NCBI GenBank assembly: GCA_016187515.1
Contig: JACPJN010000007.1
Location: forward strand, 140,336-204,335
Length of the DNA stretch: 64,000 bases
From: Candidatus Uhrbacteria bacterium
GTDB lineage: Bacteria; Patescibacteriota; Patescibacteriia; GWA2-47-26
Reading direction: 5' to 3'
In this document: positions 1 to 64,000 of the stretch, in pieces
How positions within the stretch are numbered: position 1 is the first letter of the stretch
Layout of the letters: each line of letters opens with the position of its first letter
The notes under the pieces: generated by a model
Databases searched by the model: none
Told to the model about the DNA's origin: nothing
What the model saw: only the letters and a program-made list of their open reading frames with translations
Translations under genes and position numbers: made by a program

Positions 1-446
1 CAGTGCTGACTGGGGCAAATTTCCAGATCAAAGACAAGCAGAAACCCGCACCCCGGCTGCGGACAGCGCACGGACGCTTGCTGGGGTTTTCCCAGATCCT
101 CAATGGAAGTTTCCAGCGGTTTTTGGTGGACAGGGCATCTCTCCAGCGTAGGAACAGCAAGCATTGCTTCCTCCTTGATTTGGCGGTTGACTGGGCCTGA
201 TTGGGTTAGGTAAAGAGCAAAACGAAATACCACCGGTACCTCCGGTGGCTTGCTGACAAGGTGAACTCTTGGAACTCCCTTGCTATGGTATCCTTACCAG
301 CTTAGCCACCGGAAATACGGAAATAAGCGTCGCTTTCACGTTAAGCGCGACGATCTTGCCGCAATTCTTAATGGCTTTCTGGTATGGCATACTTATGCAC
401 TTTATCACATCGCCACTTTCTTTGTCAAATCCAGGTGGGGATAAAC

Positions 447-1037
447 TTAAAATCCCAGCTCTTCCCCCACCCTCTTATATTCAAAAATCTCCGGATGCTT
501 GCCAAACCAATGCTTGATTTCATGCTCGGCTTCTTCCGGGGTCTCTGACACATGCAGTATGTTCTGCACCGCCCGTTTTTCTTTATTAGCTATCGCGGCA
601 GAATCACCTGAAAAATCGCCGCGAATCGTGCCCATCTCCGCAAGCACCGGCATGGTGTTCCCGGCAAGTTTGCGCACTACATCAATGGCGTGCGGACCTT
701 CAACTACGGCTTTAACCAGCGGGTAAGATACCATAAAATCAATAAGCCAGCCGCGCACCATTTTCCCAATCGCGAGTTTGTCCGCCGTGCCAAATTCTTT
801 GCGCGCATTGTAGCCGTACTTTTTATAGGTCAACAGGGTTTTTTCGCCAAGCCGCGCGATCCACTTTTCATCTTTGGGATAATGATCGTCAATCTGCTTA
901 CGCGTCGGCTTAAACATTTGCAGTGCGACAATTTTAAGTCGGCGCTGCTCAATGCGGGAGATTACCTCGCCAATCAGACCCTTGGCCACGCCGTCGGGTT
1001 TAATCAGCACGAATACGCGTTCTTGCTTATGGTTCAT
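447..1037 (-). CDS. ndk: nucleoside diphosphate kinase (long form with about 50-aa insertion)
   Basis: VFVLIKPDGV N-terminal motif, NILHVSE active-site His region and GDFSGD are NDK signatures. ORF 447..1064 trimmed to the MNHKQ start because the N-terminal extension overlaps the putative promoter. Confidence 0.82.
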   Translation of the reverse strand: MNHKQERVFVLIKPDGVAKGLIGEVISRIEQRRLKIVALQMFKPTRKQIDDHYPKDEKWIARLGEKTLLTYKKYGYNARKEFGTADKLAIGKMVRGWLIDFMVSYPLVKAVVEGPHAIDVVRKLAGNTMPVLAEMGTIRGDFSGDSAAIANKEKRAVQNILHVSETPEEAEHEIKHWFGKHPEIFEYKRVGEELGF

Positions 1038-1046
1038 ATGCCAAAT

Positions 1047-1075
1047 ACCATACCACACCCACAAGAACTTGACAA
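1047..1075 (-). promoter_or_regulatory. candidate sigma70-like promoter for ndk (TTGTCA, 17 nt, TATGGT), giving a near-leaderless mRNA
   Basis: Minus-strand -35 TTGTCA at 1075-1070, 17-nt spacer, -10 TATGGT at 1052-1047, then ATG at 1037-1035. Confidence 0.3.
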
Positions 1076-1099
1076 ATTCCGCCCACTATGATAGTGTAT

Positions 1100-1557
1100 A
1101 AACACGTAAGAAAGGACCGGCGCGGGTCCGCAAGGGCCTGGCTGGTCTAAGGGTTGTATGCGGAGGAGTCCGCCTGAACCTTCGCACAGTGGGGTAAAGA
1201 GACACTAAAAATCAACAGGTGGAATCAACAGATGGGTAAAATTGCCGTCTCACCCGGTCCTGTCGCGCGCAGGGCTGAAACCTCATACTTTCTTCGCACC
1301 TTCACCACAGTCGGGCATGGGAGTCATGGGTGTTGTCGGGTGGCAGCACACCTAGCGGGACTCCCGGAGAATGATTAGCAGTCACAATGCGCCTGACTGT
1401 GGCGCCACCTTTGTGGAACAGTTGTGGAAGCGGCGTAACCCCCTGGAGGAAGCATGCAGCACAAGGCCAGGGCCCAGCGTCCGTGCGCCACATCGTTGCA
1501 TTCCACATTCCCCCCCGAACCGTCACTGCGGCGCGGGGGGGGTTTTCTTTATTTTTT
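1100..1557 (+). ncRNA. candidate structured non-coding RNA, unclassified, in the ORF-free GC-rich gap between ndk and comEC-C
   Basis: About 450 bp with no credible ORF between two minus-strand genes. Multiple stable hairpins, e.g. GGACCGGCGCGGGTCC at 1114-1129 and GCGGAGGAGTCCGCC at 1160-1174, plus CCCTGG(N20)CCAGGG at 1441-1472. Plus-oriented intrinsic-terminator-like structure at the 3' end. Confidence 0.3.
1510..1557 (+). terminator. intrinsic-terminator-like hairpin (C7 / G8 stem) followed by TTTTCTTTATTTTTT on the plus strand
   Basis: CCCCCCC at 1510-1516 pairs with GGGGGGG at 1536-1542, then a T-run at 1543-1557. Plus strand only; on the minus strand an A-run precedes the hairpin. Overlaps the comEC-C stop codon. 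Confidence 0.4.
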
Positions 1558-2652
1558 CCGCTGCACGCGATATTGAAGCGCGGTTCCATCACTTTCAAAC
1601 ACCACATCCCCATCCTGATCATTTCTCAAAATCTCCACCCCTTGCTGTTTTAGTCGCCAGAGAGTTTGAAAATGCGGATGGCCAAAACGATTTTTGCGGC
1701 CGGATTGAATTACCGCATACTTTGGCGCCACCGCTTGCAAAAATTCTTTACTGGTTGAGGTTTTTGAGCCATGATGCCCGACTTTCAACACGTCTGAGCG
1801 CAGACGTGAGTCATCAGTTATCAGTTCACAGTTCACAGTTTTGTTTTGACACTTCCGTGAACCGTGAACCGACGACTGTGGACTAAGCAACGCGTCCTCC
1901 ACCCCTTCTTCCGCATCTCCGGTAAATAGAAAACTGGTTTTGCCATAAGTAAGTTTAGCCGCAATTGAGGTGGCGTTCAATCCTCCATCCGCTTCGCTTT
2001 TCTCGGCAATACGTTTTCCCGAAAGATCTTCTTGCGGCCAAAGAATTTCAAGTTTAGGTATTGGTATTTGTGATTCGTTTGGAAATTGGGAATTGTCTCC
2101 CTTTGGGAGATCTTCCGTAGGGAGAGAAATTGGAAATTCTTGGCTGGCTTTTGCGACCGCCATTGGGATCTCTCTATTCTTTATCTCTTTTAGCCACTCC
2201 AGATATTCGTCGGTGGTGTGCAGGACTCCGGTGGCCAATACCTGCTTCACGGTAAACCGTCGCAACACCTCAATTTGTCCCACGAGATGATCCGCGTGCG
2301 GATGGGTCAAAATCAGGAGTTCAATGGTCCGGTCCCAAAACGGTAAAGTGCGGCCCAATTTTTCCACCACCCGCGCGGATGGCCCGCCATCAATGAGTAC
2401 ATCAAATCCCTGCGCGGTACGCACATGAATCGCATCCCCCTGCCCCACATCATAAAAATGCACCGTAAGCGGCGCACCATCAGGGATGCCTTGAAACCAC
2501 AGCACGGAGGAAAGCGCGAAAATCCCCCAGACCCAGCGTGCCGCGGTACGATACTGGGGCGGTACCAGTGATCGGTACCCTTTGTAGATTGTCTGCTTCA
2601 GATCCGCCGCCGCTTCAGTTAATCGGGTTAAGCGAACTGCCGTTTTGAGCAT
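1549..2652 (-). CDS. comEC: ComEC/Rec2-family metallo-beta-lactamase domain protein (standalone C-terminal module of the competence channel) with N-terminal TM helix
   Basis: HFYDVGQGDAIHV, LILTHPHADHLVG and KVGHHGSKTS motifs of the ComEC C-terminal MBL domain. TM helix RWVWGIFALSSVLWF. Confidence 0.8.
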   Translation of the reverse strand: MLKTAVRLTRLTEAAADLKQTIYKGYRSLVPPQYRTAARWVWGIFALSSVLWFQGIPDGAPLTVHFYDVGQGDAIHVRTAQGFDVLIDGGPSARVVEKLGRTLPFWDRTIELLILTHPHADHLVGQIEVLRRFTVKQVLATGVLHTTDEYLEWLKEIKNREIPMAVAKASQEFPISLPTEDLPKGDNSQFPNESQIPIPKLEILWPQEDLSGKRIAEKSEADGGLNATSIAAKLTYGKTSFLFTGDAEEGVEDALLSPQSSVHGSRKCQNKTVNCELITDDSRLRSDVLKVGHHGSKTSTSKEFLQAVAPKYAVIQSGRKNRFGHPHFQTLWRLKQQGVEILRNDQDGDVVFESDGTALQYRVQRKK

Positions 2653-2671
2653 AAGAAAGTTTATTATCCCG

Positions 2672-2703
2672 GATCTATTATAAGCGATCGCTTATAATAG
2701 ATC
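2672..2703. promoter_or_regulatory. 32-bp perfect palindrome GATCTATTATAAGCGATCGCTTATAATAGATC (operator/promoter-like; TATAAT on both strands), 20 bp upstream of the comEC-C start
   Basis: Self-complementary over all 32 bp. Core GCGATCGC. Near-identical to the palindrome at 3350-3379. Confidence 0.55.
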
Positions 2704-2734
2704 TTATTCAGTATCGGCTTTTGAATTGCTACTG

Positions 2735-3337
2735 TTAAATCTTGAGCTTGCGCAAAAAACGTACGCTGCATTTTTTACAATCCACCTCTAAAACCTCGAA
2801 GAAACGCTCCAATCCGATATATTTCAACAATTCATCAATGCTGGGACGCGGATCACAGCGTGAAATCCAGATACTCCGCTGCAGCATGATAAATCCCCCC
2901 TGCTTTAGTAGCCGCCGAAAAAATTCCCGATGCGCCCGCTTGGATTCCGGCACATCATACATCGCCAGCCACAGTCGGCCATCGCGTTTTTTCTGATCGG
3001 GATTGCGCATCTGCATGAGAAACTGCAGTCGGAGAACTTCATACTTACCCTTGGCAGTTAGTTTGACAAGCTGCCGCTCGCCTTCTTTCACGGTTTCAAT
3101 ATAATGCTGATCCTTCAGATGCTTAATGCGCTGCCGCAGCCAATCGCGGTCGCGTAGGCGCCGCCGACGCTCTCGTTCACGGTAACCCCCCAGTCCTATC
3201 GCACTTTGACCGCGGCGCACATAACCCGGGATGTGGATAGAATCGGGGTTCATGTTGGCGGCCTGTAATTCCAGCAACGCAATCTGAAATTCCATTAATT
3301 CTAGGCGTATACTCATATCCTTCTGATTGTACCACAT
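2735..3337 (-). CDS. winged-helix + Cas2-like (PaaX-like) small protein; putative transcriptional regulator
   Basis: C-terminal segment RLWLAMYDVPESKRAHREFFRRLLKQGGFIMLQRSIWISRCD matches the Cas2 beta1-alpha1 pattern (xxVxxYDV..KR..k..kxLxxyGxrxQxSvf.c). N-terminal part has a wHTH-like pattern. The longer ORF (to 3463) reads through the palindrome and the comEC-N 3' end, so a start at M43 (3337) or M50 (3316) is preferred. Confidence 0.5.
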   Translation of the reverse strand: MWYNQKDMSIRLELMEFQIALLELQAANMNPDSIHIPGYVRRGQSAIGLGGYRERERRRRLRDRDWLRQRIKHLKDQHYIETVKEGERQLVKLTAKGKYEVLRLQFLMQMRNPDQKKRDGRLWLAMYDVPESKRAHREFFRRLLKQGGFIMLQRSIWISRCDPRPSIDELLKYIGLERFFEVLEVDCKKCSVRFLRKLKI

Positions 3338-3349
3338 TAACTGCGCGGG

Positions 3350-3379
3350 AGCTATAATAAGCGATCGCTTATTATAGCT
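3350..3379. promoter_or_regulatory. 30-bp perfect palindrome AGCTATAATAAGCGATCGCTTATTATAGCT (twin of 2672-2703), overlapping the comEC-N stop codon and 13-42 bp upstream of the Cas2-like gene
   Basis: Perfectly self-complementary. Differs from the first palindrome only by a TTA/TAA swap in the arms. TATAAT present on both strands. Confidence 0.55.
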
Positions 3380-4916
3380 CCGATTCCTCTGACTGAATAA
3401 GCGGCGATTTTTGCTGCGGATTTTCCTGACGTTTCCATTGCCGCATTGTCCAGACGATCGCACAAAATAAAACTACGGCGGATAAAAAAGAAAGACGAAT
3501 TTGAAAAACGCCAAATTGGGCCAGCCACTCCGCGATACGCACGATGTATTGAAGCGGCACGCGCGCGACCAGGGCAATCCCCAAGCCGAAAGGACGCCAG
3601 AGGAAATCCGCAACTACGGAGAGGAATCCCAGCGCCATCACCGCCGGAACCATGGGCACCACCAGAATATTAGCGAACAGCGAAAAGGGGCCCAAAATGC
3701 CGGTGTGATAGAGCAAAAGCGGAGTGGTAAACAGCAGGGCCGCCACTGAAGCCGCGCCAGCTTTGCGAATTTCCCAGACCTCGGGAAGCTTGCGCACCAG
3801 AGTACGCCGCGCAATATCATCAGCAAAATATATCAGCGCGATGGTGGCGACAAAAGAAAGCAAAAATCCTAAATCAAAACGCAGCAGCCGAGGATTAACG
3901 GCCAGCATTATCACGCCGGCCAGCGCGAGAGCATTGCGCGGATGGCGCGCGCGGCCAACTCCCTGCGCCAGAGAAACCAGCGAGCCCATAATCGCGGCGC
4001 GCACCACCGAGGATTCCGCGCCCGTGGCCAGCACAAAGACCAAAATCAAAAGCAGAGTTACGGGCAAGGCCTGTTTACGAGTCAGCCCCACATACACCAA
4101 GCCCCCCACCAGCACCCAAGAAATAATGGTGATGTTATAGCCGGAAAGCGCGGTGATATGGGCCAGACCAGTGGCGCGGAAGGCCTCTTTCAGCTCGCGC
4201 GTTAGACCAGAAGTATCGCCATAAAGAATTCCCGCCAGCAGTCCCCCGTAGGGATCGGGGAAAAGAGATTGCAGGCGAGAGTGGAAAATTTCACGGATTT
4301 GATAAAGTACGCCTCTCACCCCGCTCATCTCCTTAAGTAGCGCGGGGGCTAGTCCCCCGCTTGGCGGCACATTAAATGCCGCGCTACGCATCACAGAAAC
4401 ATGTTCCGGAAACGCGCAGGAAACATGAACTCCTTCGCGCACCGCCCAACGTTCATAGAAGGAGAGCGGCTGGGGTGCGCATTTAATAAAAAGTTCATCG
4501 CCAAAACGATACTCCGGGTATGTTGGCGCGTTAAGCAGCAGCTTACCGCTGGGGGCGGACAGTTGGAGGATATAGGCCGTGTTTTTTTCTCGCTTCCGGG
4601 GCGGACTATCCACTAAGCCGCGAACGGATATTTCCTGTCCAACATAGTAGGCAATATGCCGGGCGTTAATAACCGGTATAACTTGCGCGAAACGAAAAAC
4701 GCCAAGAAAAAATATTCCCAGCGCCAAGATCCCAATGACGGTTAATCGGGAACCCCCGAAGCTAAAACCGAGCGCGGATAAAACGCCACAGCCAATAAAT
4801 AAGGCGTACCAGATAAACGGCGGAGTAATCAGCCGATCCGCGGCGATCAAGGAGTGCAGTCCAATGCCGGCGATAAACGCGCAGCAAAAAGCAAAAAATG
4901 CCTTGGATTTGGTCAT
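3372..4916 (-). CDS. comEC: ComEC/Rec2 competence protein, polytopic membrane channel module (DUF4131 + competence domain)
   Basis: Many TM helices and a TALSGYNITIIS-type competence-domain motif. The start is placed at MTKSKAFFAF. The ORF's upstream extension overlaps the CGAAT repeat region. Confidence 0.75.
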   Translation of the reverse strand: MTKSKAFFAFCCAFIAGIGLHSLIAADRLITPPFIWYALFIGCGVLSALGFSFGGSRLTVIGILALGIFFLGVFRFAQVIPVINARHIAYYVGQEISVRGLVDSPPRKREKNTAYILQLSAPSGKLLLNAPTYPEYRFGDELFIKCAPQPLSFYERWAVREGVHVSCAFPEHVSVMRSAAFNVPPSGGLAPALLKEMSGVRGVLYQIREIFHSRLQSLFPDPYGGLLAGILYGDTSGLTRELKEAFRATGLAHITALSGYNITIISWVLVGGLVYVGLTRKQALPVTLLLILVFVLATGAESSVVRAAIMGSLVSLAQGVGRARHPRNALALAGVIMLAVNPRLLRFDLGFLLSFVATIALIYFADDIARRTLVRKLPEVWEIRKAGAASVAALLFTTPLLLYHTGILGPFSLFANILVVPMVPAVMALGFLSVVADFLWRPFGLGIALVARVPLQYIVRIAEWLAQFGVFQIRLSFLSAVVLFCAIVWTMRQWKRQENPQQKSPLIQSEESEL

Positions 4917-4921
4917 GGGGT

Positions 4922-4968
4922 GCGAATTGCGAATCAAACCCGAATTTACGAATCTGCGAATTCGAAAT
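4922..4968. promoter_or_regulatory. cluster of six CGAAT direct repeats (GCGAATTGCGAATC...CCGAAT...ACGAAT...GCGAAT...CGAAAT) immediately upstream of comEC-N
   Basis: Repeats at 4923, 4930, 4941, 4949, 4957 and 4963. The 14-mer GCGAATTGCGAATC recurs as ACGAATTACGAATC at 31752-31765. Confidence 0.4.
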
Positions 4969-5053
4969 TCGCAAATTCTCCGCCCAAGGCGCTGTGCCCG
5001 CCTTGGGCTGGGGATCCGCCTCGGGCGGAGAACCTCATTCGTTATTCGCACCC

Positions 5054-5386
5054 TTATCTGCGGTCATCAAGATCGCGCAAGGCAATCTTTTTTACCAAAT
5101 CCGAAAGCTGATGTTCGAGGTTTTCGAGCTTTCCAAAAAGCCGAAACACCGTATAAAAAAGCAGAATTACGGAAATGTAAAATACCGCGTCCGCTCCGCG
5201 GCCAACCCCGAGGAAGGTCGCGAGGCGGTTGGTAATTTGCGGTACCCAGACCAGCGCCCCGGCGGCAATCCATAGAACAATCCAAAATAAAAATCCGGCG
5301 CGAGAAATTGCTCCGTGCTTAAAGCGGCGGATTACTCCACTTGCGGCAATCAGCGCCAGGATGGAAATCAGGGGTTTAATCAGCAT
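5054..5386 (-). CDS. small membrane protein (DUF2304-like, typically partnered with GT2 / GtrA-type genes)
   Basis: 110 aa with 3 predicted TM helices. Lies directly downstream of a GT2 gene. Confidence 0.45.
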   Translation of the reverse strand: MLIKPLISILALIAASGVIRRFKHGAISRAGFLFWIVLWIAAGALVWVPQITNRLATFLGVGRGADAVFYISVILLFYTVFRLFGKLENLEHQLSDLVKKIALRDLDDRR

Positions 5387-5398
5387 ATTGCAGTAAAT

Positions 5399-5484
5399 TA
5401 AGTGAATAAGTTGTAAGTGAGTAAGTTGTAAAGTAACCTACTACTCACAATTACTTACTACTTACAACTTACTTACTTACACAC
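5399..5484. repeat. long imperfect inverted repeat built from GTAAGT / ACTTAC (TTGTAAGT) units
   Basis: Left arm taagtgaataagttgtaagtgagtaagttgtaaagtaa, right arm tactcacaattacttactacttacaacttacttacttac. A 12-nt exact complement (taagttgtaagt) plus flanking partial complementarity. Confidence 0.5.
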
Positions 5485-5492
5485 TAAATTTA

Positions 5493-6245
5493 CTATCGGA
5501 AGAACTTCAACACAATGAGTTTCCAGAGCGTTTCCAGTCCTCTTAAAAATCCCTGGCCTTTGGAAAGCGAATATTTATCGTACTTAACCGTAATCGGCAC
5601 TTCCGCCATTTTGAGTTTTAAGCGGGCAATCTCGCGGATAATTTCGGAGGAAACCTCCATGGTGGAGGTGCGCAGGCGCAACTTCTCGGCGGCTGCTCCG
5701 GAAAAGGCCCGAAAACCGGACTGACTATCAGTTACCCATATTCCGAACAGCAGCCAGGTAAAAAAGTTGCCACACCAATTCCCTATCTTCCGTGTTATTG
5801 GTATCCACCGTGCTGTCCTGTTGTCATGCTGTCCTGTTGTCATAAATCTTGAACCGATCACCACCTCCGCTTGCCCCTCCAGGATTGGCTGTATCACCCG
5901 CGCTATCTCGGCGGGATCATGCTGAAGATCGGCATCCAGAGTAACAATTATTGAGTTATTAGTTATTGAGTTATTGGTTATTAGTTGAATTGCTCCGTCA
6001 ATGCCGGTAGAAAGCGCCGCGCCCAGTCCGCGATTAATCGGGTGACGCAGCACGATCGCGCCGGCGGCGCGCGCAACTTCCGCAGTGCGATCAGTGGAGC
6101 CATCGTCAACTACAATAGTTTTAACCCCCTCTTCATCTCCCCCTTGAAAAGGGGGAGAAAGAAAGGGCTGCATTTTACATTTCCCCACCACCTCACCCAC
6201 CGTGCGTTCTTCGTTATAAGCAGGGATTACGACTACGACTTTCAT
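5493..6245 (-). CDS. GT2 family glycosyltransferase (polyprenol-phosphate sugar transferase, DPM1/GtrB-like)
   Basis: VVVIPAYNEE, VVDDGSTD and LDADLQHDP motifs. Contains an in-frame palindromic insert (MQPFLSPPFQGGDEEG) and two in-frame tandem duplications. Confidence 0.8.
   Translation of the reverse strand: MKVVVVIPAYNEERTVGEVVGKCKMQPFLSPPFQGGDEEGVKTIVVDDGSTDRTAEVARAAGAIVLRHPINRGLGAALSTGIDGAIQLITNNSITNNSIIVTLDADLQHDPAEIARVIQPILEGQAEVVIGSRFMTTGQHDNRTARWIPITRKIGNWCGNFFTWLLFGIWVTDSQSGFRAFSGAAAEKLRLRTSTMEVSSEIIREIARLKLKMAEVPITVKYDKYSLSKGQGFLRGLETLWKLIVLKFFR
6136..6158. repeat. CTCCCC-GGGGAG palindromic element copy a (TCTCCCCCTT GAAA AGGGGGAGA), in-frame inside the GT2 CDS
   Basis: Perfect hairpin. 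Encodes a P/G/E-rich loop absent from the other GT2s in the window. Confidence 0.6.
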
Positions 6246-6264
6246 AGTCCATTAGTGTAACACA

Positions 6265-6292
6265 AGGGGCCGGGTTTTCAAACCCGACCCCT
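6265..6292 (-). terminator. strong hairpin (13-bp stem, 1 mismatch) downstream of the FN3 surface-protein gene; possible terminator
   Basis: AGGGGCCGGGTTT tc AAACCCGACCCCT, followed by a direct repeat TCATGCTTCCTA x2 at 6296-6323. Confidence 0.3.
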
Positions 6293-6320
6293 AATTCATG
6301 CTTCCTAATTTTCATGCTTC

Positions 6321-7595
6321 CTACTGAAGCGCGTAGCCCCAGGCGCGTACGGTTGCCCAATCAATTGGTGACTTCGGAATGCGCCCAAAGACCGCTTTGA
6401 ATTTGGTAATACCGACTCGTTCCTTGACAAGATCCCGTTTGAATCGAATCCGATAAAGCATCGTATTCCAGGCCAGATCTTCTTTAGCAACCTTGAAGTC
6501 CGGCGCGGATTTACCAGTAAGCACTTTCCAGTATTTATCCCGCGCCACTCCGGCTTGCGCCACCTCTTTAGTCAGATTGCGCACCGTCGGCTTTTGTCCG
6601 TTCGAAATCTGCTCCGCAGCCAAGAGGAACTTACCGGCATCAGCGGCCACGGTTGCACCCAAAGTTTCGAGCATATCGCGTACCACCGCCAACCGCTCGC
6701 CAGAACCCAGCGCTTTAACCGCGGAGTTGATTGTTCCATAAGTGACGAAGTTGCTAGCCACTGCGCTGACTTCTGCGCCGAGCGTAACTTTGAATTCGCC
6801 GGCGCTGGATCCTACTTTCGCCGTATTCTGGGTTTCGGCCGCGGTATTGCGGACCACTCCAACGGCTTGCGCAAGAGCAGTCGCGTCTTTAACTATATTG
6901 ACTGAAACAGTGGGTGTAACAATCGGGGCCACCGGTGTTACTCCGGTTGTAGCGGCTGGCGCCGCCACGGTTGGCGCCGCAGTTGGGAAGGTCGGACCGG
7001 TTGCTCCGCCGCCGCCACCACCAGATGCTACTGCGGCTGTTCCACCACCGGAAGAGGTGGTAGTAAATGAGCCAGTCAACGCCGCGCTATCGTTCAGGTT
7101 GTTATCACGAGCGCAAACTGCCACATTATAGGTGGTTCCAGCAGTCAAGCTGCTCAAACTCACTGAGGTAGAAGTTGAGGTAGTAGAGCTTCCGCCGGAA
7201 CATCCGGATTGCGCGCTAGTGCTGTAATGGATCAGATAAGTGGAAATACTGCCGCTGCCAGTGGCAATCGCAGTCCCCAAAGTTGTGGTAGTTGGCGCGG
7301 TCCAGGAAACCGTAACCGAGGTCTGCTGCATACTGCTTGTGGATAAACTCGTAGGCGCTCGCGGCGGGGCATCAGAAGATGTCCTTGCGGCATTATAGCC
7401 ATAGCTTCCGCTGTAGTATCCATAATTTCCTGCGGCTTGGTTCAAGGCCTGCACGCTTTGGTTTACAAACGCGGATGAAAGCACAAAAAGGGTAAATATA
7501 GTAATACCCAGTCCACTTTGCCAGCTCTTCCTCTTTTTCGAATCACTCATCACGTTTTTAAAAATTTTCTCGACAAAATGACCAAAATCTCGCAT
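6321..7595 (-). CDS. secreted/cell-surface protein with N-terminal signal/TM segment, fibronectin type III-like domain and a G/T/A/P-rich linker
   Basis: Hydrophobic N-terminus GLGITIFTLFVLSSAFV. FN3-like pattern SVTVSWTAP...YLIHYS...TTYNVAVCARD. Low-complexity GGGGGGATGPTFPTAAPT linker. Confidence 0.5.
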   Translation of the reverse strand: MRDFGHFVEKIFKNVMSDSKKRKSWQSGLGITIFTLFVLSSAFVNQSVQALNQAAGNYGYYSGSYGYNAARTSSDAPPRAPTSLSTSSMQQTSVTVSWTAPTTTTLGTAIATGSGSISTYLIHYSTSAQSGCSGGSSTTSTSTSVSLSSLTAGTTYNVAVCARDNNLNDSAALTGSFTTTSSGGGTAAVASGGGGGGATGPTFPTAAPTVAAPAATTGVTPVAPIVTPTVSVNIVKDATALAQAVGVVRNTAAETQNTAKVGSSAGEFKVTLGAEVSAVASNFVTYGTINSAVKALGSGERLAVVRDMLETLGATVAADAGKFLLAAEQISNGQKPTVRNLTKEVAQAGVARDKYWKVLTGKSAPDFKVAKEDLAWNTMLYRIRFKRDLVKERVGITKFKAVFGRIPKSPIDWATVRAWGYALQ

Positions 7596-7768
7596 ATATA
7601 TGGGTATTTACGATATTACTTTTAATTAAAGAGAGAATTATCCACACCTTTCGGTGTTTTACATGGTCTATTATAGCACTTTGTATAAAGAACAGAAACC
7701 CTACTTATCCACAACAAACTACCCTAAACTATGGGCCGCAGTCCACCCGCTTGTTCATTAAGACGTAA

Positions 7769-7797
7769 TTGACAACCCTCTTGTTACAATTCATACT
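7769..7797 (+). promoter_or_regulatory. candidate promoter (TTGACA, 17 nt, CATACT) for the 7824 gene
   Basis: -35 at 7769-7774, -10 at 7792-7797, in an AT-rich divergent intergenic region. Confidence 0.3.
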
Positions 7798-7823
7798 ACC
7801 CTACACGCTTACACGCGTAATAT

Positions 7824-9557
7824 ATGGGATTAGTATCCGCTATACAATCCGGGACAGGTCAGCGCGCACTCAAAGCGGCGTCGTTTCTCATTTATCTTAC
7901 AGCGATTGTCCTGGTACTGCCGGGATTTATTTCCTGGGTTCATCGCCTGATCTTTATTGGCTATGGCTTATTCATTTTATGGGTAATCCGAGACAAGTCC
8001 GCCAATAATAAATCAGGGGATGCGGATCCCGAAATAATCCCAGGCAAAAATTTCTGGACGGCTTTACTGATATTTTCTCTACTATATTTATTCTTAGGCC
8101 GCCTTTACATGTTTATCCGCTATGGCGCCTCCCCGCTGGGATATGATACCGGATTCTATTGGCAATATTTTCGCCTCATTATTATTAACGGGAATATCGG
8201 CACCGCGGTCGGTTCGCACCTGACCTATTCTTCGTGGTTTCCGTTGGGATTTTTAGGGTTGCCCGCGCTTACCGTAATTCATCTACTCCACGTCTTCCAT
8301 CAGTTGCTCACCGCCGGCGCGCTTTATTTTCTTCTGCGCTCGCTGCCGTTGCGCAAGTACTCGTTTCCCATCAGCGTACTTGGTGTATTTTTGTTCGCCC
8401 TTTCCATCAACCAATTCATGGCCTTTTGGTGGATGTTTTATAAACAGCTGCTGGCGATTCCGTTTCTCCTTTTGGCCATGGGATTATTTTTCCGCCGCTC
8501 CATAATCGCGATACCGGTCGCCGGGCTTGCCGCCGCTATACATCTTTCAAGCGCCATCCCGCTTGGCTTAGCGTTAATTATATTTATTACTATTCAACTT
8601 CTCATCTGCGTTGCCAAAAGACATCTTCCGGAAAAAGAATTCATCTACCTTATTCTGGCGGGACTACTGGGGTCAATACTGTTCATTGCCCTTAAAGGTA
8701 CCGCGGACATCCACTACTATCTTACGCTGTTTCTCAAGTATAAAGGGCTGGCGACCAACGCGCGCTCCTGGGAGATTGAACAAATCCGCGGACTGTTTAT
8801 TCCCTTTACTACTTTTCGCCTAAACGCGCTCTTCTATCTTCCCTTCGCGCTTATCGGAATCCTACAATTGCGCCGCTTTATCGAAACTCGCCTAACCGAA
8901 CGCACCCTCTTAATTCCCATAACTTTTGCGGCCTCGCTGATTTTGGTCAGCTTTCCATTTATCCACCAAACTCGCTCGCTGATTTTCTTTGACCTTTTAC
9001 TGATTATTTTAGCGGCCGCGCCGATATTTCATTTTATTAAAAACTTCCGGCGCGAGCGTCATGGCACAGTACTGCTCGGCCTCTTATGCTTTGGTTTTGT
9101 GGCCTTTACCTCTAGGGTAATCTGGAATCATGAACCGCAATTGTACGCCGCCGAGGCCGCTGAACTGCGAGTATTGGAACGCCAAGGCACGGCCGAGGAC
9201 CTTCGTAAAATTGACGACTACGTCATGGTGGTCTCTTCGCTCTATACCCCTTGGGCTTATGCGTTTACCGGATTTGGACCAACTATTGTGCCGGGCTGGC
9301 TAACCTGGGATAAATGGGATTTAAAAATGTGGGAGGAATTCTGGTTTAAAGCCAATAATGATCGGCGGCTGCAGCTTCTGCAAATGTACGGAGACCATGT
9401 TATATATATTTTTATTGGAGAACATCAGCTAAAACAGGTTAATACCCCGCGGCTAAAAGAATTTATTGAGACCGATCCGCACTTTACCCGTTTTAGCCCG
9501 CACATCTGGAAATATACGCCGCACCTTCAGGATACCGATTCACCCACAAACCTATGA
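7824..9557 (+). CDS. large polytopic membrane protein, putative GT-C-fold glycosyltransferase (ArnT/PMT/YfhO-like)
   Basis: More than 10 predicted TM helices, then a C-terminal soluble domain. Sits in a glycan locus. Family not resolvable by eye. Confidence 0.35.
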   Translation: MGLVSAIQSGTGQRALKAASFLIYLTAIVLVLPGFISWVHRLIFIGYGLFILWVIRDKSANNKSGDADPEIIPGKNFWTALLIFSLLYLFLGRLYMFIRYGASPLGYDTGFYWQYFRLIIINGNIGTAVGSHLTYSSWFPLGFLGLPALTVIHLLHVFHQLLTAGALYFLLRSLPLRKYSFPISVLGVFLFALSINQFMAFWWMFYKQLLAIPFLLLAMGLFFRRSIIAIPVAGLAAAIHLSSAIPLGLALIIFITIQLLICVAKRHLPEKEFIYLILAGLLGSILFIALKGTADIHYYLTLFLKYKGLATNARSWEIEQIRGLFIPFTTFRLNALFYLPFALIGILQLRRFIETRLTERTLLIPITFAASLILVSFPFIHQTRSLIFFDLLLIILAAAPIFHFIKNFRRERHGTVLLGLLCFGFVAFTSRVIWNHEPQLYAAEAAELRVLERQGTAEDLRKIDDYVMVVSSLYTPWAYAFTGFGPTIVPGWLTWDKWDLKMWEEFWFKANNDRRLQLLQMYGDHVIYIFIGEHQLKQVNTPRLKEFIETDPHFTRFSPHIWKYTPHLQDTDSPTNL

Positions 9558-9961
9558 AAAAATCGCAACTTAAAAAAATCAGCGCTATCTTCGCGCTTAT
9601 CTTAATCGGACTTTTTCTGTTGTTTAAAACCTGGCTGCCGGACCGTGGGGCATTCTTACTTGCCATTGGAATGCCTTTTCTCTATTTTCTGCCGGGATTT
9701 TTAATAACCAAGGCGTTTTTCCGCTCCGGCCTGGATCAAATAGAGACCATTTTTCTGGCCCTGCTCTTTTCTTTAATGTTATCTCACCTGGGCATCTATA
9801 TTGTTGAGGAAACCACTCGCCAAATAACTAGATCGGGCATCGCGTTCACGGTTATCGCAATCAATATCCTAGCCGCGCTTACTTATCTTGTAAGCCGCAA
9901 GCAACTATCGCCCGCGCGCTTGCTTACGCGCTTGCGAAGCAAACTCTACAAACACGACTAG
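9554..9961 (+). CDS. small 4-TM membrane protein, translationally coupled (ATGA overlap) to the upstream membrane protein
   Basis: ATGA start/stop overlap at 9554-9557. Hydrophobic profile. Confidence 0.4.
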   Translation: MKKSQLKKISAIFALILIGLFLLFKTWLPDRGAFLLAIGMPFLYFLPGFLITKAFFRSGLDQIETIFLALLFSLMLSHLGIYIVEETTRQITRSGIAFTVIAINILAALTYLVSRKQLSPARLLTRLRSKLYKHD

Positions 9962-10990
9962 AAACAGCCCCAGGATAAACCCCACTCCGCCAAAGATCGC
10001 GAGCGTCTGATACAAGACGCCCTCCAATGGAAGCCGCGGGAGTCGTGAGGGTTCCAGTGAAACGCGCGTGCTGCGGAAATTATCAATTTGAAAGGTGATA
10101 TTATCAATCACCTGCTGTTGTTCGATTTGCGACCGCTTTAGTTGCGCCACTTCTCCGTCAAGCACAGTACGCTCTTGCGGAAACTGCACAAACAGTTGCT
10201 CTTCAAGCGCGCGGAGTTTTTCACGATGTTTCGCAATAGTGTCATCCAATAAAAGAAAGGTGGTCGCCAGAGATTGATCAATACTTTCTTTGGTTGCTGC
10301 GGAAATCAGCGCTCGCGCCCGATCTTTTTCAGCGGTATTGATCAGGTCTTCGGTTGCCCCTATTTGACGCTTCACCAGCGCTATTTTTTCATCCAGCAAT
10401 TCGCGCTTGCTCGGCAACAACGCTTCCGCTTCTTTCAGTTCATCCAGCTTATGTTCAGCGCGCACTTTTTCTTGCGCCAGCTCTCTTTTCTGCAGTGCGG
10501 CTTGCTCCACATGGTCATCCACCAAACGCTTGGCAATCCTTTTATGGATCTCTAAAAGCGCTGGGGTCGTGCTTTCTCCGCCTTTTGATTCAATCACCAG
10601 CGTATTACTACTCGTGTTTTCCTGGTTTTTGCCTTTCCCTTCTTTTTCTTCTTCTTCACCGTTGATCTTCACCCCATAGCGAGCATCAATATACCCTTCC
10701 TCTTTGGCATGACCCACCAACACCTCAGGAATATAGACACCTTCCAGTTTGGCCTTAACCGAGGGTAATGATTCAATTAGAGTTCCGTCTCCTTTAGTGC
10801 CGATTTCAAAAGCGGTACGATGCACAAATGGAAGCAGGGGGCGGCCCTTAAACTGCACAGTTCCAACCGTTAAAAAAATCACTACAATAAACGCAAACAG
10901 TTTCCAATGCTTAGCCCAGGAATTTATAAAATCCGCCAGGGTAAAGCTGGGTTCGGCTTGATGATCAATCTCGGATGGTCGTTCCATCAT
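9905..10990 (-). CDS. polysaccharide co-polymerase (Wzz/PCP chain-length determinant-like)
   Basis: N- and C-terminal TM helices flank a long charged coiled-coil region (LDELKEAEALL..., LRALEEQL...). Typical Wzz topology. Confidence 0.55.
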   Translation of the reverse strand: MMERPSEIDHQAEPSFTLADFINSWAKHWKLFAFIVVIFLTVGTVQFKGRPLLPFVHRTAFEIGTKGDGTLIESLPSVKAKLEGVYIPEVLVGHAKEEGYIDARYGVKINGEEEEKEGKGKNQENTSSNTLVIESKGGESTTPALLEIHKRIAKRLVDDHVEQAALQKRELAQEKVRAEHKLDELKEAEALLPSKRELLDEKIALVKRQIGATEDLINTAEKDRARALISAATKESIDQSLATTFLLLDDTIAKHREKLRALEEQLFVQFPQERTVLDGEVAQLKRSQIEQQQVIDNITFQIDNFRSTRVSLEPSRLPRLPLEGVLYQTLAIFGGVGFILGLFLVVFVEFASQARKQARGR

Positions 10991-11051
10991 AAACGGCTAA
11001 TTTAGGGCCATACGACTGTTTCGAGTATCCTATCAGATGGCGTTTTCTCTG

Positions 11052-11861
11052 TCAAATGCCGCCGGTTTTAAGCCCTAGCGCAACTATCCAGTAACCGGCG
11101 CGGCCAATCCATTCGTGAAGTGCGGCGAGCGAAGCGCTAAACGCGTCAATGGAGGGAAGCCATTGCAATGGACTTAAAAAAACTGGCTGGGTAACTCGGA
11201 AATCCGCCGGTATTGGCAAAACTTTGATATTGTGCCGCTCCATTACCGAAACGGCGCGCGGCAAATGCGTAGCCGAGGTGACGAGCACAATCGTGTGTTG
11301 CGCCGCCTTCGGGAACCGTTCATCAAGCATGCGGCGCACATAAATTCCGCTTTCGGCGGTCGTGCGGGCCTCAACTTCAGTCCAAAAATCATCCTGGGGA
11401 ATACCCATGGAAACCGCATACTGCTTCGCCAGTCCCGGCTCGCCCGCATATTGATCAAACGGATCTCCGGAAATACCGCTGTATATGATCGGCATTTTTT
11501 TATCGAGCTGGCGATAGATTTCCAGGCCGCGCCAGAGCCGCCGCCAGCTTATTCCGGAAAGTTCGGCAAAGGGCTTGTCTTTACCGGACTGATCAGCCCC
11601 GCCGGCCAAAATCACAATCGCCTCGGCTCCGCCGGTCTCCGGAGACGGCGCCGCAAGATACTGCTGATCCAAACTGCGCGTCAGGAAATATGCCGCTGGC
11701 AAAGTGGACAGCAAATAATAAACGGCGAGGGTCGCGCCAAGGATAAGCTTACCGGCGCGCGTTCTTTTTTTAAGAATCAAAATTAAACTGGCGAGCATCC
11801 CCAGGGCAATAAGCGTCGGCGGCAGAAAAAACGGTTTAATGACTTTTAGGATGGTAAACAT
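11052..11861 (-). CDS. DUF218 (YdcF/ElyC/SanA-like) membrane-anchored protein
   Basis: N-terminal TM helices plus the AIVILAGG motif characteristic of DUF218. Confidence 0.6.
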   Translation of the reverse strand: MFTILKVIKPFFLPPTLIALGMLASLILILKKRTRAGKLILGATLAVYYLLSTLPAAYFLTRSLDQQYLAAPSPETGGAEAIVILAGGADQSGKDKPFAELSGISWRRLWRGLEIYRQLDKKMPIIYSGISGDPFDQYAGEPGLAKQYAVSMGIPQDDFWTEVEARTTAESGIYVRRMLDERFPKAAQHTIVLVTSATHLPRAVSVMERHNIKVLPIPADFRVTQPVFLSPLQWLPSIDAFSASLAALHEWIGRAGYWIVALGLKTGGI

Positions 11862-13687
11862 TTATCAAATTCCTCAATGCGCACGGAAAATTGCCGCACT
11901 TTTACCGGATGACTTAATTTCTGCTCCAGGCCGCGGGCAAAGGCGCGCACCCGTTCTTCTTTAACATTGGCAGACGATACCCAGATTTCGTGTACGGTAT
12001 GTTCGGCCTCCGCCGCGCCGGAGATAAAGTCCTCTTGTTTATGAATGACCAGTCCGGCCATGGCCAGATTCCATTTGTTCGGATCATCATCCACAAATCC
12101 GACAATGTAGTGCTGTCCATAATTGGGATTTTGCAAACATTCCTCGTAGAGCAATTTTCCCGCCTTGCCGGCTCCATACACCACTATGTTTACGGTTTTG
12201 CCGCGCCAGGCGCGCTCCCGAATCACCTCATCAAGAATGCGCATGGACAAGCGGCTGCCGGTTACAAATAAAAACAGCAGAAATCCAAAATTGATAAATA
12301 CGGCCCGCGAGTAACCGTTAAACTGATAAATAATCGCGATCAAGAAAACGCTCATCCCCACTCCGACAATCACGCCTTTCATATATCTTCCCAGATCCGC
12401 GACCGTAATCAAACGCCAAAGTCCCCGATATACTCCGGAAATATAAAATCCAATAAGGCAGGCGGCCACGATAAGCGGCAGTGACTGCACATAATAGGCG
12501 GCCTGCTCCCGCAACAAGCCCTCAAAACGCAAATAATACGCGCCGTAATAACTCGCGGAAATTATCAAAAAATCCAACAGCACTTCGGCGGCGCGCCGTT
12601 TATATAAAAACTCCGTAACGAGCGGTGTCCAACGGCCTTTTTGCTCGCCCTCCGCCGGTTCTTGGTAGGTTTTTACCCGACCCAGATACAACCCCACCAA
12701 AATTAAAAATATGCCGTAGAAGATCAGCAGCGGAACCGCGTAGGATTGCCACAGTTGAATGGCAATCGCCACTAGTCCGCCAACGACCGAAAAACCGTAC
12801 AAAATCAAGACGGCGTGATCTTCGGAAAATCCCAAACCCACCAGCCGGTGCGACGAGTGGTCTTTTCCGCCCTGAAATGGCGAATGTCCGTGCCAGATCC
12901 GATTGAAGCTAACGAGCAGAGTGTCAAAAATCGGAATCGCCAAGACGGCAATGGGTAAAATCAGGGTCAGCATGGCGGAGGAGGTTTTTAGCAAACCACT
13001 GCGATCCAGCGGAATCGCGAGCGCCGCCAACATATATCCGATAAACAAACTGCCGGAGTCCCCCATAAAAATCGAAGCCGGATAACGATTAAAAATCCAA
13101 AAACCGGCGAGCACATAGACAAACACCACGGCCGCAGCGAAAAGAATATCCTGCGGAACCGCCCCGGCGGCGATAATGCGCAAGGCGATAAAGGTCAGCG
13201 CCGCGATGATGGCAATGCCGGAGGCCAAGCCATCCATATTATCCAGCAAGTTCATCGCGTTCATAATGGCGATAAACCAAAAAAAGGTCAGCAGGACATT
13301 GACCAGATGCCAAGGAGTCGCCGCCAAGACCACTCCGGCGGCAATCGGGATGCTTACGGCGATAATCTGACCGATAAGTTTAGTGGCGGGTTTGATGTTT
13401 AGCCGATCATCCACCAACCCGACCACAAAGGCGGTAAGCGCGCCCAAGGCCAGCGCGGATAATTTCCAGGCCAGCGGTCCAATATCAAATAAGATCAAGA
13501 CCGACCCGATACCGGCCGCAAAGGCCAAGCCAATCCCGACTCCGCCGTAAAGGGCGACCGGTTTAGTATGCCAGCGGTTTTTTTGAGGATAGACCACGAA
13601 GCCCCAGCGGTAGGCCAGTGATCCGACAATCCAGACGGCTAGCAAGCTAAATAGAAAAACTCCAAACCCGATAATCACAATGCTCAT
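11846..13687 (-). CDS. polyprenol-phosphate N-acetylhexosamine-1-phosphate transferase (WecA/MraY, GT4-family PNPT) fused to a C-terminal TM + CoA-binding (WbaP/PglF N-terminal-like) module
   Basis: AMNLLDNMDGLASGIAI (the DNxDG PNPT motif). C-terminal NIVVYGAGKAGKLLYEEC Rossmann motif as in the PglF/WbaP N-domain. Confidence 0.7.
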   Translation of the reverse strand: MSIVIIGFGVFLFSLLAVWIVGSLAYRWGFVVYPQKNRWHTKPVALYGGVGIGLAFAAGIGSVLILFDIGPLAWKLSALALGALTAFVVGLVDDRLNIKPATKLIGQIIAVSIPIAAGVVLAATPWHLVNVLLTFFWFIAIMNAMNLLDNMDGLASGIAIIAALTFIALRIIAAGAVPQDILFAAAVVFVYVLAGFWIFNRYPASIFMGDSGSLFIGYMLAALAIPLDRSGLLKTSSAMLTLILPIAVLAIPIFDTLLVSFNRIWHGHSPFQGGKDHSSHRLVGLGFSEDHAVLILYGFSVVGGLVAIAIQLWQSYAVPLLIFYGIFLILVGLYLGRVKTYQEPAEGEQKGRWTPLVTEFLYKRRAAEVLLDFLIISASYYGAYYLRFEGLLREQAAYYVQSLPLIVAACLIGFYISGVYRGLWRLITVADLGRYMKGVIVGVGMSVFLIAIIYQFNGYSRAVFINFGFLLFLFVTGSRLSMRILDEVIRERAWRGKTVNIVVYGAGKAGKLLYEECLQNPNYGQHYIVGFVDDDPNKWNLAMAGLVIHKQEDFISGAAEAEHTVHEIWVSSANVKEERVRAFARGLEQKLSHPVKVRQFSVRIEEFDKCLPS

Positions 13688-14652
13688 ACGCTCTTGCGCT
13701 GCTCTTGAATTACGGATTCCAGGATATTATCCAAAGTCGCCGTAGTTTGCCACCCCGTCAGCGCGCGTAATCGCTCCGTAGACGGAAATCTGCGCTGCAT
13801 ATCTTCAAATCCCTCTTCGTAGGCCTTCTCGTACGGCACATAAATAATCTTGGATTGACTCTTAGTCATGGCAATGACCTTTCGGGCCAGCTCCTCAATA
13901 GTAATTTCGTCTTCATTGCCAATGTTAAAAACCTTGCCGACCGCGGCCGGGTGGTCCATGAGCTTCACCATGGCCGCGACCGCGTCTTTGACATGTAAAA
14001 ATGAACGCAACTGTTTTCCGGTCCCAAATACGGTCAGGTCTTTTCCTTGCAGGGCTTGCTCGACAAACCGCGGTACCACCATGCCATAAACCCCCACTTG
14101 TCGCGGTCCCACCGTATTAAACAATCTGATGATCACGGTCGGCACGGCTTTTTCCTTAAAATATATGTAAGCCAACAATTCATCAATCGCCTTGGCGGTA
14201 GAATACCCCCACCTACTTTTCAAAGGCGACCCTAAGATACGATCGTCATCTTCGCGCAAGGGGCCATTGGTATTTTTCCCGTAAATCTCCGAGGTGGAAG
14301 CCACCAATACTTTTTTATGGTACCGATGCACCATCTCCAGGACAATTTCACTGCCTTTGATATTGGTAATCAACGACTCCAGGGGCTTCGCGACCACGAG
14401 CTCCACTCCCACTGCCGCGGCCAGATGATATACCTGGTCAGCGCGCTCAACCAGCTTATCTACCAACTGCTCATTGAGAATCGTGCCGTTTACAAATTGG
14501 AAACGCTCCTGATTCACCAACGGTTCAATATTGCGCAAACGACCGGTCGAGAGATTATCCAAGACCGTAACGCGATCACCGCGCGCGATTAATGCGTCGG
14601 CAAGATGCGAGCCGATAAATCCTGCTCCGCCGGTAATTAAAACATGGGTCAT
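13684..14652 (-). CDS. NAD-dependent epimerase/dehydratase (UDP-glucuronate decarboxylase / GalE-like SDR)
   Basis: TGGAGFIGSHL Rossmann motif and YSTAK (YxxxK) catalytic motif. UXS-like architecture. Confidence 0.75.
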   Translation of the reverse strand: MTHVLITGGAGFIGSHLADALIARGDRVTVLDNLSTGRLRNIEPLVNQERFQFVNGTILNEQLVDKLVERADQVYHLAAAVGVELVVAKPLESLITNIKGSEIVLEMVHRYHKKVLVASTSEIYGKNTNGPLREDDDRILGSPLKSRWGYSTAKAIDELLAYIYFKEKAVPTVIIRLFNTVGPRQVGVYGMVVPRFVEQALQGKDLTVFGTGKQLRSFLHVKDAVAAMVKLMDHPAAVGKVFNIGNEDEITIEELARKVIAMTKSQSKIIYVPYEKAYEEGFEDMQRRFPSTERLRALTGWQTTATLDNILESVIQEQRKSV

Positions 14653-14676
14653 AACTTCGTACTCGTCAATAAGGTA

Positions 14677-15123
14677 TTACCGTTCTTCCGCTTTCCAAAT
14701 ATCCCAATACCGCGCCTCAAAGCGATAATCATCGGTTTTGGTTTCCTCCAGGGTGTCCGTGGCAAAGTACATGATTTTCGCGTCTGAGGTCAGGGTCATC
14801 GCGCCATTGGCATAGCCGGGCGGTATATACAGTACGGCTGGTTTATTAGCGCTCAACACAAAACGATGTACCTTTGCTTCTTTTGAAGGTGCTTCAAAAT
14901 TATCCAGCCGTACCGCGCCAATCAAAGCCGCGCCGTTTATCACCAACACATATTTACCGGCTTGCTTATGCCCATGCCAGGCGCGCACAAATCCTTGAGC
15001 ATAATTTTCCACCAAATAAAACCGCTTGACTCCGGCAAAATTAAACTCGTTTACAAAAGCGGTTTGCCCGCGGTCGTCAACCGAGAGTCCGCCCGTAATT
15101 ATTCGTGGTTCTTCAGCGGGCAT
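14677..15123 (-). CDS. WxcM/FdtA-like cupin (NDP-sugar 3,4-ketoisomerase-like)
   Basis: About 148 aa cupin with RGxHxH-like WHGHKQ and FVNEF..KRFY pattern. Confidence 0.5.
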   Translation of the reverse strand: MPAEEPRIITGGLSVDDRGQTAFVNEFNFAGVKRFYLVENYAQGFVRAWHGHKQAGKYVLVINGAALIGAVRLDNFEAPSKEAKVHRFVLSANKPAVLYIPPGYANGAMTLTSDAKIMYFATDTLEETKTDDYRFEARYWDIWKAEER

Positions 15124-15131
15124 AAAGCAAG

Positions 15132-16115
15132 TCAGCTGACTGCCTCGTTAATTTCGTTAAAACCATTTTCGTATTTGGCAATGGCCTGCAGGAGATATTT
15201 CTCGTTCGAATAAAACTCATGGTCAAAATTCCGCACGCGGTTGGAAAGCACCAGGCCCTTAATTTCCCGAATGCCATAACGAACATCAAACGGAGTAATC
15301 TCGGGCAAGATCATGGCCGCGCGGGCTTTGGTCGTATCCGCGTTGTAGTTGCGGGGATCCTGAAATTTTCCGGTTTTGGTTTCAATCGCGCACCCGGTTT
15401 CTTGTTGAATCAACGCTCCCACCTGATCAATCGTAATATTTTGGGTCGCCAGATTAAATATCCCGCGATGAGCAGTGTCCAGCGTACGCGCGATGATAAT
15501 CCCGATGTCCTTAATATGGATAAACGGACGCCATTGCTGGCCGCCGAAAATGGTCAACTTCCCTTGGGTCATCGCGTTCATCGTCATATAGTTGATGGCC
15601 AGATCCATCCGGATGCGCGAGAAAGCGTCCGGTATGCCAAAAGCCGTGCCAAGCCGAAAGATCAAGGCGTTGCTGCCTTGCAGATACTGCTCGGCGGCAT
15701 ATTTGGTCTGCGCGTACATGGACAAAGGACTGATGAGCGAATTCTCGGATACCGGATTATCATTCGCGCCATATACTGAACAGGTCGAGGTAAAAATAAT
15801 TCGACCGGTGTAAACTTTGGAAAGCCACGCCAGCGGGTCTTGATTAATTTGCCGAGTCAGTTCGGGTTTAATCGCGCAAGCGCCGTCACCGACAAGCGCC
15901 GCCAGCCAGACGACATGGCTATAGCGCGGCAGAAGCGCGGCTAATTTTTCGCGGTCGCGAATATCGCCATACACAAAATCCGCCGGCTTTAGATAATGAT
16001 TTTCGTAAGTCAAGTTATCGTACACGGTAAATGGAATATTGGCGGCAACCAGCTGATCGGTTACCGCGCCGCCGATGTATCCGGCTCCGCCCACTACCAA
16101 AACTCGTTCGATCAT
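15132..16115 (-). CDS. NAD-dependent NDP-sugar epimerase/dehydratase (extended SDR)
   Basis: VVGGAGYIGG motif, STCSVYG and YAQTK catalytic residues. Confidence 0.75.
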   Translation of the reverse strand: MIERVLVVGGAGYIGGAVTDQLVAANIPFTVYDNLTYENHYLKPADFVYGDIRDREKLAALLPRYSHVVWLAALVGDGACAIKPELTRQINQDPLAWLSKVYTGRIIFTSTCSVYGANDNPVSENSLISPLSMYAQTKYAAEQYLQGSNALIFRLGTAFGIPDAFSRIRMDLAINYMTMNAMTQGKLTIFGGQQWRPFIHIKDIGIIIARTLDTAHRGIFNLATQNITIDQVGALIQQETGCAIETKTGKFQDPRNYNADTTKARAAMILPEITPFDVRYGIREIKGLVLSNRVRNFDHEFYSNEKYLLQAIAKYENGFNEINEAVS

Positions 16116-16184
16116 ACCCGTCTAAATTTTTGACTTTACAAGTAATGTTGTGTCAACGAATTTTATACCCCCTGTTTTTCACTG

Positions 16185-17441
16185 TCAATGTGGGCGATTT
16201 GTGATTAACTTCGCGAGGATATCCAGGCAGGATGACCGGCTAAAATGCTTCGCCGCGTAGGTTTGGCCGCTTTTGCCATATTCTTTCAACTTTAATCGTT
16301 CAGTATACATCTGACGAATCATTTTTTCCGCCCGCTCGGGGTCATCTGAAACAATGGAGTAACCGCACCGGGCTTCCCGGATAATCCGATGACCCTCGCT
16401 TACTGCCTGCAAAAACGCCGCGACCGGCAAACCGGCCGCCATATAACCCAAGAGTTTGCCCGGAACCACCGCAGTCGTATTTTCCGGAGCCAAACACATT
16501 AGTCCAACATCCGCCTCGGCCAGGAGCGCCGGATATTGCCGCGGCGGCACAAACGCTCCAAAAGTAACATTTCCCAAACCGTATTTATTAGCCAGTTGCT
16601 TTAGCCGCTCTTTTTCAGTGCCCTCTCCCACCAATAAAAAATGCGCCTCCTTAATGTCCGCCATACGCCGCGCCACTTCAATTACCAGCTCTAATCCTTG
16701 GGTTGGTCCAAAAATTCCGGCAAACAAAAAAATGAACTTGCCTTCCAGTCCATACTGTCTGCGAAATGACTCATGCTCTCCCTCTCCCCCGGTGGGAGAG
16801 GGTGGGGGTGAGGGGCAAGCAAATCCCGCGACATCTATCCAATTATATACGGTGGTAATCTTCTCCGGCGGCACGGCTTTTTTTTGAATAAGGAATTCTC
16901 GACCACCGCTCGTATGGGTGGTCAGCGCATCGGCCGCACGATACGCGCGGCGTTCCAGATACTCGTAAAACTTAATCAGCGCTTGGTGCTTCATTATGCC
17001 CGCATCGATCGCATTTTGCGGAAAAATATCCTGCACGTTTAAAAGATAGCGCGCGCCATATTTCTTTTTTACCCAAGCGCCCACTTGCGCCAAAGGAAAA
17101 TGCGGTATATAGACAACTACACCATCAATCGTCCCTGCCACGAACTTTTTTATGGCGCGTCGGTATACAAAAGGGAGCGTAAGCTCGCTTAATCCGCGCA
17201 ACACATAATTGGATGTCCGCTGTCCAAATGTTTTGATTCTTACCACCGTAACCGCTCCTTCTTTGACAACTGTGGGCCAGGATTTCCCTTTTTCATCATC
17301 AGGCAGGTTATCCTCCGGCTGGGGAGTCATAACCGTTACCGTATGTCCGCGCGCCACTAACCCTTCCGCCAACTCGCGCATCATCGTCGAAATTGAGCGG
17401 ATCTCCGGAGGATAAAAGCTAGTAAGCAGAAGAATATTCAT
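16185..17441 (-). CDS. GT4 family glycosyltransferase (GT-B, retaining)
   Basis: Glycos_transf_1 C-terminal pattern (GEG..., EGxxxxxxEAMAAGLPV). Carries an in-frame palindromic insert (CPSPPPSPTGGEGEHES). Confidence 0.8.
   Translation of the reverse strand: MNILLLTSFYPPEIRSISTMMRELAEGLVARGHTVTVMTPQPEDNLPDDEKGKSWPTVVKEGAVTVVRIKTFGQRTSNYVLRGLSELTLPFVYRRAIKKFVAGTIDGVVVYIPHFPLAQVGAWVKKKYGARYLLNVQDIFPQNAIDAGIMKHQALIKFYEYLERRAYRAADALTTHTSGGREFLIQKKAVPPEKITTVYNWIDVAGFACPSPPPSPTGGEGEHESFRRQYGLEGKFIFLFAGIFGPTQGLELVIEVARRMADIKEAHFLLVGEGTEKERLKQLANKYGLGNVTFGAFVPPRQYPALLAEADVGLMCLAPENTTAVVPGKLLGYMAAGLPVAAFLQAVSEGHRIIREARCGYSIVSDDPERAEKMIRQMYTERLKLKEYGKSGQTYAAKHFSRSSCLDILAKLITNRPH
16776..16816. repeat. 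CTCCCC-GGGGAG palindromic element copy b, in-frame inside the GT4 CDS
   Basis: CCTCTCCC CCGGTG GGAGAGG plus GTGGGGGTGAGGGG. Confidence 0.55.
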
Positions 17442-17454
17442 ATCAATCCAATCT

Positions 17455-17486
17455 CCTCCCCTTAAAGTAAGGGGAGCTAAGAGGGG
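17455..17486. repeat. CTCCCC-GGGGAG palindromic element copy c (CTCCCCTTA AAG TAAGGGGAG), intergenic
   Basis: Perfect 9-bp arms. Confidence 0.6.
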
Positions 17487-17564
17487 TTATGAGTGTAGTG
17501 ATCATAACAAAAATCGACTCACCCGGCAAGAACCCGCCTTTAGCAGCGCCGCTCATACCTCGGG

Positions 17565-17612
17565 AAAAAACAAATAAAAAAGCGACCCTCGCGCCGCGAG
17601 AGTCGTCGTTTT
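17565..17612. terminator. bidirectional intrinsic-terminator-like hairpin (CGACCCTCGCG/CGCGAGAGTCG) flanked by an A-run and a T-run; terminator for the MFS gene
   Basis: 11-bp stem with 1 mismatch, directly downstream of the MFS stop (17620). T-run on both strands. Confidence 0.5.
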
Positions 17613-17619
17613 CCACCTG

Positions 17620-18813
17620 CTATAGAATCTCCCCTGCGATCCGCTCCCGCACCACCGCAAGCGGAACACGGCGCAACGGAAGAAATATGAGATAAGAGAA
17701 GACGATGACCGCGAGAGACACCGAGTAGACCGCCTGTCCTTCAAAAAACACTGAAACAACAAGCGCCGCGGTAAACGCAATGCTTTGCACCATCCAAACC
17801 AGCGCCGAGACGGATTCGACATTTTGTTCGTTGGAGATATCGCCTACGAGCGCAAAGGTAATCGTGCGAGAAATTCCAAAGTTGAACGCGAGCAGAAGGA
17901 TCGCCGCCACCAGTACTGCCGGAACACGCGCGCCAAGCATAAGGCCAACCCCGGCAATGCTTAACACATACATCAGCGTGATCATGCCGCGCCGTCCGCG
18001 CAAATCAGAAAGTTTTCCAAATAGGTAAGCAAAAAGCATGGGCATGATATAAAAACTTCCCACAAGCAATCCAATCGCCCATACTCCAATGGTGCGCTTT
18101 ATCTCAAGAGGGACAATGCCGAGCATGAGCCCCTGAATGAAATTAAAAACAAACCAAATCGCCGACATCCGCAGCGCGGTACGACTGACCATCGCACGTC
18201 TCATCTCACGCCATTTATTGCTTTTCACCTCCACACGGATGTCATCGACGCGCCCAAGAAATGGCAATGCGACAAGCGGAACAAGCGCGAACAAGGCGAA
18301 CCCTCCGCGATAGCCCAGAATCGGAAGCAAGAGTCCCAGGAGCAATACTCCGCTTGCGGCGCCAACCGAAAAAAGCGTGGAAAAGAAACCGGCATTTGCG
18401 CCATACACCGCGGGGTCGCTGGCGCGAATAAGGTACGAATTCTGCGCGGTCCACAGCACCGCGCCAAACGCGCCAAGCAGCGCGGAAGCCGGATAAATCA
18501 GTGCCGGGTTTGCTGTCAGCAATGAAAGACAATAAAGCGTGTAAAAGAATACTGATCCAATCATGCTTCGCTTGGCGCCAATCTTGGAGATCACCACCGC
18601 GCCGATTGGATTTACCAGCGTGAAAACCGAGTACAGAATGATAAGCGAGACAAAACCAACTTGCTTGATCCCCGCCCCATCAAAAAACGTAGTCACGTAC
18701 TGCTGAACTCCGTCAAATCCGAAAAAGATAAGCAGGAATGCTGCGCTCAAGAGCTTGGCGTTTCGATTTATGGAATGTGCCATACTATTCCTCCGCCCCC
18801 ACCCTATCACCAC
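17620..18813 (-). CDS. MFS transporter
   Basis: About 12 TM helices with MFS-like charged loops. Confidence 0.65.
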   Translation of the reverse strand: MVIGWGRRNSMAHSINRNAKLLSAAFLLIFFGFDGVQQYVTTFFDGAGIKQVGFVSLIILYSVFTLVNPIGAVVISKIGAKRSMIGSVFFYTLYCLSLLTANPALIYPASALLGAFGAVLWTAQNSYLIRASDPAVYGANAGFFSTLFSVGAASGVLLLGLLLPILGYRGGFALFALVPLVALPFLGRVDDIRVEVKSNKWREMRRAMVSRTALRMSAIWFVFNFIQGLMLGIVPLEIKRTIGVWAIGLLVGSFYIMPMLFAYLFGKLSDLRGRRGMITLMYVLSIAGVGLMLGARVPAVLVAAILLLAFNFGISRTITFALVGDISNEQNVESVSALVWMVQSIAFTAALVVSVFFEGQAVYSVSLAVIVFSYLIFLPLRRVPLAVVRERIAGEIL

Positions 18814-18854
18814 GCGCGTCAGTTGTCAAAAACAAAAAGAATCCCGTATCCATC

Positions 18855-19280
18855 TTACTTGTGTGTGGCAATAAACTTTGTAATCGCTTCGATATATTGC
18901 GGGTACTCGCGCACCGCATCACTTATCGCGTCATATAATACATCGTAGCGGATCCCGTCATATTCATGAATAAGGCGATTGCGAAGGCCGGCGGACTTGG
19001 CGACTTCACCGGCAAATTTCGCCGTAAGTACTCCAAACTCTGCGAGTTTCAAAAACGAATCTTCATAAGTATCTGGGGGAGCTTTTCCTGATTCCACTAA
19101 AAGATGACTATTGATATCAATCGCGCGATTCACAATATGTTCAAGCAAATGCTCGGTAACATGCCGTGTGCGTGAGTCCTCTAAAAATACTTCCCAATGC
19201 GGTGGTTTTTCCCGCCGAAGTTCTTCAAGATCCGCCTTGATTAATTTTAGTTTTTGCTCCACAAATTCTCGATCAATCAT
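18855..19280 (-). CDS. hepT: HepT-family (DUF86) RNase toxin of a type VII toxin-antitoxin pair
   Basis: Rx4HxY motif (RNRLIHEYDG). About 140 aa. 4-bp overlap with the upstream MNT gene. Confidence 0.8.
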   Translation of the reverse strand: MIDREFVEQKLKLIKADLEELRREKPPHWEVFLEDSRTRHVTEHLLEHIVNRAIDINSHLLVESGKAPPDTYEDSFLKLAEFGVLTAKFAGEVAKSAGLRNRLIHEYDGIRYDVLYDAISDAVREYPQYIEAITKFIATHK

Positions 19281-19684
19281 ACCGCACGGAGATATTTACG
19301 AGTAAGCGCGCGGAGATGCGCAGTATCTAAATATTCAGAAACTGCTCGCGTTCGAAATTGTGCCGCGGTTCTAGGATCGCCGTATAAAAGTTTCGAGGCG
19401 CGCACCAGCTGCATTTTAAGAAGCGGACTCGTATGCGTCAAAACCGTCAAGTCAACATTTTTTTTAAATACACGAGTTAAATCAGAAATAAGATCCAATT
19501 CGTCTTTATTGGAAAGCGACTTGGTTGGGAGCACGGCAATATCAAAATCACTATCCGGCCTGGCATGACCTTTTACGTAAGACCCAAATGCAAAGATAAG
19601 CGCAAGATGATATTGCGCCGCAATGCGATCTATCTCTTTAGTCGGTATATTCTTTAACTTCTCCATATGGTGTAATTCTACCAT
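19277..19684 (-). CDS. mntA: MntA-family minimal nucleotidyltransferase antitoxin
   Basis: GSx10DxD motif (GSYVKGHARPDSDFDIAV). About 135 aa. Confidence 0.8.
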   Translation of the reverse strand: MVELHHMEKLKNIPTKEIDRIAAQYHLALIFAFGSYVKGHARPDSDFDIAVLPTKSLSNKDELDLISDLTRVFKKNVDLTVLTHTSPLLKMQLVRASKLLYGDPRTAAQFRTRAVSEYLDTAHLRALTRKYLRAV

Positions 19685-19699
19685 ACCTCCAATAATCAG

Positions 19700-19738
19700 T
19701 CAAAAACAAAAGCCGCCCGTGTTGTGCCACGCGCGGCA
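19700..19738 (-). terminator. intrinsic-terminator-like hairpin (GCCGC...GCGGC) with a downstream T-run on the minus strand, after the HAD hydrolase gene
   Basis: Plus strand reads caaaaacaaaagccgcccgtgttgtgccacgcgcggc. On the minus strand the hairpin is followed by TTTTGTTTTTG. Confidence 0.4.
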
Positions 19739-19760
19739 GTAACCCCCTATCGTTTGTGTA

Positions 19761-20399
19761 CTACTTGAACAATCCGTGCTCGCGCAGGGCGGCGCGGAGT
19801 TTTTGTACGCCCACAACCGGGGTGGGGTCGTACTGGTGCGTCTGCAAGCCGGCGCGGCGGGCCGCTTCGCAGTTGGCCAGCGCATCGTCCACAAGGAGAA
19901 TCGCGGATGGATCTTTGTCCTGCCAGTGAAGCGCCTTAAGGATCACCGGCCAGGCGCCTTCATCGGTCTTGGTCTTGCCGATGTCGTGTGAACGAACGAC
20001 CTGACCGAACCGCTTCTCAAGCTCGATGAGTTGCATCTCCCGCATGGTCTGCCACTTGTTGGTGGTCGTGACAAACGCAAGCGGAACCTTGACCATCTTG
20101 AGTCCATCAAGCAGGTTCACCACAACATCATCAACGATGTAAATGTGCGCATCGTGGGCGGCGCGCAACTCGATGTAGCCCAGCCAGCTGTTCTTGAGAT
20201 GGCGAGATCCGAGCCGGTTTGCAAACTCCGTACCAGTCAGCTTCCCTCGCGCGAAGTCGGCGTAATCCTCGTTCCGAAAAAATTGCACCGCGACATCGGG
20301 GGGGATGCCGTAGTCCTCGAGGATCGCCCATGTAATGGCATGCGTTGCGCGCACGATCACGTTGCCGACGTCAAAGAGCACAAATTGGATTTGGGTCAT
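19761..20399 (-). CDS. HAD-superfamily hydrolase (subfamily IA-like)
   Basis: Motif I VLFDVGNV (DxG). GC-rich gene. Confidence 0.65.
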   Translation of the reverse strand: MTQIQFVLFDVGNVIVRATHAITWAILEDYGIPPDVAVQFFRNEDYADFARGKLTGTEFANRLGSRHLKNSWLGYIELRAAHDAHIYIVDDVVVNLLDGLKMVKVPLAFVTTTNKWQTMREMQLIELEKRFGQVVRSHDIGKTKTDEGAWPVILKALHWQDKDPSAILLVDDALANCEAARRAGLQTHQYDPTPVVGVQKLRAALREHGLFK

Positions 20400-20539
20400 C
20401 GAGCTTCTCCTTGTCTGTTATTGTCATTTCGACCAAGCGAGCCGGGCGAGCGCGTGGAGAAATCTCTACCGCCAGGCATACCATGGTGTAGGGATCTCTC
20501 GCCCCGACTTTATGTCGGGGCTCGAGATGACGAAAATGG

Positions 20540-21547
20540 TTACTTCAGCCACCCCAGCGCCTCCAGCACGGCGCGGCCGATATGGGTTACGGCCAGCGCG
20601 CGGTTTTCGCCGTCAAGCACAAAGTGGTGACCAAAGTCATTCAGCCCGCCCTCGAAATTGAGGGCGAACACGACCGGCGAACGATCCGGACGCGGCGCGA
20701 TTGCGACCATGCGGCGGCGCATGGGCGTGCCGTTATGCGTCTCCAGGTCGCGGAACTTCCAACCCGTACCTTCAAGCTGCAACTTGGCTACGCTCGTGAT
20801 GGCAAAATCGCCAACCGGGCCGGCGGTTACAACACCGGCCTGGCCATTGAGAGTGTCGCGACCAACTGTAAGCAGCTCAAGTCCCACATCCCGGCTGAAA
20901 AAACTCGTAGACGGACTGACGTCTCCCTCTGGACGAGCAATGAAAGGATCCCACGCCTGCGTCTGCACGACGTCAAACTTTTCCTGATGATCTGTCAGCT
21001 CTCTGGGGAGCACGAAACGCGCCCGACCATCTTCCTTATACACCCCCATCTCCACCATCTCGCCGATCTGGTCGACCAAGAGATTTACGGTCTCGGCCAT
21101 TCCGCCGGACGGCTCGGCATCGTTTTGCCGCCCAGGCGCGCCGGTATTGCGCACGTGCATGATCGCGACCCACTCCGGAAACGCCGGCTCGGGCATGTAC
21201 CCGAAGTACTTTTCCAAAAGCCGCGACATGCGCCGCTCGTCCAGATGAGCGAGCGCCACCCACCGCACGAGCATCGCAGTTGCGCCGCCAAAGTGCGCCA
21301 CACCTTCAAACTTGCCCGGCTTGCGCTCCTTGTGGACGCGCTCAAGCGTATCCACGTCGAGTCCCGCTTTTCTTGCCGCATCCGGATCCGGCGGCTTGGG
21401 TGTGGTCATAACCTGCAGATCGCGCGTTTGCGCCACGATCCGACCGTCTTGCGTCACTTCTCCGAAAACGATTCCTTTGGTCCAGGGCATTGGTTTTCTC
21501 CTTGTGTTGTGGGGGGTTTCGTGGTTGTCAATGAAATGAACAAGCAT
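20540..21547 (-). CDS. hypothetical protein (GC-rich island); start may be at MPWTKG (21490)
   Basis: Balanced amino-acid composition on the minus strand. The overlapping plus-strand ORF 20582..21691 is Arg-rich and looks like an antisense artefact. Confidence 0.4.
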   Translation of the reverse strand: MLVHFIDNHETPHNTRRKPMPWTKGIVFGEVTQDGRIVAQTRDLQVMTTPKPPDPDAARKAGLDVDTLERVHKERKPGKFEGVAHFGGATAMLVRWVALAHLDERRMSRLLEKYFGYMPEPAFPEWVAIMHVRNTGAPGRQNDAEPSGGMAETVNLLVDQIGEMVEMGVYKEDGRARFVLPRELTDHQEKFDVVQTQAWDPFIARPEGDVSPSTSFFSRDVGLELLTVGRDTLNGQAGVVTAGPVGDFAITSVAKLQLEGTGWKFRDLETHNGTPMRRRMVAIAPRPDRSPVVFALNFEGGLNDFGHHFVLDGENRALAVTHIGRAVLEALGWLK

Positions 21548-21590
21548 CCCTTTTGGGATGCTTCTACCTTACATAAAACGCTACACCGTG

Positions 21591-22430
21591 TCAAGTCCAG
21601 GAAAGCATTGCCCGCACTGGCAGATGATCGGAAACGTCTACCTCCGGCGCATCAATGGACTCCACGCGAAAATGCGGCGAGGTGTAGATAAAGTCCACCA
21701 ATCGCCCGGCGCCGAGAACCTCCGCGGCGCGGTGCGTGCGAAGATTAAGGGTATTGTTGATGCCCGAACCATAGCAGGTATTACTCGCCGCCTTATCAAG
21801 AATCCGTATCACTTCCGAACCCGGCTCCATATTAAAATCACCGCCCAGTATAAATGGCTCATCGCCAAGTCCCCGCAGATACTCCGCGAGCAGGCGTGCC
21901 TGACGAATTTTTTCCGGCGTATCAACTGGAGCTTTGGTCCAAGCGCCATGAGTGGAAAGTATATGGAAAATACCCTCTCCCACCCCCTCTTCTCCCACCA
22001 CCCCCCGCCCCTCCTCTGGCAGGAGGGGAGACCCCCCTCGGGCAGGGGGAGAAAAACGCACGATTACGTCCAGCGCATTGCGCGGCATTTCCGGCCCGTC
22101 TTTTTCCCAAAGCAAATCCGAATAATCACGATATGCTTTTAACTGAACCGTATTACTGGCTAGGATTTTACCGCGAGCAAGCACCGCGTTACTTTCATAC
22201 GAAGATGAGTCGCCAATCAAACGAAACATCGGGGCTACAACCCCTTCAAGACCCAAGGCACTCCTAAGGTGCTGAAAAATATCCATACGCTGATCAGCCC
22301 AAAAGTTAACCCGCCCGCCAGAAACCTCCTGCATGGTAATGATATCCGGCTGCTCGCCGCGCAAAAACGAAATCAACTTATCCAAGAATTTACCGTGATA
22401 GATATTGATCTGAATGACTTTCAACCGCAT
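21591..22430 (-). CDS. endonuclease/exonuclease/phosphatase (EEP) family protein
   Basis: GDFNM and SDHLPV EEP motifs. Carries an in-frame G/P/E-rich insert from a palindromic element. Confidence 0.7.
   Translation of the reverse strand: MRLKVIQINIYHGKFLDKLISFLRGEQPDIITMQEVSGGRVNFWADQRMDIFQHLRSALGLEGVVAPMFRLIGDSSSYESNAVLARGKILASNTVQLKAYRDYSDLLWEKDGPEMPRNALDVIVRFSPPARGGSPLLPEEGRGVVGEEGVGEGIFHILSTHGAWTKAPVDTPEKIRQARLLAEYLRGLGDEPFILGGDFNMEPGSEVIRILDKAASNTCYGSGINNTLNLRTHRAAEVLGAGRLVDFIYTSPHFRVESIDAPEVDVSDHLPVRAMLSWT
21974..22054. repeat. composite CTCCCC-GGGGAG palindromic element copy d, in-frame inside the EEP CDS
   Basis: CCCCTCCT CTGGC AGGAGGGG at 22008-22028 and CCCCCCTC GGGCA GGGGGAG at 22032-22051. 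Confidence 0.6.
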
Positions 22431-22431
22431 A

Positions 22432-23340
22432 CTAAATAATTTTATGGCGTCGCGCCAGCTCGGACATGGTGATTATTTTCCGGCCGCTTTGCAGGATATT
22501 CTCAATGGCCCGCTCCAAGTGGTGGATTTTTTCTTCCAAAGGCGTACCCAGCCGCTCTAGCGGAACTTTTCGTCCGGGATCAAGATCGCGGCGATCCATC
22601 AGATCCGCCGGATGGATTAAATAGTAAAACGCATCAATCTCCCGCAGGCAGGACTTAAGCAGTTGCAGATGCCGCTTCCAACCAATCATAAATCCCAGCG
22701 TATGCCAACAGGCGACTCGGAAGCGATTGGTCGGCAAGGGCAGGACGGTCACTCCTTGTTTCTGACATACTCCTCGCGTTCCAAACGCAAGCGTGAGCCA
22801 ATCCTTGCGCTTCAATATAGCAAAGAATTTTTTGTTTCCCAGATGATTGTACAGATTTTTTGCAATTACTGGAAACATGATCCATGAAGGAAATATGGAT
22901 GTATCATACTCATACCCGAGTTCGCTAAGCACTGTATAAAGTGTCCGAGACGTATTCCAGGCAGGTGAGATAAATCCTCTAGGCGCGCTCCCCGTAGTTT
23001 CTGCAATGGCATCGTGCGCGTGTTTCACATCTTCGTAGATCGCCGCGCGTGACATTGCGCCCAAATCCATCTGATGCAGCCAAGAATGGTTTCCTATCTC
23101 ATGTCCATCGCGTGCCCACGCGCGGACCCGCTCACGATTTTCGGGCTTTTCCAAATCCTTTCCCACCACATAAATACTGTATTTGAAATCATATTTGCGC
23201 GCGATCTGAAAAAAACGATCCGCGATTTGAAAAAAAGACGGGTCCGGGTATCCCGACGGCCATCCGTATGCCTCTCCAAGCGAGTCAAGATTCAAGCTAA
23301 TCGCGGCGTACTGCATACAATAGATCACTCCATTTAGCAA
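22432..23340 (-). CDS. polysaccharide deacetylase-like protein (CE4/NodB-related)
   Basis: HSWLH motif-2-like region. Family call is tentative. Confidence 0.45.
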   Translation of the reverse strand: MLNGVIYCMQYAAISLNLDSLGEAYGWPSGYPDPSFFQIADRFFQIARKYDFKYSIYVVGKDLEKPENRERVRAWARDGHEIGNHSWLHQMDLGAMSRAAIYEDVKHAHDAIAETTGSAPRGFISPAWNTSRTLYTVLSELGYEYDTSIFPSWIMFPVIAKNLYNHLGNKKFFAILKRKDWLTLAFGTRGVCQKQGVTVLPLPTNRFRVACWHTLGFMIGWKRHLQLLKSCLREIDAFYYLIHPADLMDRRDLDPGRKVPLERLGTPLEEKIHHLERAIENILQSGRKIITMSELARRHKII

Positions 23341-24082
23341 TGCTACAATCGTTCTTTTTTACATCCACGCGCGTCGGAAGGCCAGAATAACTAGATGGGA
23401 TATCCGGACGCGGGTTTTGATATTCTCCGCGCACAAGGCGCTCCACCGCGCGCGACGCAAGATCGGGGAAATCGCGAAACACTTGGATATAAAACCGCAG
23501 CATGGATTGGTTGCGAGCATATTCTTTCTGCACCAGGATTTTTCCGGCATCAATCTTCTCCTCTACCTGATGAAAGGTTACGCCAGTCGGCTGATTGTGC
23601 GCGTGCGCCCAAAAATACGGAAACAATCCGCGACAGGACGGCAACATGGCCGCGTGCTTGTTAATAATGCCGACTCGCGGCGCGCCAATAATTTCTTTTT
23701 TAAGCACCTGGCCCACGGTAATCAATACCACATCAATCTTATTATCTTTGATCCATTGCGTTACGGCAGGATCGTTGGGGGTATCGGCGGTATGCAGGGT
23801 TAGGCCGTGTTTATTCGACAACTGTCGCCAGGTTTTTATACCGGAGCATAACTGCACTAGACGAGTTTTAGACGCATACAATCCAAGAATCACAAAATTC
23901 CAAAACCCGAAAACTCGCCGGTACCATAATGAGATCCGCGCACCTTTGAATTTCCCCAGCTGATCCGGAAACACATACAATCCCACTACCCGATACTGCT
24001 TTTGCAACTCTGGGATGGCGCGCTTCCAGGCCGGAAACGCCCAAGTATAATCATTGGCTGTAAAAATGGCAAGGCGGATCAT
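23297..24082 (-). CDS. formyltransferase-domain protein (Fmt/ArnA-N-like; putative sugar N-formyltransferase)
   Basis: HAAMLPSCRG (SLLPxxRG-like) and GVTFHQVEEKIDAGKIL motifs. Start set at MIRLAIF to avoid overlap with the next gene. Confidence 0.6.
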   Translation of the reverse strand: MIRLAIFTANDYTWAFPAWKRAIPELQKQYRVVGLYVFPDQLGKFKGARISLWYRRVFGFWNFVILGLYASKTRLVQLCSGIKTWRQLSNKHGLTLHTADTPNDPAVTQWIKDNKIDVVLITVGQVLKKEIIGAPRVGIINKHAAMLPSCRGLFPYFWAHAHNQPTGVTFHQVEEKIDAGKILVQKEYARNQSMLRFYIQVFRDFPDLASRAVERLVRGEYQNPRPDIPSSYSGLPTRVDVKKNDCSIAKWSDLLYAVRRD

Positions 24083-24099
24083 GTCTAAACAGTTCACGA

Positions 24100-25251
24100 T
24101 TAAAATCCAAAAAATCCTAAAATCTTTTTCGCTGTCCGTTTCATCTTGGAAGGCCAAAATACTCTTCGACTGCCATCCGTATAAACACTCTTCTCTAACA
24201 CCATGGTGCGGTAGTATTCCAATGTTTGTTTTTCTTTAACGTATTCTTTAAAAAATGGGGAGTGATCAGCAATAATAAGATCAAGCTCTTTCGGACTTTC
24301 CGTAAATGCGGCGTGATTTTCAAAATAGTGCGCGTCCAGGGTGCGATAGTAAATACCGTTTTTTTTGATTACGGCCCAAATATTGATGGTTTGATTCACC
24401 CGCGGCGCAAAATCAGTATGCTCCTCCGCGATAAGATAGGGCCGCTCCTTTTCGGAAAACAAAGAAATTCCGTCAATATTCTCCGCCACCGGCGCCCCGA
24501 TAATTTCGCACAGCGTCGGATAAATATCCATGACGGATGAAAACCGTTCGCTGACGACCAGGCCGCGGTCAGCTTTCTTTCTGTGCAATAAAAAAGTATT
24601 GGTGCGAGCTTTATTTAAAAGCAGATAAGCCGGTTCTTTCTTAAACTCGCGGCGCAGCTTAAAGCCATGATCGGAGAAAATCAGAAGGTGATCAAAGTCG
24701 TCAACATTCAGATCGCGGCGAAGTATCCGTAGGGAATTCGCGACTTTTTGATGTCCTTTTTTGACAAACCGCGGATAATAATCAAAATCATCCATCGCAT
24801 AGTGAAAATCTGCTAAAGAAATATAGACCAAACTTTTATCTTTAATGTCCAATCCTTGTAAAAATTTCTCCAGATTCAGATCTGTATTGTGTACTCCTCT
24901 GGAGTTAAATCCCGGGGGGAATACCCCATTCCTTTTTTCATTCGGATTATTGAAAAAAGATAAATTAAAGCCATGTTCCAACAAAATTTCCAGGATATTT
25001 TTTCCGTCATTTTTCAAAAAAAATCCCGGATATTTTATCCGTTTATCACAGCCATTTTTGTAAGGATACTTTCCTGACCAAACACACGCCAAACTCCTGG
25101 CCGTGTCCGGGGCCGGCGTAAAACAATTTCGATATAATGTCCCGCCGATCTTTTCAAATTCTTCATCCAGCGACCCCTTCTCCCGAGTGCGGTTCACGAC
25201 ATGCAGCATCTCCGGCCGCAGCATGTCTATAAAAATAATGAGAATCTTCAT
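24100..25251 (-). CDS. alkaline-phosphatase superfamily protein (sulfatase/phospho-headgroup transferase-like)
   Basis: IFIDMLRPEM N-terminal metal-site region and FSDHGF motif. AT-rich gene. Confidence 0.5.
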   Translation of the reverse strand: MKILIIFIDMLRPEMLHVVNRTREKGSLDEEFEKIGGTLYRNCFTPAPDTARSLACVWSGKYPYKNGCDKRIKYPGFFLKNDGKNILEILLEHGFNLSFFNNPNEKRNGVFPPGFNSRGVHNTDLNLEKFLQGLDIKDKSLVYISLADFHYAMDDFDYYPRFVKKGHQKVANSLRILRRDLNVDDFDHLLIFSDHGFKLRREFKKEPAYLLLNKARTNTFLLHRKKADRGLVVSERFSSVMDIYPTLCEIIGAPVAENIDGISLFSEKERPYLIAEEHTDFAPRVNQTINIWAVIKKNGIYYRTLDAHYFENHAAFTESPKELDLIIADHSPFFKEYVKEKQTLEYYRTMVLEKSVYTDGSRRVFWPSKMKRTAKKILGFFGF

Positions 25252-25940
25252 ACCCGCATTACAACATTAAAGTTAAACGGGCTATTGCCGTAACCCTGTA
25301 TCTCCTGTCTGGATATTTCCACCTCCGCGCCATAGTGCGCTCCCAATTCTTCAAACCATTCCTTACTGTAGTATAAACGGGGCAAATCCTTGTACTTCTG
25401 ATCATACTCGTTTGGGCTAAGCTTTCCCCGCCGTACATTTTCCGCCTCCATCTCCAGCGCTTTGTTTGGCACATCCAAAACCGCTATTGATTTTTTTGCT
25501 TTTTTTATCATCCGCGCAATAACTGCTTCGGCGTAGGCAAGTGTGGAAAAATACTGAAACACGCTGTTGGAAAAGACCACGTCATACAAGGGTTCCTCTT
25601 CCAGAGCCACTGCCTCGCGACAGATAAAGTCACTTCCCATGGTCTTACACGCCTCTTCAATAAGTACAGGTGAATAATCTAATCCCCCAACCCGGTGACC
25701 TGACTGCCAAAACGGATACAAAAACGCTCCGCTCCCGCATCCTACTTCATACAACGAATCGCCTGCTTTTATGCCAAGGTTTTCGGCAATGCGTTTCGCG
25801 TACATTTCCCAATCCGCGACTTCTACCGCACCGGCTCCGGTATCAAAACCATCCAGGCGAATCAAACGCTCGAGCGTATTTATCGCCGCGGGACTGGCGG
25901 ACCGTGAGTCCCAAATTTTTTTCCACCGATTACTGTCCAT
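25248..25940 (-). CDS. class I SAM-dependent methyltransferase
   Basis: YEVGCGSGAF motif I. Confidence 0.7.
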   Translation of the reverse strand: MDSNRWKKIWDSRSASPAAINTLERLIRLDGFDTGAGAVEVADWEMYAKRIAENLGIKAGDSLYEVGCGSGAFLYPFWQSGHRVGGLDYSPVLIEEACKTMGSDFICREAVALEEEPLYDVVFSNSVFQYFSTLAYAEAVIARMIKKAKKSIAVLDVPNKALEMEAENVRRGKLSPNEYDQKYKDLPRLYYSKEWFEELGAHYGAEVEISRQEIQGYGNSPFNFNVVMRV

Positions 25941-25943
25941 AAG

Positions 25944-26690
25944 TTATTTTGTAAGACGCGGATAAATAACCTCTCGCGCGCGCTTTAAATCCTCTTCACG
26001 ATCAATCTCAATCCACGGAAAAGCTGTAGGGAGCGTATAGACCGGCAAGTCCTCGGTCGTAGCGCGCATAACACACTCTTCATAATGATAAAGGCGTTCC
26101 CCTCGCGCGTAATCGTCTTCGGCGGTTTTAAAAAGGTGTTCTAAAAAATTCGCGGAAAAACGGGAAATGCCCACCATCTCGCCGCAGGCCTGACGCTTTT
26201 GATCATCGGATAATTGCTTTCCCAGCGCGCGAAGTTGATTCCGTTTATCAGCGCACACATACACTTCATCTCCTGAACCGGAAAGCGGTGAGACCAGCAT
26301 TACATTCCGGTGCGGCGAGCGAAGCGCGATATCAATAAGCTGTTGATCATAGAGAAGATCGGATTCCAGAAGAAGCACCGCGCTATTTTTAACCGCCTCT
26401 TTTGTCTTTGAAAACGAATACATACTGCCCGTCACCGCGTATTCTGCGTTTAAAATATAGCGCAACGGCATTCCTTGAAAATTATCCCCAAAACGAGTTT
26501 GGATCATCTCATGAAGGTATCCTGCCGCGATAACAACTTCGGACATACCGGCTTGCTTGAGCGCTAGAAAAGATCGTTCGAGCAAAGTTTTACCGTCAAC
26601 TTCCAAAAGACCCTTGGGCAGTTTTTGAGTCCGCGGTCGCAAACGCAGTCCCATCCCGGCCGCGAGAATAACCGCTTTTAAATTGCTCAT
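25944..26690 (-). CDS. nucleotidyltransferase (LicC/AEP cytidylyltransferase-like)
   Basis: AVILAAGMGLRLRP (GxGxRL) sugar/phospho-headgroup nucleotidyltransferase motif. Confidence 0.65.
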   Translation of the reverse strand: MSNLKAVILAAGMGLRLRPRTQKLPKGLLEVDGKTLLERSFLALKQAGMSEVVIAAGYLHEMIQTRFGDNFQGMPLRYILNAEYAVTGSMYSFSKTKEAVKNSAVLLLESDLLYDQQLIDIALRSPHRNVMLVSPLSGSGDEVYVCADKRNQLRALGKQLSDDQKRQACGEMVGISRFSANFLEHLFKTAEDDYARGERLYHYEECVMRATTEDLPVYTLPTAFPWIEIDREEDLKRAREVIYPRLTK

Positions 26691-27769
26691 ACAACCTCTT
26701 GCATGGCTACAAACAGCCGGTCAATATCAGTTTTCTCAATCTCTCCCATATTGGCAATCCGAAACATCACTTTGCCCGCCTCTCCTTGCCCGGCATAGAT
26801 TATAAATCCGGCGGCCTTTAAATGATCATGCAAAGTTTGGTAGGACATACCGTGGGGCAGACGAAACGCAGTAAGCGTGGATGCCAGCATTCCTTCTTCC
26901 AGATACATTTTTATCCCCAGCTCCTGCGCGCGGGTTCGGATATATTGGGCGAGCTGACGGTATTTTTCATGGCGCGCCCTCCAGCCGCCTTGTTCCTGAA
27001 ATTCCCGTAACGCTTCATCCAGCGCATAGAGCACTTGAACCGTCTGAGTAAATGGCGTTCCGCCGCGTTCCTGCTCGCGATAATATCCTCGCAGATCAAG
27101 GTATACTGAACGCGGCTGAAAATCAATCTGCTCCAGTAATTCTCGCCGAACGACTACAAAAGATATTCCCGGGATGCCATGCAGACATTTATTGGCTGTC
27201 GCGCAAACCGCGCCGATATTCCATTCGTCAAAATTCAGCTCTTCTCCGCCAAAGGAGCTCACTCCGTCGATCAATAACACTTTCCCATAAGTCCGCGCAA
27301 GCTCGGAGATCATGCCAAGATCATTTAGCCGTCCGGTGGTGGTTTCATGATGGATAGCCGCAATATGGCTAATTGCCGGATCGCTTTTTAAGGCCTCCTC
27401 AATTCTATACCGATCCAGCTCTTGTCCCCACTCATGCTCAACCATCGTAAAAGCAATTCCATGGGCCTTGGCTATTGCCGCGATACGCTCACCATAGACC
27501 CCATTTTTAAGCATCAGCAGTTTTCCGTTTGGCGGAACAATACTTGTCACCATCGCCTCCACCGCGGCAGTGCCCGATCCGGTTAAAATAACGCTCGTGT
27601 AACGCGCTTTGGGTAATCCATACACCGCAAGCAGGCCTTGTCGCACCGCTTCTTGCAAAACCGAAAATTCATTCTCGCGATGGCACATATCGGACTGCAT
27701 AAGCGCGCGGCGCACACGCTCGCTAACATTGACCGGCCCGGGATTAAGCAGAATCATTTTTTTGTCCAT
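26687..27769 (-). CDS. 2-aminoethylphosphonate:pyruvate aminotransferase (class V aminotransferase, PhnW/AepZ-like)
   Basis: LLNPGPVNVSERV N-terminus typical of class V/PhnW. Operon context with pepM and ppd. Confidence 0.7.
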   Translation of the reverse strand: MDKKMILLNPGPVNVSERVRRALMQSDMCHRENEFSVLQEAVRQGLLAVYGLPKARYTSVILTGSGTAAVEAMVTSIVPPNGKLLMLKNGVYGERIAAIAKAHGIAFTMVEHEWGQELDRYRIEEALKSDPAISHIAAIHHETTTGRLNDLGMISELARTYGKVLLIDGVSSFGGEELNFDEWNIGAVCATANKCLHGIPGISFVVVRRELLEQIDFQPRSVYLDLRGYYREQERGGTPFTQTVQVLYALDEALREFQEQGGWRARHEKYRQLAQYIRTRAQELGIKMYLEEGMLASTLTAFRLPHGMSYQTLHDHLKAAGFIIYAGQGEAGKVMFRIANMGEIEKTDIDRLFVAMQEVV

Positions 27770-27770
27770 A

Positions 27771-28901
27771 TCACTTACCGTTTAAAAATTGCATAAAGGC
27801 CGCTTTATTTTGCTGCGGCGTAGTGGTTGGTCGCCCGAGATTTGCGCGCGCGCCCTTGCGTACGCGCACCTCTAAAAGACATGGCCCTTTTTGCAAACGT
27901 AATTCGTTAAGTGCGCCGACCAGTTGCGCGGCGGTCTCTACACACCAAGCTTTTTTATAAGCGCACGCCAAGGCAACTTTGGCTATATCAACTTTAAAAC
28001 CCGCGGTGGGCTGACCCCCTACTGAATCGTGGGCGCCGTTGTTAATCACAATGTGCTTCAAATTCTCCCGCGCTTGCGCGCCAATTACTGCCAGCGCCCC
28101 CATATGCATAATCAACGCTCCATCACCGTCAACACAATATACCTGGCGATCCGGTTTAGCAAGCGCGATCGCAAGCGCGATCGAGGAAGAATGGCCCATC
28201 GATCCAACCGTTAAAAAATCGCGATGATGACCTTGTCCTTTGGCTTCTCGATATTCGTAAAGCTCACGGGACGCCATTCCGGTGGTTGAGACTATTACAT
28301 CGTTTTCTCCCAAGGAATCTACAATGCGCTTAAGCGCATCTTCGCGAGTCATCTCCAAATGAGTTTCAACCGGCGCGCCTATCGGATACGCTTCAAAAAC
28401 GCCTTTTCGTACGATAAGCGCGTATGGCTGACTCTCGGATTGCATTATTTTAAAAGCACGCGCCAGCGCGGCATTGGCACCCTCCGGATCCGATGGAAGA
28501 ATCTCAAATGGAATACCAAGCGTTTCAAAAAGTGTAGTGGTAACCTCCCCTTGCTTAAGATGCTGGGGCTCATCATGGACGCCCGGCTCACCGCGCCAAC
28601 CAATCAAAAGTAGCATGGGGATCCCGTATACTTTTGGATCGGTAAGCGAAGTTAAGGGGTTCACAATATTGCCTTGACCGGCATTTTGGAGATAAACCAG
28701 GGCCGGATTGCCGGTTGCCAAATAATGCCCGGCGGCAAGCCCAACGGCGTTACCCTCATTGGCCGCGATAATATGGTTCTCTTGCGAAACCTCCGCGCTC
28801 ACGCACGCGCAGAACTCTTTCAGCAGGGAATCCGGCACGCCGGTAAAAAAATTTATACCCTGCGCCCGTAACCTGACGACAAAATCTTTCGGGGATATCA
28901 T
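27771..28901 (-). CDS. ppd: phosphonopyruvate decarboxylase (ThDP-dependent)
   Basis: Ppd-like N-terminus with [10 protein letters not shown], plus the ThDP-binding motif [14 protein letters not shown]. Confidence 0.78.
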
Positions 28902-30550
28902 AATTGCCTTTGATAAGTAAGCCCTTGGGTAAAAGTCGAAGCGCGTTCAACATCCGGTAAATTATTTACGTCCAGCCAGTCACCGCTTATATACATCACT
29001 CGCGGCGGATGTTCGAAAGTCACAAGATCATCTAAAAGATCCGTCACGCTAAAATTCGGAAAATCTGAACGACTTTGCAGGCGCGTCAGGGACTCTTTTA
29101 GCAAGCCCAGCCCTGGTCCGCGCACCAGCAGGGCGCCGATCCATTGTCCATGGGCCTGCCGGAAGGACTCGCCCGCCGCGCTGTTCAGGCATTTCACAAG
29201 GCGCGCGTCTGGACTAAACACGCTGCGCTCGTCCGGAACATTGCAGACCACATAATCACCTTTGACCTTGTCCGTAATCTTCTGACGCACATTCGAATCT
29301 ACCACAATCGTTATTGGAGCATCCGATTCAATAAGATCGCGTACAATATACCGCCGTAACAGTAAATCTCCATACAAAATCAGCGTATTGTCTTTAACTT
29401 TGGGAAGCGCGCAAGCCAAGGTAGCCAGATCTTTGGAATGCTCAAAATCAGGATTATGCAGGAGTGTGATTCCGTCAATGGTAATTGTTTCTGGTTTGTA
29501 TCCGGCCACAACCGCGATATCACGGATACCGTGGCTTCGCAAATCTTCCACCAACCGCGCCAGTATTGGTTTACCGCCAATCGGCAACATGGCCTTGGGG
29601 CGCGCTTGGGTAAGTTCCCCTAATTCACTGCCCCGCGAGGCCGCTAAAATGACAGCGTTGGGCTGCTTTGTAAAAGAGGGTTGGAGATATTTTTCTTCCG
29701 CTGCTATAAGTTCTTCGGACTTTTGTAAACGAAATATCTCTTTGACTGGAACAATGTGATCTTCTACATTCGTGAGTGACTCTTCTTTGTAAACCTTAGC
29801 CGCGGTTTGCTGCATCGCGGAGATTGCGGCGCGCAACAAATGATTGGCCCAAATGACCACGCTAATTTTATGGGCGCGAAACTGCTGGGTCGGCGTGCTA
29901 TAATACATGGTTGGCACAATTATGAGCGGCGCGCGGCCGTCCCAGGTGCGGGCAAATTCAAAAATTTCTCCAGCGTCTTTTTTCTTACTATGCATCAAAA
30001 TGGCATCCGCCCCGGCGGCGCGATAGGCCTCTGCCCGTCGCATCGCCTCCGCCAGCCCCCAGCCTGCAATCAGCGCCTCGACCCGCGCGACTAAACAGAA
30101 ATTCGGATCTTGCTGGGTATCTTTGGCCGCTTTAATTTTCCCGCAAAATTCGGCAATCTCTGCCAGCGGTTGGGCTTCCCCGTTAATAAAGCTGTTGGTC
30201 TTTGGAAATAATTTATCCTCAATGCACAACCCCGCAACTCCGCGCTGTTCCAACTTTTTTACCAGACGGCGCACACTATTAAAATCACCGTAACCAGTAT
30301 CCCCGTCAACCAGGATGGGAATACTGGTCGCGTCGCTCATGAATTCCAGCGTCTCAAGAACCTGCGTCCAAGACGCCTCATTATTGTCGCGCACTCCAAG
30401 AGCCGCCGACATCGTCAGCCCGCTGGCCCAGATTCCTGGAAATCCGGCTTCCTCCACAATCTTGGCGGACAAACCATTATGCGCTTCCATTAGAAAATTA
30501 AGACCATTGCCGGTCAAGAGATCTCGCAGTTGTGCCGCCCTGCTTTTCAT
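28898..30550 (-). CDS. pepM: phosphoenolpyruvate phosphomutase fused to a C-terminal nucleotidyltransferase domain
   Basis: ICL/PEPM-family motifs ([20 protein letters not shown]). C-terminal [34 protein letters not shown]-transferase domain. Confidence 0.8.
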
Positions 30551-30558
30551 AAAAAATT

Positions 30559-31743
30559 CTACAAGCCATCTTCCCGATACGATCGTTCAATCCAAAGATG
30601 GTGGTCCTCCGGCTTATGCATGCGGAAGGCGTCATTGTCCAGCCGCCAAAGCAGATCGTCAGCAATGCGCTTGGACGCCAGCCCATCACCTAAGCCATGG
30701 TTCCACTTTTTTCCGTACAGTCCTTCAAATTTTTGAAACACTGTCTCGGCCGGATATTTTCCCGGCTCCGCCGGGTCAAACTTAACTGATGATCCAACAT
30801 CATATACCTGCGGTCGTTCAGTGGACTTGCGCATCTGAAGCGATGGTACTTGCAAGACGCAGGTTTCTTCAACAATCGTACCTGAATCGGTAATTACTCC
30901 GCGACTGTTTACCATCAATGCCACAATTTCCATATAGCCAATCGGATCTACCATAATCACATTGCGAGGAAGCGCCAGTCCATACTCTTTAAGCACTTTT
31001 TGCGTGCGATAGCTCAAGGGCAGATAAATCTTGCGCTTGGTACTGCCAATCAACTTCAAAATTGCCTCAAACGAGGAGCGGATATGCACATTTTCACGGC
31101 GATGCCAAGTCATTAAATAATATTCGCCTTTTTCCAAACCGCGCGATTGGAAAAATTCCGGCGTGGCCAGCGCGTCAAACTTGGCTTTTTGCTTGAAATA
31201 ATAAGTATCCAGAATCTCCACAATCGGATTACCGTAGGTAATCACAATATTTTTTGGATTGAGCCCGGCAAGCATGCCTTGATATTTGTATTCCGGAAAA
31301 TAGGTGTAAATCACATCCGAAAGCTGATCAATAAGATTGCGGTACTTCGTTTCCGGCATGCGCCAGTCGTACGCGCTCCAACATCCTTCAAAATGCACAA
31401 TCGGGATATTTAACTGCGCCGCGGCAATCGACCCTACTACGGTATTGGTATCGCCTAAAAACATTACGGCCTCGGGCTGCAATTTTTCAAGCACCGGATA
31501 GAGTTTTCTTAACACATCCGAAGCGACCTCGGCATCATTGTCGCCGGTTGCTCCCAGTTCAATGGAGGGGCGCGGTACGTCCAATTCTTGAAAAAAAACT
31601 TCCTTCAGATTATCCGAGTAATGCTGGCCAGACCAAATAAAAACAATCTCATGCTTGTCCTGCGCAAACAGTTGTTTTAGTACGAGAGAAGCCCGGATAA
31701 TATCCGGACGAATACCGAGAATGATGGCGAGTTTCTTCTTCAT
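30559..31743 (-). CDS. wecB: UDP-N-acetylglucosamine 2-epimerase (non-hydrolysing)
   Basis: N-terminus [15 protein letters not shown] and overall Epimerase_2 pattern. Confidence 0.78.
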
Positions 31744-31750
31744 ATTTGTG

Positions 31751-31784
31751 TACGAATTACGAATCTTGTACGAATACTACGAAT
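31751..31784. promoter_or_regulatory. four TACGAAT direct repeats (spacing 7, 11, 9) immediately upstream of wecB
   Basis: gTACGAATTACGAATCttgTACGAATacTACGAATcc. Shares the 14-mer RCGAATTRCGAATC with 4923-4936. Confidence 0.4.
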
Positions 31785-31789
31785 CCGCA

Positions 31790-31868
31790 CCCCCTCTAAC
31801 TCCCCCTCCGGGAGGGGGAGAAATCGATTTTCCTCCCCTGCCCGAGGGGAGGTTAGGAGGGGTGGGAG
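31790..31868. repeat. composite CTCCCC-GGGGAG palindromic element copy e (nested perfect palindromes), overlapping the last codons and stop of the RmlD-like gene
   Basis: CTCCCCCT CCGG AGGGGGAG at 31801-31820 and CCTCCCCT GCCCG AGGGGAGG at 31832-31852, with outer CCCTCTAAC / GTTAGGAGGG arms. Confidence 0.65.
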
Positions 31869-32665
31869 AACTTTTTTAATTCCTCCACCGCTTCCTCCAT
31901 CGTCCTTCCATACGGAAACAACTTCTTCAACCCTTCATACTTCGTCGTAAGCACTCTCTCTACCGAACCACGATGATCTTCCATCCGTTCCACATTTACA
32001 TTTTTTTCAAACACCTTTTTAAACAGGCACAGTAAATCATATTTCGTAATCGGTTCATTAGGCGTGAAATGAAAAACTGACGCCTCAGCGCGCAAGTCCT
32101 CAAACCGGTCTTCGCGGATTATCTTCTCACAAAGCTGGGCAAATTGCAAGGTGGTTACGCCATTCCAGATATGGTTGGTAAAACCCTGCACAGTGGCACC
32201 CTCCGGCTGGGACAAAAACCACTCCAGAAGCCCTTTTTTCTTATTTGGACTGGGGCCAATGATGGAGGTGCGAATATTGATTACATTGGGCGCTTCAACC
32301 TCTCCCTTAATCTTACTTTTTCCGTACGCATCTTCAGCATCACACGGCGAATCTTCATCATATGGACCACTCTTGCCGGAAAACACTCCGTCGGTAGACA
32401 TGTGAATGATCCTTGCGCTAGTTGCCTTTGCTAGCCAATGTGGAAACTCTGCGTTCACTTTTTTCATCTTTTCTTCTTCACCGCCAGCCAATACGCCAAT
32501 GCAGTTGATCACATAATCGTAGTCATGCGTATCCGGGACATCATTTGCGGCATCAAAATCACTCGCATTCATTCCCTTCACCTTCCATGCTTTTTCCTGC
32601 GCCAACACCTTAAGCACCATGTGCCCGAGCATTCCGGTACTGCCGAGGACAAGAATTTTTTTCAT
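31853..32665 (-). CDS. NAD(P)-dependent sugar-nucleotide reductase (RmlD-like, dTDP-4-dehydrorhamnose reductase family)
   Basis: ILVLGSTGMLG N-terminus and RmlD-like fold pattern. Start trimmed to MKKILV. Confidence 0.55.
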   Translation of the reverse strand: MKKILVLGSTGMLGHMVLKVLAQEKAWKVKGMNASDFDAANDVPDTHDYDYVINCIGVLAGGEEEKMKKVNAEFPHWLAKATSARIIHMSTDGVFSGKSGPYDEDSPCDAEDAYGKSKIKGEVEAPNVINIRTSIIGPSPNKKKGLLEWFLSQPEGATVQGFTNHIWNGVTTLQFAQLCEKIIREDRFEDLRAEASVFHFTPNEPITKYDLLCLFKKVFEKNVNVERMEDHRGSVERVLTTKYEGLKKLFPYGRTMEEAVEELKKFSHPS

Positions 32666-32667
32666 AA

Positions 32668-32697
32668 CTCCCCTAACCCCTCTTATCTTAAGAGGGG
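32668..32697. repeat. CTCCCC-GGGGAG palindromic element copy f (CCCCTCTTA TCT TAAGAGGGG), intergenic
   Basis: Perfect 10-bp arms. Confidence 0.6.
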
Positions 32698-32702
32698 AAA
32701 AA

Positions 32703-33968
32703 TTATTCAGGTACAATTTTTACGTTCGGCAGCGGCACAATAAACTTTCCCCCGCGCGCCACATAATCCTGCCGCTTGTTTAATACCTCTTTCATAAAAC
32801 TCCACGCAAAAAGCAAGGCGTAGTCCGGAAATTTTCCCTGCTCGACATGCTCCCATGGAAAAATTTGAACATGGGTCCCTGGGGTATAAAATCCATGCTT
32901 AGCCGGCGCGTCGTCAACGACATAATCCAAATGCCGTCCATCAATCCCGCAATAATTCATCACCATGGTTCCACGGCCGGAAGCGCCATAGCCGATAATC
33001 ATTTTCCCCTCCGCTTTCAGCTTCTCGAGAAGATCCATCAGCGCGACCTTCGTGCTCTCAATCTTTTTTCCATACGCCATAAATGTTTCGGCCCGGTCGT
33101 AACCCTTCGCCAGCTCATCCCGTTCCATCGTCCGAACCGCTTCGGTTATCGCGCGACCGCCGCCTTTTTTTTGTCCGTAAAATCTTACCGCTCCGGAACG
33201 CACGCCCGGGGTGAATTTAATGTCAAAAATTTCCATCCCATGCCGGCCAAGAAAATTTTGCAACGACTTCAGCGAATAATAGTTACAGTGTTCATGGTAA
33301 ATCATGTCATATTGCATCTCCTCCATCAGCGTACCCAGATAATATACCTCAATCATCGCGACCCCATCATCTTTGAGAAGCTCGGCCACGCCCCTACCTA
33401 CGCTAACCATGTCATCAATATGCGCGAACGAAAAACTGGTGGTAATGGCATCGAATTGTCCGTACTGCGCGCGGATCCGCTTCGCCACTTCTTCATTAAA
33501 AAAATCATTGATAATCGTAAATCCTTCCTGCTTGACGGAGTTGACTACATTGGTGGCCGGATCAACTCCGACGGCTTTGACGCCCAGCGCCGCAAACGGT
33601 TTAAGCATTACGCCGTCATTGCAGCCGATTTCAAACACCGAGGGATTGGGGCGATTTTTTAGAAATCGCTCATGCGCTTCGCTCGCCCACTGCGCGCAAT
33701 GATCAACCAGGGTCTTGATTGCCGAGGAAAAATAAAAATAATCTTTAAACAGCGTTTCCGGGGGAATGGCTTGCGGAACCTGTACTAAGGTGCAGTCGCG
33801 GCAGAAAGACACATGCAACGGATAAAGTTTTTCATCCGCAAACTGATCTGGCTTCAAAAATCCGCCCGCCAGCGGCATATTCCCAAAATCAATAACTTTT
33901 ACCAAATTTGACCCTTTGCAACAGCGACAGGTAGTGTGATCAGTATAAGCTCCGATTTGTGGATTCAT
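32703..33968 (-). CDS. NDP-hexose C-methyltransferase (TylC3-like: Zn-ribbon + class I MT + C-methyltransferase C-domain)
   Basis: N-terminal CRCC...CRDC zinc ribbon, SAM-MT core (FEIGCNDG) and C-terminal C-MT domain. Confidence 0.65.
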   Translation of the reverse strand: MNPQIGAYTDHTTCRCCKGSNLVKVIDFGNMPLAGGFLKPDQFADEKLYPLHVSFCRDCTLVQVPQAIPPETLFKDYFYFSSAIKTLVDHCAQWASEAHERFLKNRPNPSVFEIGCNDGVMLKPFAALGVKAVGVDPATNVVNSVKQEGFTIINDFFNEEVAKRIRAQYGQFDAITTSFSFAHIDDMVSVGRGVAELLKDDGVAMIEVYYLGTLMEEMQYDMIYHEHCNYYSLKSLQNFLGRHGMEIFDIKFTPGVRSGAVRFYGQKKGGGRAITEAVRTMERDELAKGYDRAETFMAYGKKIESTKVALMDLLEKLKAEGKMIIGYGASGRGTMVMNYCGIDGRHLDYVVDDAPAKHGFYTPGTHVQIFPWEHVEQGKFPDYALLFAWSFMKEVLNKRQDYVARGGKFIVPLPNVKIVPE

Positions 33969-33995
33969 AAAAAATTCTATAACAATTAACGGGGT

Positions 33996-34754
33996 TTATT
34001 TAAAGAAATTTATAAATTTTACAATTACCCATACCACCGGACGCGGAATAAATTTTATAACAATATTGTACATTCGCGCCCGGGGAAGATACTGTTTGGG
34101 ATGCACTAGGGATAGCACCGCTGACTCGGCTTGTTCAAATTCTTTTTTTAGCTTGTCATTTGTTTTTAGATAATCTTTTTTAGCAAACAGCAAGATATTT
34201 TGGGCATACCAAAAACTTACCTCCTCATTATTCCAAATTTTTTTTCTAATACAATCAATGGGGGCATAATCTTTTTGGGCAAAAAGTTTAGCCCAGTATT
34301 CCGGCCATTGCTCATTGATATGATGAATTCCTCCTTGAAATGGAATTGCCGCGGAGAACACAACGATTGGGGAAAGATCCGTAAGGGTTTGTACAAATGT
34401 TGACGCGGAGTCCTGAGACAAGTGCTCCGCAACCTCCAAAGCAATTGCCAGATCAAATTTTTTATCAATGCTAACCGGTTTTTCCAAATCGGCATGCTGG
34501 AAAAATTCTTTTGGAATACGCAGTTTGTCTTTATCTATCCATGGGCCATCTATGCCGAAAATGTTTTTTATGCCTTGCTCTTGAAAAACAGATAAAAACT
34601 CTCCGGTTCCGCATCCAACATCAACTACGCTCTGGGGCTGAATCAAATCTACTATAATTGGCACAATTACCTTTGCCGATTTCAGCGAATCTAATCTCTC
34701 GCCAAAGGAATTTCTATGATATTTTTTGTTCATACTAAAATAGGGTTGATCCAA
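33996..34754 (-). CDS. class I SAM-dependent methyltransferase
   Basis: VVDVGCGTGEF motif I. Confidence 0.65.
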   Translation of the reverse strand: MDQPYFSMNKKYHRNSFGERLDSLKSAKVIVPIIVDLIQPQSVVDVGCGTGEFLSVFQEQGIKNIFGIDGPWIDKDKLRIPKEFFQHADLEKPVSIDKKFDLAIALEVAEHLSQDSASTFVQTLTDLSPIVVFSAAIPFQGGIHHINEQWPEYWAKLFAQKDYAPIDCIRKKIWNNEEVSFWYAQNILLFAKKDYLKTNDKLKKEFEQAESAVLSLVHPKQYLPRARMYNIVIKFIPRPVVWVIVKFINFFK

Positions 34755-34756
34755 GA

Positions 34757-35989
34757 TTAACTATTATACACATCTGTAAATAATTGTACAAGGGTAACGG
34801 CGGTGTCCTCCAGCTTATACTTTTTTACCTGTTCTTTACCGCGGACAATCAATTGCGCGCGCGCTGGAGCATCCGCAAGGACACGCGCAATGCATGTTGC
34901 CATATCCTCCGGATCAAACGGATTAAAGTATACTGCGGCATCGCCGCAAATTTCCCGAAAAGGATTAAAACACTTTCCGCGATACGCGGGATCAAGATCG
35001 CAATCAGCGGCGGCAATAGACACACCGGCCGCCATTGCCTCCAGAAGCGGTATGCCAAAGGTTTCCTCCAGTGAGGGGAAGACAAATGCATCAGCGTGGT
35101 TGAAATAGGTACCGACATCGCGATGCGGCACCTCATCCTTGAATACCACTTTTGAACCGAGTCCAAGCTCGTGAACAAGCGCATCAAGCGCTCCCCGCCA
35201 TGTGTGAGATCCTGTGTTGCCCACCACCATCAAATCGCCGCCATACCCATATCGCGTTACGAGGATGGAAAACGCCTTGAGCAATCGTACAGTATTACGA
35301 TGCGGGCCATTGGCGCCGATCGTGAGGATGTAGGGATTCCCCCTCCTGCCCGAGAATTTCCCCCCCTGCCCGAGGGGGGGCTCGGGGGGGTGGGAGGGGG
35401 TGATGGAAACCATTCCCACAAGACCCCTCCTAACCTCCCCTTCAAAAGGGGAGGAAATATTCGCAACCCCGTGCGGAATCACCTCGCACTTTTTAGAATC
35501 CACTCCGAGTCGCGGCACAATCAAATCGCGAGAATTTCGAGACACAAATCGAATTTTTGTTGCTCGCCGCGCCGACAACCATCCTAAAGACCGCAACAGC
35601 CCTAACCGCACTTGTTCCTTGCGCGACCACGGAAGTTTAAGCCGCGAATATGGATTGGCGTTCTCCATTAAAAGCGCGACTTTACACGGGGCCAAGATGC
35701 AAGTAGTGTTTCCAACTGAATAAAGCACATCTACTTTATGCCACGCTAAATAAACAGGAAATATCAATTGCTCCCACAACACACGCGCAAACGGATTGCG
35801 CGGAACATACGCAATTTCCACTTTTTCAAACTGTCCCGGAATCACGAGAGCAAACGCGCGCTGGCGCGCGGAATAAAAGACGATATATGAATTTTTCTGA
35901 TCCGTCCGGGCAAGTTCCGGTAAAAGTTTTTGCATCTGGCTTATACCGGCGCCGGTTTGCGCGCTCAAGGCATTGATGCCAATTTTCAT
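34757..35989 (-). CDS. GT4 family glycosyltransferase
   Basis: GT-B, Glycos_transf_1-like C-terminus. In-frame palindromic insert (HPPEPPLGQGGKFSGRRGNP). Confidence 0.72.
   Translation of the reverse strand: MKIGINALSAQTGAGISQMQKLLPELARTDQKNSYIVFYSARQRAFALVIPGQFEKVEIAYVPRNPFARVLWEQLIFPVYLAWHKVDVLYSVGNTTCILAPCKVALLMENANPYSRLKLPWSRKEQVRLGLLRSLGWLSARRATKIRFVSRNSRDLIVPRLGVDSKKCEVIPHGVANISSPFEGEVRRGLVGMVSITPSHPPEPPLGQGGKFSGRRGNPYILTIGANGPHRNTVRLLKAFSILVTRYGYGGDLMVVGNTGSHTWRGALDALVHELGLGSKVVFKDEVPHRDVGTYFNHADAFVFPSLEETFGIPLLEAMAAGVSIAAADCDLDPAYRGKCFNPFREICGDAAVYFNPFDPEDMATCIARVLADAPARAQLIVRGKEQVKKYKLEDTAVTLVQLFTDVYNS
35338..35456. repeat. composite CTCCCC-GGGGAG palindromic element copy g (three sub-palindromes), in-frame inside the GT4 CDS
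   Basis: CCCCCCCTGCCCGAGGGGGGG CTCGGGGGGG at 35361-35390 and CCTCCCCTT CAAA AGGGGAGG at 35435-35455. Confidence 0.6.
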
Positions 35990-37605
35990 AGTCCGTCAGC
36001 TATTCGCTCGTAGAGGAAAAATGCGCCGTCTGAATGCAGCAGTTGCCATTGTTTAGGGCTATTCATAACTTTCGGTATTTCCGGAACAACCTTAAAGACC
36101 ACCGGACTTTCTGGCGGTAAACCATTATGCGTAATATCCAGCAACACATATTCAGCGCGCACTAACCCATCCTCGGATTGCAGCCGCGGAAATACCATAG
36201 CGCCTTTTTTCTTAAACAGCCGAGGCACGAGAAATTCATTCGCCGACACTACCGCATCATCGGGAATCATTCGTACGAATCGCTCCGCATTGCGCTGGTG
36301 GTTATTCACTAGATACACTGACCAGTGGAAATCTTGGGTTCGAAATGGCGCCGGGCGCAAATCCTTAAACCAGAATTGCAGAGAGATCGGCGACGGCCCA
36401 AACCAGATGTTTGAGAGTAAGACACCGGCAAGGACCGCGCACATGAATGGTGTCTGTGTTTGTACCCTCACCCCAACCCTCTCCCAAAGGGAGAGGGAGA
36501 TCAAACGAGGCCAGGCTTTAATAAACGCATAAAAAATAAAAGGAATAGCCGGCGAAATATAATATAACATATATGAGTTATGCAGCGGAGAAACGCTGAT
36601 AAGCCCAATGCCAATCGCGGCCAGCGTCCCTAAAAGCGCGCCAGACGCCAAAAATGGGATCAGCAGAAGCGGTACAAACAACATGAGCACATTGGCAAAC
36701 TTTTGTACGGACAGTATGGTTGTCAGGGCGCGAGCCGGATGGGTAAGAATATTTATGGAAATCTCCGATAAGCTACTGCCCCACTGATTGAGGGATCCCG
36801 CCGCCACCTGATGCGCAAACGAATCCAAAGTATTAAACGCTGGCATAACTGCGCTGACGATAATAAAAAACATGGCCAGACCAAAAATCGCGGTAATAAT
36901 CCCGAGGCGCTTTTGTTTCCTAAATAACCAAGCATACAGACCGAACATCAAGATGGTCAGGCCAACCTCCTCGCGCGCCAGTGCGGCGGCCAACACCAAG
37001 ACCGCATAAAGCACGGTGCGCCTGGTCTCAAAAAGATAAAGCATCCAGAACAGTATTGGAATACTGAAACGCAGCATTTCAAATTCATAAAGCGTAATGT
37101 ACTGAAAGCTGGGATACCAGAGAAATGCAACTGCAACGACACGCGCAAACAAACGGTCTTTGGAAAAGTGCAGCGCGAGTTTGTAGAGCGGTATGATCGC
37201 GGAAAACATCAAAAGAAAGTTTAATACAAAAATAGTTTCCGCGCGGGGTAACAGTTTAAATGGCAGAGCGAAAAAATAAATGAAGGGCACAAAATGCGCG
37301 GCAAAATAATTGCCGAAATCAGGATCAGAAAACGCCGAATTGGGGCTTAGCGGTATTCCGGCAATTCCGAGGTTATACAGCACCTGCAGCCAATGTGAAA
37401 CATCCGCGTACATGTGCAACGAAGAATACTTTAAAATCTCCGCGGCCGGGATATATAAAACCAAACCGAAAAGTATCGCCAGCGCGATATAAAACCAACG
37501 GTTTATTAGCGCACTGAAGCGTGCGGATAAAAAATAAACCAGCGCACTCCCGCCAAATATCACTGCGACTCCGACAATGTAGAACGTCATCAATCGTGAG
37601 TCCAT
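35986..37605 (-). CDS. large polytopic membrane protein, putative GT-C-like glycosyltransferase (DUF2079-like)
   Basis: More than 12 TM helices. In-frame palindromic insert (SLSLWERVGVRV). Confidence 0.4.
   Translation of the reverse strand: MDSRLMTFYIVGVAVIFGGSALVYFLSARFSALINRWFYIALAILFGLVLYIPAAEILKYSSLHMYADVSHWLQVLYNLGIAGIPLSPNSAFSDPDFGNYFAAHFVPFIYFFALPFKLLPRAETIFVLNFLLMFSAIIPLYKLALHFSKDRLFARVVAVAFLWYPSFQYITLYEFEMLRFSIPILFWMLYLFETRRTVLYAVLVLAAALAREEVGLTILMFGLYAWLFRKQKRLGIITAIFGLAMFFIIVSAVMPAFNTLDSFAHQVAAGSLNQWGSSLSEISINILTHPARALTTILSVQKFANVLMLFVPLLLIPFLASGALLGTLAAIGIGLISVSPLHNSYMLYYISPAIPFIFYAFIKAWPRLISLSLWERVGVRVQTQTPFMCAVLAGVLLSNIWFGPSPISLQFWFKDLRPAPFRTQDFHWSVYLVNNHQRNAERFVRMIPDDAVVSANEFLVPRLFKKKGAMVFPRLQSEDGLVRAEYVLLDITHNGLPPESPVVFKVVPEIPKVMNSPKQWQLLHSDGAFFLYERIADGL
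36465..36500. repeat. CTCCCC-GGGGAG palindromic element copy h (CCCTCTCCC AAA GGGAGAGGG), in-frame inside the membrane-protein CDS
   Basis: Perfect 9-bp arms. Confidence 0.6.
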
Positions 37606-37611
37606 AGGAAA

Positions 37612-38352
37612 CTATATTCTTTTGGAAAGGCGCTTTGTCCAAAACGCTTTCCAAACATACTTAAGATACGCTTTGTAGGTTGGCCAGCCGTAGGAAAAAC
37701 TGGTCCGCCCTCGCGCCTCCGCGCGGCTAGTCAATACATACGGAACTTCGCAAAAAGTTCGCGCGTACTTTTTGGCCTGCCAAAGTTCTTCCACAATAAT
37801 TGGGAAGCTACGCTCGGTAAGCGCCATTTTCGCAAGTACACTCACTTTTACGGCTCGAAATCCGTTGGTAAAATCACTTATCGGAATCCTAAAAGCCGGA
37901 CCCGCAAGCGTATTACCTGCCCACGATACAATTCTTCTTTGCCAGGGTACTCCTTCCACTTTTCCACCTTTGGAATACCGCGTGGCTTTAATATAATCGT
38001 AACCTTGCCCCATTTTCTCGTAAAATTGCGGAAGGTCGCGCGGGTGATTGGTCAGATCAGAATCCATGAACACCGCGTAATCATAGCCGCGGTCAATCGC
38101 ATAGCGTATACCCGTGCGCAGAGCGGCGCCATATCCTTGGTTCCGCTCATGCGCGACCAGCGTAACTTGTCCACTTCCCCACGTAGAGATAAAATCTTCA
38201 ACAATCTTTCTGGTCGCGTCTTTAGATCCGTCTTCCACCACGAGCACGGTGTTTTCTCCGGGTAAGGCGCGAAGATATGGCACAATCACCGAAAGGCACT
38301 CGTGCGCTCCGACTTCTTCATTATACATGGGAATGATAATGCAAACCCTCAT
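37612..38352 (-). CDS. GT2 family glycosyltransferase (DPM1-like)
   Basis: IIIPMYNEE, VEDGSKD and MDSDLTNHP motifs. Confidence 0.8.
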   Translation of the reverse strand: MRVCIIIPMYNEEVGAHECLSVIVPYLRALPGENTVLVVEDGSKDATRKIVEDFISTWGSGQVTLVAHERNQGYGAALRTGIRYAIDRGYDYAVFMDSDLTNHPRDLPQFYEKMGQGYDYIKATRYSKGGKVEGVPWQRRIVSWAGNTLAGPAFRIPISDFTNGFRAVKVSVLAKMALTERSFPIIVEELWQAKKYARTFCEVPYVLTSRAEARGRTSFSYGWPTYKAYLKYVWKAFWTKRLSKRI

Positions 38353-38368
38353 AATGTGATGGGATATT

Positions 38369-39955
38369 TTATTCGCTCCGGCCGCTAAATATCCGTTTAA
38401 ATCGCACTAATGGAAGCTTACAAACCGCGAGAAATACTCGCCGCTCATGAGGGCGAAACCATATCAGATAAGTACCGAGCAGTCCGATGATGGCCGCGGC
38501 GGCAAAAGTTATGCCGAGGCGAAGCGCCCAATTTATCTCCAATCGTCCAATAAGTTCAACAACCGTAAATTGCAATCCGGCAAACATGGCTCCGACCCCC
38601 AGCATTCCGACAAAACGCCGCATTGGTTCCTTGATAAGGCGCAAGGTCATATAAGGGATCACCGTAAGATCAACCAGCGCCTCCGGAATTAAAAATCCAA
38701 CCACAATGCCGGCAATGCCGAAACGGCGCACAAAGTACGCCGCCAAAATCCAACCAATGATTGCTGAAAAAACTCGGACTATAGCATACCATCTATATTG
38801 ATTTACCGCAATTTGAAAACGCGCGCTCGCGTCTACCACACTATAAACCACCACCTCCGCAAGAAGCAAACCCCATAGCAGATTATTAAACCCAATCGCG
38901 CCTCCGGTCCATACCGCCAGAACATCTTTGCCGACTACGAGCAGAAACGCGGCGGACGAGATTGAAACGGCTACCACAATCTTCATGAATATATTATAGA
39001 TGTCTTGCACTTTGCGCAAATCGCCGCGTTCTAAATTCGCGGTAACCTCATGTTGGAGCGCCGGAGTCATGATACTTATGGCGCGGGGAATAAGATGCGC
39101 CAGCGTCCGATGAATGCTAAAGAGCGCGACAATTGCTCCTCCAAATATTGAACCAGCCAGCAAGACGCTCCCTTGCATTTTTATAAACTGCGCCAACGGA
39201 ATAAGTAAAAACATGAATCCGGGAACCAAAAAACTCCGAGCTAATTTTTTATCCCGATATTTTATCGTACCGCGAAATTCAACTTCCGGATGCCGCCGTA
39301 AAATATCTAAATATAACAGAGCCGCGAAAGCCACAAACACGCTAAGATACGCGCCTGCCACAGTAATAAATCCACCCTTAAAAAGCAGCACTATGCCAAC
39401 CAATGCCAAAGTCGCAATCTCGCGGATGTTCAGCAGCATTCTCCAGCGCGGATATTCTCCGGTCCCAATGTAGATGCCGCTGAACAAAACCATCAGACGG
39501 CTCAACAGCAGCTGCAGGCCCAGGAGAAAAATCGCGATACGCACTGATGCTTCGCTTACATGCGTAAAATGAAACCACTGTGTAAACGGCGCAAAAAACG
39601 CGAACCCGAAAAAAATAAAAAAAAGCGCGCCGATATTTAACCGATACAAATACCACGCGCTCCAAAGCGTTCGCTTATATCCGTCCGTATCTCCAACCGC
39701 GTAACGCTGCAGCATCCGATTGATTACAAAATTGGTCATTCCAATATCAGCAAACACCAGGTAAGCCACTCCTGAAAACACAATCAGCCACTCTCCGTAA
39801 ATCGCGCCACTCCAGGCGAAGAGAAAAAGCGGCACTAAAATAATATGCTCCAGCGCGCGTATCGCCTCGCCAAAAAAATTTGCAAAGCCACCGCGCACTA
39901 CCCGTCGCGTGGCTCCGAAGGTTGGAAATACATTCGCTTTATTTTGATCACTCAT
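38369..39955 (-). CDS. oligosaccharide flippase (Wzx / MOP-superfamily polysaccharide biosynthesis protein)
   Basis: About 14 TM helices with MOP-like topology. Confidence 0.65.
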   Translation of the reverse strand: MSDQNKANVFPTFGATRRVVRGGFANFFGEAIRALEHIILVPLFLFAWSGAIYGEWLIVFSGVAYLVFADIGMTNFVINRMLQRYAVGDTDGYKRTLWSAWYLYRLNIGALFFIFFGFAFFAPFTQWFHFTHVSEASVRIAIFLLGLQLLLSRLMVLFSGIYIGTGEYPRWRMLLNIREIATLALVGIVLLFKGGFITVAGAYLSVFVAFAALLYLDILRRHPEVEFRGTIKYRDKKLARSFLVPGFMFLLIPLAQFIKMQGSVLLAGSIFGGAIVALFSIHRTLAHLIPRAISIMTPALQHEVTANLERGDLRKVQDIYNIFMKIVVAVSISSAAFLLVVGKDVLAVWTGGAIGFNNLLWGLLLAEVVVYSVVDASARFQIAVNQYRWYAIVRVFSAIIGWILAAYFVRRFGIAGIVVGFLIPEALVDLTVIPYMTLRLIKEPMRRFVGMLGVGAMFAGLQFTVVELIGRLEINWALRLGITFAAAAIIGLLGTYLIWFRPHERRVFLAVCKLPLVRFKRIFSGRSE

Positions 39956-40995
39956 ATATACCGCGCTAAAAAGCGCCCGAGTTTTGATTGTTTGAGGCGA
40001 TGGCGAGTGGCAATTGGCAAGTTATCTCTAACCACGCGGAAAATAAACTTCACGGCCGGGCGCCGGTCGCTTAAACGAGCCGCGCTAAGCCGGCGCTGCA
40101 TATTACTTTTAAGATATGCTCGGACACCCGGGGTCAATTCAAAGGTCTGTTCCATATATTTGTAAAACTGCCCGATCAGCGCGATCAATTCGGCTTTATA
40201 CGCGGTCGGTAAAAAGCGCGTCGGTTCAACCAGCCATTCGCACGCCGCCAAAGACGGCGTACTGCCGATAACGCGGGTAAAAAATGCGCGCCGAATCTCC
40301 GCGTCATACCGGCGCTGTGCCGCGTAATGCGCACTCCCGACGGATTTTCCATGCATACGCCGATAATGCAGGACCTCAGGAAGATTTGCGAATTTCGTGC
40401 GTTCAAGCAATCGGCTCCAAAGTTCCGTATCTTGCGCGCACGGGAATTCTTCATTATATCCATGGACGGCATTAAAAAGATCGGCGCGCAGCATCACCGT
40501 GGGATGCTGCAGCGCTAATCCGAAAAAGAATCGCCAAAAAATCAGTTCATGCGTTTCCGGATATACCAGCGTGGACAGCGCGCGCCCGCGTGCATCGGTT
40601 TGCCGCACCGCGGTACCCACCACTCCGACTTCGGGATTAAGCTCAAAGAATTTAACCTGCTTTTCCAATCGCGCGGGGTGGCTGACATCATCCGCGTCCA
40701 TGCGCGCCAGGTATTTACCCTGCGCTTTTTGCGCCGCGAGATTCAACGACCGAACTAACCCGAGATTTTCCGGGTTGCGCAGGCGTAAAATACGAGTATC
40801 GTGAAACTGATCAAGAATAGCGGCGGTGCGATCAGTGGAGCCGTCATCAATAACAATCAATTCAAAATCGCGATAGGTCTGCTCCAGCATGCTTTGTACA
40901 GCTTCCGCGATGAACTTCTCTCCATTGTACACGGGAAGCAGCACTGATACGGTTGGGTTGGTCATACTAAAATTATCGATAAACGACTTGCTCAA
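39952..40995 (-). CDS. GT2 family glycosyltransferase
   Basis: VSVLLPVYNGEKF, VIDDGSTD and RMDADD motifs. Confidence 0.8.
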   Translation of the reverse strand: MSKSFIDNFSMTNPTVSVLLPVYNGEKFIAEAVQSMLEQTYRDFELIVIDDGSTDRTAAILDQFHDTRILRLRNPENLGLVRSLNLAAQKAQGKYLARMDADDVSHPARLEKQVKFFELNPEVGVVGTAVRQTDARGRALSTLVYPETHELIFWRFFFGLALQHPTVMLRADLFNAVHGYNEEFPCAQDTELWSRLLERTKFANLPEVLHYRRMHGKSVGSAHYAAQRRYDAEIRRAFFTRVIGSTPSLAACEWLVEPTRFLPTAYKAELIALIGQFYKYMEQTFELTPGVRAYLKSNMQRRLSAARLSDRRPAVKFIFRVVRDNLPIATRHRLKQSKLGRFLARYI

Positions 40996-41002
40996 AGGAT
41001 AT

Positions 41003-42865
41003 TCATAGATTTTTTCGCGACCAGTGCATCAGGACATACCAAACCCATACCCGCGCGCTGGTAATTCTATTCTTTCCCGCAAGAAATTGTTCCCACAAAT
41101 TACGGCACGCCTGTACATTAAGCCCCACCGGATTATCTTCAGGAAATTCAGCCAGCAATGCTTCGATATCAGGGCGAAATACGGTACGCAGCCAATATTC
41201 CCAAGGAAAGGTAAACCCCATTTTCTTGCGCTGATATATTTCTTTGGGCATTTTATCCATTACCGCAGAGACCAAAAGCGGTTTGGCCATACCACGGGCC
41301 ATTTTTTCTCCTAGGGGCACTCCCCATACATATTGTACCAGACGATGATCAAGAAACGGTACACGCACCTCAAGACTATGCGCCATACTCATCACATCTC
41401 CATCGCGCAAAAGCATATTACCAAGATATCCTCGCAATTCCAAAAGAGAAATCGCGCTGAATATATCACTGTCCTTAATCTGGGCGCGCAAGAGCTCGCG
41501 CATTTCTGGTATAATTCCGTCGTCGGATAGCTGCGGACCGGATCGTAATTCATTTCTTTGAATGGGCGGAAGGAGTTGGCGGGCAATCATATAAAGCGAG
41601 AGTATATCTCCTCCCGATCCAATAAGCTGCGACAGTTTTGAAACTCGAATATGCCGCGTGGGTAACTGTGCCACGATTGCGTTACGTAGTGTGGAGGGCA
41701 GCAGCGCAAAAAACCGTGCCAAGCGCCGCATAGAGGGAATTTTTTGAAACGTGGGATATCCGCCAAATACTTCATCGCCGCCTTGCCCGGACAATACCAC
41801 TTTAATTCCGGTTTGTGCCACCGCATGCGACACGACATACGAATTTAAACCGTCAACCGTGGGTTGATCCATAGCCGCAAGTGCAGCAGGGAGCATGCCC
41901 TGTAAGTCAGAGGCCGAAAGAGAAATTTCATGATGCGCGGCACAAAACTGCTTCGCAATTAACCGCGCGTACTGCTCCTCCGAGAATTGTTTTTCCGGAA
42001 ATACCACGGAAAACGATTCCAATCCTTTCCCACCGCTTACCTCATGGGCCGCAATGGCAATCGCGCTTGAATCAATGCCCCCGCTTAAAAACAAGCCTAC
42101 CGGCACGTCGCTTACCAAGTGATGCCGAACACTGTCATAGAGCGCCTCTTTGCAAGAAGTAAATTGCGATTCCCCCGCATGCAACTGCCAATAGATTTGC
42201 GGTGCAACCGCACCTGTAGCGGCCTTGTAGATCATGTAGTGCGCAGGTAAAAGCGCACGCACCCCTTTGATCATGGTCAACGGCGCCTGCACCGCGCCAA
42301 ACGCAAAAAATGAATCAACCGCCTGTAAATCAATCTCTTTTGGAACCAACCCGCTTGCAAGAAGCGCGCGCACCTCCGAGGCAAATACCAAAGTTGTCCC
42401 ATTGTGAAAATAATACATCGGCTTAATGCCGAACCGATCAACTGCCAACATCAATTTTTCCTGTGCCGTATCCCAAAGCGCAAAGGCAAACATGCCGTGC
42501 AGTTTTTCCAAACACGTAATTCCGTACCGTGCGTATGCTTTTAAAATAACTTCCGTATCACTATCAGAAATGAATTTATCTCCGAGCCGTATCAGTTCGC
42601 GTTTCAGTTCGCGATAATTGTAAATCTCCCCGTTAAAGGTAATCCAGTTCCCGGTTACCGGATCCTTCATCGGCTGATGGCCCGCGGGCGAAAGATCAAT
42701 AATGGAAAGACGCCGGTGTACCATGCCCAGCATCTTGGTATGTGCCACAACGGACATTCGTTCGATTCCCTCATCATCAGGTCCGCGGTGCATCAGTGCC
42801 TGCGCCATTCGCTTTAGGCACATTTCATCCACTTCATGCGCCATTATTCCTGCGATACCGCACAT
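41003..42865 (-). CDS. asnB: asparagine synthetase B-like glutamine amidotransferase (sugar amidation in glycan clusters)
   Basis: MCGIAG N-terminal nucleophile and SGGIDSS PP-loop. Confidence 0.85.
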   Translation of the reverse strand: MCGIAGIMAHEVDEMCLKRMAQALMHRGPDDEGIERMSVVAHTKMLGMVHRRLSIIDLSPAGHQPMKDPVTGNWITFNGEIYNYRELKRELIRLGDKFISDSDTEVILKAYARYGITCLEKLHGMFAFALWDTAQEKLMLAVDRFGIKPMYYFHNGTTLVFASEVRALLASGLVPKEIDLQAVDSFFAFGAVQAPLTMIKGVRALLPAHYMIYKAATGAVAPQIYWQLHAGESQFTSCKEALYDSVRHHLVSDVPVGLFLSGGIDSSAIAIAAHEVSGGKGLESFSVVFPEKQFSEEQYARLIAKQFCAAHHEISLSASDLQGMLPAALAAMDQPTVDGLNSYVVSHAVAQTGIKVVLSGQGGDEVFGGYPTFQKIPSMRRLARFFALLPSTLRNAIVAQLPTRHIRVSKLSQLIGSGGDILSLYMIARQLLPPIQRNELRSGPQLSDDGIIPEMRELLRAQIKDSDIFSAISLLELRGYLGNMLLRDGDVMSMAHSLEVRVPFLDHRLVQYVWGVPLGEKMARGMAKPLLVSAVMDKMPKEIYQRKKMGFTFPWEYWLRTVFRPDIEALLAEFPEDNPVGLNVQACRNLWEQFLAGKNRITSARVWVWYVLMHWSRKNL

Positions 42866-42886
42866 ACTGCTATATTACCGATGCCT

Positions 42887-44332
42887 TTATATGGCATCTT
42901 TTGTATAATCTTCCCTCTGTAGAATATCCCCTTTTGCATAACCAAGATAGATGCATAGCCCGAATGCAACCCATAAATAGGTATCATTGAGTAGACCGGA
43001 AAAAGATAATCTTTGGACGAGAATTCCCACAAGCCCGAGCATAAATATCCAATTGATCTTTCTGAAATCTAAATCAGTTGAACGCCTACGATAATTTCGA
43101 AAAAGCCCGTATATTATCGAACCAATAAACACAAAAAAGATGCTCAATCCGATCACTCCGGTATAGAGGATAATTTGATTATACAGGTTGTAGGAGCCGC
43201 CTATTCCGCCTTTCCAGTTCGCATCATTACCCAGACCTACACCGAACGCAAGCCGCTGATTCTCTATAAGCGGTTGAATTTCTTCCACCGCTCCGGCCCG
43301 GCCCCACGGTTTTATCTCATCATATTTAGTTTTATGAAGGATTAGGCGAGTCAATAATGCTTGCGAAACCGGATTGGATTGTTTTACCTCTTCAGGCGTC
43401 ATTGTGCCGGCATACACAATCAAGAAGATAAGCGCTCCGACTGTCAAAACTCGTATCCAGCGATCAGTAAAAAATCCCAGCGCGGTTTTTACCCGTCGAG
43501 GATACAGCAGAAAAAATAACGGCGCAAGCACGGAAATCGTCAAAATCGTGGATCTTGAAAATGTTCCTAAAAGTACCAGCAACTGTAATACTAAAAGCGG
43601 CCAATACTTTTTCCAGGGTATTTGATATAAAACACGATAAACCAGGGAACTCATAATGCCTAGTATCTGGAAATTATTCAACTCAATCGGTTCAATAAAT
43701 GTGACACGAGCTCTAAATATGTAGTACCCAGAGGCAGTTCCAAATCCGGAATACCAATAGTACGGAACCATATTGTTTAAATTAAGATACGGCAGATGGA
43801 AGTAGCTTGCCGCAAGCTCGTAGAGCGCCGCGAGAGCCACGGCAACCGAAAGCCAATGCAAAACGCGTATGGTATGGCGGAAGTATTGTCCTTTTTTTAA
43901 AATTGCAAAGGTTGTCATGGTAATAAAAATCATCATAATCAGTTGACCGGATTGTATTAAAGGCCGAAGAAATGTCGCTCGAGACTCGCCCGAAGTTGCC
44001 GCGCCAATCAGATCAAGGTTCAAAAATATACCCGCGATTCCGGTAAGCACAAAAAGCGCAAGGAATAAGGCATATTTCCAAGGAAAGGTCAGGCCACGCG
44101 CCACAGTTCTTATCGCAAGTATCAATCCGATTACATAACTTGGGCGCACAAAAAAACCGATATCAATAACAAAAGCTGTTTCAAAAATCAAAGTAATAAG
44201 AAAAAGCGTGAATAACCGCTTTTCTTTCCGCATCCAATACGGGCTAAAAAAAAGAAGCGCGCCGTAAAATACCCAGGTTAGATAGGGGTACAGATTTATC
44301 TCCCGCAGGGTACTTTGTGAAAAAAATTCCAT
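42887..44332 (-). CDS. O-antigen polymerase/ligase-like membrane protein (Wzy/WaaL superfamily)
   Basis: AT-rich gene with about 11 TM helices and a large loop. Confidence 0.5.
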   Translation of the reverse strand: MEFFSQSTLREINLYPYLTWVFYGALLFFSPYWMRKEKRLFTLFLITLIFETAFVIDIGFFVRPSYVIGLILAIRTVARGLTFPWKYALFLALFVLTGIAGIFLNLDLIGAATSGESRATFLRPLIQSGQLIMMIFITMTTFAILKKGQYFRHTIRVLHWLSVAVALAALYELAASYFHLPYLNLNNMVPYYWYSGFGTASGYYIFRARVTFIEPIELNNFQILGIMSSLVYRVLYQIPWKKYWPLLVLQLLVLLGTFSRSTILTISVLAPLFFLLYPRRVKTALGFFTDRWIRVLTVGALIFLIVYAGTMTPEEVKQSNPVSQALLTRLILHKTKYDEIKPWGRAGAVEEIQPLIENQRLAFGVGLGNDANWKGGIGGSYNLYNQIILYTGVIGLSIFFVFIGSIIYGLFRNYRRRSTDLDFRKINWIFMLGLVGILVQRLSFSGLLNDTYLWVAFGLCIYLGYAKGDILQREDYTKDAI

Positions 44333-44344
44333 GTTGGCAATGCA

Positions 44345-45139
44345 TCAAGAATCCTTTCTCAAGAAAGTGGCAAGCTGATTTTTACAAAATACAGCCGTAT
44401 AGCGAATAATGGCGTAATAATATCTTACCCGATTTACATACTCCCTGTTTTTAGAAAATGCTCGAAGCACATTCTTAAAATGACGCCAACTATTCTTCGC
44501 CGAGATACTTTCCGGACGATCTATATACCACACTAATGCTTCGGGAATCATAACAATATTCAACAAGGGCGACATTCTAAGCCACATCTCATAATCTTGC
44601 GCGGAAGGAAATGTTTCGTCAAATCCGTTATAGGATAATAATATATCGCGTTTACATACCACTGCAGAAGTACCGATGAAATAATTAGTAAAGAGCTGTT
44701 TGGGAAGAGGAATATCCCGCCGATAACGTGAAGCGAGATCCTTGAGCACCTGCTTACCATTTAAAAAATGGTATACATTGTGGCAAAAAAAATTTACCCC
44801 GTGATGCGCGCGAATCGCCACGCAGACGCGTGCGATTTTCTCCAAATGCCAAAGATCATCAGAATCAAGAAATGCGATCCATTCTCCTCGCGCTGCGCGA
44901 ATTCCCGCATTACGCGCTGCGCCAGGTCCGGCATGAGTATTCTGTAAAATTTGCACAGGAAAGGGAGCCTGCTCAGTCGCCTGCCGCACTACTTCAAGAG
45001 TTTGATCGGAAGATCCGTCATCCGATATGATCAATTCAAATGGCGACACGGATTGTTCAAGAACTGTCCTAATAGTTTCTTTTACAAACGCGGCTGAATT
45101 CCATGTTGGACAGACGACTGATATTTTCGGAGAAGCCAT
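44345..45139 (-). CDS. GT2 family glycosyltransferase
   Basis: ISVVCPTWN, ISDDGSSD and FLDSDD motifs. Confidence 0.75.
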   Translation of the reverse strand: MASPKISVVCPTWNSAAFVKETIRTVLEQSVSPFELIISDDGSSDQTLEVVRQATEQAPFPVQILQNTHAGPGAARNAGIRAARGEWIAFLDSDDLWHLEKIARVCVAIRAHHGVNFFCHNVYHFLNGKQVLKDLASRYRRDIPLPKQLFTNYFIGTSAVVCKRDILLSYNGFDETFPSAQDYEMWLRMSPLLNIVMIPEALVWYIDRPESISAKNSWRHFKNVLRAFSKNREYVNRVRYYYAIIRYTAVFCKNQLATFLRKDS

Positions 45140-45177
45140 ATTTATACTGTTACCCCAAAAAATAATGCCCGTATAAT

Positions 45178-46098
45178 CTAGTTAATTTTTTTGGCAATAA
45201 TGCCAAAGGAATTTTTTATGCGCAATTGCGAACCTATCTTTTGCCAGAAAGGGCTTTGTGTGGAAAAATATTTAACAATCAAACAGTCAAATTTGAGTTC
45301 GCTAAATAATTTCTGAATAGCCTCTTGATCAACACCATTGCGCCCCACATGATACTCCGCGTCATCTTCCATGCTTCCTGTTATGTAGATGCCTTTGCTT
45401 CTCCGAATGCGCCGACGAATTCCACCAATAATGTCTCCTTGAAAAATGCGCCAACAAAAGTATGCTAGGATACTAAACGCATAGGTGGCTTTACTTAAAG
45501 AATCGTACCGCAGCGGATCCTGAAATGAAAAAAATTGACCATGCGGAGCAATAACACCGCCCGTAAGGCGAATTAATTCCAAATAATCTGGAATGTGGTG
45601 GAGAAAGGAATTCGCAACGACAATATCAAACTGTTTTCCATCGCGTTGCAATGATCTTAAGGCCTCAACTACAGCCTCGCAACGCGTCTCCAGGCGATCT
45701 CCATAGTTAACGCATTGCTTTCTTAATAATATTAACTGATCATTGGAAATATCAACTGCCATAACTTTCGCTCCCAAATCTAAAAATTGACGAGTAGCTG
45801 ACCCCTCTCCCGCTCCCAAATCAAGGATCCGTGGCACCGAGAAATAGTGTGTCGCGTAATTATAACGATCCGCAACCATCCGCCCGTACATCTTTCGGAG
45901 AGCGGCGTGTTTAACATGAGGAGCGCCATGTACATATTTTTTGATATGTTCCGAATTATACATCGCGGCATTCGCAAGAGCGGCTGCTTTATCAATTCGT
46001 TGATCCATAATACTGGAATTATACGGCACGATACCTAATAAGAAATCGACCGGCAGAAAAGTTATCGTAACATAGTCAAAGAAGAATGTCCAACTCAT
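45178..46098 (-). CDS. class I SAM-dependent methyltransferase
   Basis: ILDLGAGEGS motif I. Confidence 0.65.
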   Translation of the reverse strand: MSWTFFFDYVTITFLPVDFLLGIVPYNSSIMDQRIDKAAALANAAMYNSEHIKKYVHGAPHVKHAALRKMYGRMVADRYNYATHYFSVPRILDLGAGEGSATRQFLDLGAKVMAVDISNDQLILLRKQCVNYGDRLETRCEAVVEALRSLQRDGKQFDIVVANSFLHHIPDYLELIRLTGGVIAPHGQFFSFQDPLRYDSLSKATYAFSILAYFCWRIFQGDIIGGIRRRIRRSKGIYITGSMEDDAEYHVGRNGVDQEAIQKLFSELKFDCLIVKYFSTQSPFWQKIGSQLRIKNSFGIIAKKIN

Positions 46099-46874
46099 TG
46101 ACTCAACGCAGCGAGGCGACTCCGTTGAGATCTATAGTACCAATCAAACCCACCCTGCAGAAGAAACTCCTGGTACTTTATAGGACAACCAAGGTCGATC
46201 GGATCCCGCCATTGTGTATATTTATTTTCATTCCCGATATTATTTCCACGAATTCCAGTAAAACACGAGCGATAACGACGCCTGATTATCTTATAGGCAC
46301 GCTCATCAATACTTTTTAGATCCCCAAATGGGTAGGCAAAATGATCAACTTTTACTTGCAGCATATCCTCAATCCGGTCTCCTGAACCGATGATCTCATA
46401 TTCCAATTCCTTTTGAGATCTAATCTTGGAAAGCCGTGCGTGCGTCATAGTATGAGAGCCAATTGCATGACCAAGCTTCACGAGCGTGCGTAGATCATCC
46501 CACGAAGCGGGCCGTACCGCCCGCTCCAATTCGTACTGACGCAGGTCTTCTGTACGTAGCAAATTATGATGAAAAAACTCTTGCCACCGGTTGGTATGTG
46601 CGCGATTAATAAATTCAGGGGCTACAAAAAAGATCGCCTTCCTATTTTTGAGCGCCTGAATAGCACGGTATGAGGAATGGAATCCATCATCGAACGTAAT
46701 GGTTGTCTGTATCGCTGTAGATGCATCCAGAAAAGAAAGGAAACTGCGTAAGGGTGCCTCCTGGAAGGCATGAATATCATGAAAAATGATCACCCGTTGT
46801 TGTGGTCCTTTTTTTGCAAGTAAAAGGGCGGTCATTCTCCATAAATAAAGTTTTAAGAATGAGCGTAAAATCAT
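46095..46874 (-). CDS. polysaccharide deacetylase (CE4/NodB)
   Basis: TFDDG motif 1 and HTMTH motif. Confidence 0.7.
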   Translation of the reverse strand: MILRSFLKLYLWRMTALLLAKKGPQQRVIIFHDIHAFQEAPLRSFLSFLDASTAIQTTITFDDGFHSSYRAIQALKNRKAIFFVAPEFINRAHTNRWQEFFHHNLLRTEDLRQYELERAVRPASWDDLRTLVKLGHAIGSHTMTHARLSKIRSQKELEYEIIGSGDRIEDMLQVKVDHFAYPFGDLKSIDERAYKIIRRRYRSCFTGIRGNNIGNENKYTQWRDPIDLGCPIKYQEFLLQGGFDWYYRSQRSRLAALSQ

Positions 46875-47878
46875 GCAAAGTGTGCTACGATGTTTTTAGT
46901 TAACCGAGCGAGCGTTCCATGCGCTGCTTCAAAAGTGCCAACCAGTTGATAAGCGGTTCCACGGAAACCAGACTTAAAACGGAGGATACCCTCCGGGGTC
47001 TCCTTCGGATGTACGCCTCCAAGATCGAGTAAGAGAAACCCTCGCTGTTTCAACCCAAGGAGCGCGTTCCAAAAAAGCAATCTTCCCGCATTACTCTGCC
47101 GGCCTTCTTCATTCAATGTCTCGGCCAAAAATTCAGCCGTATGCCCATAGCAACCAAATAGAATACTCCCTTGACTTTGTTTGTCTTTATATCCTCGTAT
47201 AATATACATCTTGCGCTCTAATGGAAGGAGATTCTGCAACGTGCGAATAAAATGCGGGGTAAAATTTGTTTTAAACCTCTTCCTCTGCAAGAAAATCTGA
47301 TATTCTTCATTGATCCTTTGGACAAAATTCTCTGAACTGCCAACTTCGTAACTAAGCCCGGACTCCTCCGCTTTCTTAAGTCCACGTCTCCAATTTTGGC
47401 TCAACTGCTCTCGTAGGTCATCTACATCTTTTGTAAGATCAACCCGAGCAGAAATCCATTGCGACTTAGGAATAATCTGTAAACCGCATTCCTCCATCAA
47501 TTGTAACGAGGAAGGACTATCCGGGAGTGTCGGCACGATGCGAAGATACATCCTCCGCTCATCAACCCAATACCTCTTGAGGGTGAAACTCATTTCCTGG
47601 AGTAGATCACTGTAGGGCGCACCATAAAGCTTCGCGAGTGGTGCGCGGTTTATCCATACCAATCCTCGGCGCGTAAAAGGTAACGTCTTCACTAATGCCT
47701 GCGCAGCTCCTACGATCTTTCCATGTACCCGAAACAAGTGGCGAAAGACCTGCCATCCTTGAGTAATGCGTTTTGCTTCGCCATATTCCCAAAGCTGCAT
47801 GAAATTCAGATCTTCAAATTGTACTACAACAGCATTCCATTCCTCCTGCAAAAAATTTCTCGTCTCCATTGTTAGCAT
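46871..47878 (-). CDS. FemAB/BioF2-like GNAT-fold acyl/aminoacyl transferase
   Basis: Two-lobe FemAB-like pattern, about 335 aa. Tentative. Confidence 0.45.
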   Translation of the reverse strand: MLTMETRNFLQEEWNAVVVQFEDLNFMQLWEYGEAKRITQGWQVFRHLFRVHGKIVGAAQALVKTLPFTRRGLVWINRAPLAKLYGAPYSDLLQEMSFTLKRYWVDERRMYLRIVPTLPDSPSSLQLMEECGLQIIPKSQWISARVDLTKDVDDLREQLSQNWRRGLKKAEESGLSYEVGSSENFVQRINEEYQIFLQRKRFKTNFTPHFIRTLQNLLPLERKMYIIRGYKDKQSQGSILFGCYGHTAEFLAETLNEEGRQSNAGRLLFWNALLGLKQRGFLLLDLGGVHPKETPEGILRFKSGFRGTAYQLVGTFEAAHGTLARLTKNIVAHFA

Positions 47879-47923
47879 ACATTCATACCTCCAGCCTACT
47901 ATAATAACTCTACTTTTTAATGC

Positions 47924-48550
47924 TTACACATGCTCGAAGTTCCATCGCTCATAAAATCGCACCGCCGAAGGCCTCCGGCCATCAATCACAAGCAGAAGTC
48001 GTCGACATCCTTGCTGTCTCGCATAATCAAGAATTCTTACAAGTACGGAGGAATATACAAGAGTTCCGCGCGCACTAGGGTGAGTAAATACAGGACCAAC
48101 ATAGGCATCTCCTTTCTTTGCTTTGCGTCGCTGAGACCATACCTTCATAAAGGGTGATGCGGTTGCATCATGGAAAAACCATGCATAGTGAATAATTTTA
48201 CCTTCTCTTTCTGCAATAAAACATTGCGCACGAGGATCTCCCAATCTTAAAAAGTAATGCTTATCATACTCGTGCTCCTTTATAAGCACAGGAAATAAAT
48301 CACGGGTTATTTGCTTATAATCCGCGGGGGTTGCAATATGAATTTTTAGCAAGTCTGAAATTGGAAATTGAATCAGAGGTCGATCGAGGGAATACGCAAA
48401 GCATACCAAATGTCGCTCCTCAAAAAGATGATAATGCGCGTATTTTAATATTTTCCGCCCGAAATCCATAGCATTACACTTCCATGCTCTGATCAATGAT
48501 GAACATTGTTTCATAGCAATCACCAAGAGAAATGATGTGTCATCGTACAA
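47924..48550 (-). CDS. GNAT family N-acetyltransferase
   Basis: Q/RxxGxG/A-like motif GPVFTHPSARGTL. About 200 aa. Confidence 0.5.
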   Translation of the reverse strand: MYDDTSFLLVIAMKQCSSLIRAWKCNAMDFGRKILKYAHYHLFEERHLVCFAYSLDRPLIQFPISDLLKIHIATPADYKQITRDLFPVLIKEHEYDKHYFLRLGDPRAQCFIAEREGKIIHYAWFFHDATASPFMKVWSQRRKAKKGDAYVGPVFTHPSARGTLVYSSVLVRILDYARQQGCRRLLLVIDGRRPSAVRFYERWNFEHV

Positions 48551-50367
48551 GGGAGATTCGCCTTACAATAAACTTTCGTCGTCAGAGAAGGTATCATAAC
48601 ACCGTAGGCGGGGCATGTCCAATCCGAAATCGTCTCAGGTGCCCCAGTGGAATGCCGGCTATATATTCCTTCAATGCCTGGAGCAAAATGAAAAAAAGTT
48701 TCAACCGCATGAGCGCGCGCGCCATATAATTCGTCTTCTACCTCGAACGCAGGACGATTGCACTGAACTTTGAAGCGGCGTGTGTGCTTAATCATATCGC
48801 CTTGGATCCGAAGAAAACCAGTATGGCTGATTGAAAACACGAATTGATCGCCGATCTTTTGCCACTGCGCGAACACATTACGCTTCTGATAAAACGCCGG
48901 AAACTTCTGCGCACGGTCATAAAGAAATGGACCCAAACTATCTATAGTAAGTGATGTATGTGCCGAAGCTCCGCCGCTATAGATATACAAAGGGTCGCTT
49001 GCTTTATAGGTTGGCCTTCCTGGGTCAATAACTACCGGCACCCCGGAAGCAAAAAATACAAAAGAGCACACATCTGCATGACCATGCGATGCGCGGTGAA
49101 TCATGCATGCTTGCGGGATGTGCCAAAAAAGCGTATGAACACCATGGTTCAAACGAAACCAGCCGCTTTCCGGAAACGCTTGCCACCCTCCCCTAGCCCC
49201 TCCCACAAGTGGAGGGGGATTTCCATTTACTACCTCTCCCTTTATGGGAGAGGGTTGGGGTGAGGGTGATCCTATCAAAGGCATCAGATAGTGGATCAAC
49301 CACTCCGGCGTACAATCCGGCGATACATCCCCGATAAGCGGTATCTGCCAGTGTCCATCTGTATCCTCCACCAGAAAAAACCAACACCGCTCTGCAAGTT
49401 TTTTAACCCATGGCGCAAGACACATCTCCATTTCCTGATGCCCTGTTTCCTGCGCAAGTTCATACATCTCCAATATCCAGCGGGTAAAAAGTAAATGATA
49501 ATGGCTTGACTCTTCGCGCAAAAATCCATCCTCGGTTACAAGCCATGGCAATGCGTCTTTAACAATAGCAAATGCCAAATCTGATAACTCTTTTGCCTTA
49601 AGCATTTGTCCGGCAAAAAATAGCGCGCGTGCGTTATTAACCACATGATTGCCGGTTCCGCGCGTTCCGTGGTATTCCAAATGCCGTGCCACATGGTATG
49701 CCATCTCTAACAGTGCCGCACTAATATCTTTCGGGGTCTCCGATCTCTGTTGCGCAAAAAACAACAACGCATTTACCATTCGCTCCCCTGTGGTATACGT
49801 TGTCCCGGAAATCCCTTCCGGAACCGGCCTCATTGCCGAAAGCCAAGAACGCATCAACGTAACACCTTGCTCATTGTCCATCTCATCGTAGATTAGCCAA
49901 TGCCAGCGGTGGAGCGACATGGTCTGCTCCGGATCGTCAAATTGTGTGTGCCAGTTCGGTTCACCATCGTACTCGAGAAATCCGGTGGCGAGTTTAAGGC
50001 GACCGCACGCGATACCGTCATTCTGAGGAATCGGAGATGACGAAGAATCCCGTGGGTACGTGGACGGGATCCTTCGTTGTCGCTCAGGATGACGAATTAT
50101 AGAATTAAACGCCCTCCGCACCTCTTTCGGATAATTCCACACCGGCGGAGTATAACGATATTGCAATGAAAACAAACCACGACGCACGAAAAAAAGTAAA
50201 GTCCGCGCGCAAAAAATCGGATTCACACAACGCCATAGTAAATTGCGGACTTCATTGGTCATACAGCTTTTGTAACGGCATGCCGGTCTGCAAAGAAACG
50301 GTAAGTCGTTGATACACATCGGCAACCTGTGCATAATCAAACTCTCACAACGCATTCTTAAGTTCAT
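48520..50367 (-). CDS. heparinase II/III-like domain protein (start probably internal)
   Basis: SHGHADVCSF motif of the Hepar_II_III family. In-frame insert SPSPQPSPIKGEVVNGNPPPLVGGARGG from a palindromic element. Confidence 0.5.
   Translation of the reverse strand: MNLRMRCESLIMHRLPMCINDLPFLCRPACRYKSCMTNEVRNLLWRCVNPIFCARTLLFFVRRGLFSLQYRYTPPVWNYPKEVRRAFNSIIRHPERQRRIPSTYPRDSSSSPIPQNDGIACGRLKLATGFLEYDGEPNWHTQFDDPEQTMSLHRWHWLIYDEMDNEQGVTLMRSWLSAMRPVPEGISGTTYTTGERMVNALLFFAQQRSETPKDISAALLEMAYHVARHLEYHGTRGTGNHVVNNARALFFAGQMLKAKELSDLAFAIVKDALPWLVTEDGFLREESSHYHLLFTRWILEMYELAQETGHQEMEMCLAPWVKKLAERCWFFLVEDTDGHWQIPLIGDVSPDCTPEWLIHYLMPLIGSPSPQPSPIKGEVVNGNPPPLVGGARGGWQAFPESGWFRLNHGVHTLFWHIPQACMIHRASHGHADVCSFVFFASGVPVVIDPGRPTYKASDPLYIYSGGASAHTSLTIDSLGPFLYDRAQKFPAFYQKRNVFAQWQKIGDQFVFSISHTGFLRIQGDMIKHTRRFKVQCNRPAFEVEDELYGARAHAVETFFHFAPGIEGIYSRHSTGAPETISDWTCPAYGVMIPSLTTKVYCKANLPCTMTHHFSW
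49186..49270. repeat. composite CTCCCC-GGGGAG palindromic element copy i, in-frame inside the heparinase-like CDS
   Basis: CCCCTCCCAC AAGT GGAGGGGG at 49197-49218 and CTCTCCCTTTATGGGAGAGGG at 49234-49254. Confidence 0.6.
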
Positions 50368-50368
50368 T

Positions 50369-51394
50369 TCATTTTTTTATGCACGCGGTAACAATACGCC
50401 AAAGCCATGGGGGGGCGTCTGCTATGCGCACAATGCGAATGTGCCCGTCGCGTACGCGGATACCGGAGGAATCGGACTTGACCGCAGTGACGTATCTGCC
50501 GTGCAAATAGACGCCGCCAAACGCACGGATACGGCGCTCAATTTCCGCAACACTCAGCGCACGCGCATCATCTATAGTAGCAAACCGCTTCAATGCCTTG
50601 CATGAATAAGACGACGCCTCACCGTGCTGCGGCGTACCCGCACTCCTGCTCGTGATAAGGGTGAGGAGTTCCGGCACGCGCGTCGCTGCCAAAAGCACCT
50701 TTTTCCATTCATGCGCATACCATCCTTCTCTACGATCAACCGGTACTGCGTCCTGAATAAGCACATTGCCTGCATCAAGCCCCTCGGTCAGGATATGGAA
50801 GGTAAAACCGGTATGTGTTTGTTGATGGTAGAGTGAAAGCGATGTCGCGCCAATGCCGCGGTAACGCGGGAGCAGCGAGTTATGGTAATTAACACCATAC
50901 GCAAAACGCGCAAGCAGGGCAGCAGAAAGTATCTGGTGATTTGCGACAGAAAAAATAATGTTTGCGTGCGCGGTCAACAGAGCCAGCATGTCAGGCATAT
51001 CTATCCGCCCTCCCTTTTTGTTCAGCACCGGAATGCCGTGTTGTTCGGCAAGCTGCTTAAGCGGTGTATAGCTGCGAAACTGCTTATCAGGATTGAGGGA
51101 GCGTTTCACCCACTGCTCTACGCTCGCGCAACGGCTACGTAACCGCTGAACGCTCCGCATCGGGACCGACTCTACCACACAGCCAATGCTGATATCGGTG
51201 CGCTCTCGCGTCACCGCGATCAACGATTCCAAGAGCACGGAACTAATAAATGACTGCGCGGTTCCGATGACGGCAATGCGATCCGCAACACCATCATGTC
51301 CCGGTGCAACATTGTACTTATAAGCCATACGGCGAGACATAATTCTGCGAATGAAAGGGAAAAAGACACTACTCATATGATAAAAGCATATCAA
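50369..51394 (-). CDS. formyltransferase-domain protein (second copy)
   Basis: HNSLLPRYRG and GFTFHILTEGLDAGNVLIQ motifs. Confidence 0.6.
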   Translation of the reverse strand: MICFYHMSSVFFPFIRRIMSRRMAYKYNVAPGHDGVADRIAVIGTAQSFISSVLLESLIAVTRERTDISIGCVVESVPMRSVQRLRSRCASVEQWVKRSLNPDKQFRSYTPLKQLAEQHGIPVLNKKGGRIDMPDMLALLTAHANIIFSVANHQILSAALLARFAYGVNYHNSLLPRYRGIGATSLSLYHQQTHTGFTFHILTEGLDAGNVLIQDAVPVDRREGWYAHEWKKVLLAATRVPELLTLITSRSAGTPQHGEASSYSCKALKRFATIDDARALSVAEIERRIRAFGGVYLHGRYVTAVKSDSSGIRVRDGHIRIVRIADAPPWLWRIVTACIKK

Positions 51395-51415
51395 AAATGG
51401 TATGTCTCCTTAATT

Positions 51416-51931
51416 TCAATCAAATCGTGTAATTGATAATGATCTATCATATTTTGACAACCCGATTTTTGCAAAACGCCGCAACGCAGACATAAGGCGC
51501 TCATTAAACATACCGTGCTGTACCAGCCAATCGCGCCGGCAGACTACAGCCGAAGTGGCAAACGGACAATTGCGAAAAAGCTGACGAGGTACAATCATGC
51601 CTTGATACCTCTTTGCAAGATTGAGTGGCTCTTCGCGCCCATCTAAAAATCGATGATATTGATCGTGGTAGAAAAAATTGGTCCGGGGGTACTGTGAATC
51701 AGAACACATCCTTTGGCTGCTCCGATAAACCTCGCGATAATTGCGCTCCAAATCTTTCTCGTTTGGCACAGGATATGCAAAACCGATGCACTCTTCCGGA
51801 CACCAGTATAGACCCATTGACTGCGAAAATATCCCTTGATCTTCATTAAAAGGAGACCAGTACTGATCTATAAATCGCGCGGGCCTTACACAAAAACGGC
51901 AAGCAATGGAGGGAATGGTTTGGGTGGGCAT
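51416..51931 (-). CDS. hypothetical Cys4 (putative zinc-ribbon) protein
   Basis: CRFC...CPEEC. Start trimmed to MPTQ to avoid overlap with the divergent 51998 gene. Confidence 0.3.
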   Translation of the reverse strand: MPTQTIPSIACRFCVRPARFIDQYWSPFNEDQGIFSQSMGLYWCPEECIGFAYPVPNEKDLERNYREVYRSSQRMCSDSQYPRTNFFYHDQYHRFLDGREEPLNLAKRYQGMIVPRQLFRNCPFATSAVVCRRDWLVQHGMFNERLMSALRRFAKIGLSKYDRSLSITRFD

Positions 51932-51997
51932 AACGTAACTATTGGCAAAAATTTCTAAAGATGGTAGTATCGTATAGAATACGATATTATTCTTTCT

Positions 51998-52921
51998 ATG
52001 TCCAGTCAGATTAACCTGGCACTTATTGGTAGGGGACACTGGGGAAAGGTATACGAAAGAACGATCACCGGCCTTACGCAAGTGACCGCCGGAGGTTATT
52101 CCGTCTCCCTCCTCCAACACATCTTTGGGAAAGATTACAAAGAGGCATTCACGCACCCCCAAATGCGTAACGTGGATGGAATCATTGTGGCCTCCTCAAC
52201 CTCCGCGCACTATGAAATTGCCGCCCACCTTTTCTCACGGGGTTTCCGCAATCTGCTTATTGAAAAACCGCTGACGAGAACGTATGAAGAAGCGCAGAAA
52301 CTGCAAGAGCTTGCGCAAAAGCATCCTGAGGCGATTCTAATGGTGGACCATACCTTGCTTTACGATCCGGCGGTACGCCTGATGAAAGAGCAGGCAACGC
52401 ACACCATAGGCACGATCAAACACGTCAATTATACGAGTCTAAAAACGCCCCTGATTGAGGGCAACACGATCATTCCGGACGCGGGCTCGCCCCCAATATA
52501 TCTTTTTTTGGATATTGCCGGAGCTTCTCCTTTAAGCATTGCCGCAAAGCCAAAAGAAAACGACAACGTGGAGATTACGGTTGAATTCAAGAATGGGATG
52601 CGTGCGGTTGCCAAAATCGGTAGTGTCTATTCCGAGCGAAAAAGAGAGATCGTGTTTTCCGGCGAGCATGGTACGCTTATGCTTACAGAATTTATGAACC
52701 CGCGGGAGATCATTTTTGCCGATCTGAATGGGAACCAAACACCCTTAGCGTTTCCGACCGACCGCACCGCGCTTGAGGGCGCACTCTTGGAGTTTGCTGA
52801 GTGCATCGCAGATAAAAAACAGCCGGCCACACCGTTTTCCGCCGGAGCTGAGGTGGTCAAAATGATTGAACTGGCGGAACAATCATTTAAAAAAGGGGGT
52901 GAACCCGTACTATGCATATGA
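51998..52921 (+). CDS. Gfo/Idh/MocA family oxidoreductase (sugar-nucleotide keto-reductase/dehydrogenase)
   Basis: LALIGRGHWGKVY Rossmann N-terminus and EKPL motif. Confidence 0.72.
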   Translation: MSSQINLALIGRGHWGKVYERTITGLTQVTAGGYSVSLLQHIFGKDYKEAFTHPQMRNVDGIIVASSTSAHYEIAAHLFSRGFRNLLIEKPLTRTYEEAQKLQELAQKHPEAILMVDHTLLYDPAVRLMKEQATHTIGTIKHVNYTSLKTPLIEGNTIIPDAGSPPIYLFLDIAGASPLSIAAKPKENDNVEITVEFKNGMRAVAKIGSVYSERKREIVFSGEHGTLMLTEFMNPREIIFADLNGNQTPLAFPTDRTALEGALLEFAECIADKKQPATPFSAGAEVVKMIELAEQSFKKGGEPVLCI

Positions 52922-54063
52922 GAGTGCCATTCAACATTCCCTACCTAACCGGTAAAGAAGAAGAATATATCCTAGCGGCGTTAAAATCGCGCGCGCACTG
53001 CGGTAATAATGAATTTTCCAAACGCTGCATCGCGTTCATGAAAAAAAAATATGGTTTCAGCGAAGTGTTTTTAAATACCTCTTGTTCCACCGCTATGGAA
53101 ATGGGGGCAATGCTCGCCGGGGTAGGCCCGGGAGATGAAGTCATTCTACCTTCCTACACTTTTAGCTCTACCGCAAACGCTGTACTTCGACAAGGTGCGC
53201 GTCCGGTATTTTGCGAGATAGAACCGGACACCATGAATATTGATGTCGCTAAAATCAATGCTCTTATTACTAAAAAAACAAAGATGATTATCCCAGTTGA
53301 TTACGCAGGAATTCCCTGTGATATAGATCCTATCATGGAGATTGCGCACAGACATAATCTCATTGTGATGGTTGATGCGGCACAATCGTTTCACTCTTTT
53401 TATAAAGGAAAGCCCGCAGCAGCGATTCCCGATCTTGCGGCATTTAGTTTTCATGAAACAAAAAATGTTACCTGCGGCGAAGGGGGCGCGCTAGTGGTAA
53501 ATAAACCGGAATGGATTGAACGTGCACATTTCTTGCAGGAAAAAGGTACTGACCGCAAACTCGTACTTGACGGTGTAAAAAACAAATACCAATGGGTGGA
53601 TATTGGTTCAAGCTTTCTGCTTTCCGATATTCTCGCCGCGATGCTTTTGGCGCAAATTGAGGAAGTGGAAAATATGGTGCAGGAAAGAGCAAAGTTGACT
53701 TTTGCCTATTACACACTTCTTGAACCATATGAAAAAGCGGGTCGTATCACGATTCCACACCCACCTGCCCATACCGAGGTAAATCATCATGCGTTTTTTG
53801 TCATCTTTGACATCAAAGAAAACCGCCAACGATTCCTCGCACTCCTGCGCGAAAAAGAAATCTCGGCCTATATCGGCTATGTACCTTTACATTCCTCCAC
53901 CATGGGGCTACGTTTAGGTTACAAACCTGAAGACCTTCCTTTAACTGAGGATATCGGCTCGCGCATTGTACGCTTACCGTTCTACACAGATTTGCCGAAA
54001 AACGGCATGGATTACTGTATAACCGAGATGAAAAACGTACTTTCCACGCTTTATGAACATTGA
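52912..54063 (+). CDS. DegT/DnrJ/EryC1/StrS family sugar aminotransferase
   Basis: FSFHETKNVTCGEGG PLP-lysine motif. Confidence 0.85.
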   Translation: MHMRVPFNIPYLTGKEEEYILAALKSRAHCGNNEFSKRCIAFMKKKYGFSEVFLNTSCSTAMEMGAMLAGVGPGDEVILPSYTFSSTANAVLRQGARPVFCEIEPDTMNIDVAKINALITKKTKMIIPVDYAGIPCDIDPIMEIAHRHNLIVMVDAAQSFHSFYKGKPAAAIPDLAAFSFHETKNVTCGEGGALVVNKPEWIERAHFLQEKGTDRKLVLDGVKNKYQWVDIGSSFLLSDILAAMLLAQIEEVENMVQERAKLTFAYYTLLEPYEKAGRITIPHPPAHTEVNHHAFFVIFDIKENRQRFLALLREKEISAYIGYVPLHSSTMGLRLGYKPEDLPLTEDIGSRIVRLPFYTDLPKNGMDYCITEMKNVLSTLYEH

Positions 54064-55582
54064 CGCGGATACCGCAAAAAACGCGATTGATCGCCTTTAT
54101 GATGAACTCCGACAGATTCTTCATTTTTCCGGCGAATCAAAAAATGTGGATTTTTATCTGTCAGCTCTGATCAAATACAATCCGTTTAACGGTACGGAGG
54201 AAATTGAGGGGTGGCTTCGTTCTCTAAACAGCCAGCAATATTTTTCCGTCCAGCAAATTCCACTGCGAGAATTACGCCAATGGAGTTTTCATCCGACTAC
54301 CGGCAACCTTGAACATGCCTCCGGCGGATTTTTCAGCATTCGCGGCTTGAAAGTTAGGACTAACATCGGGTCAGTCACGGAATGGTCCCAACCGATTATT
54401 TACCAGCCGGATATTGGAATTTTAGGGATAATTACAAAAAAATTTCATGGCATCTTATATTTTTTGATACAAGCTAAGGCGGAACCAGGCAACCTGAACA
54501 ACTATCAGCTTTCCCCGACCGTCCAGGCCACGCGCAGCAACTACACGCGCCTGCATGGTGGAAAATCGACTTTGTATCTTGAGCATTTTTTAGGCGACCA
54601 GCCAGCACACGTGCTGATTGATCAATTGCAATCCGAGCAAGGCGCCAGGTTTTTCTGCAAACGCAATCGGAATATGATCGTGCGTCTTCGTGATGATGAA
54701 AACATCGAGCTGGGACCATACCACCGTTGGGTAACCTTAGGGCAACTGCACACCCTTCTGCAAAAAAATAATGTTGTAAACATGGACACGCGTTCGGTTA
54801 TTTCGGAAATTAATTTTGCTCCAGAACGCGTATCCTCGCTTGAGCCGGTGCGTGCCTCTGCCCTGCGTGCCGCACTCGAGGCCTCACCGCTGGTTCAAAA
54901 ACCGATCTTTGATCTGGCCGTGTCGCTCATGATTTCTCTGCATCCAAACACTACGCCTCTCCATACTACGGAAGAGCTTCTGCAAAAAATAACCAGAGAA
55001 AAATGCAAAATCATTCTGGAGCGTCAGCTTATTCCTCTAAATGAAGTTACCCACTGGCCCCAAACAGCAAATGAAATTTTCCACGAAAAGAAAAAGTATT
55101 TCTCAATTATCGGCGTGCAGATTCAGGCGCATGATCGCGAAGTTACGTCCTGGGACCAGCCCATCGTTAAGCAGCATCACGCTGGAATTATTGGTTTTAT
55201 TGCCAAAGAGATAAACGGAGTTATTCACTTCCTGGTTCAACTAAAAATGGAAAGCGGGGTTATGGATCTTCTGGAGATGGCGCCGACTGTCCAATGCATT
55301 ACTGACAACTATACTCCGGACGACATGCCGCTCTACACTCAAAAATTCCTCAATCATGAAGGCTGCGCCATTATCGCTGATTCCTACCAGTCCGAGGAGG
55401 GGGGAAGATTTTTTCAAGAATCAAATCACAACATTGTCTTGCTCGCCGATCAAATCTTCTCCGAAGCCGAGCCGCCATTTTTTATGTGGATGAGTCTGAA
55501 ACAGCTCAAAGAATTTATCCAATTCAGCAACTTCATCAACGTGGAGGCGCGAAGCTTATTAGCGTGCCTAAAAATGATATGA
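54053..55582 (+). CDS. NDP-hexose 2,3-dehydratase (EvaA/TylX3-like; duplicated Nudix-like halves)
   Basis: Internal duplication with QSEQGARFF and QSEEGGRFF. Size and pattern typical of NDP-hexose 2,3-dehydratases. Confidence 0.75.
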   Translation: MNIDADTAKNAIDRLYDELRQILHFSGESKNVDFYLSALIKYNPFNGTEEIEGWLRSLNSQQYFSVQQIPLRELRQWSFHPTTGNLEHASGGFFSIRGLKVRTNIGSVTEWSQPIIYQPDIGILGIITKKFHGILYFLIQAKAEPGNLNNYQLSPTVQATRSNYTRLHGGKSTLYLEHFLGDQPAHVLIDQLQSEQGARFFCKRNRNMIVRLRDDENIELGPYHRWVTLGQLHTLLQKNNVVNMDTRSVISEINFAPERVSSLEPVRASALRAALEASPLVQKPIFDLAVSLMISLHPNTTPLHTTEELLQKITREKCKIILERQLIPLNEVTHWPQTANEIFHEKKKYFSIIGVQIQAHDREVTSWDQPIVKQHHAGIIGFIAKEINGVIHFLVQLKMESGVMDLLEMAPTVQCITDNYTPDDMPLYTQKFLNHEGCAIIADSYQSEEGGRFFQESNHNIVLLADQIFSEAEPPFFMWMSLKQLKEFIQFSNFINVEARSLLACLKMI

Positions 55583-56904
55583 CTGCTCCCCGCAAAATAC
55601 GCCTCGGGCTTTTTATTTATACGCCGATGATTGGCGGCGCCGAACTTTATTTCAAAGACCTGCTTTGGAACCTTGACCGAGAGCAATTCACTGTGACTTT
55701 GTTTTGCGAACCATGGGACGAATTTGTCAGCTACTTAGACCTGCCCCATTGTCCGCCAGTTACCATTTGTACAATTAAAATGCGCGAAGTGGGCGGACAC
55801 TACGGCGCCAAGGAATTGACGGATGGGGCTGCGCCAAAGCAGTTGCGCTGGTCGGAAAAGAAATTATTGCGAGCCATCACCGCGCAAAAAAAACTTCGCT
55901 CCCCACTCTTGAAAATTCCGGGAAGAATTGTAAGGGCGTTCATGCATTATGGATTCATGGTTTCAAATACCGCGCGCTTATTTGCCGCATTCCGTAAAAA
56001 TCCGATTGACGTGCTGCATGTGATAAATGGAGGGTATCCGGGAGCGCAAAGCGCCCAGCTTGCCGCATTTGTGGCAAAACGCGCCGGATGCCAAAGAGCG
56101 CTCATGAGTGTCTGTAACACTCCGGTTCCCTACCATTTCCCAAAGACATACGAGCGACTACTCGACCGCTTGGTCCGGCGTTATTTTGACGCCGTTATTA
56201 TAGCTGGGGACTTTATAGGTAAACTTTTGATTGACCTCCGCGGATTTGATCGGACGCTCTTAAAAAAAATTCCGGAGGGAGTGGCTAGTCCGGAAGAATA
56301 CGGAGCCGCGCTTTACGGAGCGCCGACGCAGGGTCAGCGCTTAGAAAACCCAACCATAGCCATGGTAGCCGGTTTCCTTCCCCACAAGGGCCACCGCTTC
56401 TTACTGGAAGCCCTGGCGCTATTGCGCTCGGAATTCCCTAGCACCCGCGCAACGCTTATTGGCGACGGTCCAATACTCGGCGAAACGCGAGAGCTAGCTA
56501 ATCGCCTTGGTGTTTCAGATGCAGTCATTTTTGAGGGATTCCGTCCACTCAAAGAAATGCTGCAGATCGTGAATACCGCGGATATGTTGGTTCACCCCTC
56601 ACTTATGGAAGGAATGCCTTACGTCATTCTCCATGCTATGAGTTTAGGTAAACCGGTTATTGCAACACCTGTTGGTAGTATACCGGAAGTCGTCCTGCAT
56701 GAAAAAACCGGTTTTATTATTCCAGTAAATAACAGCGTCGCGCTCGCAAACGCCATACGCGGACTACTAACTAATGCGAATCGCGCCAAGGAAATGGGGA
56801 CTGCGGGGAAAAAAAGATACGATGAAAATTTTACTATTACAGTCATGGTACAGCGTCATACTGACCTTTATAAAACCCTCTACCAATCTAATCCTCGCCG
56901 CTAA
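55579..56904 (+). CDS. GT4 family glycosyltransferase
   Basis: EGMPYVILHAMSLGKPVIAT GT-B motif. ATGA overlap with the upstream gene. Confidence 0.72.
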   Translation: MTAPRKIRLGLFIYTPMIGGAELYFKDLLWNLDREQFTVTLFCEPWDEFVSYLDLPHCPPVTICTIKMREVGGHYGAKELTDGAAPKQLRWSEKKLLRAITAQKKLRSPLLKIPGRIVRAFMHYGFMVSNTARLFAAFRKNPIDVLHVINGGYPGAQSAQLAAFVAKRAGCQRALMSVCNTPVPYHFPKTYERLLDRLVRRYFDAVIIAGDFIGKLLIDLRGFDRTLLKKIPEGVASPEEYGAALYGAPTQGQRLENPTIAMVAGFLPHKGHRFLLEALALLRSEFPSTRATLIGDGPILGETRELANRLGVSDAVIFEGFRPLKEMLQIVNTADMLVHPSLMEGMPYVILHAMSLGKPVIATPVGSIPEVVLHEKTGFIIPVNNSVALANAIRGLLTNANRAKEMGTAGKKRYDENFTITVMVQRHTDLYKTLYQSNPRR

Positions 56905-56918
56905 AATTGCGCCAAACC

Positions 56919-57485
56919 CTACCCGGCCTTAATTTCCCAAAACCCTGTTCCAAAGTATTCCGGCGGCAAACGGAACTCGTCACAGACCTTCGAATTGGAA
57001 TTGAACTGCTCGGTAACAAAATAAATCAAACTCATCGGGCGCTCATACGGATTCGCCACGCCATGCGCTACGCCATTGGGAATCCGCACCATCCGCGCGC
57101 GTCCGGCACCCAAAACAAAGCGCATCACTACTCCTTCGGTAGCTGAACCTGAACGAATATCCTTCAAGCCAACCAATAGCCGGTCATGTGAGGGGACGAA
57201 CCAAAAATCAACTTGCTTTTTATGAAGATGAGTTGCTTTTATCGCGCCGGGTAAGACTACAGAGTAATTAATCTGCCGCACTTCCAAACCGGAAGCACCC
57301 TGTAAATGCCCTGCATCAAGCCGACCCATTTCCAAAAATGACCCACCGTCGTCGGCAAACTCCTTCAAATCAATAACCTCGACTCCGCCAATTCGTTGAG
57401 TGGGTGTATAATCTTGTTTTGTTAATTGTGCTTCTATATCGCTATCAAACATATTTGAGATGGTTACGTTTTCATTATACTGCAT
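56919..57485 (-). CDS. RmlC-like cupin (NDP-sugar 3,5-epimerase, EvaD-like)
   Basis: About 188 aa cupin with THLHKKQVDFWFV and conserved His/Lys pattern. Confidence 0.55.
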   Translation of the reverse strand: MQYNENVTISNMFDSDIEAQLTKQDYTPTQRIGGVEVIDLKEFADDGGSFLEMGRLDAGHLQGASGLEVRQINYSVVLPGAIKATHLHKKQVDFWFVPSHDRLLVGLKDIRSGSATEGVVMRFVLGAGRARMVRIPNGVAHGVANPYERPMSLIYFVTEQFNSNSKVCDEFRLPPEYFGTGFWEIKAG

Positions 57486-57509
57486 TTGCTAATTTGCGTC
57501 CATCCTATG

Positions 57510-59204
57510 CTACGCAATTATTTCTTGAAGCGATACGCCCTCCTGTAACGATCGGGTAAGTTTCTTATAAGCGTCGCGCGCATCATCCTCATTGTAGGTC
57601 CTGATACATTGCTGAATTTCCTCACGATTGTATGCGTGGGGAAGGCCAATACTTTTAAGAACACCTAAGCGATCAATGCCCATGCCAAAGGTAATAATTG
57701 GGATGCCGGAAGCGACTGCCTCAAGAATCCCTGTAGTCGCGCCCATAATAACAAGATCACATCCGAAAAAACGGTCCTGTTTATACGCCTCTACAGTATG
57801 CAGCTTAAATTCCATTTCCAGTTCGTCTTGGAGGCGTTGAAATCCTTGATGCTTCGCGTCCATCACCGCCTTGATTGATGAGTGATGAAAAGAAACTAGG
57901 ATATTTTCTCCAGCTACTCCAGCCGTTCTTAATCCGTTATATATTTCTATAAAGTCAACTATCGCGCAGTCTTCCCGGCCCGCCAGGGAAACCCCGTACC
58001 ATTCCGGGATAAAAACAAATACTTTCCACTGCGCGCGGTTGGAAGAAAGTGGACGCAATGGCTGCGACTTATTTTGGAATTGAGGATGGCGGATGGTCAG
58101 CGACGGCCATTTTATTTTTTCAAATTCCTCTTCAGACGAGCAAGACCACGCGAGAACCCGGTCCGGTTGAAATGGAGAGTCAAGCCGTTTTTTCCCAAGA
58201 TAACTCTCCCACACCACGCCATGAGGTAAATAAGCGGTGTCTACTCCCTCTTGCTTTGCCGCGGCGTACAAAAACCGATTAAGGTCATTCTGATCAGTGG
58301 CCCCTACGTAGCATTTCGGCTTCATCACCTTAAATATGTATCTAACACGCTCTACAACCCGATCAAGGATGCGCGCTTTGTAACGATCAAAAAACCGCGT
58401 GAGTATATGATTAATAAGCACGCGCTCGTCAGAAGAAAACAGTGACCAGATTGAATCCTGTATCAGCATTGGTACTCCTGTATCCATGGTATTGTCAAGA
58501 TCAACAAGTGTTTCCGGCTGTGGAATATGTAATATACGCCGGAGTTTCTTTTTTAGCGCGGACAAAAATCCAATTGACCTGGCCAGGCGAAACACTAAAA
58601 AATTCTTTGGCAACTTTGTAAGATTGCCATAAGTCTCAATAAAAACCTTCTGTGGACGAGACAAGCTACTAATTCTCCAACGCAACGCAAAAAACCACCA
58701 CGGATCGTAGGCCCGCGGTATGCCATAAGGCGCCTGACGATATAAAATATTGGTAGTAGTTTGATCAAGTACTCCATTCCCGATCTTGCAAAGTATGTTC
58801 ATTTCTTTGGCCACCGCAACGGTTGCCGCGACCATTTCCACATCCTTATCCGAGGAGATCGTCACGGATGTTGAATTGAACTCGCGCATCATCTTGCGCA
58901 GGCATTCCTTTAACCAGCAGTAACGCGACAGACGCCACTTGACCTGCTGGAGCGCAAGCGGCGCCCATTTCAATCGCGGATTGCTACGAGATTCGTCATG
59001 CAAGCATTGATCAATTTTTTCATGCAGTTCAATATCCATCACCTTACCCTTCTCATTTCCGGGACTAAAATCGCTAAAAAGATAGTTCTCTACACCATCC
59101 CGCTTGAGTCCGTGATATCGAATCGGACACCAGGTTACGATCGCAGTAAATCCATCAAGGGAACAATCCACCTCCCCGCATAAAATAAACAACGCACCGC
59201 TCAT
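57510..59204 (-). CDS. hypothetical protein with GT-B-like C-terminal domain (MurG/GT28_C-like)
   Basis: FFGCDLVIMGATTGILEAVASGIPIITFG resembles the Glyco_tran_28_C motif. Confidence 0.35.
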   Translation of the reverse strand: MSGALFILCGEVDCSLDGFTAIVTWCPIRYHGLKRDGVENYLFSDFSPGNEKGKVMDIELHEKIDQCLHDESRSNPRLKWAPLALQQVKWRLSRYCWLKECLRKMMREFNSTSVTISSDKDVEMVAATVAVAKEMNILCKIGNGVLDQTTTNILYRQAPYGIPRAYDPWWFFALRWRISSLSRPQKVFIETYGNLTKLPKNFLVFRLARSIGFLSALKKKLRRILHIPQPETLVDLDNTMDTGVPMLIQDSIWSLFSSDERVLINHILTRFFDRYKARILDRVVERVRYIFKVMKPKCYVGATDQNDLNRFLYAAAKQEGVDTAYLPHGVVWESYLGKKRLDSPFQPDRVLAWSCSSEEEFEKIKWPSLTIRHPQFQNKSQPLRPLSSNRAQWKVFVFIPEWYGVSLAGREDCAIVDFIEIYNGLRTAGVAGENILVSFHHSSIKAVMDAKHQGFQRLQDELEMEFKLHTVEAYKQDRFFGCDLVIMGATTGILEAVASGIPIITFGMGIDRLGVLKSIGLPHAYNREEIQQCIRTYNEDDARDAYKKLTRSLQEGVSLQEIIA

Positions 59205-60967
59205 AATTGATATATTTGTATCTCTTTATCCTCGTATATTTTTCTTAGCTTCGGATTTTGAATTACTGGATCTTCAGCGCCAAGCGCTTTTTCATTTGGT
59301 CCAAAATACACATAATCTAATTTAAATGGCGGGTTGTTGATGTCCATATCTCTATAGCGCACAATTTTTTCCTCAAACACCTCCGGTGGAACTTCTTGCG
59401 AATTTCCGGCTTGGAAGTAACTGTTTAGTTCTTCGGAATAAAACATATTGTGAAAAAGATAAAGTCCCATTTCGCTATCTTCCGTAAGCAATCCCTTTAA
59501 CTTATGCTCCGGCACATTGTATAGGTGCGCTAGATAGAAAAACCTTTGCCAAATTTCTTCGTTGGGGGCAATAGTATTTAATCCGTAGGGAAGAAACAGT
59601 TTAGTATTGGTATACAATTGAAGATCAAGGTTGGTTACAGGCGATATAACACCCACTACCGTGCCCTTTTTAAAATTATCCTTCATCCAACGATAACTTG
59701 CCGCACCATGTTTTGGCATAAGATGCTGTGCGCGGGTAACTTCCGCCCCCTTAAACGCATCATGCGTTTGTCCGCGCTCCCCCACTTTGACCAAATAATA
59801 CCCCTCCACGGAAAAAAGCAACATAAGAAGCAAAACACCGCTGACAATCCACCACCGCATGGAAATGCGTTTCAAATAGCGCTCATGCACTGCGAGCGCG
59901 ATCACGGCCAGTGCCCCATACAGGAATGGCAATAATGGACGCGCCCAGTGATCAGGTTGGGGTACCACCCCGGTAATCACCTGCAGATTAAGTGTTACAA
60001 AAATAGGCAAAATAAAAGCCAGAAGATAGGCGGTGGTTTGCGTATCGCGTTTTCGCCATAGCCAAGAGAGTAACGCGGATATCACCGCAACGCGCGCATA
60101 AATACCCCAGGTGAAGAAACGCAATCCATGGGATCGCTCAACTCCCACGCGGGTAACTAGATCCTGATATTGCGGCAAATGTGTGAGATCCCAAAAATTC
60201 ATCCAATAGCCGATTGAAACCGCAAGCCCGATGGCAATAATTGAACCGATAATTTTCGCGTCCTTATACGCGCGCGTTAAAATAAACCCCGCTAAAAGAA
60301 AACCAAGTCCGGTATAAAAGGTTACCCACTCATACAGATCCGTAAAAAAAAGCGCTCCGGCAAAAATGCCAGCCAACCCAATCATCAGATTACGCTTCCC
60401 CGTAAACGCAAGATAGGTGAAAATGGCGGCTAAAAGGTAAAATGGCATGGTCAGCTTTGGCCAATCAATGTGGTCAAAAGGAAAACTAAAAATCGGAGGT
60501 ATAATATTGTCCGTGAATTGCCAAAATGGCAACCCTGGCCCAAAAATAAAAAAACAAGCCGCCACCAGCGCAACCAATTTTCTTTTTGTCAATAAACTAA
60601 TAAACCAATAAAATAATAAAAATATCCCGGCTGGAAAAACAAAATCAGAAACCACCATTCCCATTTTCATGGAGCCGAACAATTTTGCAAAATTCCCCAT
60701 GATTATGGGACTGATGATGGACATCCAAGCAGGGCTGGCAACATATTCCGCAACATTAAAATCACCCACCAGCAAATCCCCCTCAAACACCGCTTTTGCC
60801 CGCGGGTAATACGTGGCCGCGGCGTCAAAATCAGATGCAATTGTAATCGGTTCGTACGAATCAAATCCTAACTTATTAATCTGCAAAATGTGGCCCCTAC
60901 CGTAAATCACACTTACCGCTATGGCCAGTACAATCAAAGCCCGATATTTCTTTAGCAACATATACAA
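59201..60967 (-). CDS. large polytopic membrane protein (putative GT-C-like glycosyltransferase)
   Basis: More than 12 TM helices plus C-terminal soluble domain. 4-bp overlap with the upstream gene. Confidence 0.4.
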   Translation of the reverse strand: MYMLLKKYRALIVLAIAVSVIYGRGHILQINKLGFDSYEPITIASDFDAAATYYPRAKAVFEGDLLVGDFNVAEYVASPAWMSIISPIIMGNFAKLFGSMKMGMVVSDFVFPAGIFLLFYWFISLLTKRKLVALVAACFFIFGPGLPFWQFTDNIIPPIFSFPFDHIDWPKLTMPFYLLAAIFTYLAFTGKRNLMIGLAGIFAGALFFTDLYEWVTFYTGLGFLLAGFILTRAYKDAKIIGSIIAIGLAVSIGYWMNFWDLTHLPQYQDLVTRVGVERSHGLRFFTWGIYARVAVISALLSWLWRKRDTQTTAYLLAFILPIFVTLNLQVITGVVPQPDHWARPLLPFLYGALAVIALAVHERYLKRISMRWWIVSGVLLLMLLFSVEGYYLVKVGERGQTHDAFKGAEVTRAQHLMPKHGAASYRWMKDNFKKGTVVGVISPVTNLDLQLYTNTKLFLPYGLNTIAPNEEIWQRFFYLAHLYNVPEHKLKGLLTEDSEMGLYLFHNMFYSEELNSYFQAGNSQEVPPEVFEEKIVRYRDMDINNPPFKLDYVYFGPNEKALGAEDPVIQNPKLRKIYEDKEIQIYQL

Positions 60968-61025
60968 TGATACCTTCTAAAATTAGAGAATAAGTATCTC
61001 AACAGATAGTACAACAAGATCGGGG

Positions 61026-61054
61026 TTGACGCAAGAATGCCCTGCTGGTACGAT
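61026..61054 (+). promoter_or_regulatory. candidate promoter (TTGACG, 17 nt, TACGAT) for gtrA
   Basis: -35 at 61026-61031 and -10 at 61049-61054, 12 nt before the ATG at 61066. Confidence 0.3.
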
Positions 61055-61065
61055 AGAGCTATTCT

Positions 61066-61542
61066 ATGGCTAATGCACGGCATCATCCTTATCTGGAGTA
61101 CCTATTGATCAAACTTCCTTGGTTTGAAAAATTCCCCACCCACTTTATTTTTTTCGCATTTTTCGGAGGGATTGCGACTGCAGTGGATTGGAGCGTATTC
61201 TATGTAACTCATCTGCGGCTTGGCTGGCACTATCTTCAAAGCGTGACCTTGACCTTCATTTTGGGCACACTGATAAGTTTTTCCGGCAATAAGTATCTTA
61301 ATTTCCAAGATTCCTCAAAAAAAATAATCCGTCAATATGTAATATTTGCCTCTTTGGCGGCAGTAGGTCTACTGATCACTTACGGACTGCTTACAATATT
61401 TATTGAGTATCTGCACTTGCACGCGATGGTCGCTCGCGCCATTTCAACCTTCATCGTGCTTTTCTACAACTACTTTTCGCAAAAACACATTACTTTCAAT
61501 AAACGATTCACTCATAACCCCTCCCCCCTCCCCTTACCTTAA
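61066..61542 (+). CDS. gtrA: GtrA-family membrane protein (polyprenol-linked sugar translocase-like)
   Basis: 4 TM helices with GtrA-like pattern. C-terminal PSPLPLP tail and stop come from a palindromic element. Confidence 0.6.
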   Translation: MANARHHPYLEYLLIKLPWFEKFPTHFIFFAFFGGIATAVDWSVFYVTHLRLGWHYLQSVTLTFILGTLISFSGNKYLNFQDSSKKIIRQYVIFASLAAVGLLITYGLLTIFIEYLHLHAMVARAISTFIVLFYNYFSQKHITFNKRFTHNPSPLPLP

Positions 61543-61550
61543 GGGGAGGA
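61517..61550. repeat. CTCCCC-GGGGAG palindromic element copy j (CCTCCCCTTA CCT TAAGGGGAGG), supplies the last codons and stop of gtrA
   Basis: Perfect 10-bp arms. Confidence 0.6.
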
Positions 61551-61562
61551 GAATGATGGAGT

Positions 61563-62504
61563 ATGTCTACCATATCTTTGGTCCTGCCGGTCTACAACGA
61601 GGAAGAAAACTTGCCCAAACTTTTTGCTGAACTACAGAAATTGATTGCTAAACTTCCAAACGAAGAGGTGGAGCTGATTTTTGTTGATGATGGAAGCCAC
61701 GACCGATCGTATGAAATCCTAACGGGATTTGCACAACAATATCCATTTGTAAAAACAGTCAGCTTTTCTAGAAATTTTGGTCATCAAATTGCTTTTACTG
61801 CCGGCATTGATCATGCAACAGGAGACGCGGTAATTGTCCTGGACTCTGACCTGCAAGATCCGCCGGAAGTTGCGCTCCAGATGATTGAACAATGGCGCGG
61901 CGGTGCAGCGGTAATCTATGCCAAACGCCGCAAACGTCCGGAAGATGAGAGTTGGCTTAAAAAAACCACCGCGCATTGGTATTACCGGATCCTTAATCGC
62001 CTTTCCGATATTCCGATTCCAACCGATACCGGGGATTTCCGATTGATGGATAGAAAAGTAGTGGAGGAACTGAAACGCTGTCGGGAGCACAGTCGCTACA
62101 TGCGCGGTCTTACCTCTTTTGTAGGATTTCCGCAGACAGCCATATTCTATGATCGTCATGAGCGGTTCGCCGGGAAACCAAAATATAAATTATTCAAGCA
62201 ATCATTGAAACTGGCCCTTGACGGCTTAACTGGATTTTCTGCAAAACCACTACGACTGATCTCTTATATTGGATTTGTTACCGCATTGCTAAGTTTCTTG
62301 GGTATCATATATGCAATTTTTATGAAAATATTTTTCCCCGAGATTACCGTATCTGGTTTTACCTTAACCATCATTGCAATATTTTTCATTGGAGGCATGC
62401 AAATGCTTATCTTGGGGATCATCGGCGAGTATATCGGCCGTATTTATATCGAAGCGCAAAATCGCCCGCTCTACATTGTAAAGCATAAAATGAATTTGGA
62501 TTAA
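61563..62504 (+). CDS. gtrB: GT2 polyprenol-phosphate glycosyltransferase (GtrB/DPM1-like)
   Basis: LVLPVYNEE, FVDDGSHD and LDSDLQDPPE motifs, plus two C-terminal TM helices. Confidence 0.8.
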   Translation: MSTISLVLPVYNEEENLPKLFAELQKLIAKLPNEEVELIFVDDGSHDRSYEILTGFAQQYPFVKTVSFSRNFGHQIAFTAGIDHATGDAVIVLDSDLQDPPEVALQMIEQWRGGAAVIYAKRRKRPEDESWLKKTTAHWYYRILNRLSDIPIPTDTGDFRLMDRKVVEELKRCREHSRYMRGLTSFVGFPQTAIFYDRHERFAGKPKYKLFKQSLKLALDGLTGFSAKPLRLISYIGFVTALLSFLGIIYAIFMKIFFPEITVSGFTLTIIAIFFIGGMQMLILGIIGEYIGRIYIEAQNRPLYIVKHKMNLD

Positions 62505-62516
62505 ATCCTGCCGCTT

Positions 62517-63836
62517 ATGCCTAAACGGATTGCCGTAATTGGCGGCGGATTTACCGGGCTGGTTGCCGCCTATGAGCTTGGGAAGCGCGGTTGCCAGGTT
62601 GCGCTTTTTGAGCGCGGCGATTATCTTGGGGGCTTGGCCAGCGGCTTTGCTATTGAAGACCATCCGCTGGAAAAGGCCTATCATCATCTGTTTACCACGG
62701 ATTCCGCCATGCTTGCGCTGGTCCATGAGCTGGGGCTGGACTTTGAGCTGATCATGTGCGCTGATTCCAAAGCGCTCTACCATGCCGGACGCCTGTATCC
62801 CTTTACTACCCCTTTTGACCTATTGCATTTTACGCCGCTTTCTTTTTTTAACCGCCTGCGCTTCGGATTTGTAACCTTGTATCTTACCCATGCGCCGAAT
62901 TGGCAGCGTTTTATTCCCATCCCGGCCGCCGCATGGCTTAAAAAATGGTATGGCGCGCAGGCCTATGCGATCGTCTGGGAACCACTCTTAAAAGGAAAAT
63001 TTCACAATCACTATACGGATGTTTCCATGGCTTGGCTTTGGGCGCGGATTAACTCCCGCGGAAATTCAAAAGACCAGGGAAGGGAACGCGTAATCTATTT
63101 CAGGCATGGCTTTGCCGTCGTCGTGAAAGCGCTTACGCGCAAACTCAAAGAGCTTGGCGTAGACATTAAATACCAAACGCAAATTACCGCGGTTACTTCG
63201 TCAACCGTGCCGACAATCACATTTACGGACGGTACAAGCGAATCATTTGACCGGATTATCTGCACTACCCCAAGCCATGTGTTTGCTCGCCTTATTGAAA
63301 CCGATGCGCATGCATCGGAGGAATATCTTGCGCAGTTAAACAGCATTAACTATCTTGGAGCAGTGCTCATTATATTTTCCTCATCCCAATCATTAAGTAA
63401 ATACTTTTGGCACAATCTTAATGACCCGGCCTCTCCCTTTCTGGTATTTTTACAGCATACCAATCTGGTGGACCCGGCCTGGTACAACGGCAAGCATATT
63501 TATTATCTGGGCGCGTATTTGTCCCATGAGCATGCGTTTTTCCGCAATAGTGACCAAGAAGTGGCAAGCGAAGGATTTGACTATATTAAAAAACTCTTTC
63601 CTTCTTTTAAAAAAGAAGCGGTGCGGCAGATGCAGGTGTTCCGTTTTCCCAATGCCCAGCACATTGTAGATACAGATTATACAAAAAAAATACCGGACTA
63701 TAAGACCCCGCTTCCCGGAATCTATCTCGCTAACTTTTCCCAAATTTTCCCGGAAGACCGCGGCACCAATTTTGCGGTGCGGGAAGGCATAAAAATCGCC
63801 AAACTCGTCTGCGCTGATCTACGGCCTCTTCTTTAG
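62517..63836 (+). CDS. FAD/NAD(P)-binding oxidoreductase (amine oxidase / protoporphyrinogen-oxidase-like)
   Basis: IAVIGGGFTGLVAAYEL (GxGxxG) motif. Confidence 0.65.
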   Translation: MPKRIAVIGGGFTGLVAAYELGKRGCQVALFERGDYLGGLASGFAIEDHPLEKAYHHLFTTDSAMLALVHELGLDFELIMCADSKALYHAGRLYPFTTPFDLLHFTPLSFFNRLRFGFVTLYLTHAPNWQRFIPIPAAAWLKKWYGAQAYAIVWEPLLKGKFHNHYTDVSMAWLWARINSRGNSKDQGRERVIYFRHGFAVVVKALTRKLKELGVDIKYQTQITAVTSSTVPTITFTDGTSESFDRIICTTPSHVFARLIETDAHASEEYLAQLNSINYLGAVLIIFSSSQSLSKYFWHNLNDPASPFLVFLQHTNLVDPAWYNGKHIYYLGAYLSHEHAFFRNSDQEVASEGFDYIKKLFPSFKKEAVRQMQVFRFPNAQHIVDTDYTKKIPDYKTPLPGIYLANFSQIFPEDRGTNFAVREGIKIAKLVCADLRPLL

Positions 63837-64000
63837 TATACTTCTCCTGTTTTATACCCTTCCATTCGGACTGCCCAAAATTACCTGACTCTTAATATTC
63901 CCCCACGTCCAGCGTGCCGCATAGCGCTCTTCATATGACGCGGTGCTCGCGATCATTTTCCGAAAATTTCTATACATCGCTTCTTTTCCGCGCGCATCGG

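What the first reader, a model, noticed from the sequence alone, without database searches (positions are those of the whole stretch)
1100..1557. Roughly 450-bp ORF-free, hairpin-rich region with a plus-strand intrinsic terminator: candidate novel structured ncRNA
Genes elsewhere in this locus are tightly packed, with 0-60-bp spacers, yet ndk and comEC-C are separated by about 480 bp with no credible ORF. The region is GC-rich and holds several perfect stem-loops.

It ends in a C7/G8 hairpin followed by TTTTCTTTATTTTTT, oriented on the plus strand. That is opposite to both flanking genes, implying an independently transcribed antisense-oriented RNA of about 400-450 nt.

Short resemblances to RNase P and SRP motifs were examined and do not hold up. 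The order and spacing are wrong for RNase P, and the SRP domain IV match is incomplete.
Basis: partly seen in the sequence, partly recalled or inferred. Interest (0 to 1): 0.5.

Follow-up and report, generated by a model that had tools for sequence, protein, structure and literature searches.

The report
Orphan non-coding RNA gene candidate
A roughly 0.5-kb non-coding insertion between two housekeeping genes of an uncultured Uhrbacteria (CPR) bacterium has its own promoter-like site and the strongest terminator in the window, so it is probably made into a ~450-nt RNA, but it matches nothing known and is absent from every relative, so its function cannot be tested by comparison.

Summary
Positions 1038-1548 are non-coding, between ndk (447-1037, -) and the MBL-fold C-terminal ComEC gene (1549-2652, -). 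The median intergenic gap in the window is 8 bp.

Signals for a discrete + strand transcript of about 450 nt (~1104-1552):
- The C7/G8 hairpin plus T-tract (1509-1557, +) is the strongest terminator-like structure in 64 kb (-26.4 kcal/mol).
- About 440 nt upstream, on the same strand, lies TTGACA-N14-TGn-TAGTGT (1069-1097). That signature occurs 5 times in the window against 0.22 expected. The other four sites all face a gene or another terminated transcript.

What it is not:
- No Rfam family matches, including RNase P, tmRNA, SRP and 6S.
- ARAGORN finds nothing.
- No frame shows coding signal, a Pfam domain or a homologue.

Limits:
- Relatives have only 50-100 bp between these two genes, so this is a lineage-specific insertion.
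- Scans of viral contigs, metagenome contigs, phage and plasmid records and billions of proteins found no homologue, so covariation cannot be tested.
- The + strand folding z-score of -3.4 is matched (z <= -3) by 5 of 40 control windows, so "hairpin-rich" is weak evidence.

Verdict: a plausible orphan ncRNA gene of unknown function. A vestigial insertion is not excluded. Interest is modest.

The parts
1069..1097 (+). Candidate sigma-70-type promoter of the RNA. The -35 is TTGACA (1069-1074). A 17-nt spacer ends in the extended -10 TG (1089-1090). The -10 is TAGTGT (1092-1097). Predicted start is about 1102-1106.
   Evidence: The signature TTGWCA-N13-15-TGnTAnnnT occurs 5 times on both strands of the 64 kb against 0.22 in shuffles. 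The other 4 sites all lie in intergenic DNA and face a gene or another terminated transcript. The stricter generic scan did not list it, because the -10 matches only 3 of 6.
1104..1552 (+). Predicted non-coding transcript of about 450 nt, 58.8% G+C. The ends are inferred from the promoter and terminator, not measured.
   Evidence: There is no coding signal in any frame and no Rfam family.
1114..1148 (+). 5' hairpin of 15 pairs with a GCAA tetraloop (1130-1133). Read on the - strand, the same hairpin is followed by CUUUCUU and could end comEC-C transcripts just ahead of the ndk promoter.
   Evidence: Pair probability is 0.98-1.00. The inner part is flagged as a terminator-like site on the - strand. 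Relative L006 has a terminator followed by a promoter in the equivalent gap.
1210..1235 (+). Tandem 13-nt motif AATCAACAG(G/A)TGG, two copies, in the least-paired, A-rich part of the RNA. A related motif ACAG(T/A)GGGGTAAA occurs at 1186 and 1228.
   Evidence: Function unknown. With only two copies, chance or a recent duplication is not excluded.
1255..1277 (+). Hairpin of 9 pairs (CGGUCCUGU / GCAGGGCUG).
   Evidence: Pair probability 0.98.
1305..1402 (+). Best-defined domain. A 12-pair closing helix (1305-1316 with 1391-1402) encloses a 7-pair helix and an apical hairpin.
   Evidence: Pair probabilities are 0.96-1.00. It also appears as inverted repeat I4, 92% complementary.
1413..1506 (+). 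3' domain, an interrupted long hairpin. Two TTGTGGAA copies (1411 and 1422) and GTGGAAT (1219) compete for a single TTCCAC (1501-1506).
   Evidence: (D7, I3). The alternative long-range pairing 1219-1234 with 1491-1506 is possible but untested.
1509..1557 (+). Intrinsic terminator. A C7/G8 stem with an inner 4-pair stem is followed by TTTTCTTTATTTTTT. The T-tract overlaps the last codons (RKK) and the stop codon of comEC-C on the other strand.
   Evidence: Energy is -26.4 kcal/mol, the strongest of 43 sites in the window. Pair probability is 0.94-0.96. The RKK tail is unique to this genome's ComEC-C.
1047..1075 (-). ndk promoter, TTGTCA-17-(TGg)TATGGT. Its -35 occupies the same 7 bp as the -35 of the + strand promoter, in a back-to-back arrangement. 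The predicted start is about 3 nt before the ndk ATG (1037).

Best explanation
The gap holds a separate, lineage-specific gene for a non-coding RNA of about 450 nt on the + strand.

Proposed sequence of events:
1. RNA polymerase starts at about 1104 from a promoter with a perfect -35, an extended -10 TG and a TAnnnT -10.
2. The transcript begins with a stable GCAA-capped hairpin. This would protect the 5' end (inferred).
3. It folds into two or three further hairpin domains.
4. It is released at a very strong intrinsic terminator, which also stops antisense transcription from entering comEC-C.

No + strand gene follows, so it cannot be a leader or riboswitch. The most likely role is a free-standing RNA, either a regulator or a protein-binding RNA.

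A likely side effect is competition with ndk transcription, because the two back-to-back promoters share one -35 site.

Shown: the region is non-coding, the promoter and terminator signals exist, the element is an insertion relative to relatives, and it lacks any family match. Inferred: transcription itself, the ends, the fold and any function.
For: - The terminator is the strongest in the window and is + oriented.
- The promoter signature is highly specific in this genome: 5 sites against 0.22 expected, and the other 4 are all correctly placed in front of genes or an RNA.
- Given the shared -35, a TGnTAnnnT at a permitted spacing has a chance of roughly 3 in 1000. This figure is my own estimate from 5 fixed bases at 3 spacings.
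- No coding signal or protein homologue exists in any frame.
- G+C is 10 points above the window average.
- The + strand folds better than shuffles (z = -3.4), while the - strand does not (z = -0.5).
- The genome is compact, with a median gap of 8 bp. A gap upstream of ndk as long as this one (484 bp or more) occurs in only 1 of 77 relatives, whose median is 56 bp.
Against: - There is no homologue anywhere, so no covariation or conservation test is possible.
- Relatives at 76% Ndk identity or about 60% ComEC-C identity lack the element.
- The folding z-score and the strand asymmetry fall within the range of control windows.
- The + strand -35 is largely a by-product of the near-palindromic ndk -35 (TTGTCAA / TTGACAA), and the -10 hexamer matches only 3 of 6.
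- No expression data are available.
Confidence: 0.5

Rival explanations
1. Vestigial insertion. The 0.45 kb would be the decayed remnant of acquired DNA, such as an orphan gene or a mobile-element fragment, that kept its terminator. Any + strand transcription would be incidental and the RNA would have no function.
For: - The element is absent from all relatives and has no homologue anywhere.
- The same operon carries other lineage-specific insertions: a PaaX-like ORF bounded by 34-nt palindromes between the two comEC genes.
- Higher G+C could equally indicate foreign origin.
- The folding statistics are not exceptional.
Against: - No trace of a coding frame remains.
- There are no terminal inverted repeats or target duplication and no second copy in the window.
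- The genome is very compact, so useless DNA should be short-lived.
- The promoter-like site is positioned and oriented to match the terminator.
Confidence: 0.3
2. - strand element. The region would be a long 3' UTR of comEC-C, or an upstream regulatory region of ndk, transcribed with the flanking genes. The 1114-1148 hairpin would be the real comEC-C terminator.
For: - On the - strand, hairpin 1148..1114 is followed by CUUUCUU and sits just ahead of the ndk promoter, as the terminator does in relative L006.
- No T-tract terminator follows the comEC-C stop on the - strand.
Against: - The - strand fold is no better than shuffles (z = -0.5).
- The ndk promoter is proximal (1075..1047), so the region is not in the ndk leader.
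- This reading does not explain the very strong + oriented terminator.
- Relatives manage with 50-100 bp.
Confidence: 0.1
3. A very divergent copy of a universal RNA (RNase P RNA, tmRNA, SRP RNA or 6S RNA) that falls below Rfam's detection.
For: - The size, G+C content and stand-alone promoter/terminator layout fit RNase P RNA or tmRNA.
- Some CPR genomes carry RNase P RNAs that were found only after lowering the RF00010 threshold to about 5 bits (PMC8172020, read).
- Short resemblances exist, such as GGAGGAGUCCGCC to the P4 5' strand and GUAACCCCCUGGAG...CAAGGCC (comparison from my own memory of the E. coli sequence).
Against: - No RNase P, tmRNA, SRP or 6S match appears at E <= 10 when only 463-751 nt are searched with lax filters.
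- ARAGORN finds no tmRNA.
- The only partner for GUCCGCC lies 45 nt downstream (1216-1223), not near the 3' end. The P4 long-range helix, the defining feature of RNase P, therefore cannot form.
- A universal RNA should have detectable relatives, and none were found.
Confidence: 0.04
4. A small protein gene, for example the 48-aa ORF at 1232-1378 on the + strand, which has AGGUGG 9 nt before its ATG.
For: It has an SD-like motif and an ATG. One metagenome gene caller called it (L002).
Against: - Its codon-usage score is -0.08, below every gene in the window.
- It finds only itself among 1.84 billion representative proteins.
- It has no Pfam hit.
- A 170-nt untranslated tail would separate it from the terminator.
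- Most genes here lack SD motifs.
Confidence: 0.03

Closest known systems
Unclassified long, G+C-rich intergenic regions, as flagged by GC-IGR screens for structured ncRNAs (Breaker laboratory; PMC6429828 and PMC8632094, seen as titles and abstracts)
   Same: It is a long intergenic region with G+C well above the genome average in a compact genome. It has no ORF and has its own terminator. This is exactly the kind of region those screens single out.
   Different: Those screens validate candidates by covariation across homologues. Here there are no homologues at all, so the candidate stays at the 'unnamed/orphan' level.
Bacterial RNase P RNA, class A (Rfam RF00010), including the divergent CPR forms described in PMC8172020
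   Same: Similar length (about 350-450 nt), high G+C, a stand-alone gene with promoter and terminator, a hairpin followed by a GGAGGAGUCC-like stretch, and a CPR host.
   Different: There is no CM match. No long-range P4 helix can form and there is no ACAGAA...GGCUUA element near the 3' end. It is absent from relatives, whereas RNase P RNA is universal.
Orphan, species-restricted sRNAs with a sigma-70 promoter and an intrinsic terminator, the common class in cultured bacteria (general knowledge)
   Same: It is a discrete promoter-to-terminator unit lying between, and opposite to, protein genes. It is lineage-restricted and has a 5' hairpin.
   Different: At about 450 nt it is several times longer than typical base-pairing sRNAs. 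No target, chaperone or expression data exist.
Large protein-binding RNAs such as 6S/Ms1 or CsrB-type sponges
   Same: Size range of 180-450 nt, multi-hairpin architecture and short repeated motifs.
   Different: There is no 6S match in Rfam. By my own count from the sequence, there are about 11 GGA motifs against about 9 expected from composition, so no enrichment. The repeats have only two copies.

Membership tests
Bacterial RNase P RNA (class A/B) | Match to the covariance models RF00010/RF00011 | tested here: not met
   There are no hits at the gathering score and none at E <= 10 on 751-nt and 463-nt slices. Scores below roughly 12 bits would not be listed, so an extremely divergent form is not formally excluded.
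Bacterial RNase P RNA (class A/B) | Long-range P4 helix joining the GGAAAGUCC region near the 5' end to an ACAGAA-N-CCGGCUUA region near the 3' end | tested here: not met
   The only complement of GUCCGCC (1168-1174) is CAGGUGGA at 1216-1223, 45 nt away. Nothing suitable lies between 1480 and 1510.
tmRNA | tRNA-like acceptor/T-arm domain plus a tag-peptide reading frame | tested here: not met
   ARAGORN finds 0 genes in the whole window. There is no Rfam tmRNA match.
SRP RNA (small or large bacterial) | Domain IV (helix 8) motif recognised by RF00169/RF01854 | tested here: not met
   No match at E <= 10. The GGAGGAAGCA...CAAGG stretch at 1446-1466 lacks the GGAA-capped helix.
6S RNA | A rod of about 180 nt with a central bubble; match to RF00013 | tested here: not met
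   No match. The length, about 450 nt, and the multi-domain fold do not fit. 6S models are known to be insensitive, so this is a weak exclusion.
TIGR array (tigRNA precursor) | Regular array of 36-nt dual-spacer units next to a Nop-domain Tas gene (PMC12045711) | tested here: not met
   The only tandem repeat is 2 copies of a 13-nt unit. Neighbouring genes are ndk, comEC, a PaaX-like gene, GT2, fn3 and PIN, with no Nop or Tas gene.
Miniature transposable element (MITE) / IS remnant | Terminal inverted repeats, target-site duplication and multiple copies | tested here: not met
   There are no terminal inverted repeats at the ends of the gap. There is no other copy in the 64 kb or in other collections. 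The rest of the genome could not be searched.
Intrinsic (factor-independent) terminator | G+C-rich hairpin immediately followed by a U-tract on the transcribed strand | tested here: met
   At 1509-1542 there are 9+4 pairs at -26.4 kcal/mol, followed by UUUUCUUUAUUUUUU.
Sigma-70-type promoter with extended -10 | TTGACA-like -35, a 16-18-nt spacer, TGn, and TAnnnT | tested here: met
   The site is at 1069-1097. The signature is enriched more than 20-fold in the window, and the other four sites are correctly placed. Activity was not tested.
Conserved structured ncRNA family (any) | Homologues with compensatory base changes | tested here: inconclusive
   No homologue could be retrieved, so no alignment exists to test.

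The most novel reading that the evidence does not exclude
This would be a genuinely functional, newly acquired or newly arisen large (about 450 nt) structured RNA, confined to one Uhrbacteria lineage. It would be expressed from a promoter that shares its -35 with ndk. It would act as a free-standing regulator or protein-binding RNA and couple its own synthesis to ndk/comEC expression through promoter competition and convergent transcription.
Probability: 0.2. Interest if true: 0.45.

Novelty: new member of a known kind. Interest (0 to 1): 0.3.

Why it matters
Almost nothing is known about non-coding RNAs in CPR/Patescibacteria. Their genomes are so compact that a 0.5-kb non-coding unit with its own promoter and terminator stands out. 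If it is expressed and functional, it would be an example of a large RNA gene gained recently by a streamlined, host-dependent bacterium. Because it is an orphan, nothing general can yet be learned from it. Its value is mainly as a target for metatranscriptome mapping.

Tried and rejected
1. Known RNA families. Rfam was run at gathering score on the whole window and at E <= 10 on three slices. It returned only noise: SNORD48, SNORA57 and an rnk-leader match that is just the terminator.
2. tRNA and tmRNA. ARAGORN found none.
3. Synteny in relatives.
   - 80 ndk loci from GTDB species genomes and 3 contigs encoding ComEC-C relatives were checked.
   - The two closest ndk loci and the three ComEC-C contigs have the two genes 50-170 bp apart; across 77 ndk loci the median gap upstream of ndk is 56 bp.
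   - blastn and nhmmer found no copy.
   - One relative (L058) has a 786-bp gap upstream of ndk, but in a different context, without similarity and without Rfam hits.
4. Spurious-ORF trick. Stop-free frames of the region were searched as proteins against 5.8 billion proteins and 1.84 billion representatives. Only the region's own ORF calls came back.
5. Back-translated degenerate DNA scans at 12 sites, using + and - frames, were run on IMG/VR and twice on JGI metagenome contigs. No relative was found.
6. Two motif scans of IMG/VR with the tandem motifs gave 120+ hits each. None had extended similarity.
7. Phage and plasmid blastn gave nothing.
8. A decayed gene was tested with Pfam and homologue searches across the stop-free frames, with negative results.
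9. oriC or DnaA-box cluster. The TGTGGAA motifs resemble DnaA boxes only loosely. Cumulative GC skew falls steadily across the first 6 kb with no reversal at the gap, and the neighbouring genes on both sides lie on the - strand.
10. TIGR array was rejected.
11. CsrB-like sponge. GGA motifs are not enriched (my own count).
12. Folding z-score as evidence of structure. It was downgraded after control windows gave similar values.
13. One long control run timed out.

Full report
**Source and setting.**
- The window comes from a Candidatus Uhrbacteria (CPR/Patescibacteria) metagenome-assembled genome. The ComEC-C protein is 100% identical to an NCBI Uhrbacteria entry.
- The same DNA occurs, base for base over the region, on four Logan contigs fetched from runs SRR12113384, SRR12113390, SRR12113401 and SRR12113428; the look-up lists one of these contigs in 9 samples.
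  - ndk at 447-1037 (-), Pfam NDK;
  - a separate MBL-fold C-terminal ComEC gene at 1549-2652 (-);
  - the membrane 'Competence' part at 3372-5051 (-).
- The wider order fn3 - GT2 - comEC-N - comEC-C - ndk is shared with a relative.

- The stretch 1038-1548 has no coding potential. All ORFs in it score 0.08 or less per codon on the window's codon usage. The 45 long ORFs taken as genes score 0.05-0.375, and ndk, scored separately, 0.44.
- The ten longest stop-free stretches of the six frames have no Pfam match and no homologue beyond their own gene calls.
- With a median intergenic gap of 8 bp, this is the largest non-coding gap in the 64 kb.
- Its G+C is 58.8% against 48.4% for the window.
- The C7/G8 hairpin and T-tract are at 1509-1557 on the + strand. 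A scan of my own, allowing long loops, ranks it first of 43 terminator-like sites in the window at -26.4 kcal/mol. The runner-up is -21.2.
- On the - strand the hairpin is followed by AAUGUGG, with no U-tract.

**How far 'hairpin-rich' goes.**
- The + strand of 1095-1560 folds at -194 kcal/mol (z = -3.37). The - strand gives z = -0.50.
- I folded twenty other 450-nt pieces of the window on both strands. Five of the 40 folds reached z <= -3.0, and strand differences of two or more z units were seen several times.
- At the 150-nt scale only 1101-1250 stands out (z = -3.1).
- The fold is therefore compatible with a structured + strand RNA but does not demonstrate one.
- The best-defined elements, with pair probability of 0.94 or more, are:
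  - the 5' hairpin 1114-1148 with a GCAA loop;
  - the hairpin 1255-1277;
  - the domain 1305-1402;
  - the core of the domain 1413-1506;
  - the terminator.

- At 1069-1097 the + strand reads TTGACA, then 14 nt, TGa, TAGTGT.
- The signature TTGWCA-N13-15-TGnTAnnnT occurs five times on both strands of the window, against 0.22 in shuffles.
- The other four sites all lie in intergenic DNA pointing at a gene or an RNA:
  - the ndk promoter (1075..1047);
  - a promoter just downstream of ndk (428..399);
  - sites at 11055 and 18829.
- This is therefore a reliable promoter mark in this genome.
- Caveats:
  - The -35 is shared, in opposite orientation, with the ndk promoter, because TTGTCAA is nearly its own reverse complement. 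Only the TGnTAnnnT part is independent evidence, roughly 3 in 1000 by my estimate.
  - The -10 hexamer itself is weak, which is why the stricter generic scan missed it.
- Promoter and terminator together define a unit of about 450 nt (~1104-1552), with no ORF and no downstream + strand gene.

**It is an insertion, and an orphan.**
- In the two closest species-level genomes (Ndk 76% identical) and in three contigs encoding ComEC-C relatives (58-61% identical in the search, 62-65% in the alignment), comEC-C and ndk are 50-170 bp apart. That short gap holds only a terminator and/or the ndk promoter.
- Across 77 ndk loci the median upstream gap is 56 bp. Only one gap is as long as this one (484 bp or more), and it is unrelated.
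- No sequence similar to 1065-1560 was found in any of these:
  - the 80 ndk loci;
  - phage or plasmid records;
  - IMG/VR or JGI metagenome contigs, scanned at 12 sites with codon-style degenerate patterns;
  - 240 viral loci retrieved with the internal tandem motifs;
  - elsewhere in the window.
- The nearest relative in the protein databases is already about 60% identical for ComEC-C, so no close sister genomes exist to compare. Covariation analysis is impossible at present.

**What it is not.**
- Rfam 15 gives no match at gathering thresholds over the whole window. At E <= 10 on short slices it gives nothing but noise.
- ARAGORN finds no tmRNA.
- RNase P was given special attention.
  - CPR genomes are reported to carry divergent RNase P RNAs that fall below default Rfam thresholds (PMC8172020), so this option needed a closer look.
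  - The hairpin followed by GGAGGAGUCCGCC resembles P3 plus the P4 5' strand.
  - However, the only complement of that strand lies 45 nt downstream rather than near the 3' end.
  - No ACAGAA...GGCUUA element exists, and the CM does not score it.
  - I give this option about 4%.
- TIGR arrays, MITEs, an origin of replication, a CsrB-type sponge, a decayed gene and a small protein were each considered and rejected. Details are in the 'tried and rejected' section and the membership table.

**Mechanism, with its status.**
- Shown:
  - the DNA is non-coding;
  - it has a + promoter signature and a + terminator;
  - it is an insertion relative to relatives;
  - it matches no known family.
- Inferred:
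  - a discrete RNA of about 450 nt is made, starting with a protective hairpin and ending at the terminator;
  - the terminator also shields comEC-C from antisense transcription, since its T-tract overlaps the last three codons and the stop, and the RKK tail is unique to this genome.
- Because nothing lies downstream on the + strand, the RNA would act on its own rather than as a leader.
- The shared -35 implies that polymerase binding for the RNA and for ndk is mutually exclusive. + strand transcription would also oppose any read-through from comEC-C. Both points are inference.
- The same 5' hairpin, read on the - strand, looks like a modest terminator in front of the ndk promoter. It may be the ancestral comEC-C terminator.

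**Alternatives.**
- The main rival is that the element is a vestige of acquired DNA with a fossil terminator (about 30%).
  - The locus has other lineage-specific insertions.
  - Lack of conservation is what junk would show.
  - Against it: the genome is compact, no coding remnant survives, and the promoter and terminator match in position and orientation.
- A - strand UTR role (about 10%) does not explain the + terminator.

**Verdict.** This is a real and well-delimited feature, most likely an orphan ncRNA gene. Its function is unknown and it cannot be verified by comparison today. It is a new member of a familiar kind (lineage-restricted bacterial ncRNA candidates), not a new kind of system. 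Interest is 0.3.

Noticed in passing
window 220-428 (- strand): A second orphan promoter-to-terminator unit lies just downstream of ndk. Its promoter is TTGACA-N18(TGa)-TAAAGT at 428..399. The RNA is about 170 nt and folds with z = -4.8. A clean terminator (GCCACCGG-AGGTA-CCGGTGG plus a T-run) sits at 249..220, about 55 nt before the start of a 112-aa ORF with no Pfam match. It looks like a leader or riboswitch-type element, or an sRNA. Rfam gives no match and relatives show no similarity.
   Followed up: partly
window 2670-3463: An extra gene for a PaaX-like regulator (winged helix plus a Cas2-like PaaX_M domain, 1.1e-13) sits between the two halves of comEC. It is bounded by two near-identical 34-nt palindromes, GGATCTATTATAAGCGATCGCTTATAATAGATC, at 2670-2703 and 3349-3382. 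In relative L085 the two comEC genes are adjacent. This is a second lineage-specific insertion in the same operon.
   Followed up: partly
window ~1790-1900 (inside comEC-C, - strand): A long hairpin on the mRNA strand (z = -8.8 for 1751-1900) is built from TCAGTTCACAGTTCACAG and CCGTGAACCGTGAACCGA. It encodes a variable protein insert, SPQSSVHGSRKCQNKTVNCEL..., which is present in some relatives (P0002, P0009) and absent in others (P0005, P0006).
   Followed up: partly
window 1035-1075 and gene starts throughout: The ndk promoter places the predicted transcription start about 3 nt from the ATG, so the mRNA would be leaderless. Many genes in the window have TATAAT-like hexamers within about 10 nt of the start codon and lack Shine-Dalgarno motifs.
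   Followed up: no
window 17449-17495, 22028-22058, 31825-31868, 35354-35457, 36464-36495, 49236-49267, 61509-61555: A dispersed family of 25-47-nt palindromic repeats rich in CCCCTC/GGGGAGG (for example TTTCCTCCCCTGCCCGAGGGGAGG). The copy at 31828-31881 also scores as a terminator-like site.
   Followed up: no
L058 3215-4000: One marine Patescibacteria relative has a 786-bp ORF-poor gap between a UvrD-like helicase gene and ndk. It has no similarity to this element and no Rfam match.
   Followed up: partly

What the first reader, a model, noticed from the sequence alone, without database searches (positions are those of the whole stretch)
2672..3379. wHTH + Cas2-like gene bracketed by twin perfect 30-32-bp palindromes between the two halves of comEC
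A roughly 200-aa ORF has a C-terminal segment matching the Cas2 beta1-alpha1 signature (LWLAMYDVPESKRAHREFFRRLLKQGGFIMLQRSIW) and a wHTH-like N-terminus. This is a PaaX-like architecture, with no CRISPR array or other cas gene present.

The ORF sits exactly between the comEC membrane-module gene and the comEC MBL-module gene. It is flanked by two nearly identical, perfectly self-complementary palindromes with core GCGATCGC, at 2672-2703 and 3350-3379. Each palindrome contains TATAAT on both strands. One lies 13-42 bp upstream of the Cas2-like gene and overlaps the comEC-N stop. The other lies 20 bp upstream of the comEC-C start.

Two readings are possible. It could be a dimeric regulator with two symmetric operator/promoter sites, autoregulating itself and controlling the DNA-uptake nuclease module. 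Or it could be a small palindrome-bounded cassette that inserted between the comEC modules.
Basis: partly seen in the sequence, partly recalled or inferred. Interest (0 to 1): 0.75.

Follow-up and report, generated by a model that had tools for sequence, protein, structure and literature searches.

The report
Palindrome-bracketed PaaX-like gene cassette
A small DNA-binding protein gene, mislabelled Cas2, sits between two copies of its own long palindrome, and this three-part block recurs, often in several copies per genome, across the tiny-genome CPR bacteria, where it looks like a self-regulating, portable unit that no paper I could find describes.

Summary
A 193-aa gene (3316..2735, minus strand) encodes a winged-helix domain plus a Cas2-fold domain. 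Its best fold match is E. coli PaaX, followed by Cas2. It is flanked by perfect palindromes of 34 bp (3348-3381) and 32 bp (2672-2703), found nowhere else in the 64 kb.

This is not a one-off. About 3,000 protein clusters share the architecture, nearly all of the loci I fetched come from CPR/Patescibacteria genomes, and several genomes carry more than one copy. In 86 loci, palindromes centred on CGNNCG flank the gene at least 25 times more often than background.

The upstream palindrome overlaps an extended -10 promoter placed for a leaderless transcript, which suggests autoregulation. Homology between copies at different sites runs only from palindrome to palindrome. Syntenic relatives have comEC-N and MBL adjacent with no cassette, so the block is an insertion.

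comEC is split across these lineages regardless, so the cassette did not split it. In the window the downstream palindrome sits about 35 bp before the MBL start, so local control of MBL is plausible. Family-wide, though, half of the downstream neighbours are convergent.

The two palindromes of a locus differ by compensated changes, which implies hairpin or cruciform formation, or copying of one arm from the other. How the block moves is unknown.

The parts
3348..3381 (.). Upstream palindrome P2, 34 bp and perfect: GGAGCTATAATAAGCGATCGCTTATTATAGCTCC. It contains the comEC-N stop codon (3374-3372). Its centre is 48 nt before the cassette ATG, so it covers roughly -32 to -65.
3326..3334 (-). Predicted extended -10 promoter element TGgTACAAT, 9 nt before the ATG, implying a leaderless or near-leaderless transcript. 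The 15-nt block TTAATGTGGTACAAT is identical in the orthologous locus L007.
   Evidence: sequence inspection; the consensus scanner did not list it because no -35 is present
2735..3316 (-). Cassette gene, 193 aa. It is a short PaaX-like protein (wHTH + Cas2-fold, no PaaX_C domain) that NCBI annotates as 'CRISPR-associated endonuclease Cas2'.
3005..3196 (-). Winged helix-turn-helix region, about residues 41-104: a long helix, a beta-hairpin wing at 73-86, then another helix.
   Evidence: Model secondary structure. PaaX N-terminal region, AspA and TubR hits. DUF6293_C wHTH hit at E=9e-5, below its cutoff.
2777..2992 (-). Cas2-fold (PaaX_M) domain, residues 109-180. Family-invariant or nearly invariant residues are D121, P123, E124, R130, R134, Q146, S148 and W150.
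2672..2703 (.). Downstream palindrome P1, 32 bp and perfect: GATCTATTATAAGCGATCGCTTATAATAGATC. It starts 31 nt after the cassette stop codon. Its centre is about 35 nt before the MBL ATG.
2663..2668 (-). -10-like hexamer GATAAT between P1 and the MBL start, 10 nt before the ATG at 2652. With P1 this reproduces the family's own operator-promoter geometry (inference).
1549..2652 (-). Stand-alone ComEC metallo-beta-lactamase module gene, the downstream neighbour. It is not part of the cassette but may have come under its control.
3372..4919 (-). ComEC membrane module gene (DUF4131 + Competence), the upstream neighbour. Its last codons and its stop are supplied by P2.

Best explanation
The locus is one copy of a compact, self-contained cassette that is widespread in CPR/Patescibacteria: [palindrome] - [leaderless gene for a short PaaX-type protein] - [palindrome].

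**What the protein probably does (inferred).** It has a winged-helix DNA-binding domain and a Cas2-fold domain, which in PaaX and Cas2 forms the dimer. It most likely binds, as a symmetric dimer, the CGNNCG-centred palindromes that bracket its own gene.

**Upstream palindrome (position shown, function inferred).** It occupies the -35/spacer region of an extended -10 promoter that fires at or next to the ATG. Binding there would autoregulate the gene.

**Downstream palindrome.** It begins at or just after the stop codon and is a second copy of the same site. Its general role is unresolved. It could be a looping partner, a roadblock or insulator, or the other end of the unit.

**In this window.** The downstream palindrome lies about 35 bp before the comEC MBL start, followed by a -10-like GATAAT. 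That is the same geometry as the family's own promoter, so MBL expression has probably been captured by the cassette.

**Inheritance.** The block from palindrome to palindrome is the unit that is inherited, duplicated and relocated. Here it is an old insertion into the junction of the already split comEC-N and MBL genes of one Uhrbacteria clade.

**Symmetry of the palindromes.** They are kept perfectly symmetric although their sequence drifts. This points to hairpin or cruciform formation, or to templated copying of one arm from the other, rather than protein half-site recognition alone.

**Shown versus inferred.** Shown: architecture, fold, specificity and family-wide recurrence of the palindromes, promoter geometry, presence/absence at a syntenic site, and unit boundaries. 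Inferred: that the protein binds the palindromes, that it represses, and how the unit moves.
For: **Architecture and fold:**

**Family size:** 5,596 clusters at E<1e-3 and 3,087 at E<1e-10, almost all 160-215 aa. There were 515 tblastn-confirmed relatives in species-representative genomes. The 80 fetched loci are overwhelmingly from Patescibacteria MAGs (a few carry other, probably wrong, taxon labels) and include up to 4 loci from one MAG.

**Close homologues:** All 7 loci L001-L007 carry flanking repeats centred on CG[AG][TC]CG on one or both sides. These are near-identical long palindromes in five, and degenerate or partly cut off by the contig end in L001 and L004. Arm sequences differ between loci, and the genomic contexts differ.

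**Palindrome enrichment:** There are 68 long palindromes near the gene against 20 elsewhere in 476 kb. Near-gene cores are CGGCCG (30), CGATCG (21) and CGACCG (4). A minimal NNCGNNCGNN palindrome occurs upstream in 48 of 86 loci (1.8 expected) and downstream in 40 of 86 (1.3 expected).

**Positions:** The median centre is 36.5 nt before the ATG and 21 nt after the stop.

**Promoter:** In the Daviesbacteria orthologues the core sits between a TTGACA -35 and a TACAAT -10 that lies 8 nt before the ATG. A second copy follows the stop codon directly. -10-like hexamers peak 6-9 nt before the ATG in 34 of 87 loci.

**Insertion:** Syntenic loci L088-L090 have fn3, GT2, DUF2304, comEC-N, MBL and NDK in the same order, with no cassette and no palindrome.

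**Unit boundaries:** L016 versus L020, L050 versus L070, and L017/L020 and L030/L045.

**Symmetry:** Between the two copies of a locus there are 30 compensated double changes, 13 uncompensated ones and 49 single changes. About 4 compensated changes would be expected by chance.
Against: - No binding or expression data exist. Promoters are inferred from sequence only, and the simple sigma-70 scan did not call one upstream of the gene.
- In the window the palindrome centre is at about -48, further upstream than the family mode of about -30. It could therefore activate, or merely insulate.
- About a third of family loci have no detectable CGNNCG palindrome (29 of 86 by the minimal test, 34 of 87 by the long-palindrome test), so the association is not universal.
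- A dimeric repressor does not need a perfect 32-58 bp palindrome, nor compensated changes. Part of the signal is therefore not explained by operator function.
- Several subfamilies are stably syntenic across species (L034, L037, L039, L059, L061, L066, L082). They behave like resident genes.
- No near-identical copies at different sites were found, so recent mobility is not shown.
- The cassette's GC and GC3 match the host.
Confidence: 0.6

Rival explanations
1. Self-mobilising element. The Cas2-fold domain is an active metal-dependent nuclease or strand-transferase, and the wHTH guides it to the palindromes. These extrude as hairpins or cruciforms with CGNNCG at the tip and act as the ends at which the unit is cut and rejoined. 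On this reading the cassette is a new kind of small transposon-like or excisable element.
For: - The Cas2 beta1 Asp (D121) and the residues around it are invariant in 150 diverse representatives.
- The layout resembles an insertion sequence. It is 0.6-0.75 kb, carries one small ferredoxin-fold protein, has near-identical hairpin-capable ends, has a stop codon abutting the right end, and has its promoter at the left end.
- The arms vary while pairing is kept through compensated changes, and the tip is conserved.
- The asymmetric centre is inverted between the two ends in L019, GCCC versus GGGC.
- Genomes carry several copies, each with its own arms.
- Copies occupy different sites, and homology ends at the palindromes.
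- Copies recur next to comEC-N and next to tRNA genes.
Against: - No near-identical copies, target-site duplications, solo palindromes at empty sites or excision junctions were seen.
- Conservation of the Asp may be structural. I did not test whether PaaX keeps it.
- There is no HUH, Tyr or Ser catalytic signature.
- Many members are stably syntenic.
- There are no hits in viral contigs.
- Perfect symmetry can arise passively, by template switching at quasi-palindromes (established knowledge).
Confidence: 0.17
2. Resident host regulator of DNA uptake. The protein is an ordinary transcription factor that controls the comEC operon through two operators. Its presence between comEC-N and MBL reflects function, not mobility.
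For: - P1 sits about 35 bp before the MBL ATG, followed by a -10-like GATAAT.
- The gene lies immediately downstream of comEC-N in three distant lineages: the window clade, L030 (comEC-N, gene, MBL) and L074. It also lies near comEC genes in L071. I estimate about 0.06 such adjacencies by chance.
- The arrangement is conserved in L001 and L007 at 59-70% protein identity.
Against: - Most family members are not near comEC.
- Close homologues sit next to an M50 peptidase, a TrwB-like ATPase and a Cys-rich protein.
- No partner gene is conserved across loci.
- Related Uhrbacteria lack the gene at this junction.
- Half of the downstream neighbours are convergent.
Confidence: 0.12
3. RNA-level device. 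The palindromes act as hairpins in the transcript, serving as 5'/3' stabilisers, terminators or processing sites. The Cas2/VapD-like domain would be a ribonuclease acting on them.
For: - Cas2 and VapD proteins have reported RNase activity (PMC3506569, and established knowledge).
- The downstream palindrome starts 0-30 nt after the stop codon, like a terminator.
- The hairpins are stable.
Against: - Mismatches in imperfect palindromes show no G-U bias: 11 GT/TG, 7 AC/CA and 24 other.
- A/T tracts occur in both polarities, so most sites lack a 3' U-tract.
- With leaderless promoters downstream of the palindrome, the upstream copy would usually not be part of the gene's own mRNA.
- The terminator scan does not call either palindrome.
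Confidence: 0.06
4. It is a genuine orphan CRISPR Cas2, as annotated, or the palindromes are a generic genome-wide repeat of the HIP1 type with no link to the gene.
For: - NCBIfam cas2 scores above its cutoff.
- The GCGATCGC core equals the cyanobacterial HIP1 sequence (my own knowledge).
Against: - The Cas2-fold domain is fused to a wHTH, and the best fold match is PaaX.
- The window has no CRISPR array.
- Pfam CRISPR_Cas2 is below its cutoff.
- GCGATCGC occurs at chance frequency, and the long palindrome occurs only at the gene.
- The palindromes co-occur with the gene family at least 25 times above background.
Confidence: 0.02

Closest known systems
PaaX, the phenylacetyl-CoA-responsive repressor of the paa operon (E. 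coli; PDB 8a39; Pfam PF07848 + PF20803 + PF08223)
   Same: - N-terminal winged helix followed by the Cas2-like middle domain; it is the best structural match (133 aligned columns).
- PaaX_M is well above its Pfam cutoff.
- The family profile hits the PaaX wHTH at E=9e-5.
- PaaX is a dimeric repressor that binds palindromic operators overlapping promoters (my own knowledge).
   Different: - No PaaX_C effector-binding domain; the protein ends at residue 193.
- TIGR02277 scores 21.7 bits against a cutoff of 264.55.
- No paa genes were seen nearby.
- About 160-215 aa, with a leaderless-type promoter.
- The gene is bracketed by two copies of its site.
- Found in CPR, often in several copies, and portable.
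Cas2, the CRISPR adaptation protein, especially type II Cas2 (PDB 5zyf, 6qxf, 5xvn)
   Same: - Ferredoxin-like fold.
- Shared sequence signature F-D-x-P ... R..R ... GF..Q.S[VI][WFY] (alignment).
- TIGR01573 scores above its cutoff.
- The flanking repeats are 30-40 bp and partly palindromic, which is the size of CRISPR repeats.
   Different: - Fused to a wHTH.
- No CRISPR array in 64 kb; cas1 was not searched by HMM.
- Only two repeats, and they flank the gene itself.
- Pfam CRISPR_Cas2 is below its cutoff.
IS200/IS605-type insertion sequences and RAYT/REP systems (small elements or genes flanked by hairpin-forming palindromes)
   Same: - A unit of about 0.7 kb with a single small protein of ferredoxin-like fold.
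- Near-identical palindromes at both ends whose structure is conserved while their sequence drifts.
- Cognate pairing of each gene copy with its own palindromes.
- In a Kerfeldbacteria locus a true Y1 transposase gene sits right after MBL.
   Different: - No HUH motif or catalytic Tyr among the conserved columns.
- The palindromes are not dispersed.
- No evidence of recent transposition.
AspA and TubR, centromere-binding winged-helix proteins of partition systems
   Same: Weak but repeated profile similarity of the wHTH (E about 5e-4 for AspA and 0.03 for TubR). These are small dimers that bind palindromic or repeated sites next to their own gene and autoregulate (my own knowledge).
   Different: No partner NTPase or adaptor gene is conserved nearby. 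A Cas2-fold domain is present instead.

Membership tests
PaaX family (TIGR02277 equivalog) | N-terminal winged-helix DNA-binding domain | tested here: met
   The model shows helix, beta-hairpin wing and helix. Foldseek aligns the wHTH plus middle domain to 8a39. The family profile hits PaaX residues 57-113.
PaaX family (TIGR02277 equivalog) | Central Cas2-like domain (Pfam PF20803) | tested here: met
   E=6.9e-14, 52.1 bits against a cutoff of 24.
PaaX family (TIGR02277 equivalog) | C-terminal PaaX_C effector domain and a full-length equivalog score | tested here: not met
   There is no PaaX_C hit, and the protein ends about 13 residues after the Cas2-like domain. TIGR02277 scores 21.7 bits against a cutoff of 264.55.
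PaaX family (TIGR02277 equivalog) | Genomic linkage to paa (phenylacetate catabolism) genes | tested here: not met
   The neighbours are comEC-N, MBL, NDK, DUF2304 and a glycosyltransferase. No partner gene is conserved across 86 loci.
CRISPR Cas2 | Cas2 ferredoxin fold with the beta1 Asp signature | tested here: met
   TIGR01573 scores 31 bits against 24.5. PDB Cas2 hits have E about 1e-3 by sequence and Foldseek probability 0.99-1.0. D121 is invariant.
CRISPR Cas2 | Stand-alone protein of about 90-110 aa encoded next to cas1 and a CRISPR array | tested here: not met
   The protein is 193 aa with a fused wHTH. The 64-kb window has no repeated 20-mer. The 410 neighbouring ORFs of 86 loci contain no recurrent partner. 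cas1 was not searched by HMM.
IS200/IS605 and RAYT (HUH Y1 enzymes with hairpin ends) | HUH metal-binding motif and catalytic tyrosine | tested here: not met
   The column conservation of 151 aligned family sequences shows no invariant His pair or Tyr. The conserved residues are D, P, E, R, R, Q, S and W.
IS200/IS605 and RAYT (HUH Y1 enzymes with hairpin ends) | Hairpin-forming palindromes at both ends (IS) or flanking the gene (RAYT) | tested here: met
IS200/IS605 and RAYT (HUH Y1 enzymes with hairpin ends) | Many dispersed copies of the element or of its REP palindromes in the genome | tested here: inconclusive
   The window has only the two flanking copies in 64 kb, and in related loci cassette-type palindromes occur essentially only next to the gene. 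Complete genomes could not be scanned.
Autoregulated repressor with a promoter-embedded palindromic operator (functional class) | A palindrome overlapping the gene's own -35/-10 region | tested here: met
   In the Daviesbacteria orthologues the layout is TTGACA, spacer containing CGATCG, TACAAT, 8 nt, ATG. The family's median centre is 36.5 nt before the ATG, with a -10 peak 6-9 nt before it. In the window, P2 covers -32 to -65 relative to the ATG.
Autoregulated repressor with a promoter-embedded palindromic operator (functional class) | The protein binds the palindrome and represses transcription | not testable with these tools
   Requires EMSA or footprinting and reporter assays.

The most novel reading that the evidence does not exclude
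The cassette is an autonomous mobile element of a new class. A Cas2-fold protein, targeted by its fused winged helix, would cut and rejoin DNA at hairpin- or cruciform-forming terminal palindromes with a conserved CGNNCG tip. CPR bacteria, which mostly lack CRISPR, would then harbour thousands of 'Cas2 plus repeat' selfish units. These could be relatives of the ancestral state from which Cas2 and palindromic CRISPR repeats were recruited.
Probability: 0.13. Interest if true: 0.9.

Novelty: new variant of a known kind. Interest (0 to 1): 0.62.

Why it matters
- **Annotation.** Thousands of CPR genes are currently named 'CRISPR-associated endonuclease Cas2' although they are two-domain PaaX-like DNA-binding proteins with no CRISPR context. 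This inflates apparent CRISPR content in a group known for lacking it.
- **Regulation in tiny genomes.** CPR genomes encode very few regulators. A multi-copy family of self-contained operator-gene-operator blocks that can drop in front of host genes would be a notable, portable layer of regulation. Here the host gene is the nuclease module of the DNA-uptake channel.
- **Palindrome biology.** Perfectly symmetric 30-58 bp palindromes with a fixed 6-bp centre and freely drifting arms form a clean natural system for studying how long palindromes are maintained. They may also be recognised as cruciforms.
- **CRISPR origins.** If the Cas2-fold domain proves catalytic on these sites, it would link Cas2 to a repeat-bounded mobile unit, which bears on how CRISPR adaptation arose.

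Tried and rejected
**Searches that found nothing**
- Scans with the close-homologue alignment A2 found no relatives in genome contigs or metagenome contigs. Alignments A1 and A3 were too divergent for pattern scanning. Only the tighter A4 worked.
- An exact search for the window palindrome in metagenome contigs gave 0 hits.
- The viral contig scan found no relatives.
- Rfam in gathering mode on the whole window, and in E-value mode on 1000-1620, gave no hits. ARAGORN found no tRNA or tmRNA in 1-8000.
- Six literature searches found no description of the family or of the palindromes. Two papers on Cas2/VapD were checked and do not mention it.
- PADLOC and PHROGs gave only Cas2 and CARF-wHTH domain-level hits, with no defence-system or phage family.

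**Ideas rejected**
- 'The cassette split comEC' is rejected because MBL is stand-alone throughout these lineages and overlaps comEC-N in cassette-free relatives.
- 'Generic HIP1-like repeat' is rejected.
- Canonical intrinsic terminators are rejected, because there is no consistent U-tract and the scan is negative.
- The RNA-wobble signature is absent.
- No locus carries tandem copies or a second family gene.
- No partner gene is conserved.
- The third GCGATCGC site at 28165 is coding sequence and unrelated.

**Inconclusive tests**
- The correlation between arm sequence and protein relatedness is positive (Mantel r=0.27, 0 of 2000 permutations reached it). Shared descent of the whole block explains it equally well, so it does not discriminate between models.
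- Contigs that end inside the palindromes were first considered evidence of multi-copy repeats. They are better explained by assembly-graph breaks at long palindromes.
Full report
**1. What is in the window**

All relevant genes are on the minus strand.
- The ComEC membrane module (DUF4131 + Competence) runs from 4919 to 3372.
- A 193-aa ORF runs from 3316 to 2735.
- A stand-alone metallo-beta-lactamase (MBL) gene runs from 2652 to 1549.

Two perfect palindromes bracket the small ORF.
- P2 is 3348-3381, 34 bp: GGAGCTATAATAAGCGATCGCTTATTATAGCTCC.
- P1 is 2672-2703, 32 bp: GATCTATTATAAGCGATCGCTTATAATAGATC.

Their shared 24-mer occurs nowhere else in the 64 kb, even with three mismatches allowed, and 0 were expected in 100 shuffles. 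The bare octamer GCGATCGC is at chance frequency, and its third occurrence at 28165 is unrelated coding sequence.

The comEC-N stop codon lies inside P2. P1 ends 19 nt before the MBL start. The two palindromes differ at mirrored positions (TATAAT/ATTATA against TATTAT/ATAATA, and the outer GGAGC against GATC), so each stays perfectly self-complementary. As single strands they fold at -14.1 and -11.3 kcal/mol, z-scores -4.3 and -5.3.

**2. The protein**

- Pfam gives PaaX_M, 'PaaX central Cas2-like domain', at E=6.9e-14. A sub-threshold winged-helix hit and a sub-threshold CRISPR_Cas2 hit accompany it.
- NCBIfam's cas2 model scores just above its cutoff (31 against 24.5 bits). That explains the GenBank name 'CRISPR-associated endonuclease Cas2 [Candidatus Uhrbacteria bacterium]'. 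The PaaX equivalog is far below its cutoff.
- An AlphaFold2 model (pLDDT 74.5, above 85 in the Cas2-like half) has E. coli PaaX 8a39 as its best PDB match, over 133 columns spanning both domains. Dozens of Cas2 structures follow.
- Profiles of the family hit type II Cas2 through the motif F-D-x-P...R..R...GF..Q.S[VI]W. They hit PaaX, AspA and TubR through the winged helix.
- There is no PaaX_C domain.
- The window has no repeated 20-mer, hence no CRISPR array. It has no second family gene.

**3. It is a family, and the palindromes belong to it**

*Family size.* An exhaustive profile search found 5,596 50%-identity clusters at E<1e-3 and 3,087 at E<1e-10. Nearly all are 160-215 aa. D121, P123, R130, R134, Q146 and S148 are essentially invariant.

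*Close homologues (45-71% identity).* All seven loci I could fetch carry flanking repeats centred on CG[AG][TC]CG on one or both sides.
- In five loci they are near-identical 30-40 bp palindromes whose arms are unrelated to those of the window.
- In L001 and L004 they are degenerate, or partly cut off by the contig end.
- Contexts differ: comEC-N/MBL (L001, L007), an M50 peptidase (L002), a TrwB-like ATPase (L003), a Cys-rich protein (L004) and others.

*Wider scan.* A scan of species-representative genomes confirmed 515 relatives. The 80 fetched loci are overwhelmingly from Patescibacteria MAGs. A few carry other, probably wrong, taxon labels. Up to four loci come from one MAG.

*Enrichment across 86 non-redundant loci.*
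- Long palindromes (arms of 11 or more): 68 lie within 320 bp of the gene and 20 lie elsewhere in 476 kb.
- The near-gene cores are CGGCCG (30), CGATCG (21) and CGACCG (4). The few distant ones that match a cassette palindrome lie 450-715 bp from the same gene.
- Even a minimal 10-bp NNCGNNCGNN palindrome is found upstream in 48 of 86 loci (1.8 expected) and just after the stop in 40 of 86 (1.3 expected).
- No viral relatives were found.

**4. Promoter geometry supports autoregulation**

The clearest case is the Daviesbacteria/Microgenomates orthologues. There the core sits inside a textbook promoter: TTGACA, then about 17 nt containing TGTACGATCGTACA, then TACAAT, then 8 nt, then ATG. A second copy of the core plus TACAA(T/G) follows the stop codon directly.

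Family-wide, -10-like hexamers peak sharply 6-9 nt before the ATG, in 34 of 87 loci against about 1 per position elsewhere. That implies leaderless transcripts. The upstream palindrome centre is at a median of 36.5 nt before the ATG, which places it over the -35/spacer region.

In the window, TGgTACAAT (3334-3326) lies 9 nt before the ATG. The block TTAATGTGGTACAAT is identical in the orthologous locus L007. P2 covers about -32 to -65.

This fits a dimeric PaaX-type repressor acting on its own promoter. Binding itself is inferred, not shown.

**5. The block behaves as a unit and is an insertion here**

*Empty sites.* Related Uhrbacteria keep the same gene order: fn3, GT2, DUF2304, comEC-N, MBL, NDK. 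In them comEC-N and MBL overlap by 41 nt (L089, L090) or lie 39 bp apart (L088). There is no cassette and no palindrome.

*Shared insertion.* L007 and L001 share the insertion. L007 aligns contiguously with the window through comEC-N and the cassette gene, at 71.8% over 1,478 bp. The insertion is therefore old in that clade. Its GC and GC3 match the host.

*Boundaries.*
- L016 and L020 sit at non-homologous sites in different genomes. They are similar only from palindrome to palindrome, and identity falls to random outside.
- L050 and L070 share 92% identity over 596 bp, repeat to repeat, but have different junctions with a common flank.
- L017/L020 and L030/L045 are within-genome paralogues whose similarity is confined to the unit.

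*The comEC split.* All 120 best MBL homologues are stand-alone proteins of about 260-430 aa. The cassette therefore did not split comEC. It entered a pre-existing junction, one where other lineages have inserted other genes (DeoC and FBPase in Kerfeldbacteria).

**6. What the downstream palindrome does is unresolved**

- Its centre lies about 15-30 nt after the stop in most loci.
- The next gene is co-directional in 18 loci and convergent in 17, and is usually more than 60 nt away. It therefore cannot generally be a neighbour's operator.
- It is not a canonical terminator. A and T tracts occur in both polarities, and the scan is negative.
- In this window, however, the P1 centre is about 35 nt before the MBL ATG, with GATAAT 10 nt before it. 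This mimics the family's own promoter layout, so local capture of MBL expression is plausible.
- The cassette also lies directly after comEC-N in two distant lineages: L030 (comEC-N, gene, MBL) and L074. It lies near comEC genes in L071. I estimate about 0.06 such adjacencies by chance. I cannot tell whether this reflects function, target preference or ancestry.

**7. The symmetry puzzle**

- 51 of 77 palindromes are perfect outside the central 4 nt.
- The mismatches that exist show no G-T bias, which argues against an RNA hairpin under selection.
- Between the two copies of one locus there are 30 compensated double changes, against 13 uncompensated doubles and 49 single changes. About 4 compensated changes would be expected if the arms mutated independently.
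- The same protein must serve both copies, so half-site recognition alone does not explain this. Either the DNA is used as a hairpin or cruciform with CGNNCG at the tip, or one arm is repeatedly copied from the other. The second is known to happen by template switching at quasi-palindromes (established knowledge).
- The arm consensus is AAATTTT..ACGG|CCGT..AAAATTT. This is AnTn-type sequence, associated with DNA bending, on either side of a GC core.

**8. Verdict**

*Best explanation (confidence about 0.6).* This is an autoregulated, portable operator-gene-operator cassette encoding a short PaaX-like DNA-binding protein. It is one member of a large CPR family that I found undescribed in six literature searches.

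*Rivals.*
- A self-mobilising Cas2-fold element (0.17).
- A resident comEC regulator (0.12).
- An RNA-level device (0.06).
- A true orphan Cas2 or a generic repeat (0.02).

*Family membership.* It is not a member of the PaaX equivalog family, because it has no PaaX_C domain, no paa linkage and a score far below cutoff. It is not bona fide Cas2, because it is a fusion with no array. It works most like PaaX.

*Novelty.* A new variant of a known kind. A minority possibility is that it is a categorically new mobile element.

Noticed in passing
window 1065-1548: A 484-bp non-coding stretch with 57.6% GC (window mean 48.4%) lies between NDK and the end of MBL. In the syntenic loci L088 and L089 the two genes are only about 65-100 bp apart. 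There was no Rfam hit, even in E-value mode, and no tRNA or tmRNA. It could be an unrecognised structured RNA or another insertion.
   Followed up: partly
window about 1812-1872, inside the MBL ORF: A tandem or inverted motif (GTTCACAGTTCACAG ... CGTGAACCGTGAACC) lies within the coding sequence. It encodes an extra loop, and the window's MBL is 367 aa against about 290-340 aa in most homologues. It may be a small hairpin insertion tolerated in frame.
   Followed up: no
window 5399-5481 and 4975-5032: Two more hairpin-capable inverted repeats lie in the intergenic regions next to DUF2304 and comEC-N: TGTAAGTGAGTAAGTTGTAA/TTACAACTTACTTACTTACA and TTCTCCGCCCAAGGCG/CGCCTCGGGCGGAGAA. Neither resembles the cassette palindromes.
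   Followed up: no
L030 1423-4293; L074 1089-3382; L071 48-3234: Distant family members also sit directly after comEC-N. L030 has comEC-N, gene, MBL. L074 has comEC-N, gene, YebC. In L071 the gene lies about 1 kb from a divergent comEC-N/MBL pair. The adjacency recurs in at least 3 lineages, far above chance by my estimate.
   Followed up: partly
L031, L032, L040, L048, L057, L067, L068, L073: In Microgenomates-type loci the gene lies within about 100-150 bp of tRNA genes. It sits between tRNA-Pro(cgg) and tRNA-Arg(cct) in L057, L068 and L073. In L031 the same two tRNAs are adjacent to each other and the gene lies beside them. tRNA-Trp, tRNA-Thr or tRNA-Leu are the neighbours in other loci. 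This is reminiscent of integrative elements.
   Followed up: partly
L012 849-888; L036 3728-3763 and 3897-3940: Some loci carry a third, and in L036 a fourth, copy of the locus-specific palindrome 450-715 bp from the gene. The enclosed stretches contain no second family gene. They could be remnants of former cassettes or extra cargo space.
   Followed up: partly
L016 2854-3396 versus L020 1419-1961: Between paralogous cassettes, the half of the gene encoding the N-terminus and wHTH is 61-70% identical. The half encoding the Cas2-fold domain is 88-97% identical, and the inner palindrome is 100% identical. This suggests either diversifying change in the DNA-reading half or gene conversion in the 3' half.
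   Followed up: no
L019 2907-2936 versus 3615-3662: The asymmetric centre is inverted between the upstream and downstream palindromes (CCGCCCGG against CCGGGCGG), like 'flip/flop' ends. In L002 and L027 the asymmetric centres are in direct orientation.
   Followed up: no
L094 3870-4394 (Kerfeldbacteria PFMD01000052.1): An IS200-type Y1 transposase gene overlaps the end of the stand-alone comEC MBL gene. DeoC and FBPase genes lie between comEC-N and MBL. The split comEC junction seems to be a recurrent landing place for other DNA.
   Followed up: no
window 2735-3316, protein residues 28, 180 and 183: The window's subfamily has a nearly invariant His28 and a C-terminal C-x-x-C (C180, C183) that the wider family lacks. 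This may be a small metal site.
   Followed up: no
L002, L003, L004, L005, L007 contig ends: Short metagenome contigs carrying close homologues repeatedly begin or end inside the palindrome. This is probably an assembly-graph break at long perfect palindromes. If so, these cassettes will be systematically fragmented and under-counted in metagenome assemblies.
   Followed up: no

Follow-up and report, generated by a model that had tools for sequence, protein, structure and literature searches.

Thirteen short elements in the 64 kb stretch of a Candidatus Uhrbacteria (CPR) genome analysed here (the window) were identified, by their sequence architecture, as class II purine-motif intrastrand triplex motifs (TMs) of the BoxC / PIT / TM_ECO kind. 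Eight of the 13, together with nested remnants, lie in frame within six genes and two more supply stop codons; the new part is this location of a known TM in frame within genes. The whole is best explained, with a probability of about 0.8, by BoxC-type TMs having been added to or swapped into new sites, with frame-keeping copies surviving in genes. The class has been known since the 1990s (Bachellier et al. 1990s; Hoyne, Maher et al. 2000, 2002; PMC4666352) and was surveyed across 5246 genomes (Holder et al. 2015, PMC4666352). The initial annotation, which had proposed elements behaving like Rickettsia palindromic elements (RPEs) with an unrelated sequence, was thus borne out as to in-frame behaviour but not as to an unrecognised family.

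Each unit consists, 5' to 3' on one strand, of a pyrimidine arm, a loop of 3-7 nt and the complementary purine arm, followed after a spacer of ~3 nt by a G/A/T block mirroring the purine arm, in which G faces G and A or T faces A; the size is ~33 nt (32-35 nt in the window). The third, mirror-repeat block is present in every unit and had been missed when the elements were described as simple palindromes. The window units show what defines class II TMs, namely three consecutive blocks, 6-15 nt stems and no more than one mismatched triplet, and were counted as agreeing with the TM loop sizes (first loop 1-6 nt, 3-6 nt for TM_ECO; second ~3 nt). A search for perfect hairpins with one pyrimidine and one purine arm, 6 bp or longer, gave 15, where 50 dinucleotide shuffles averaged 0.56 and never exceeded 3, which upholds the dispersed family of short GC-rich hairpins proposed at these positions. 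CCCCTY-N2-8-RAGGGG occurred 5 times against 0.08 expected, so that in the 64 kb window the motif does exceed the expectation from base composition. Since the hexamer CTCCCC by itself shows just a weak excess (34 against 22.8) and the hairpins a strong one, the signal is the hairpin arrangement and not composition. A strict TM scan (8 triplets, ≤1 mismatch) returned 13 units in the window and 0 in 20 block shuffles, and a perfect third strand of 7-10 triplets was found in 12 of the 14 family hairpins of the window. Composite copies had also been claimed and were recovered, as inverted doublets at 31788-31864, 35360-35454 and 49186-49266 and as nested units at 21974-22054 and 35338-35400. About ten different stem sequences occur among the 13 copies, which would be surprising in a family that transposed recently. 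The units and their composites are:

6124..6158, minus strand: TM in frame in the GT2 gene 5493-6245, aa 30-41 (SPPFQGGDEEGV); TCTCCCCCTT-ttc-AAGGGGGAGA-tga-AGAGGGGGT; strict scan, 10/10 third-strand triplets
16780..16814, plus strand: BoxC-type TM, antisense in the GT4 gene 16185-17441, aa 210-221 (PSPPPSPTGGEG), linker between two Rossmann domains; CCCTCTCCC-ccggt-GGGAGAGGG-t-GGGGGTGAGGG; strict scan
17456..17488, plus strand: intergenic TM between ORFs 16185-17441 and 17620-18813; CTCCCCTTA-aag-TAAGGGGAG-ctaa-GAGGGGTT
21974..22054, minus strand: composite insert in the EEP gene 21591-22430, aa 126-153
21996-22028, minus strand: strict TM in the EEP gene; CCCCTCCT-gccag-AGGAGGGG-cgg-GGGGTGGTG
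31788..31820, minus strand: intergenic TM, left half of an inverted doublet; CTCCCCCTC-ccg-GAGGGGGAG-tta-GAGGGGGTG
31832..31864, plus strand: TM at the RmlD-like 3' end, right half of the doublet; CCTCCCCT-gcccg-AGGGGAGG-tta-GGAGGGGTG
32666..32697, minus strand: TM, intergenic / 5' leader; CCCCTCTTA-aga-TAAGAGGGG-tta-GGGGAGTT
35338..35400, plus strand: outer hairpin remnant, with the next TM in its loop; TCCCCCTCC ... GGGAGGGGG
35360-35392, plus strand: TM in the GT4 gene 34757-35989; CCCCCCCT-gcccg-AGGGGGGG-ctc-GGGGGGGTG
35422..35454, minus strand: TM, sense in the linker of GT4 34757-35989, aa 179-190 (SSPFEGEVRRGL); CCTCCCCTT-ttg-AAGGGGAGG-tta-GGAGGGGTC
36465..36497, minus strand: BoxC-type TM, sense in the DUF2079 membrane-protein gene 35986-37605, aa 370-381 (SLSLWERVGVRV); CCCTCTCCC-ttt-GGGAGAGGG-tt-GGGGTGAGGG
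49186..49217, minus strand: TM, sense in the heparinase II/III-like gene 48520-50367, aa 384-394; CCCCTCC-acttgtg-GGAGGGG-cta-GGGGAGGG
49232..49266, plus strand: BoxC-type TM, antisense in the heparinase-like gene, aa 368-379; CCTCTCCC-tttat-GGGAGAGG-gtt-GGGGTGAGGG
61516..61549, minus strand: TM at the 3' end of the GtrA-like gene 61066-61542; CCTCCCCTTA-agg-TAAGGGGAGG-gg-GGAGGGGTT

The claim of in-frame copies in otherwise ordinary genes was confirmed: the elements have Pfam domains to either side in the GT2, both GT4, EEP, DUF2079 and heparinase-like genes, and all element-bearing ORFs remain open. Frame is kept at 6/6 insertion loci, for which the chance would be ~(1/3)^6 were frame free. 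Five of the strict in-gene units are sense and three antisense, and the encoded peptides vary with the frame and orientation of the unit. To judge from the intact frames, the in-gene segments would be translated; that they arrived by insertion is likewise what we infer.

In the GT2 gene the TM occupies the loop between the first beta-strand/helix and IVVDDGSTD, a site covered by the Pfam GT2 match (5-188) and at which three GT2 paralogues are shorter by 7-10 residues. The peptide MQPFLSPPFQGGDEEG, taken initially for the N-terminus, is internal (aa 25-40), the gene starting upstream with MKVVVVIPAYNEE. The copy at 16780, which can be aligned with E. coli BoxC, falls between the end of the Pfam N-domain (204) and the start of the C-domain (224) of its GT4. 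The doublet annotated as intergenic at 31790-31868 is so in its left unit, whereas its right unit overlaps the RmlD-like 3' end and gives the stop, its TTA spacer being the minus-strand TAA of that gene (31853-31855). The intergenic placement of 32668-32697 was correct: this TM directly adjoins the real ATG (32665-32663) of the RmlD-like gene, and in the ORF extended to a TTG the Pfam RmlD match begins at residue 20. This extended ORF, at 32716, is a gene-calling artefact. The reading of the 61516-61549 copy had to be revised, as it overlaps the GtrA-like 3' end, encoding the C-terminal PSPLPLP, and provides the TAA stop codon from its hairpin loop.

The clearest insert is that of the EEP gene, where 72 nt (24 aa) are cleanly added in one protein of 38 homologues and absent from the other 37, including one 76% identical. 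On our reading of the sequence, the strict TM would be nested in an outer unit, TCTCCCCCT-gcccg-AGGGGG^AGA-AGAGGGGGT, giving 33 + 39 = 72 nt. An AlphaFold model of the protein (pLDDT 92.6) places the insert as coil with pLDDT ~50 between strands 117-126 and 153-161, and it was accordingly modelled as a disordered β-hairpin loop. The identical insert-bearing protein was found on contigs from four sequencing runs and in the NCBI MAG.

The second GT4 gene (34757-35989) has an interdomain linker of 41 aa, about twice the 19-25 aa of 16 orthologues; it holds the sense TM and, antisense at aa ~197-218, the composite 35338..35400. In the heparinase-like gene, the 49186 TM is flanked by the Pfam N (130-312) and C (396-602) domains and forms an inverted doublet with the 49232 unit; between conserved anchors the window protein has 49 aa against 31 aa (54 nt more) in P0002, a 69% orthologue. 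P0002 contains a 75-nt TM doublet absent in the window and in P0003, and both P0002 and P0003 have their own TMs at other sites. By these comparisons, the heparinase-like gene and GT4 34757-35989 appear to carry lineage-specific inserts. The claim that the inserts are absent from homologues was thus supported by the GT2 paralogues and by the EEP, GT4 34757-35989 and heparinase-like orthologues, but not by DUF2079, whose orthologues have a loop of similar length at the TM site. There is no net length gain at the DUF2079 site or at site C of the heparinase-like gene, and insertion with deletion, or replacement, would therefore have occurred at both; with the orthologue loop equally long, the DUF2079 TM is best regarded as a replacement.

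The published TM_ECO definition, CCCTCNCCC-N3-6-GGGNGAGGG-N3-GGGNGAGGG (PMC4666352), fits the copies at 16780, 36465 and 49232, the other ten units being other G/C-rich TM variants. The copy at 36465 matches E. coli BoxC at 92% identity across 39 nt, and two more copies have the same core; window positions 36460-36502 match 5312 of 5426 E. coli genomes at this identity and length, in a median of 13 places that are unannotated (intergenic). Many phyla, as well as viral contigs, show the same architecture with three-way covariation. Counted across phyla, a perfect mirror block accompanies 170 of the 296 unique hairpins; permuting the flanks gave 33 on average and 50 at most, and the direct-repeat register gave 51 perfect elements. 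The base facing an arm G is G in 1389/1418 cases, and that facing an arm A is A or T in 604/641 (A 241, T 363, G 21, C 16); the spacer is 3 nt in 173/226 units. In other CPR genomes TMs lie within atpG, ruvB and queA, and a related Uhrbacteria genome has four units in 21.7 kb of the syntenic region, all within one gene. Inverted doublets like REPINs also occur in Nostoc, Nitrospira and Geobacter loci, many of the retrieved Nostoc loci having TM doublets.

As single-stranded DNA, the first two blocks of a unit would form a Watson-Crick hairpin, and the third would fold back antiparallel on the purine arm via reverse-Hoogsteen G*G:C, A*A:T and T*A:T triplets. The E. coli unit forms a triplex in vitro by CD and NMR, and in E. 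coli in vivo the triplex was not detected by DMS footprinting (PMC4666352). On the strength of their third block, the window units are expected to fold likewise, also in vivo. One could suppose instead that the G-rich strand forms a G-quadruplex, or the C-rich strand an i-motif, given that BoxC-type units have four G-tracts and that the canonical G3+N1-7 x4 pattern fits 5/13 units; this is quite unlikely, since the remaining 8/13 are outside that pattern, the E. coli unit is a triplex, and a quadruplex does not need the position-by-position mirroring of A/T interruptions that is nevertheless seen in 170/296 elements. An action of the units at the RNA level, as terminators, attenuators, stabilising hairpins or ribosome-bypassed coding gaps as in T4 gene 60, was considered very unlikely. 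Untranslated coding gaps bypassed by ribosomes include the 'byp' inserts of Magnusiomyces mitochondria, the Watson-Crick hairpins of the units are stable (-6.7 to -12.1 kcal/mol, computed as DNA), and some units lie at gene ends or leaders (31832, 32666, 61516). However, the occurrence of both orientations within genes argues that the unit acts as DNA and not as an RNA signal; every intragenic locus is in frame and stop-free, neither of which bypassing needs; and the units gave no Rfam match. Moreover, PIT elements have no promoter or terminator activity, and purine-motif triplexes are not formed in RNA (PMC4666352).

That the Pro/Gly-rich segments evolved in place as flexible linkers, with the DNA symmetry a by-product of codon content, would suit their position in linkers and loops of varying length among homologues and the equally long DUF2079 loop of the orthologues, but it is highly improbable: the intergenic copies (17456, 31788, 32666) have the same three-block architecture, both orientations and several frames yield different peptides, one coding copy is 92% identical to a non-coding E. 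coli BoxC, and a mirror block obeying the triplex code is not explicable by protein selection. An assembly or gene-calling artefact (a chimeric MAG, or dead genes with ORFs open by chance) is hardly credible: although the units are stop-poor, with 3-6 of 6 reading frames open in each, and the ORF at 32716 is such a case, the recurrence of the identical EEP protein, the confident EEP model outside the insert and the conserved domains running on in the same frame on either side in six genes all speak against it. Some weight, if still a minor one, was given to REP/REPIN elements moved by a RAYT (Y1 transposase), or MITEs moved by an IS transposase encoded elsewhere in the genome, in view of the REPIN-like doublets here and in the three other genera and of nested copies, which suggest hairpins as targets. 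The 'REP-like' label does not hold, in that 12/13 units have no GTAG/CGTC tag within 8 nt (the exception is one chance CTAC). A Pfam scan of 38 window proteins, taken with the precomputed Pfam labels for the 21 genes on the overlapping contig L001, turned up no transposase (Y1 or other), RAYT or integrase, ~10 of the 61 chosen ORFs lying outside the scan; nor were mobility genes found close to the E. coli copies (PMC4666352). Terminal inverted repeats were not evident, the orthologue DNA being too diverged for junctions to be read, and no target-site duplication or clean empty site was readable against nearest relatives just 64-76% identical; the transposition first suggested is also at odds with the great diversity of the copies.

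BoxC/PIT/TM_ECO elements share with the window units the three-block class II purine-motif architecture, the loop sizes, inverted doublets, the consensus common to three window copies, patchy copy number between relatives and the fact that no associated mobility gene was found. They differ in that 23/23 E. coli K-12 copies are intergenic, against 8/13 in genes and two over stop codons here, in that the E. coli set is near-identical whereas the window stems are far more varied, and in host, the reports of TM_ECO being from proteobacteria and those of G/C-rich TMs from cyanobacteria and others, as opposed to CPR. RPEs are likewise palindromic repeats in frame in unrelated enzyme genes, at fold-compatible sites in a small gene-dense genome. 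They are ~100-150 bp long, with a conserved encoded peptide, and form Rickettsia-specific families (Ogata et al. 2000, 2002, via PMC10969869), in contrast to the third triplex block, varying peptides and many phyla seen here; membership of the RPE family was ruled out by the size of 32-35 nt, the differing peptides and the BoxC-type identity. REP/REPIN elements (PMC3116915, PMC3733652) are also short GC-rich hairpins of high copy number, often in inverted doublets, but are extragenic by definition, have no mirror-repeat third block, and differ in the tag noted above; no RAYT was seen among the window proteins and contig L001 genes covered here. Nesting and very small size are shared with the Nostoc SDRs too. 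These are reportedly hairpin repeats of 21-27 nt that show nested insertions and occur in heterocystous cyanobacteria, a description ascribed to Elhai and colleagues in 2008.

In the proposed course of events, BoxC-type TMs would join or replace sequence at new sites, singly, as inverted doublets or nested in one another, by a spreading mechanism that would not be encoded in this window; no mobility gene is known for BoxC (PMC4666352). Because the 61 chosen ORFs fill ~98% of the window, most landing sites would be coding. Surviving copies would be those that keep the frame, have no stop in that frame and sit in a linker between domains, in the turn of a beta-hairpin or at the end of a gene, places where a unit may become a disordered loop rich in Pro/Ser/Leu plus Gly/Glu/Arg, or a new stop codon. 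More tentatively, BoxC-type TMs might be selfish DNA defined by structure, spread over bacterial phyla, possibly via phages, by a host-supplied single-stranded DNA mechanism that recognises the folded triplex and not the sequence, and might in gene-dense CPR genomes be a regular source of protein loops, linkers and gene ends. If this were true, even core machines such as the ATP synthase gamma subunit and RuvB would gain loops from TMs.

A search of the window for perfect hairpins whose 5' arm consists of pyrimidines only (at least 6 nt, at least four C) identified 15 occurrences, where dinucleotide shuffles yielded 0.56 on average and never more than 3. The narrower pattern CCCCTY-N2-8-RAGGGG was found five times against 0.08 expected. 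The bare hexamer CTCCCC was barely enriched (34 versus 22.8), indicating that the signal lies in the arrangement and not in the composition. Such hairpins were present at every site listed in the initial annotation, which had proposed a family of CTCCCC...GGGGAG palindromes and had raised their frequency relative to base composition as a point to check; within the window this frequency is far beyond chance. However, that description lacked a third block, the mirror image of the purine arm, located ~3 nt downstream (on the opposite strand, the pyrimidine arm is preceded by its own mirror image). Using the rule that G stands opposite G and either A or T opposite A, the third block was perfect over 7-10 positions in 12 of 14 family hairpins and matched 8 of 9 positions in one further hairpin. 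A strict three-block scan (8 triplets, at most one mismatch) yielded 13 units in the window and none in 20 composition-preserving block shuffles. One example of the 33-nt unit is CCTCCCCTTTTGAAGGGGAGGTTAGGAGGGGTC, and the blocks at three positions read as follows.

35422-35454, minus strand: CCTCCCC TTTTGAA GGGGAGG TTA GGAGGGG
31788-31820: CTCCCCCTC CCG GAGGGGGAG TTA GAGGGGG
36465-36497: CCCTCTCCC TTT GGGAGAGGG TT GGGGTGAGGG

On the class II strand, TTT or TCT precedes 12 of the 13 units. A tail, GTTATGAGTG or GTTATGAAAA, is common to three window units. Short tandem repeats of 7-18 nt adjoin or lie near units (5399-5481, 31749-31785 and 5948-5986), those immediately left of the inverted doublet at 31788 being of the TACGAAT type; a 15-nt repeat lies within the GT2 gene and, as a separate observation, the GT2 protein carries a tandem TNNSITNNSI.

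Judged from their sequence, the window elements are members of the intrastrand triplex motif class already known as BoxC, PIT or TM. The sequence is not that of an unknown family: positions 36460-36502 are 92% identical to E. coli BoxC over 39 nt and match 5312 of 5426 complete E. coli genomes at a median of 13 places per genome, and the architecture is that of the TM class (Holder et al., 2015; PMC4666352). The designation as a new triplex element was rejected, the class having been described in the same paper. The first record of the motifs, under the name BoxC, dates from E. coli work of the 1990s; Hoyne, Maher and colleagues rediscovered them as PIT elements in 2000, and TM_ECO, a class II purine motif, is defined as CCCTCNCCC-N3-6-GGGNGAGGG-N3-GGGNGAGGG (PMC4666352). 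Three window copies fit this definition and the other ten are G/C-rich variants of the same architecture; many G/C-rich motifs are described in cyanobacteria (PMC4666352). The isolated E. coli single strand forms a hairpin with a reverse-Hoogsteen third strand, the triplex having been shown by CD and NMR, but no footprint was seen in vivo; promoter or terminator activity was absent (PMC4666352). All 23 copies in E. coli K-12 are intergenic, five as inverted doublets; mobility genes are not linked to them, local genome variability is raised, no link to phages is reported and intragenic copies are not discussed (PMC4666352). Three inverted doublets are likewise found in the window, whereas its copies, unlike those of K-12, are frequently in frame within genes. 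No annotated feature lay under the E. coli matches listed, one of which occupies the holC-pepA spacer. Rfam at gathering thresholds gave no family match for the window or for 18 loci from other phyla, and a literature search with the motif strings returned irrelevant matches only.

A scan of 185,579 species genomes with the pattern CCTCCCCTT-N3-5-AAGGGGAGG identified at least 120 loci, and the matches listed include Nostoc and other cyanobacteria, Nitrospira, alpha-, gamma- and deltaproteobacteria, Bacteroidota, Omnitrophica, Saccharibacteria and other Patescibacteria, most of them with the flank GTTAGGGTGGGGTA or GGAGGGGTT. Many further hairpin variants occur at the matches listed, where the third block co-varies with the arm (AAGGAGGGG then GGGGAGGTA, AGGGGGAAGG then GGATGGGGGT, and TAAGAGGGGG then GGGGGTGTTAT). 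The mirror block was perfect in 170 of 296 unique hairpins, compared with a mean of 33 and a maximum of 50 when flanks were permuted among elements and with 51 in the non-mirrored register. Facing an arm G, the third block carried G at 1389 of 1418 positions; facing an arm A, the counts were A 241, T 363, G 21 and C 16. The spacer was 3 nt in 173 of 226. This pairing rule is the code of an antiparallel purine-motif triple helix. A pyrimidine-motif triplex on the C-rich strand was rejected as the general form because most copies from other phyla have T opposite A on the G strand, and hence A on the C strand, which breaks that code. The hairpin is also present in 59 IMG/VR viral-contig stretches (L129-L187; for example L185, 306-12204, and L136, 6557-9909), with the third block in 59 of 71 occurrences (at least 8 of 9 triplets) and, in some contigs, five copies in less than 20 kb; IMGVR_UViG_3300024999_000584 is one of the multi-copy contigs. 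Units were also seen within longer tandem arrays in Scytonema, a Nitrospirales genome and a cyanobacterial MAG (L009, 2488-2695; L042, 5211-6248; L063, 2749-2970; periods of ~37, 275 and 101 nt).

The window belongs to a 318-kb contig of a Candidatus Uhrbacteria MAG (CPR/Patescibacteria). The chosen ORFs cover ~98% of the window, which mostly comprises a large glycan-biosynthesis cluster together with ComEC, NDK and a HEPN/MNT pair. As the initial annotation had claimed for in-frame copies inside ordinary genes, Pfam matches are found on either side of the units, without a change of frame, in six genes, listed here with residue numbers for the matches and elements.

5493-6245, GT2: Pfam match 5-188, element 30-41
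16185-17441, GT4: Pfam domains ending at 204 and starting at 224, element 210-221
21591-22430, EEP: Pfam match 7-269, element 126-153
34757-35989, GT4: Pfam domains 45-175 and 217-386, element 178-218
35986-37605, DUF2079: Pfam match 88-494, element 370-381
48520-50367, heparinase-like: Pfam domains 130-312 and 396-602, element 366-394

The frame is kept at all six intragenic loci, which argues for translation over ribosomal bypass and agrees with the behaviour suggested earlier by analogy with Rickettsia palindromic elements, namely in-frame copies in unrelated genes. Inside genes five units are sense and three antisense, which argues for a DNA-level over an RNA-level element, and three to six of the six reading frames of a unit are open. 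Three units in the window are intergenic, and gene stops or starts coincide with or adjoin units at the following positions.

31853-31855: stop of an RmlD-like gene, the TAA spacer of unit 31832-31864
61540-61542: stop of a GtrA-like gene, a TAA in the hairpin loop of unit 61516-61549
32663-32665: ATG of the same RmlD-like gene, directly after the tail ...GGGGAGTT of intergenic unit 32666-32697

A longer TTG-started ORF over unit 32666-32697 is spurious; for annotation, units spuriously lengthen ORFs and can create gene starts and stops. The NDK ORF at 447-1064 (205 aa), with an extended N-terminus, an internal extra segment and a Pfam match in two stretches, was rejected as a host since it contains no TM. 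Also observed were an MNT-HepT type nucleotidyltransferase/HEPN pair within the glycan cluster (18855-19684), a PEP-mutase, phosphonopyruvate decarboxylase-like and aminotransferase set (~25000-30600) that suggests a phosphonate-decorated glycan, and two long ORFs in near-complete overlap on opposite strands (20540-21547, minus; 20582-21691, plus), the minus-strand ORF having no Pfam match and being preferred by the assembly gene call (316 aa, no domain).

The claim that homologues lack these segments was supported in EEP, the heparinase-like gene, GT4 34757 and GT2. In EEP, 24 residues, SPPARGGSPLLPEEGRGVVGEEGV, are present in the window protein only among 38 homologues (closest 76% identity; the peptide stretch of the region is FSPPARGGSPLLPEEGR), and a 72-nt block is missing from the closest orthologue. 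In an AlphaFold model built on the 38-homologue alignment and confident overall (pLDDT 92.6, pTM 0.90), residues 127-152 are predicted to be a low-confidence unstructured loop at the turn between strands 117-126 and 153-161. The window doublet of the heparinase-like protein is missing in P0002, a 69% orthologue (31 aa anchor to anchor versus 49 aa in the window). P0002 carries a 75-nt doublet elsewhere, without a counterpart in either the window or P0003, a further orthologue, and an additional pair of units near its N-terminus; P0003 has its own units. The 21.7 kb around P0002 contain four such hairpins, all within the heparinase-like gene. In GT4 34757 the linker between the two domains is 41 aa long, compared with 19-25 aa among 16 orthologues; three of these orthologues have their own Pro/Gly-rich, TM-like linker peptides, and 7-10 residues are missing at the GT2 site in three paralogues. 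In DUF2079, however, the orthologue loop is about the same length as that of the window, indicating that the unit replaced sequence without adding length, as also at heparinase-like site C. For the three host proteins searched, no homologue fell between 76% and 100% identity. Nucleotide alignments of filled versus empty sites showed the insert lengths but no readable target-site duplication, the flanks being too diverged for junctions. Two loci, EEP 21974-22054 and 35338-35400, look nested: the 33-nt EEP outer unit, TCTCCCCCT-gcccg-AGGGGG^AGA-AGAGGGGGT, is apparently split by a 39-nt inner unit, the sum being exactly the 72-nt insert, and at 35338-35400 the remnant of an outer hairpin encloses a complete unit in its loop. 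This nesting suggests that existing hairpins may be preferred landing sites.

A crude intragenic test, which required a unit to have 40 aa or more on either side within an ORF of 200 aa or longer, classed 7 of the 13 window units as genic, compared with 16 of 193 from the other loci listed; the positives include three of the four CPR loci. Core genes of other genomes thereby hold units in frame. Saccharibacteria atpG (L039, 2066-3160) contains two doublets, and its 364-aa product exceeds solved gamma subunits by inserts of 36 and 44 aa. In ruvB of another Uhrbacteria genome (L092, 3331-4434) a doublet accounts for 31 additional residues, which fall precisely between positions 239 and 242 of the P. 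aeruginosa protein, at the boundary of the lid and winged-helix domains. One unit lies inside a Patescibacteria queA (L114, 2-691) and one in the linker of a gammaproteobacterial class II ribonucleotide reductase (L076, 5242-7947). Neither in-frame TMs nor palindromic or in-frame repeats in CPR/Patescibacteria were found described in the literature; what appears to be new is the frequent in-frame residence in CPR genes, core genes included, and the supply of gene ends.

In-place evolution of the linkers is excluded, as it does not account for intergenic copies, for both orientations or for a sequence shared with E. coli BoxC. An assembly or gene-calling artefact is also excluded, since contigs from four separate sequencing runs encode the identical EEP protein. 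A G-quadruplex as the relevant structure fits only 5 of the 13 units and leaves the mirror code unexplained. The REP-like character initially proposed was not retained: a REP/RAYT element fails on the tag test, and no RAYT was seen among the window proteins scanned or the labels of L001, a contig overlapping the window, which together make up the proteins examined. The three-block architecture, its covariation, family membership, in-frame position and lineage-specific presence are directly observed. Units would be gained at new sites singly, as doublets or nested, and neighbouring sequence would sometimes be lost in the process. Because the genome has hardly any non-coding DNA, persisting copies would be those that keep the frame, are stop-free and lie in loops, linkers or gene ends, and their translation would yield disordered Pro/Ser/Leu-Gly/Glu/Arg loops. 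The stems are diverse, with about 10 variants among the 13 copies, no target duplication was readable, and no transposase or Y1/RAYT domain was found among 38 window proteins (Pfam) and the Pfam labels of 21 L001 genes, all but ~10 of the 61 chosen ORFs being covered. The best guess for how the units spread, a speculative one, is a host process that acts on single-stranded DNA and recognises structure.

In the ~30 years since BoxC/PIT/TM repeats became known, neither their function nor the way in which they spread has been established. An almost unchanged 33-nt unit is shared by E. coli, cyanobacteria, Nitrospira, CPR bacteria and viral contigs, and the covariation of its three blocks across phyla indicates a family held together by structural constraint, which makes what recognises or generates the triplex-forming strand directly testable. 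In contrast to the E. coli copies, described as strictly intergenic, the in-frame copies in CPR enzyme and housekeeping genes offer dated, site-specific gain events that can be compared between lineages. They serve as a natural experiment on the protein sites that can accommodate 11-30 additional residues, and some of the extra segments in CPR proteins that lack an explanation may have arisen from them.
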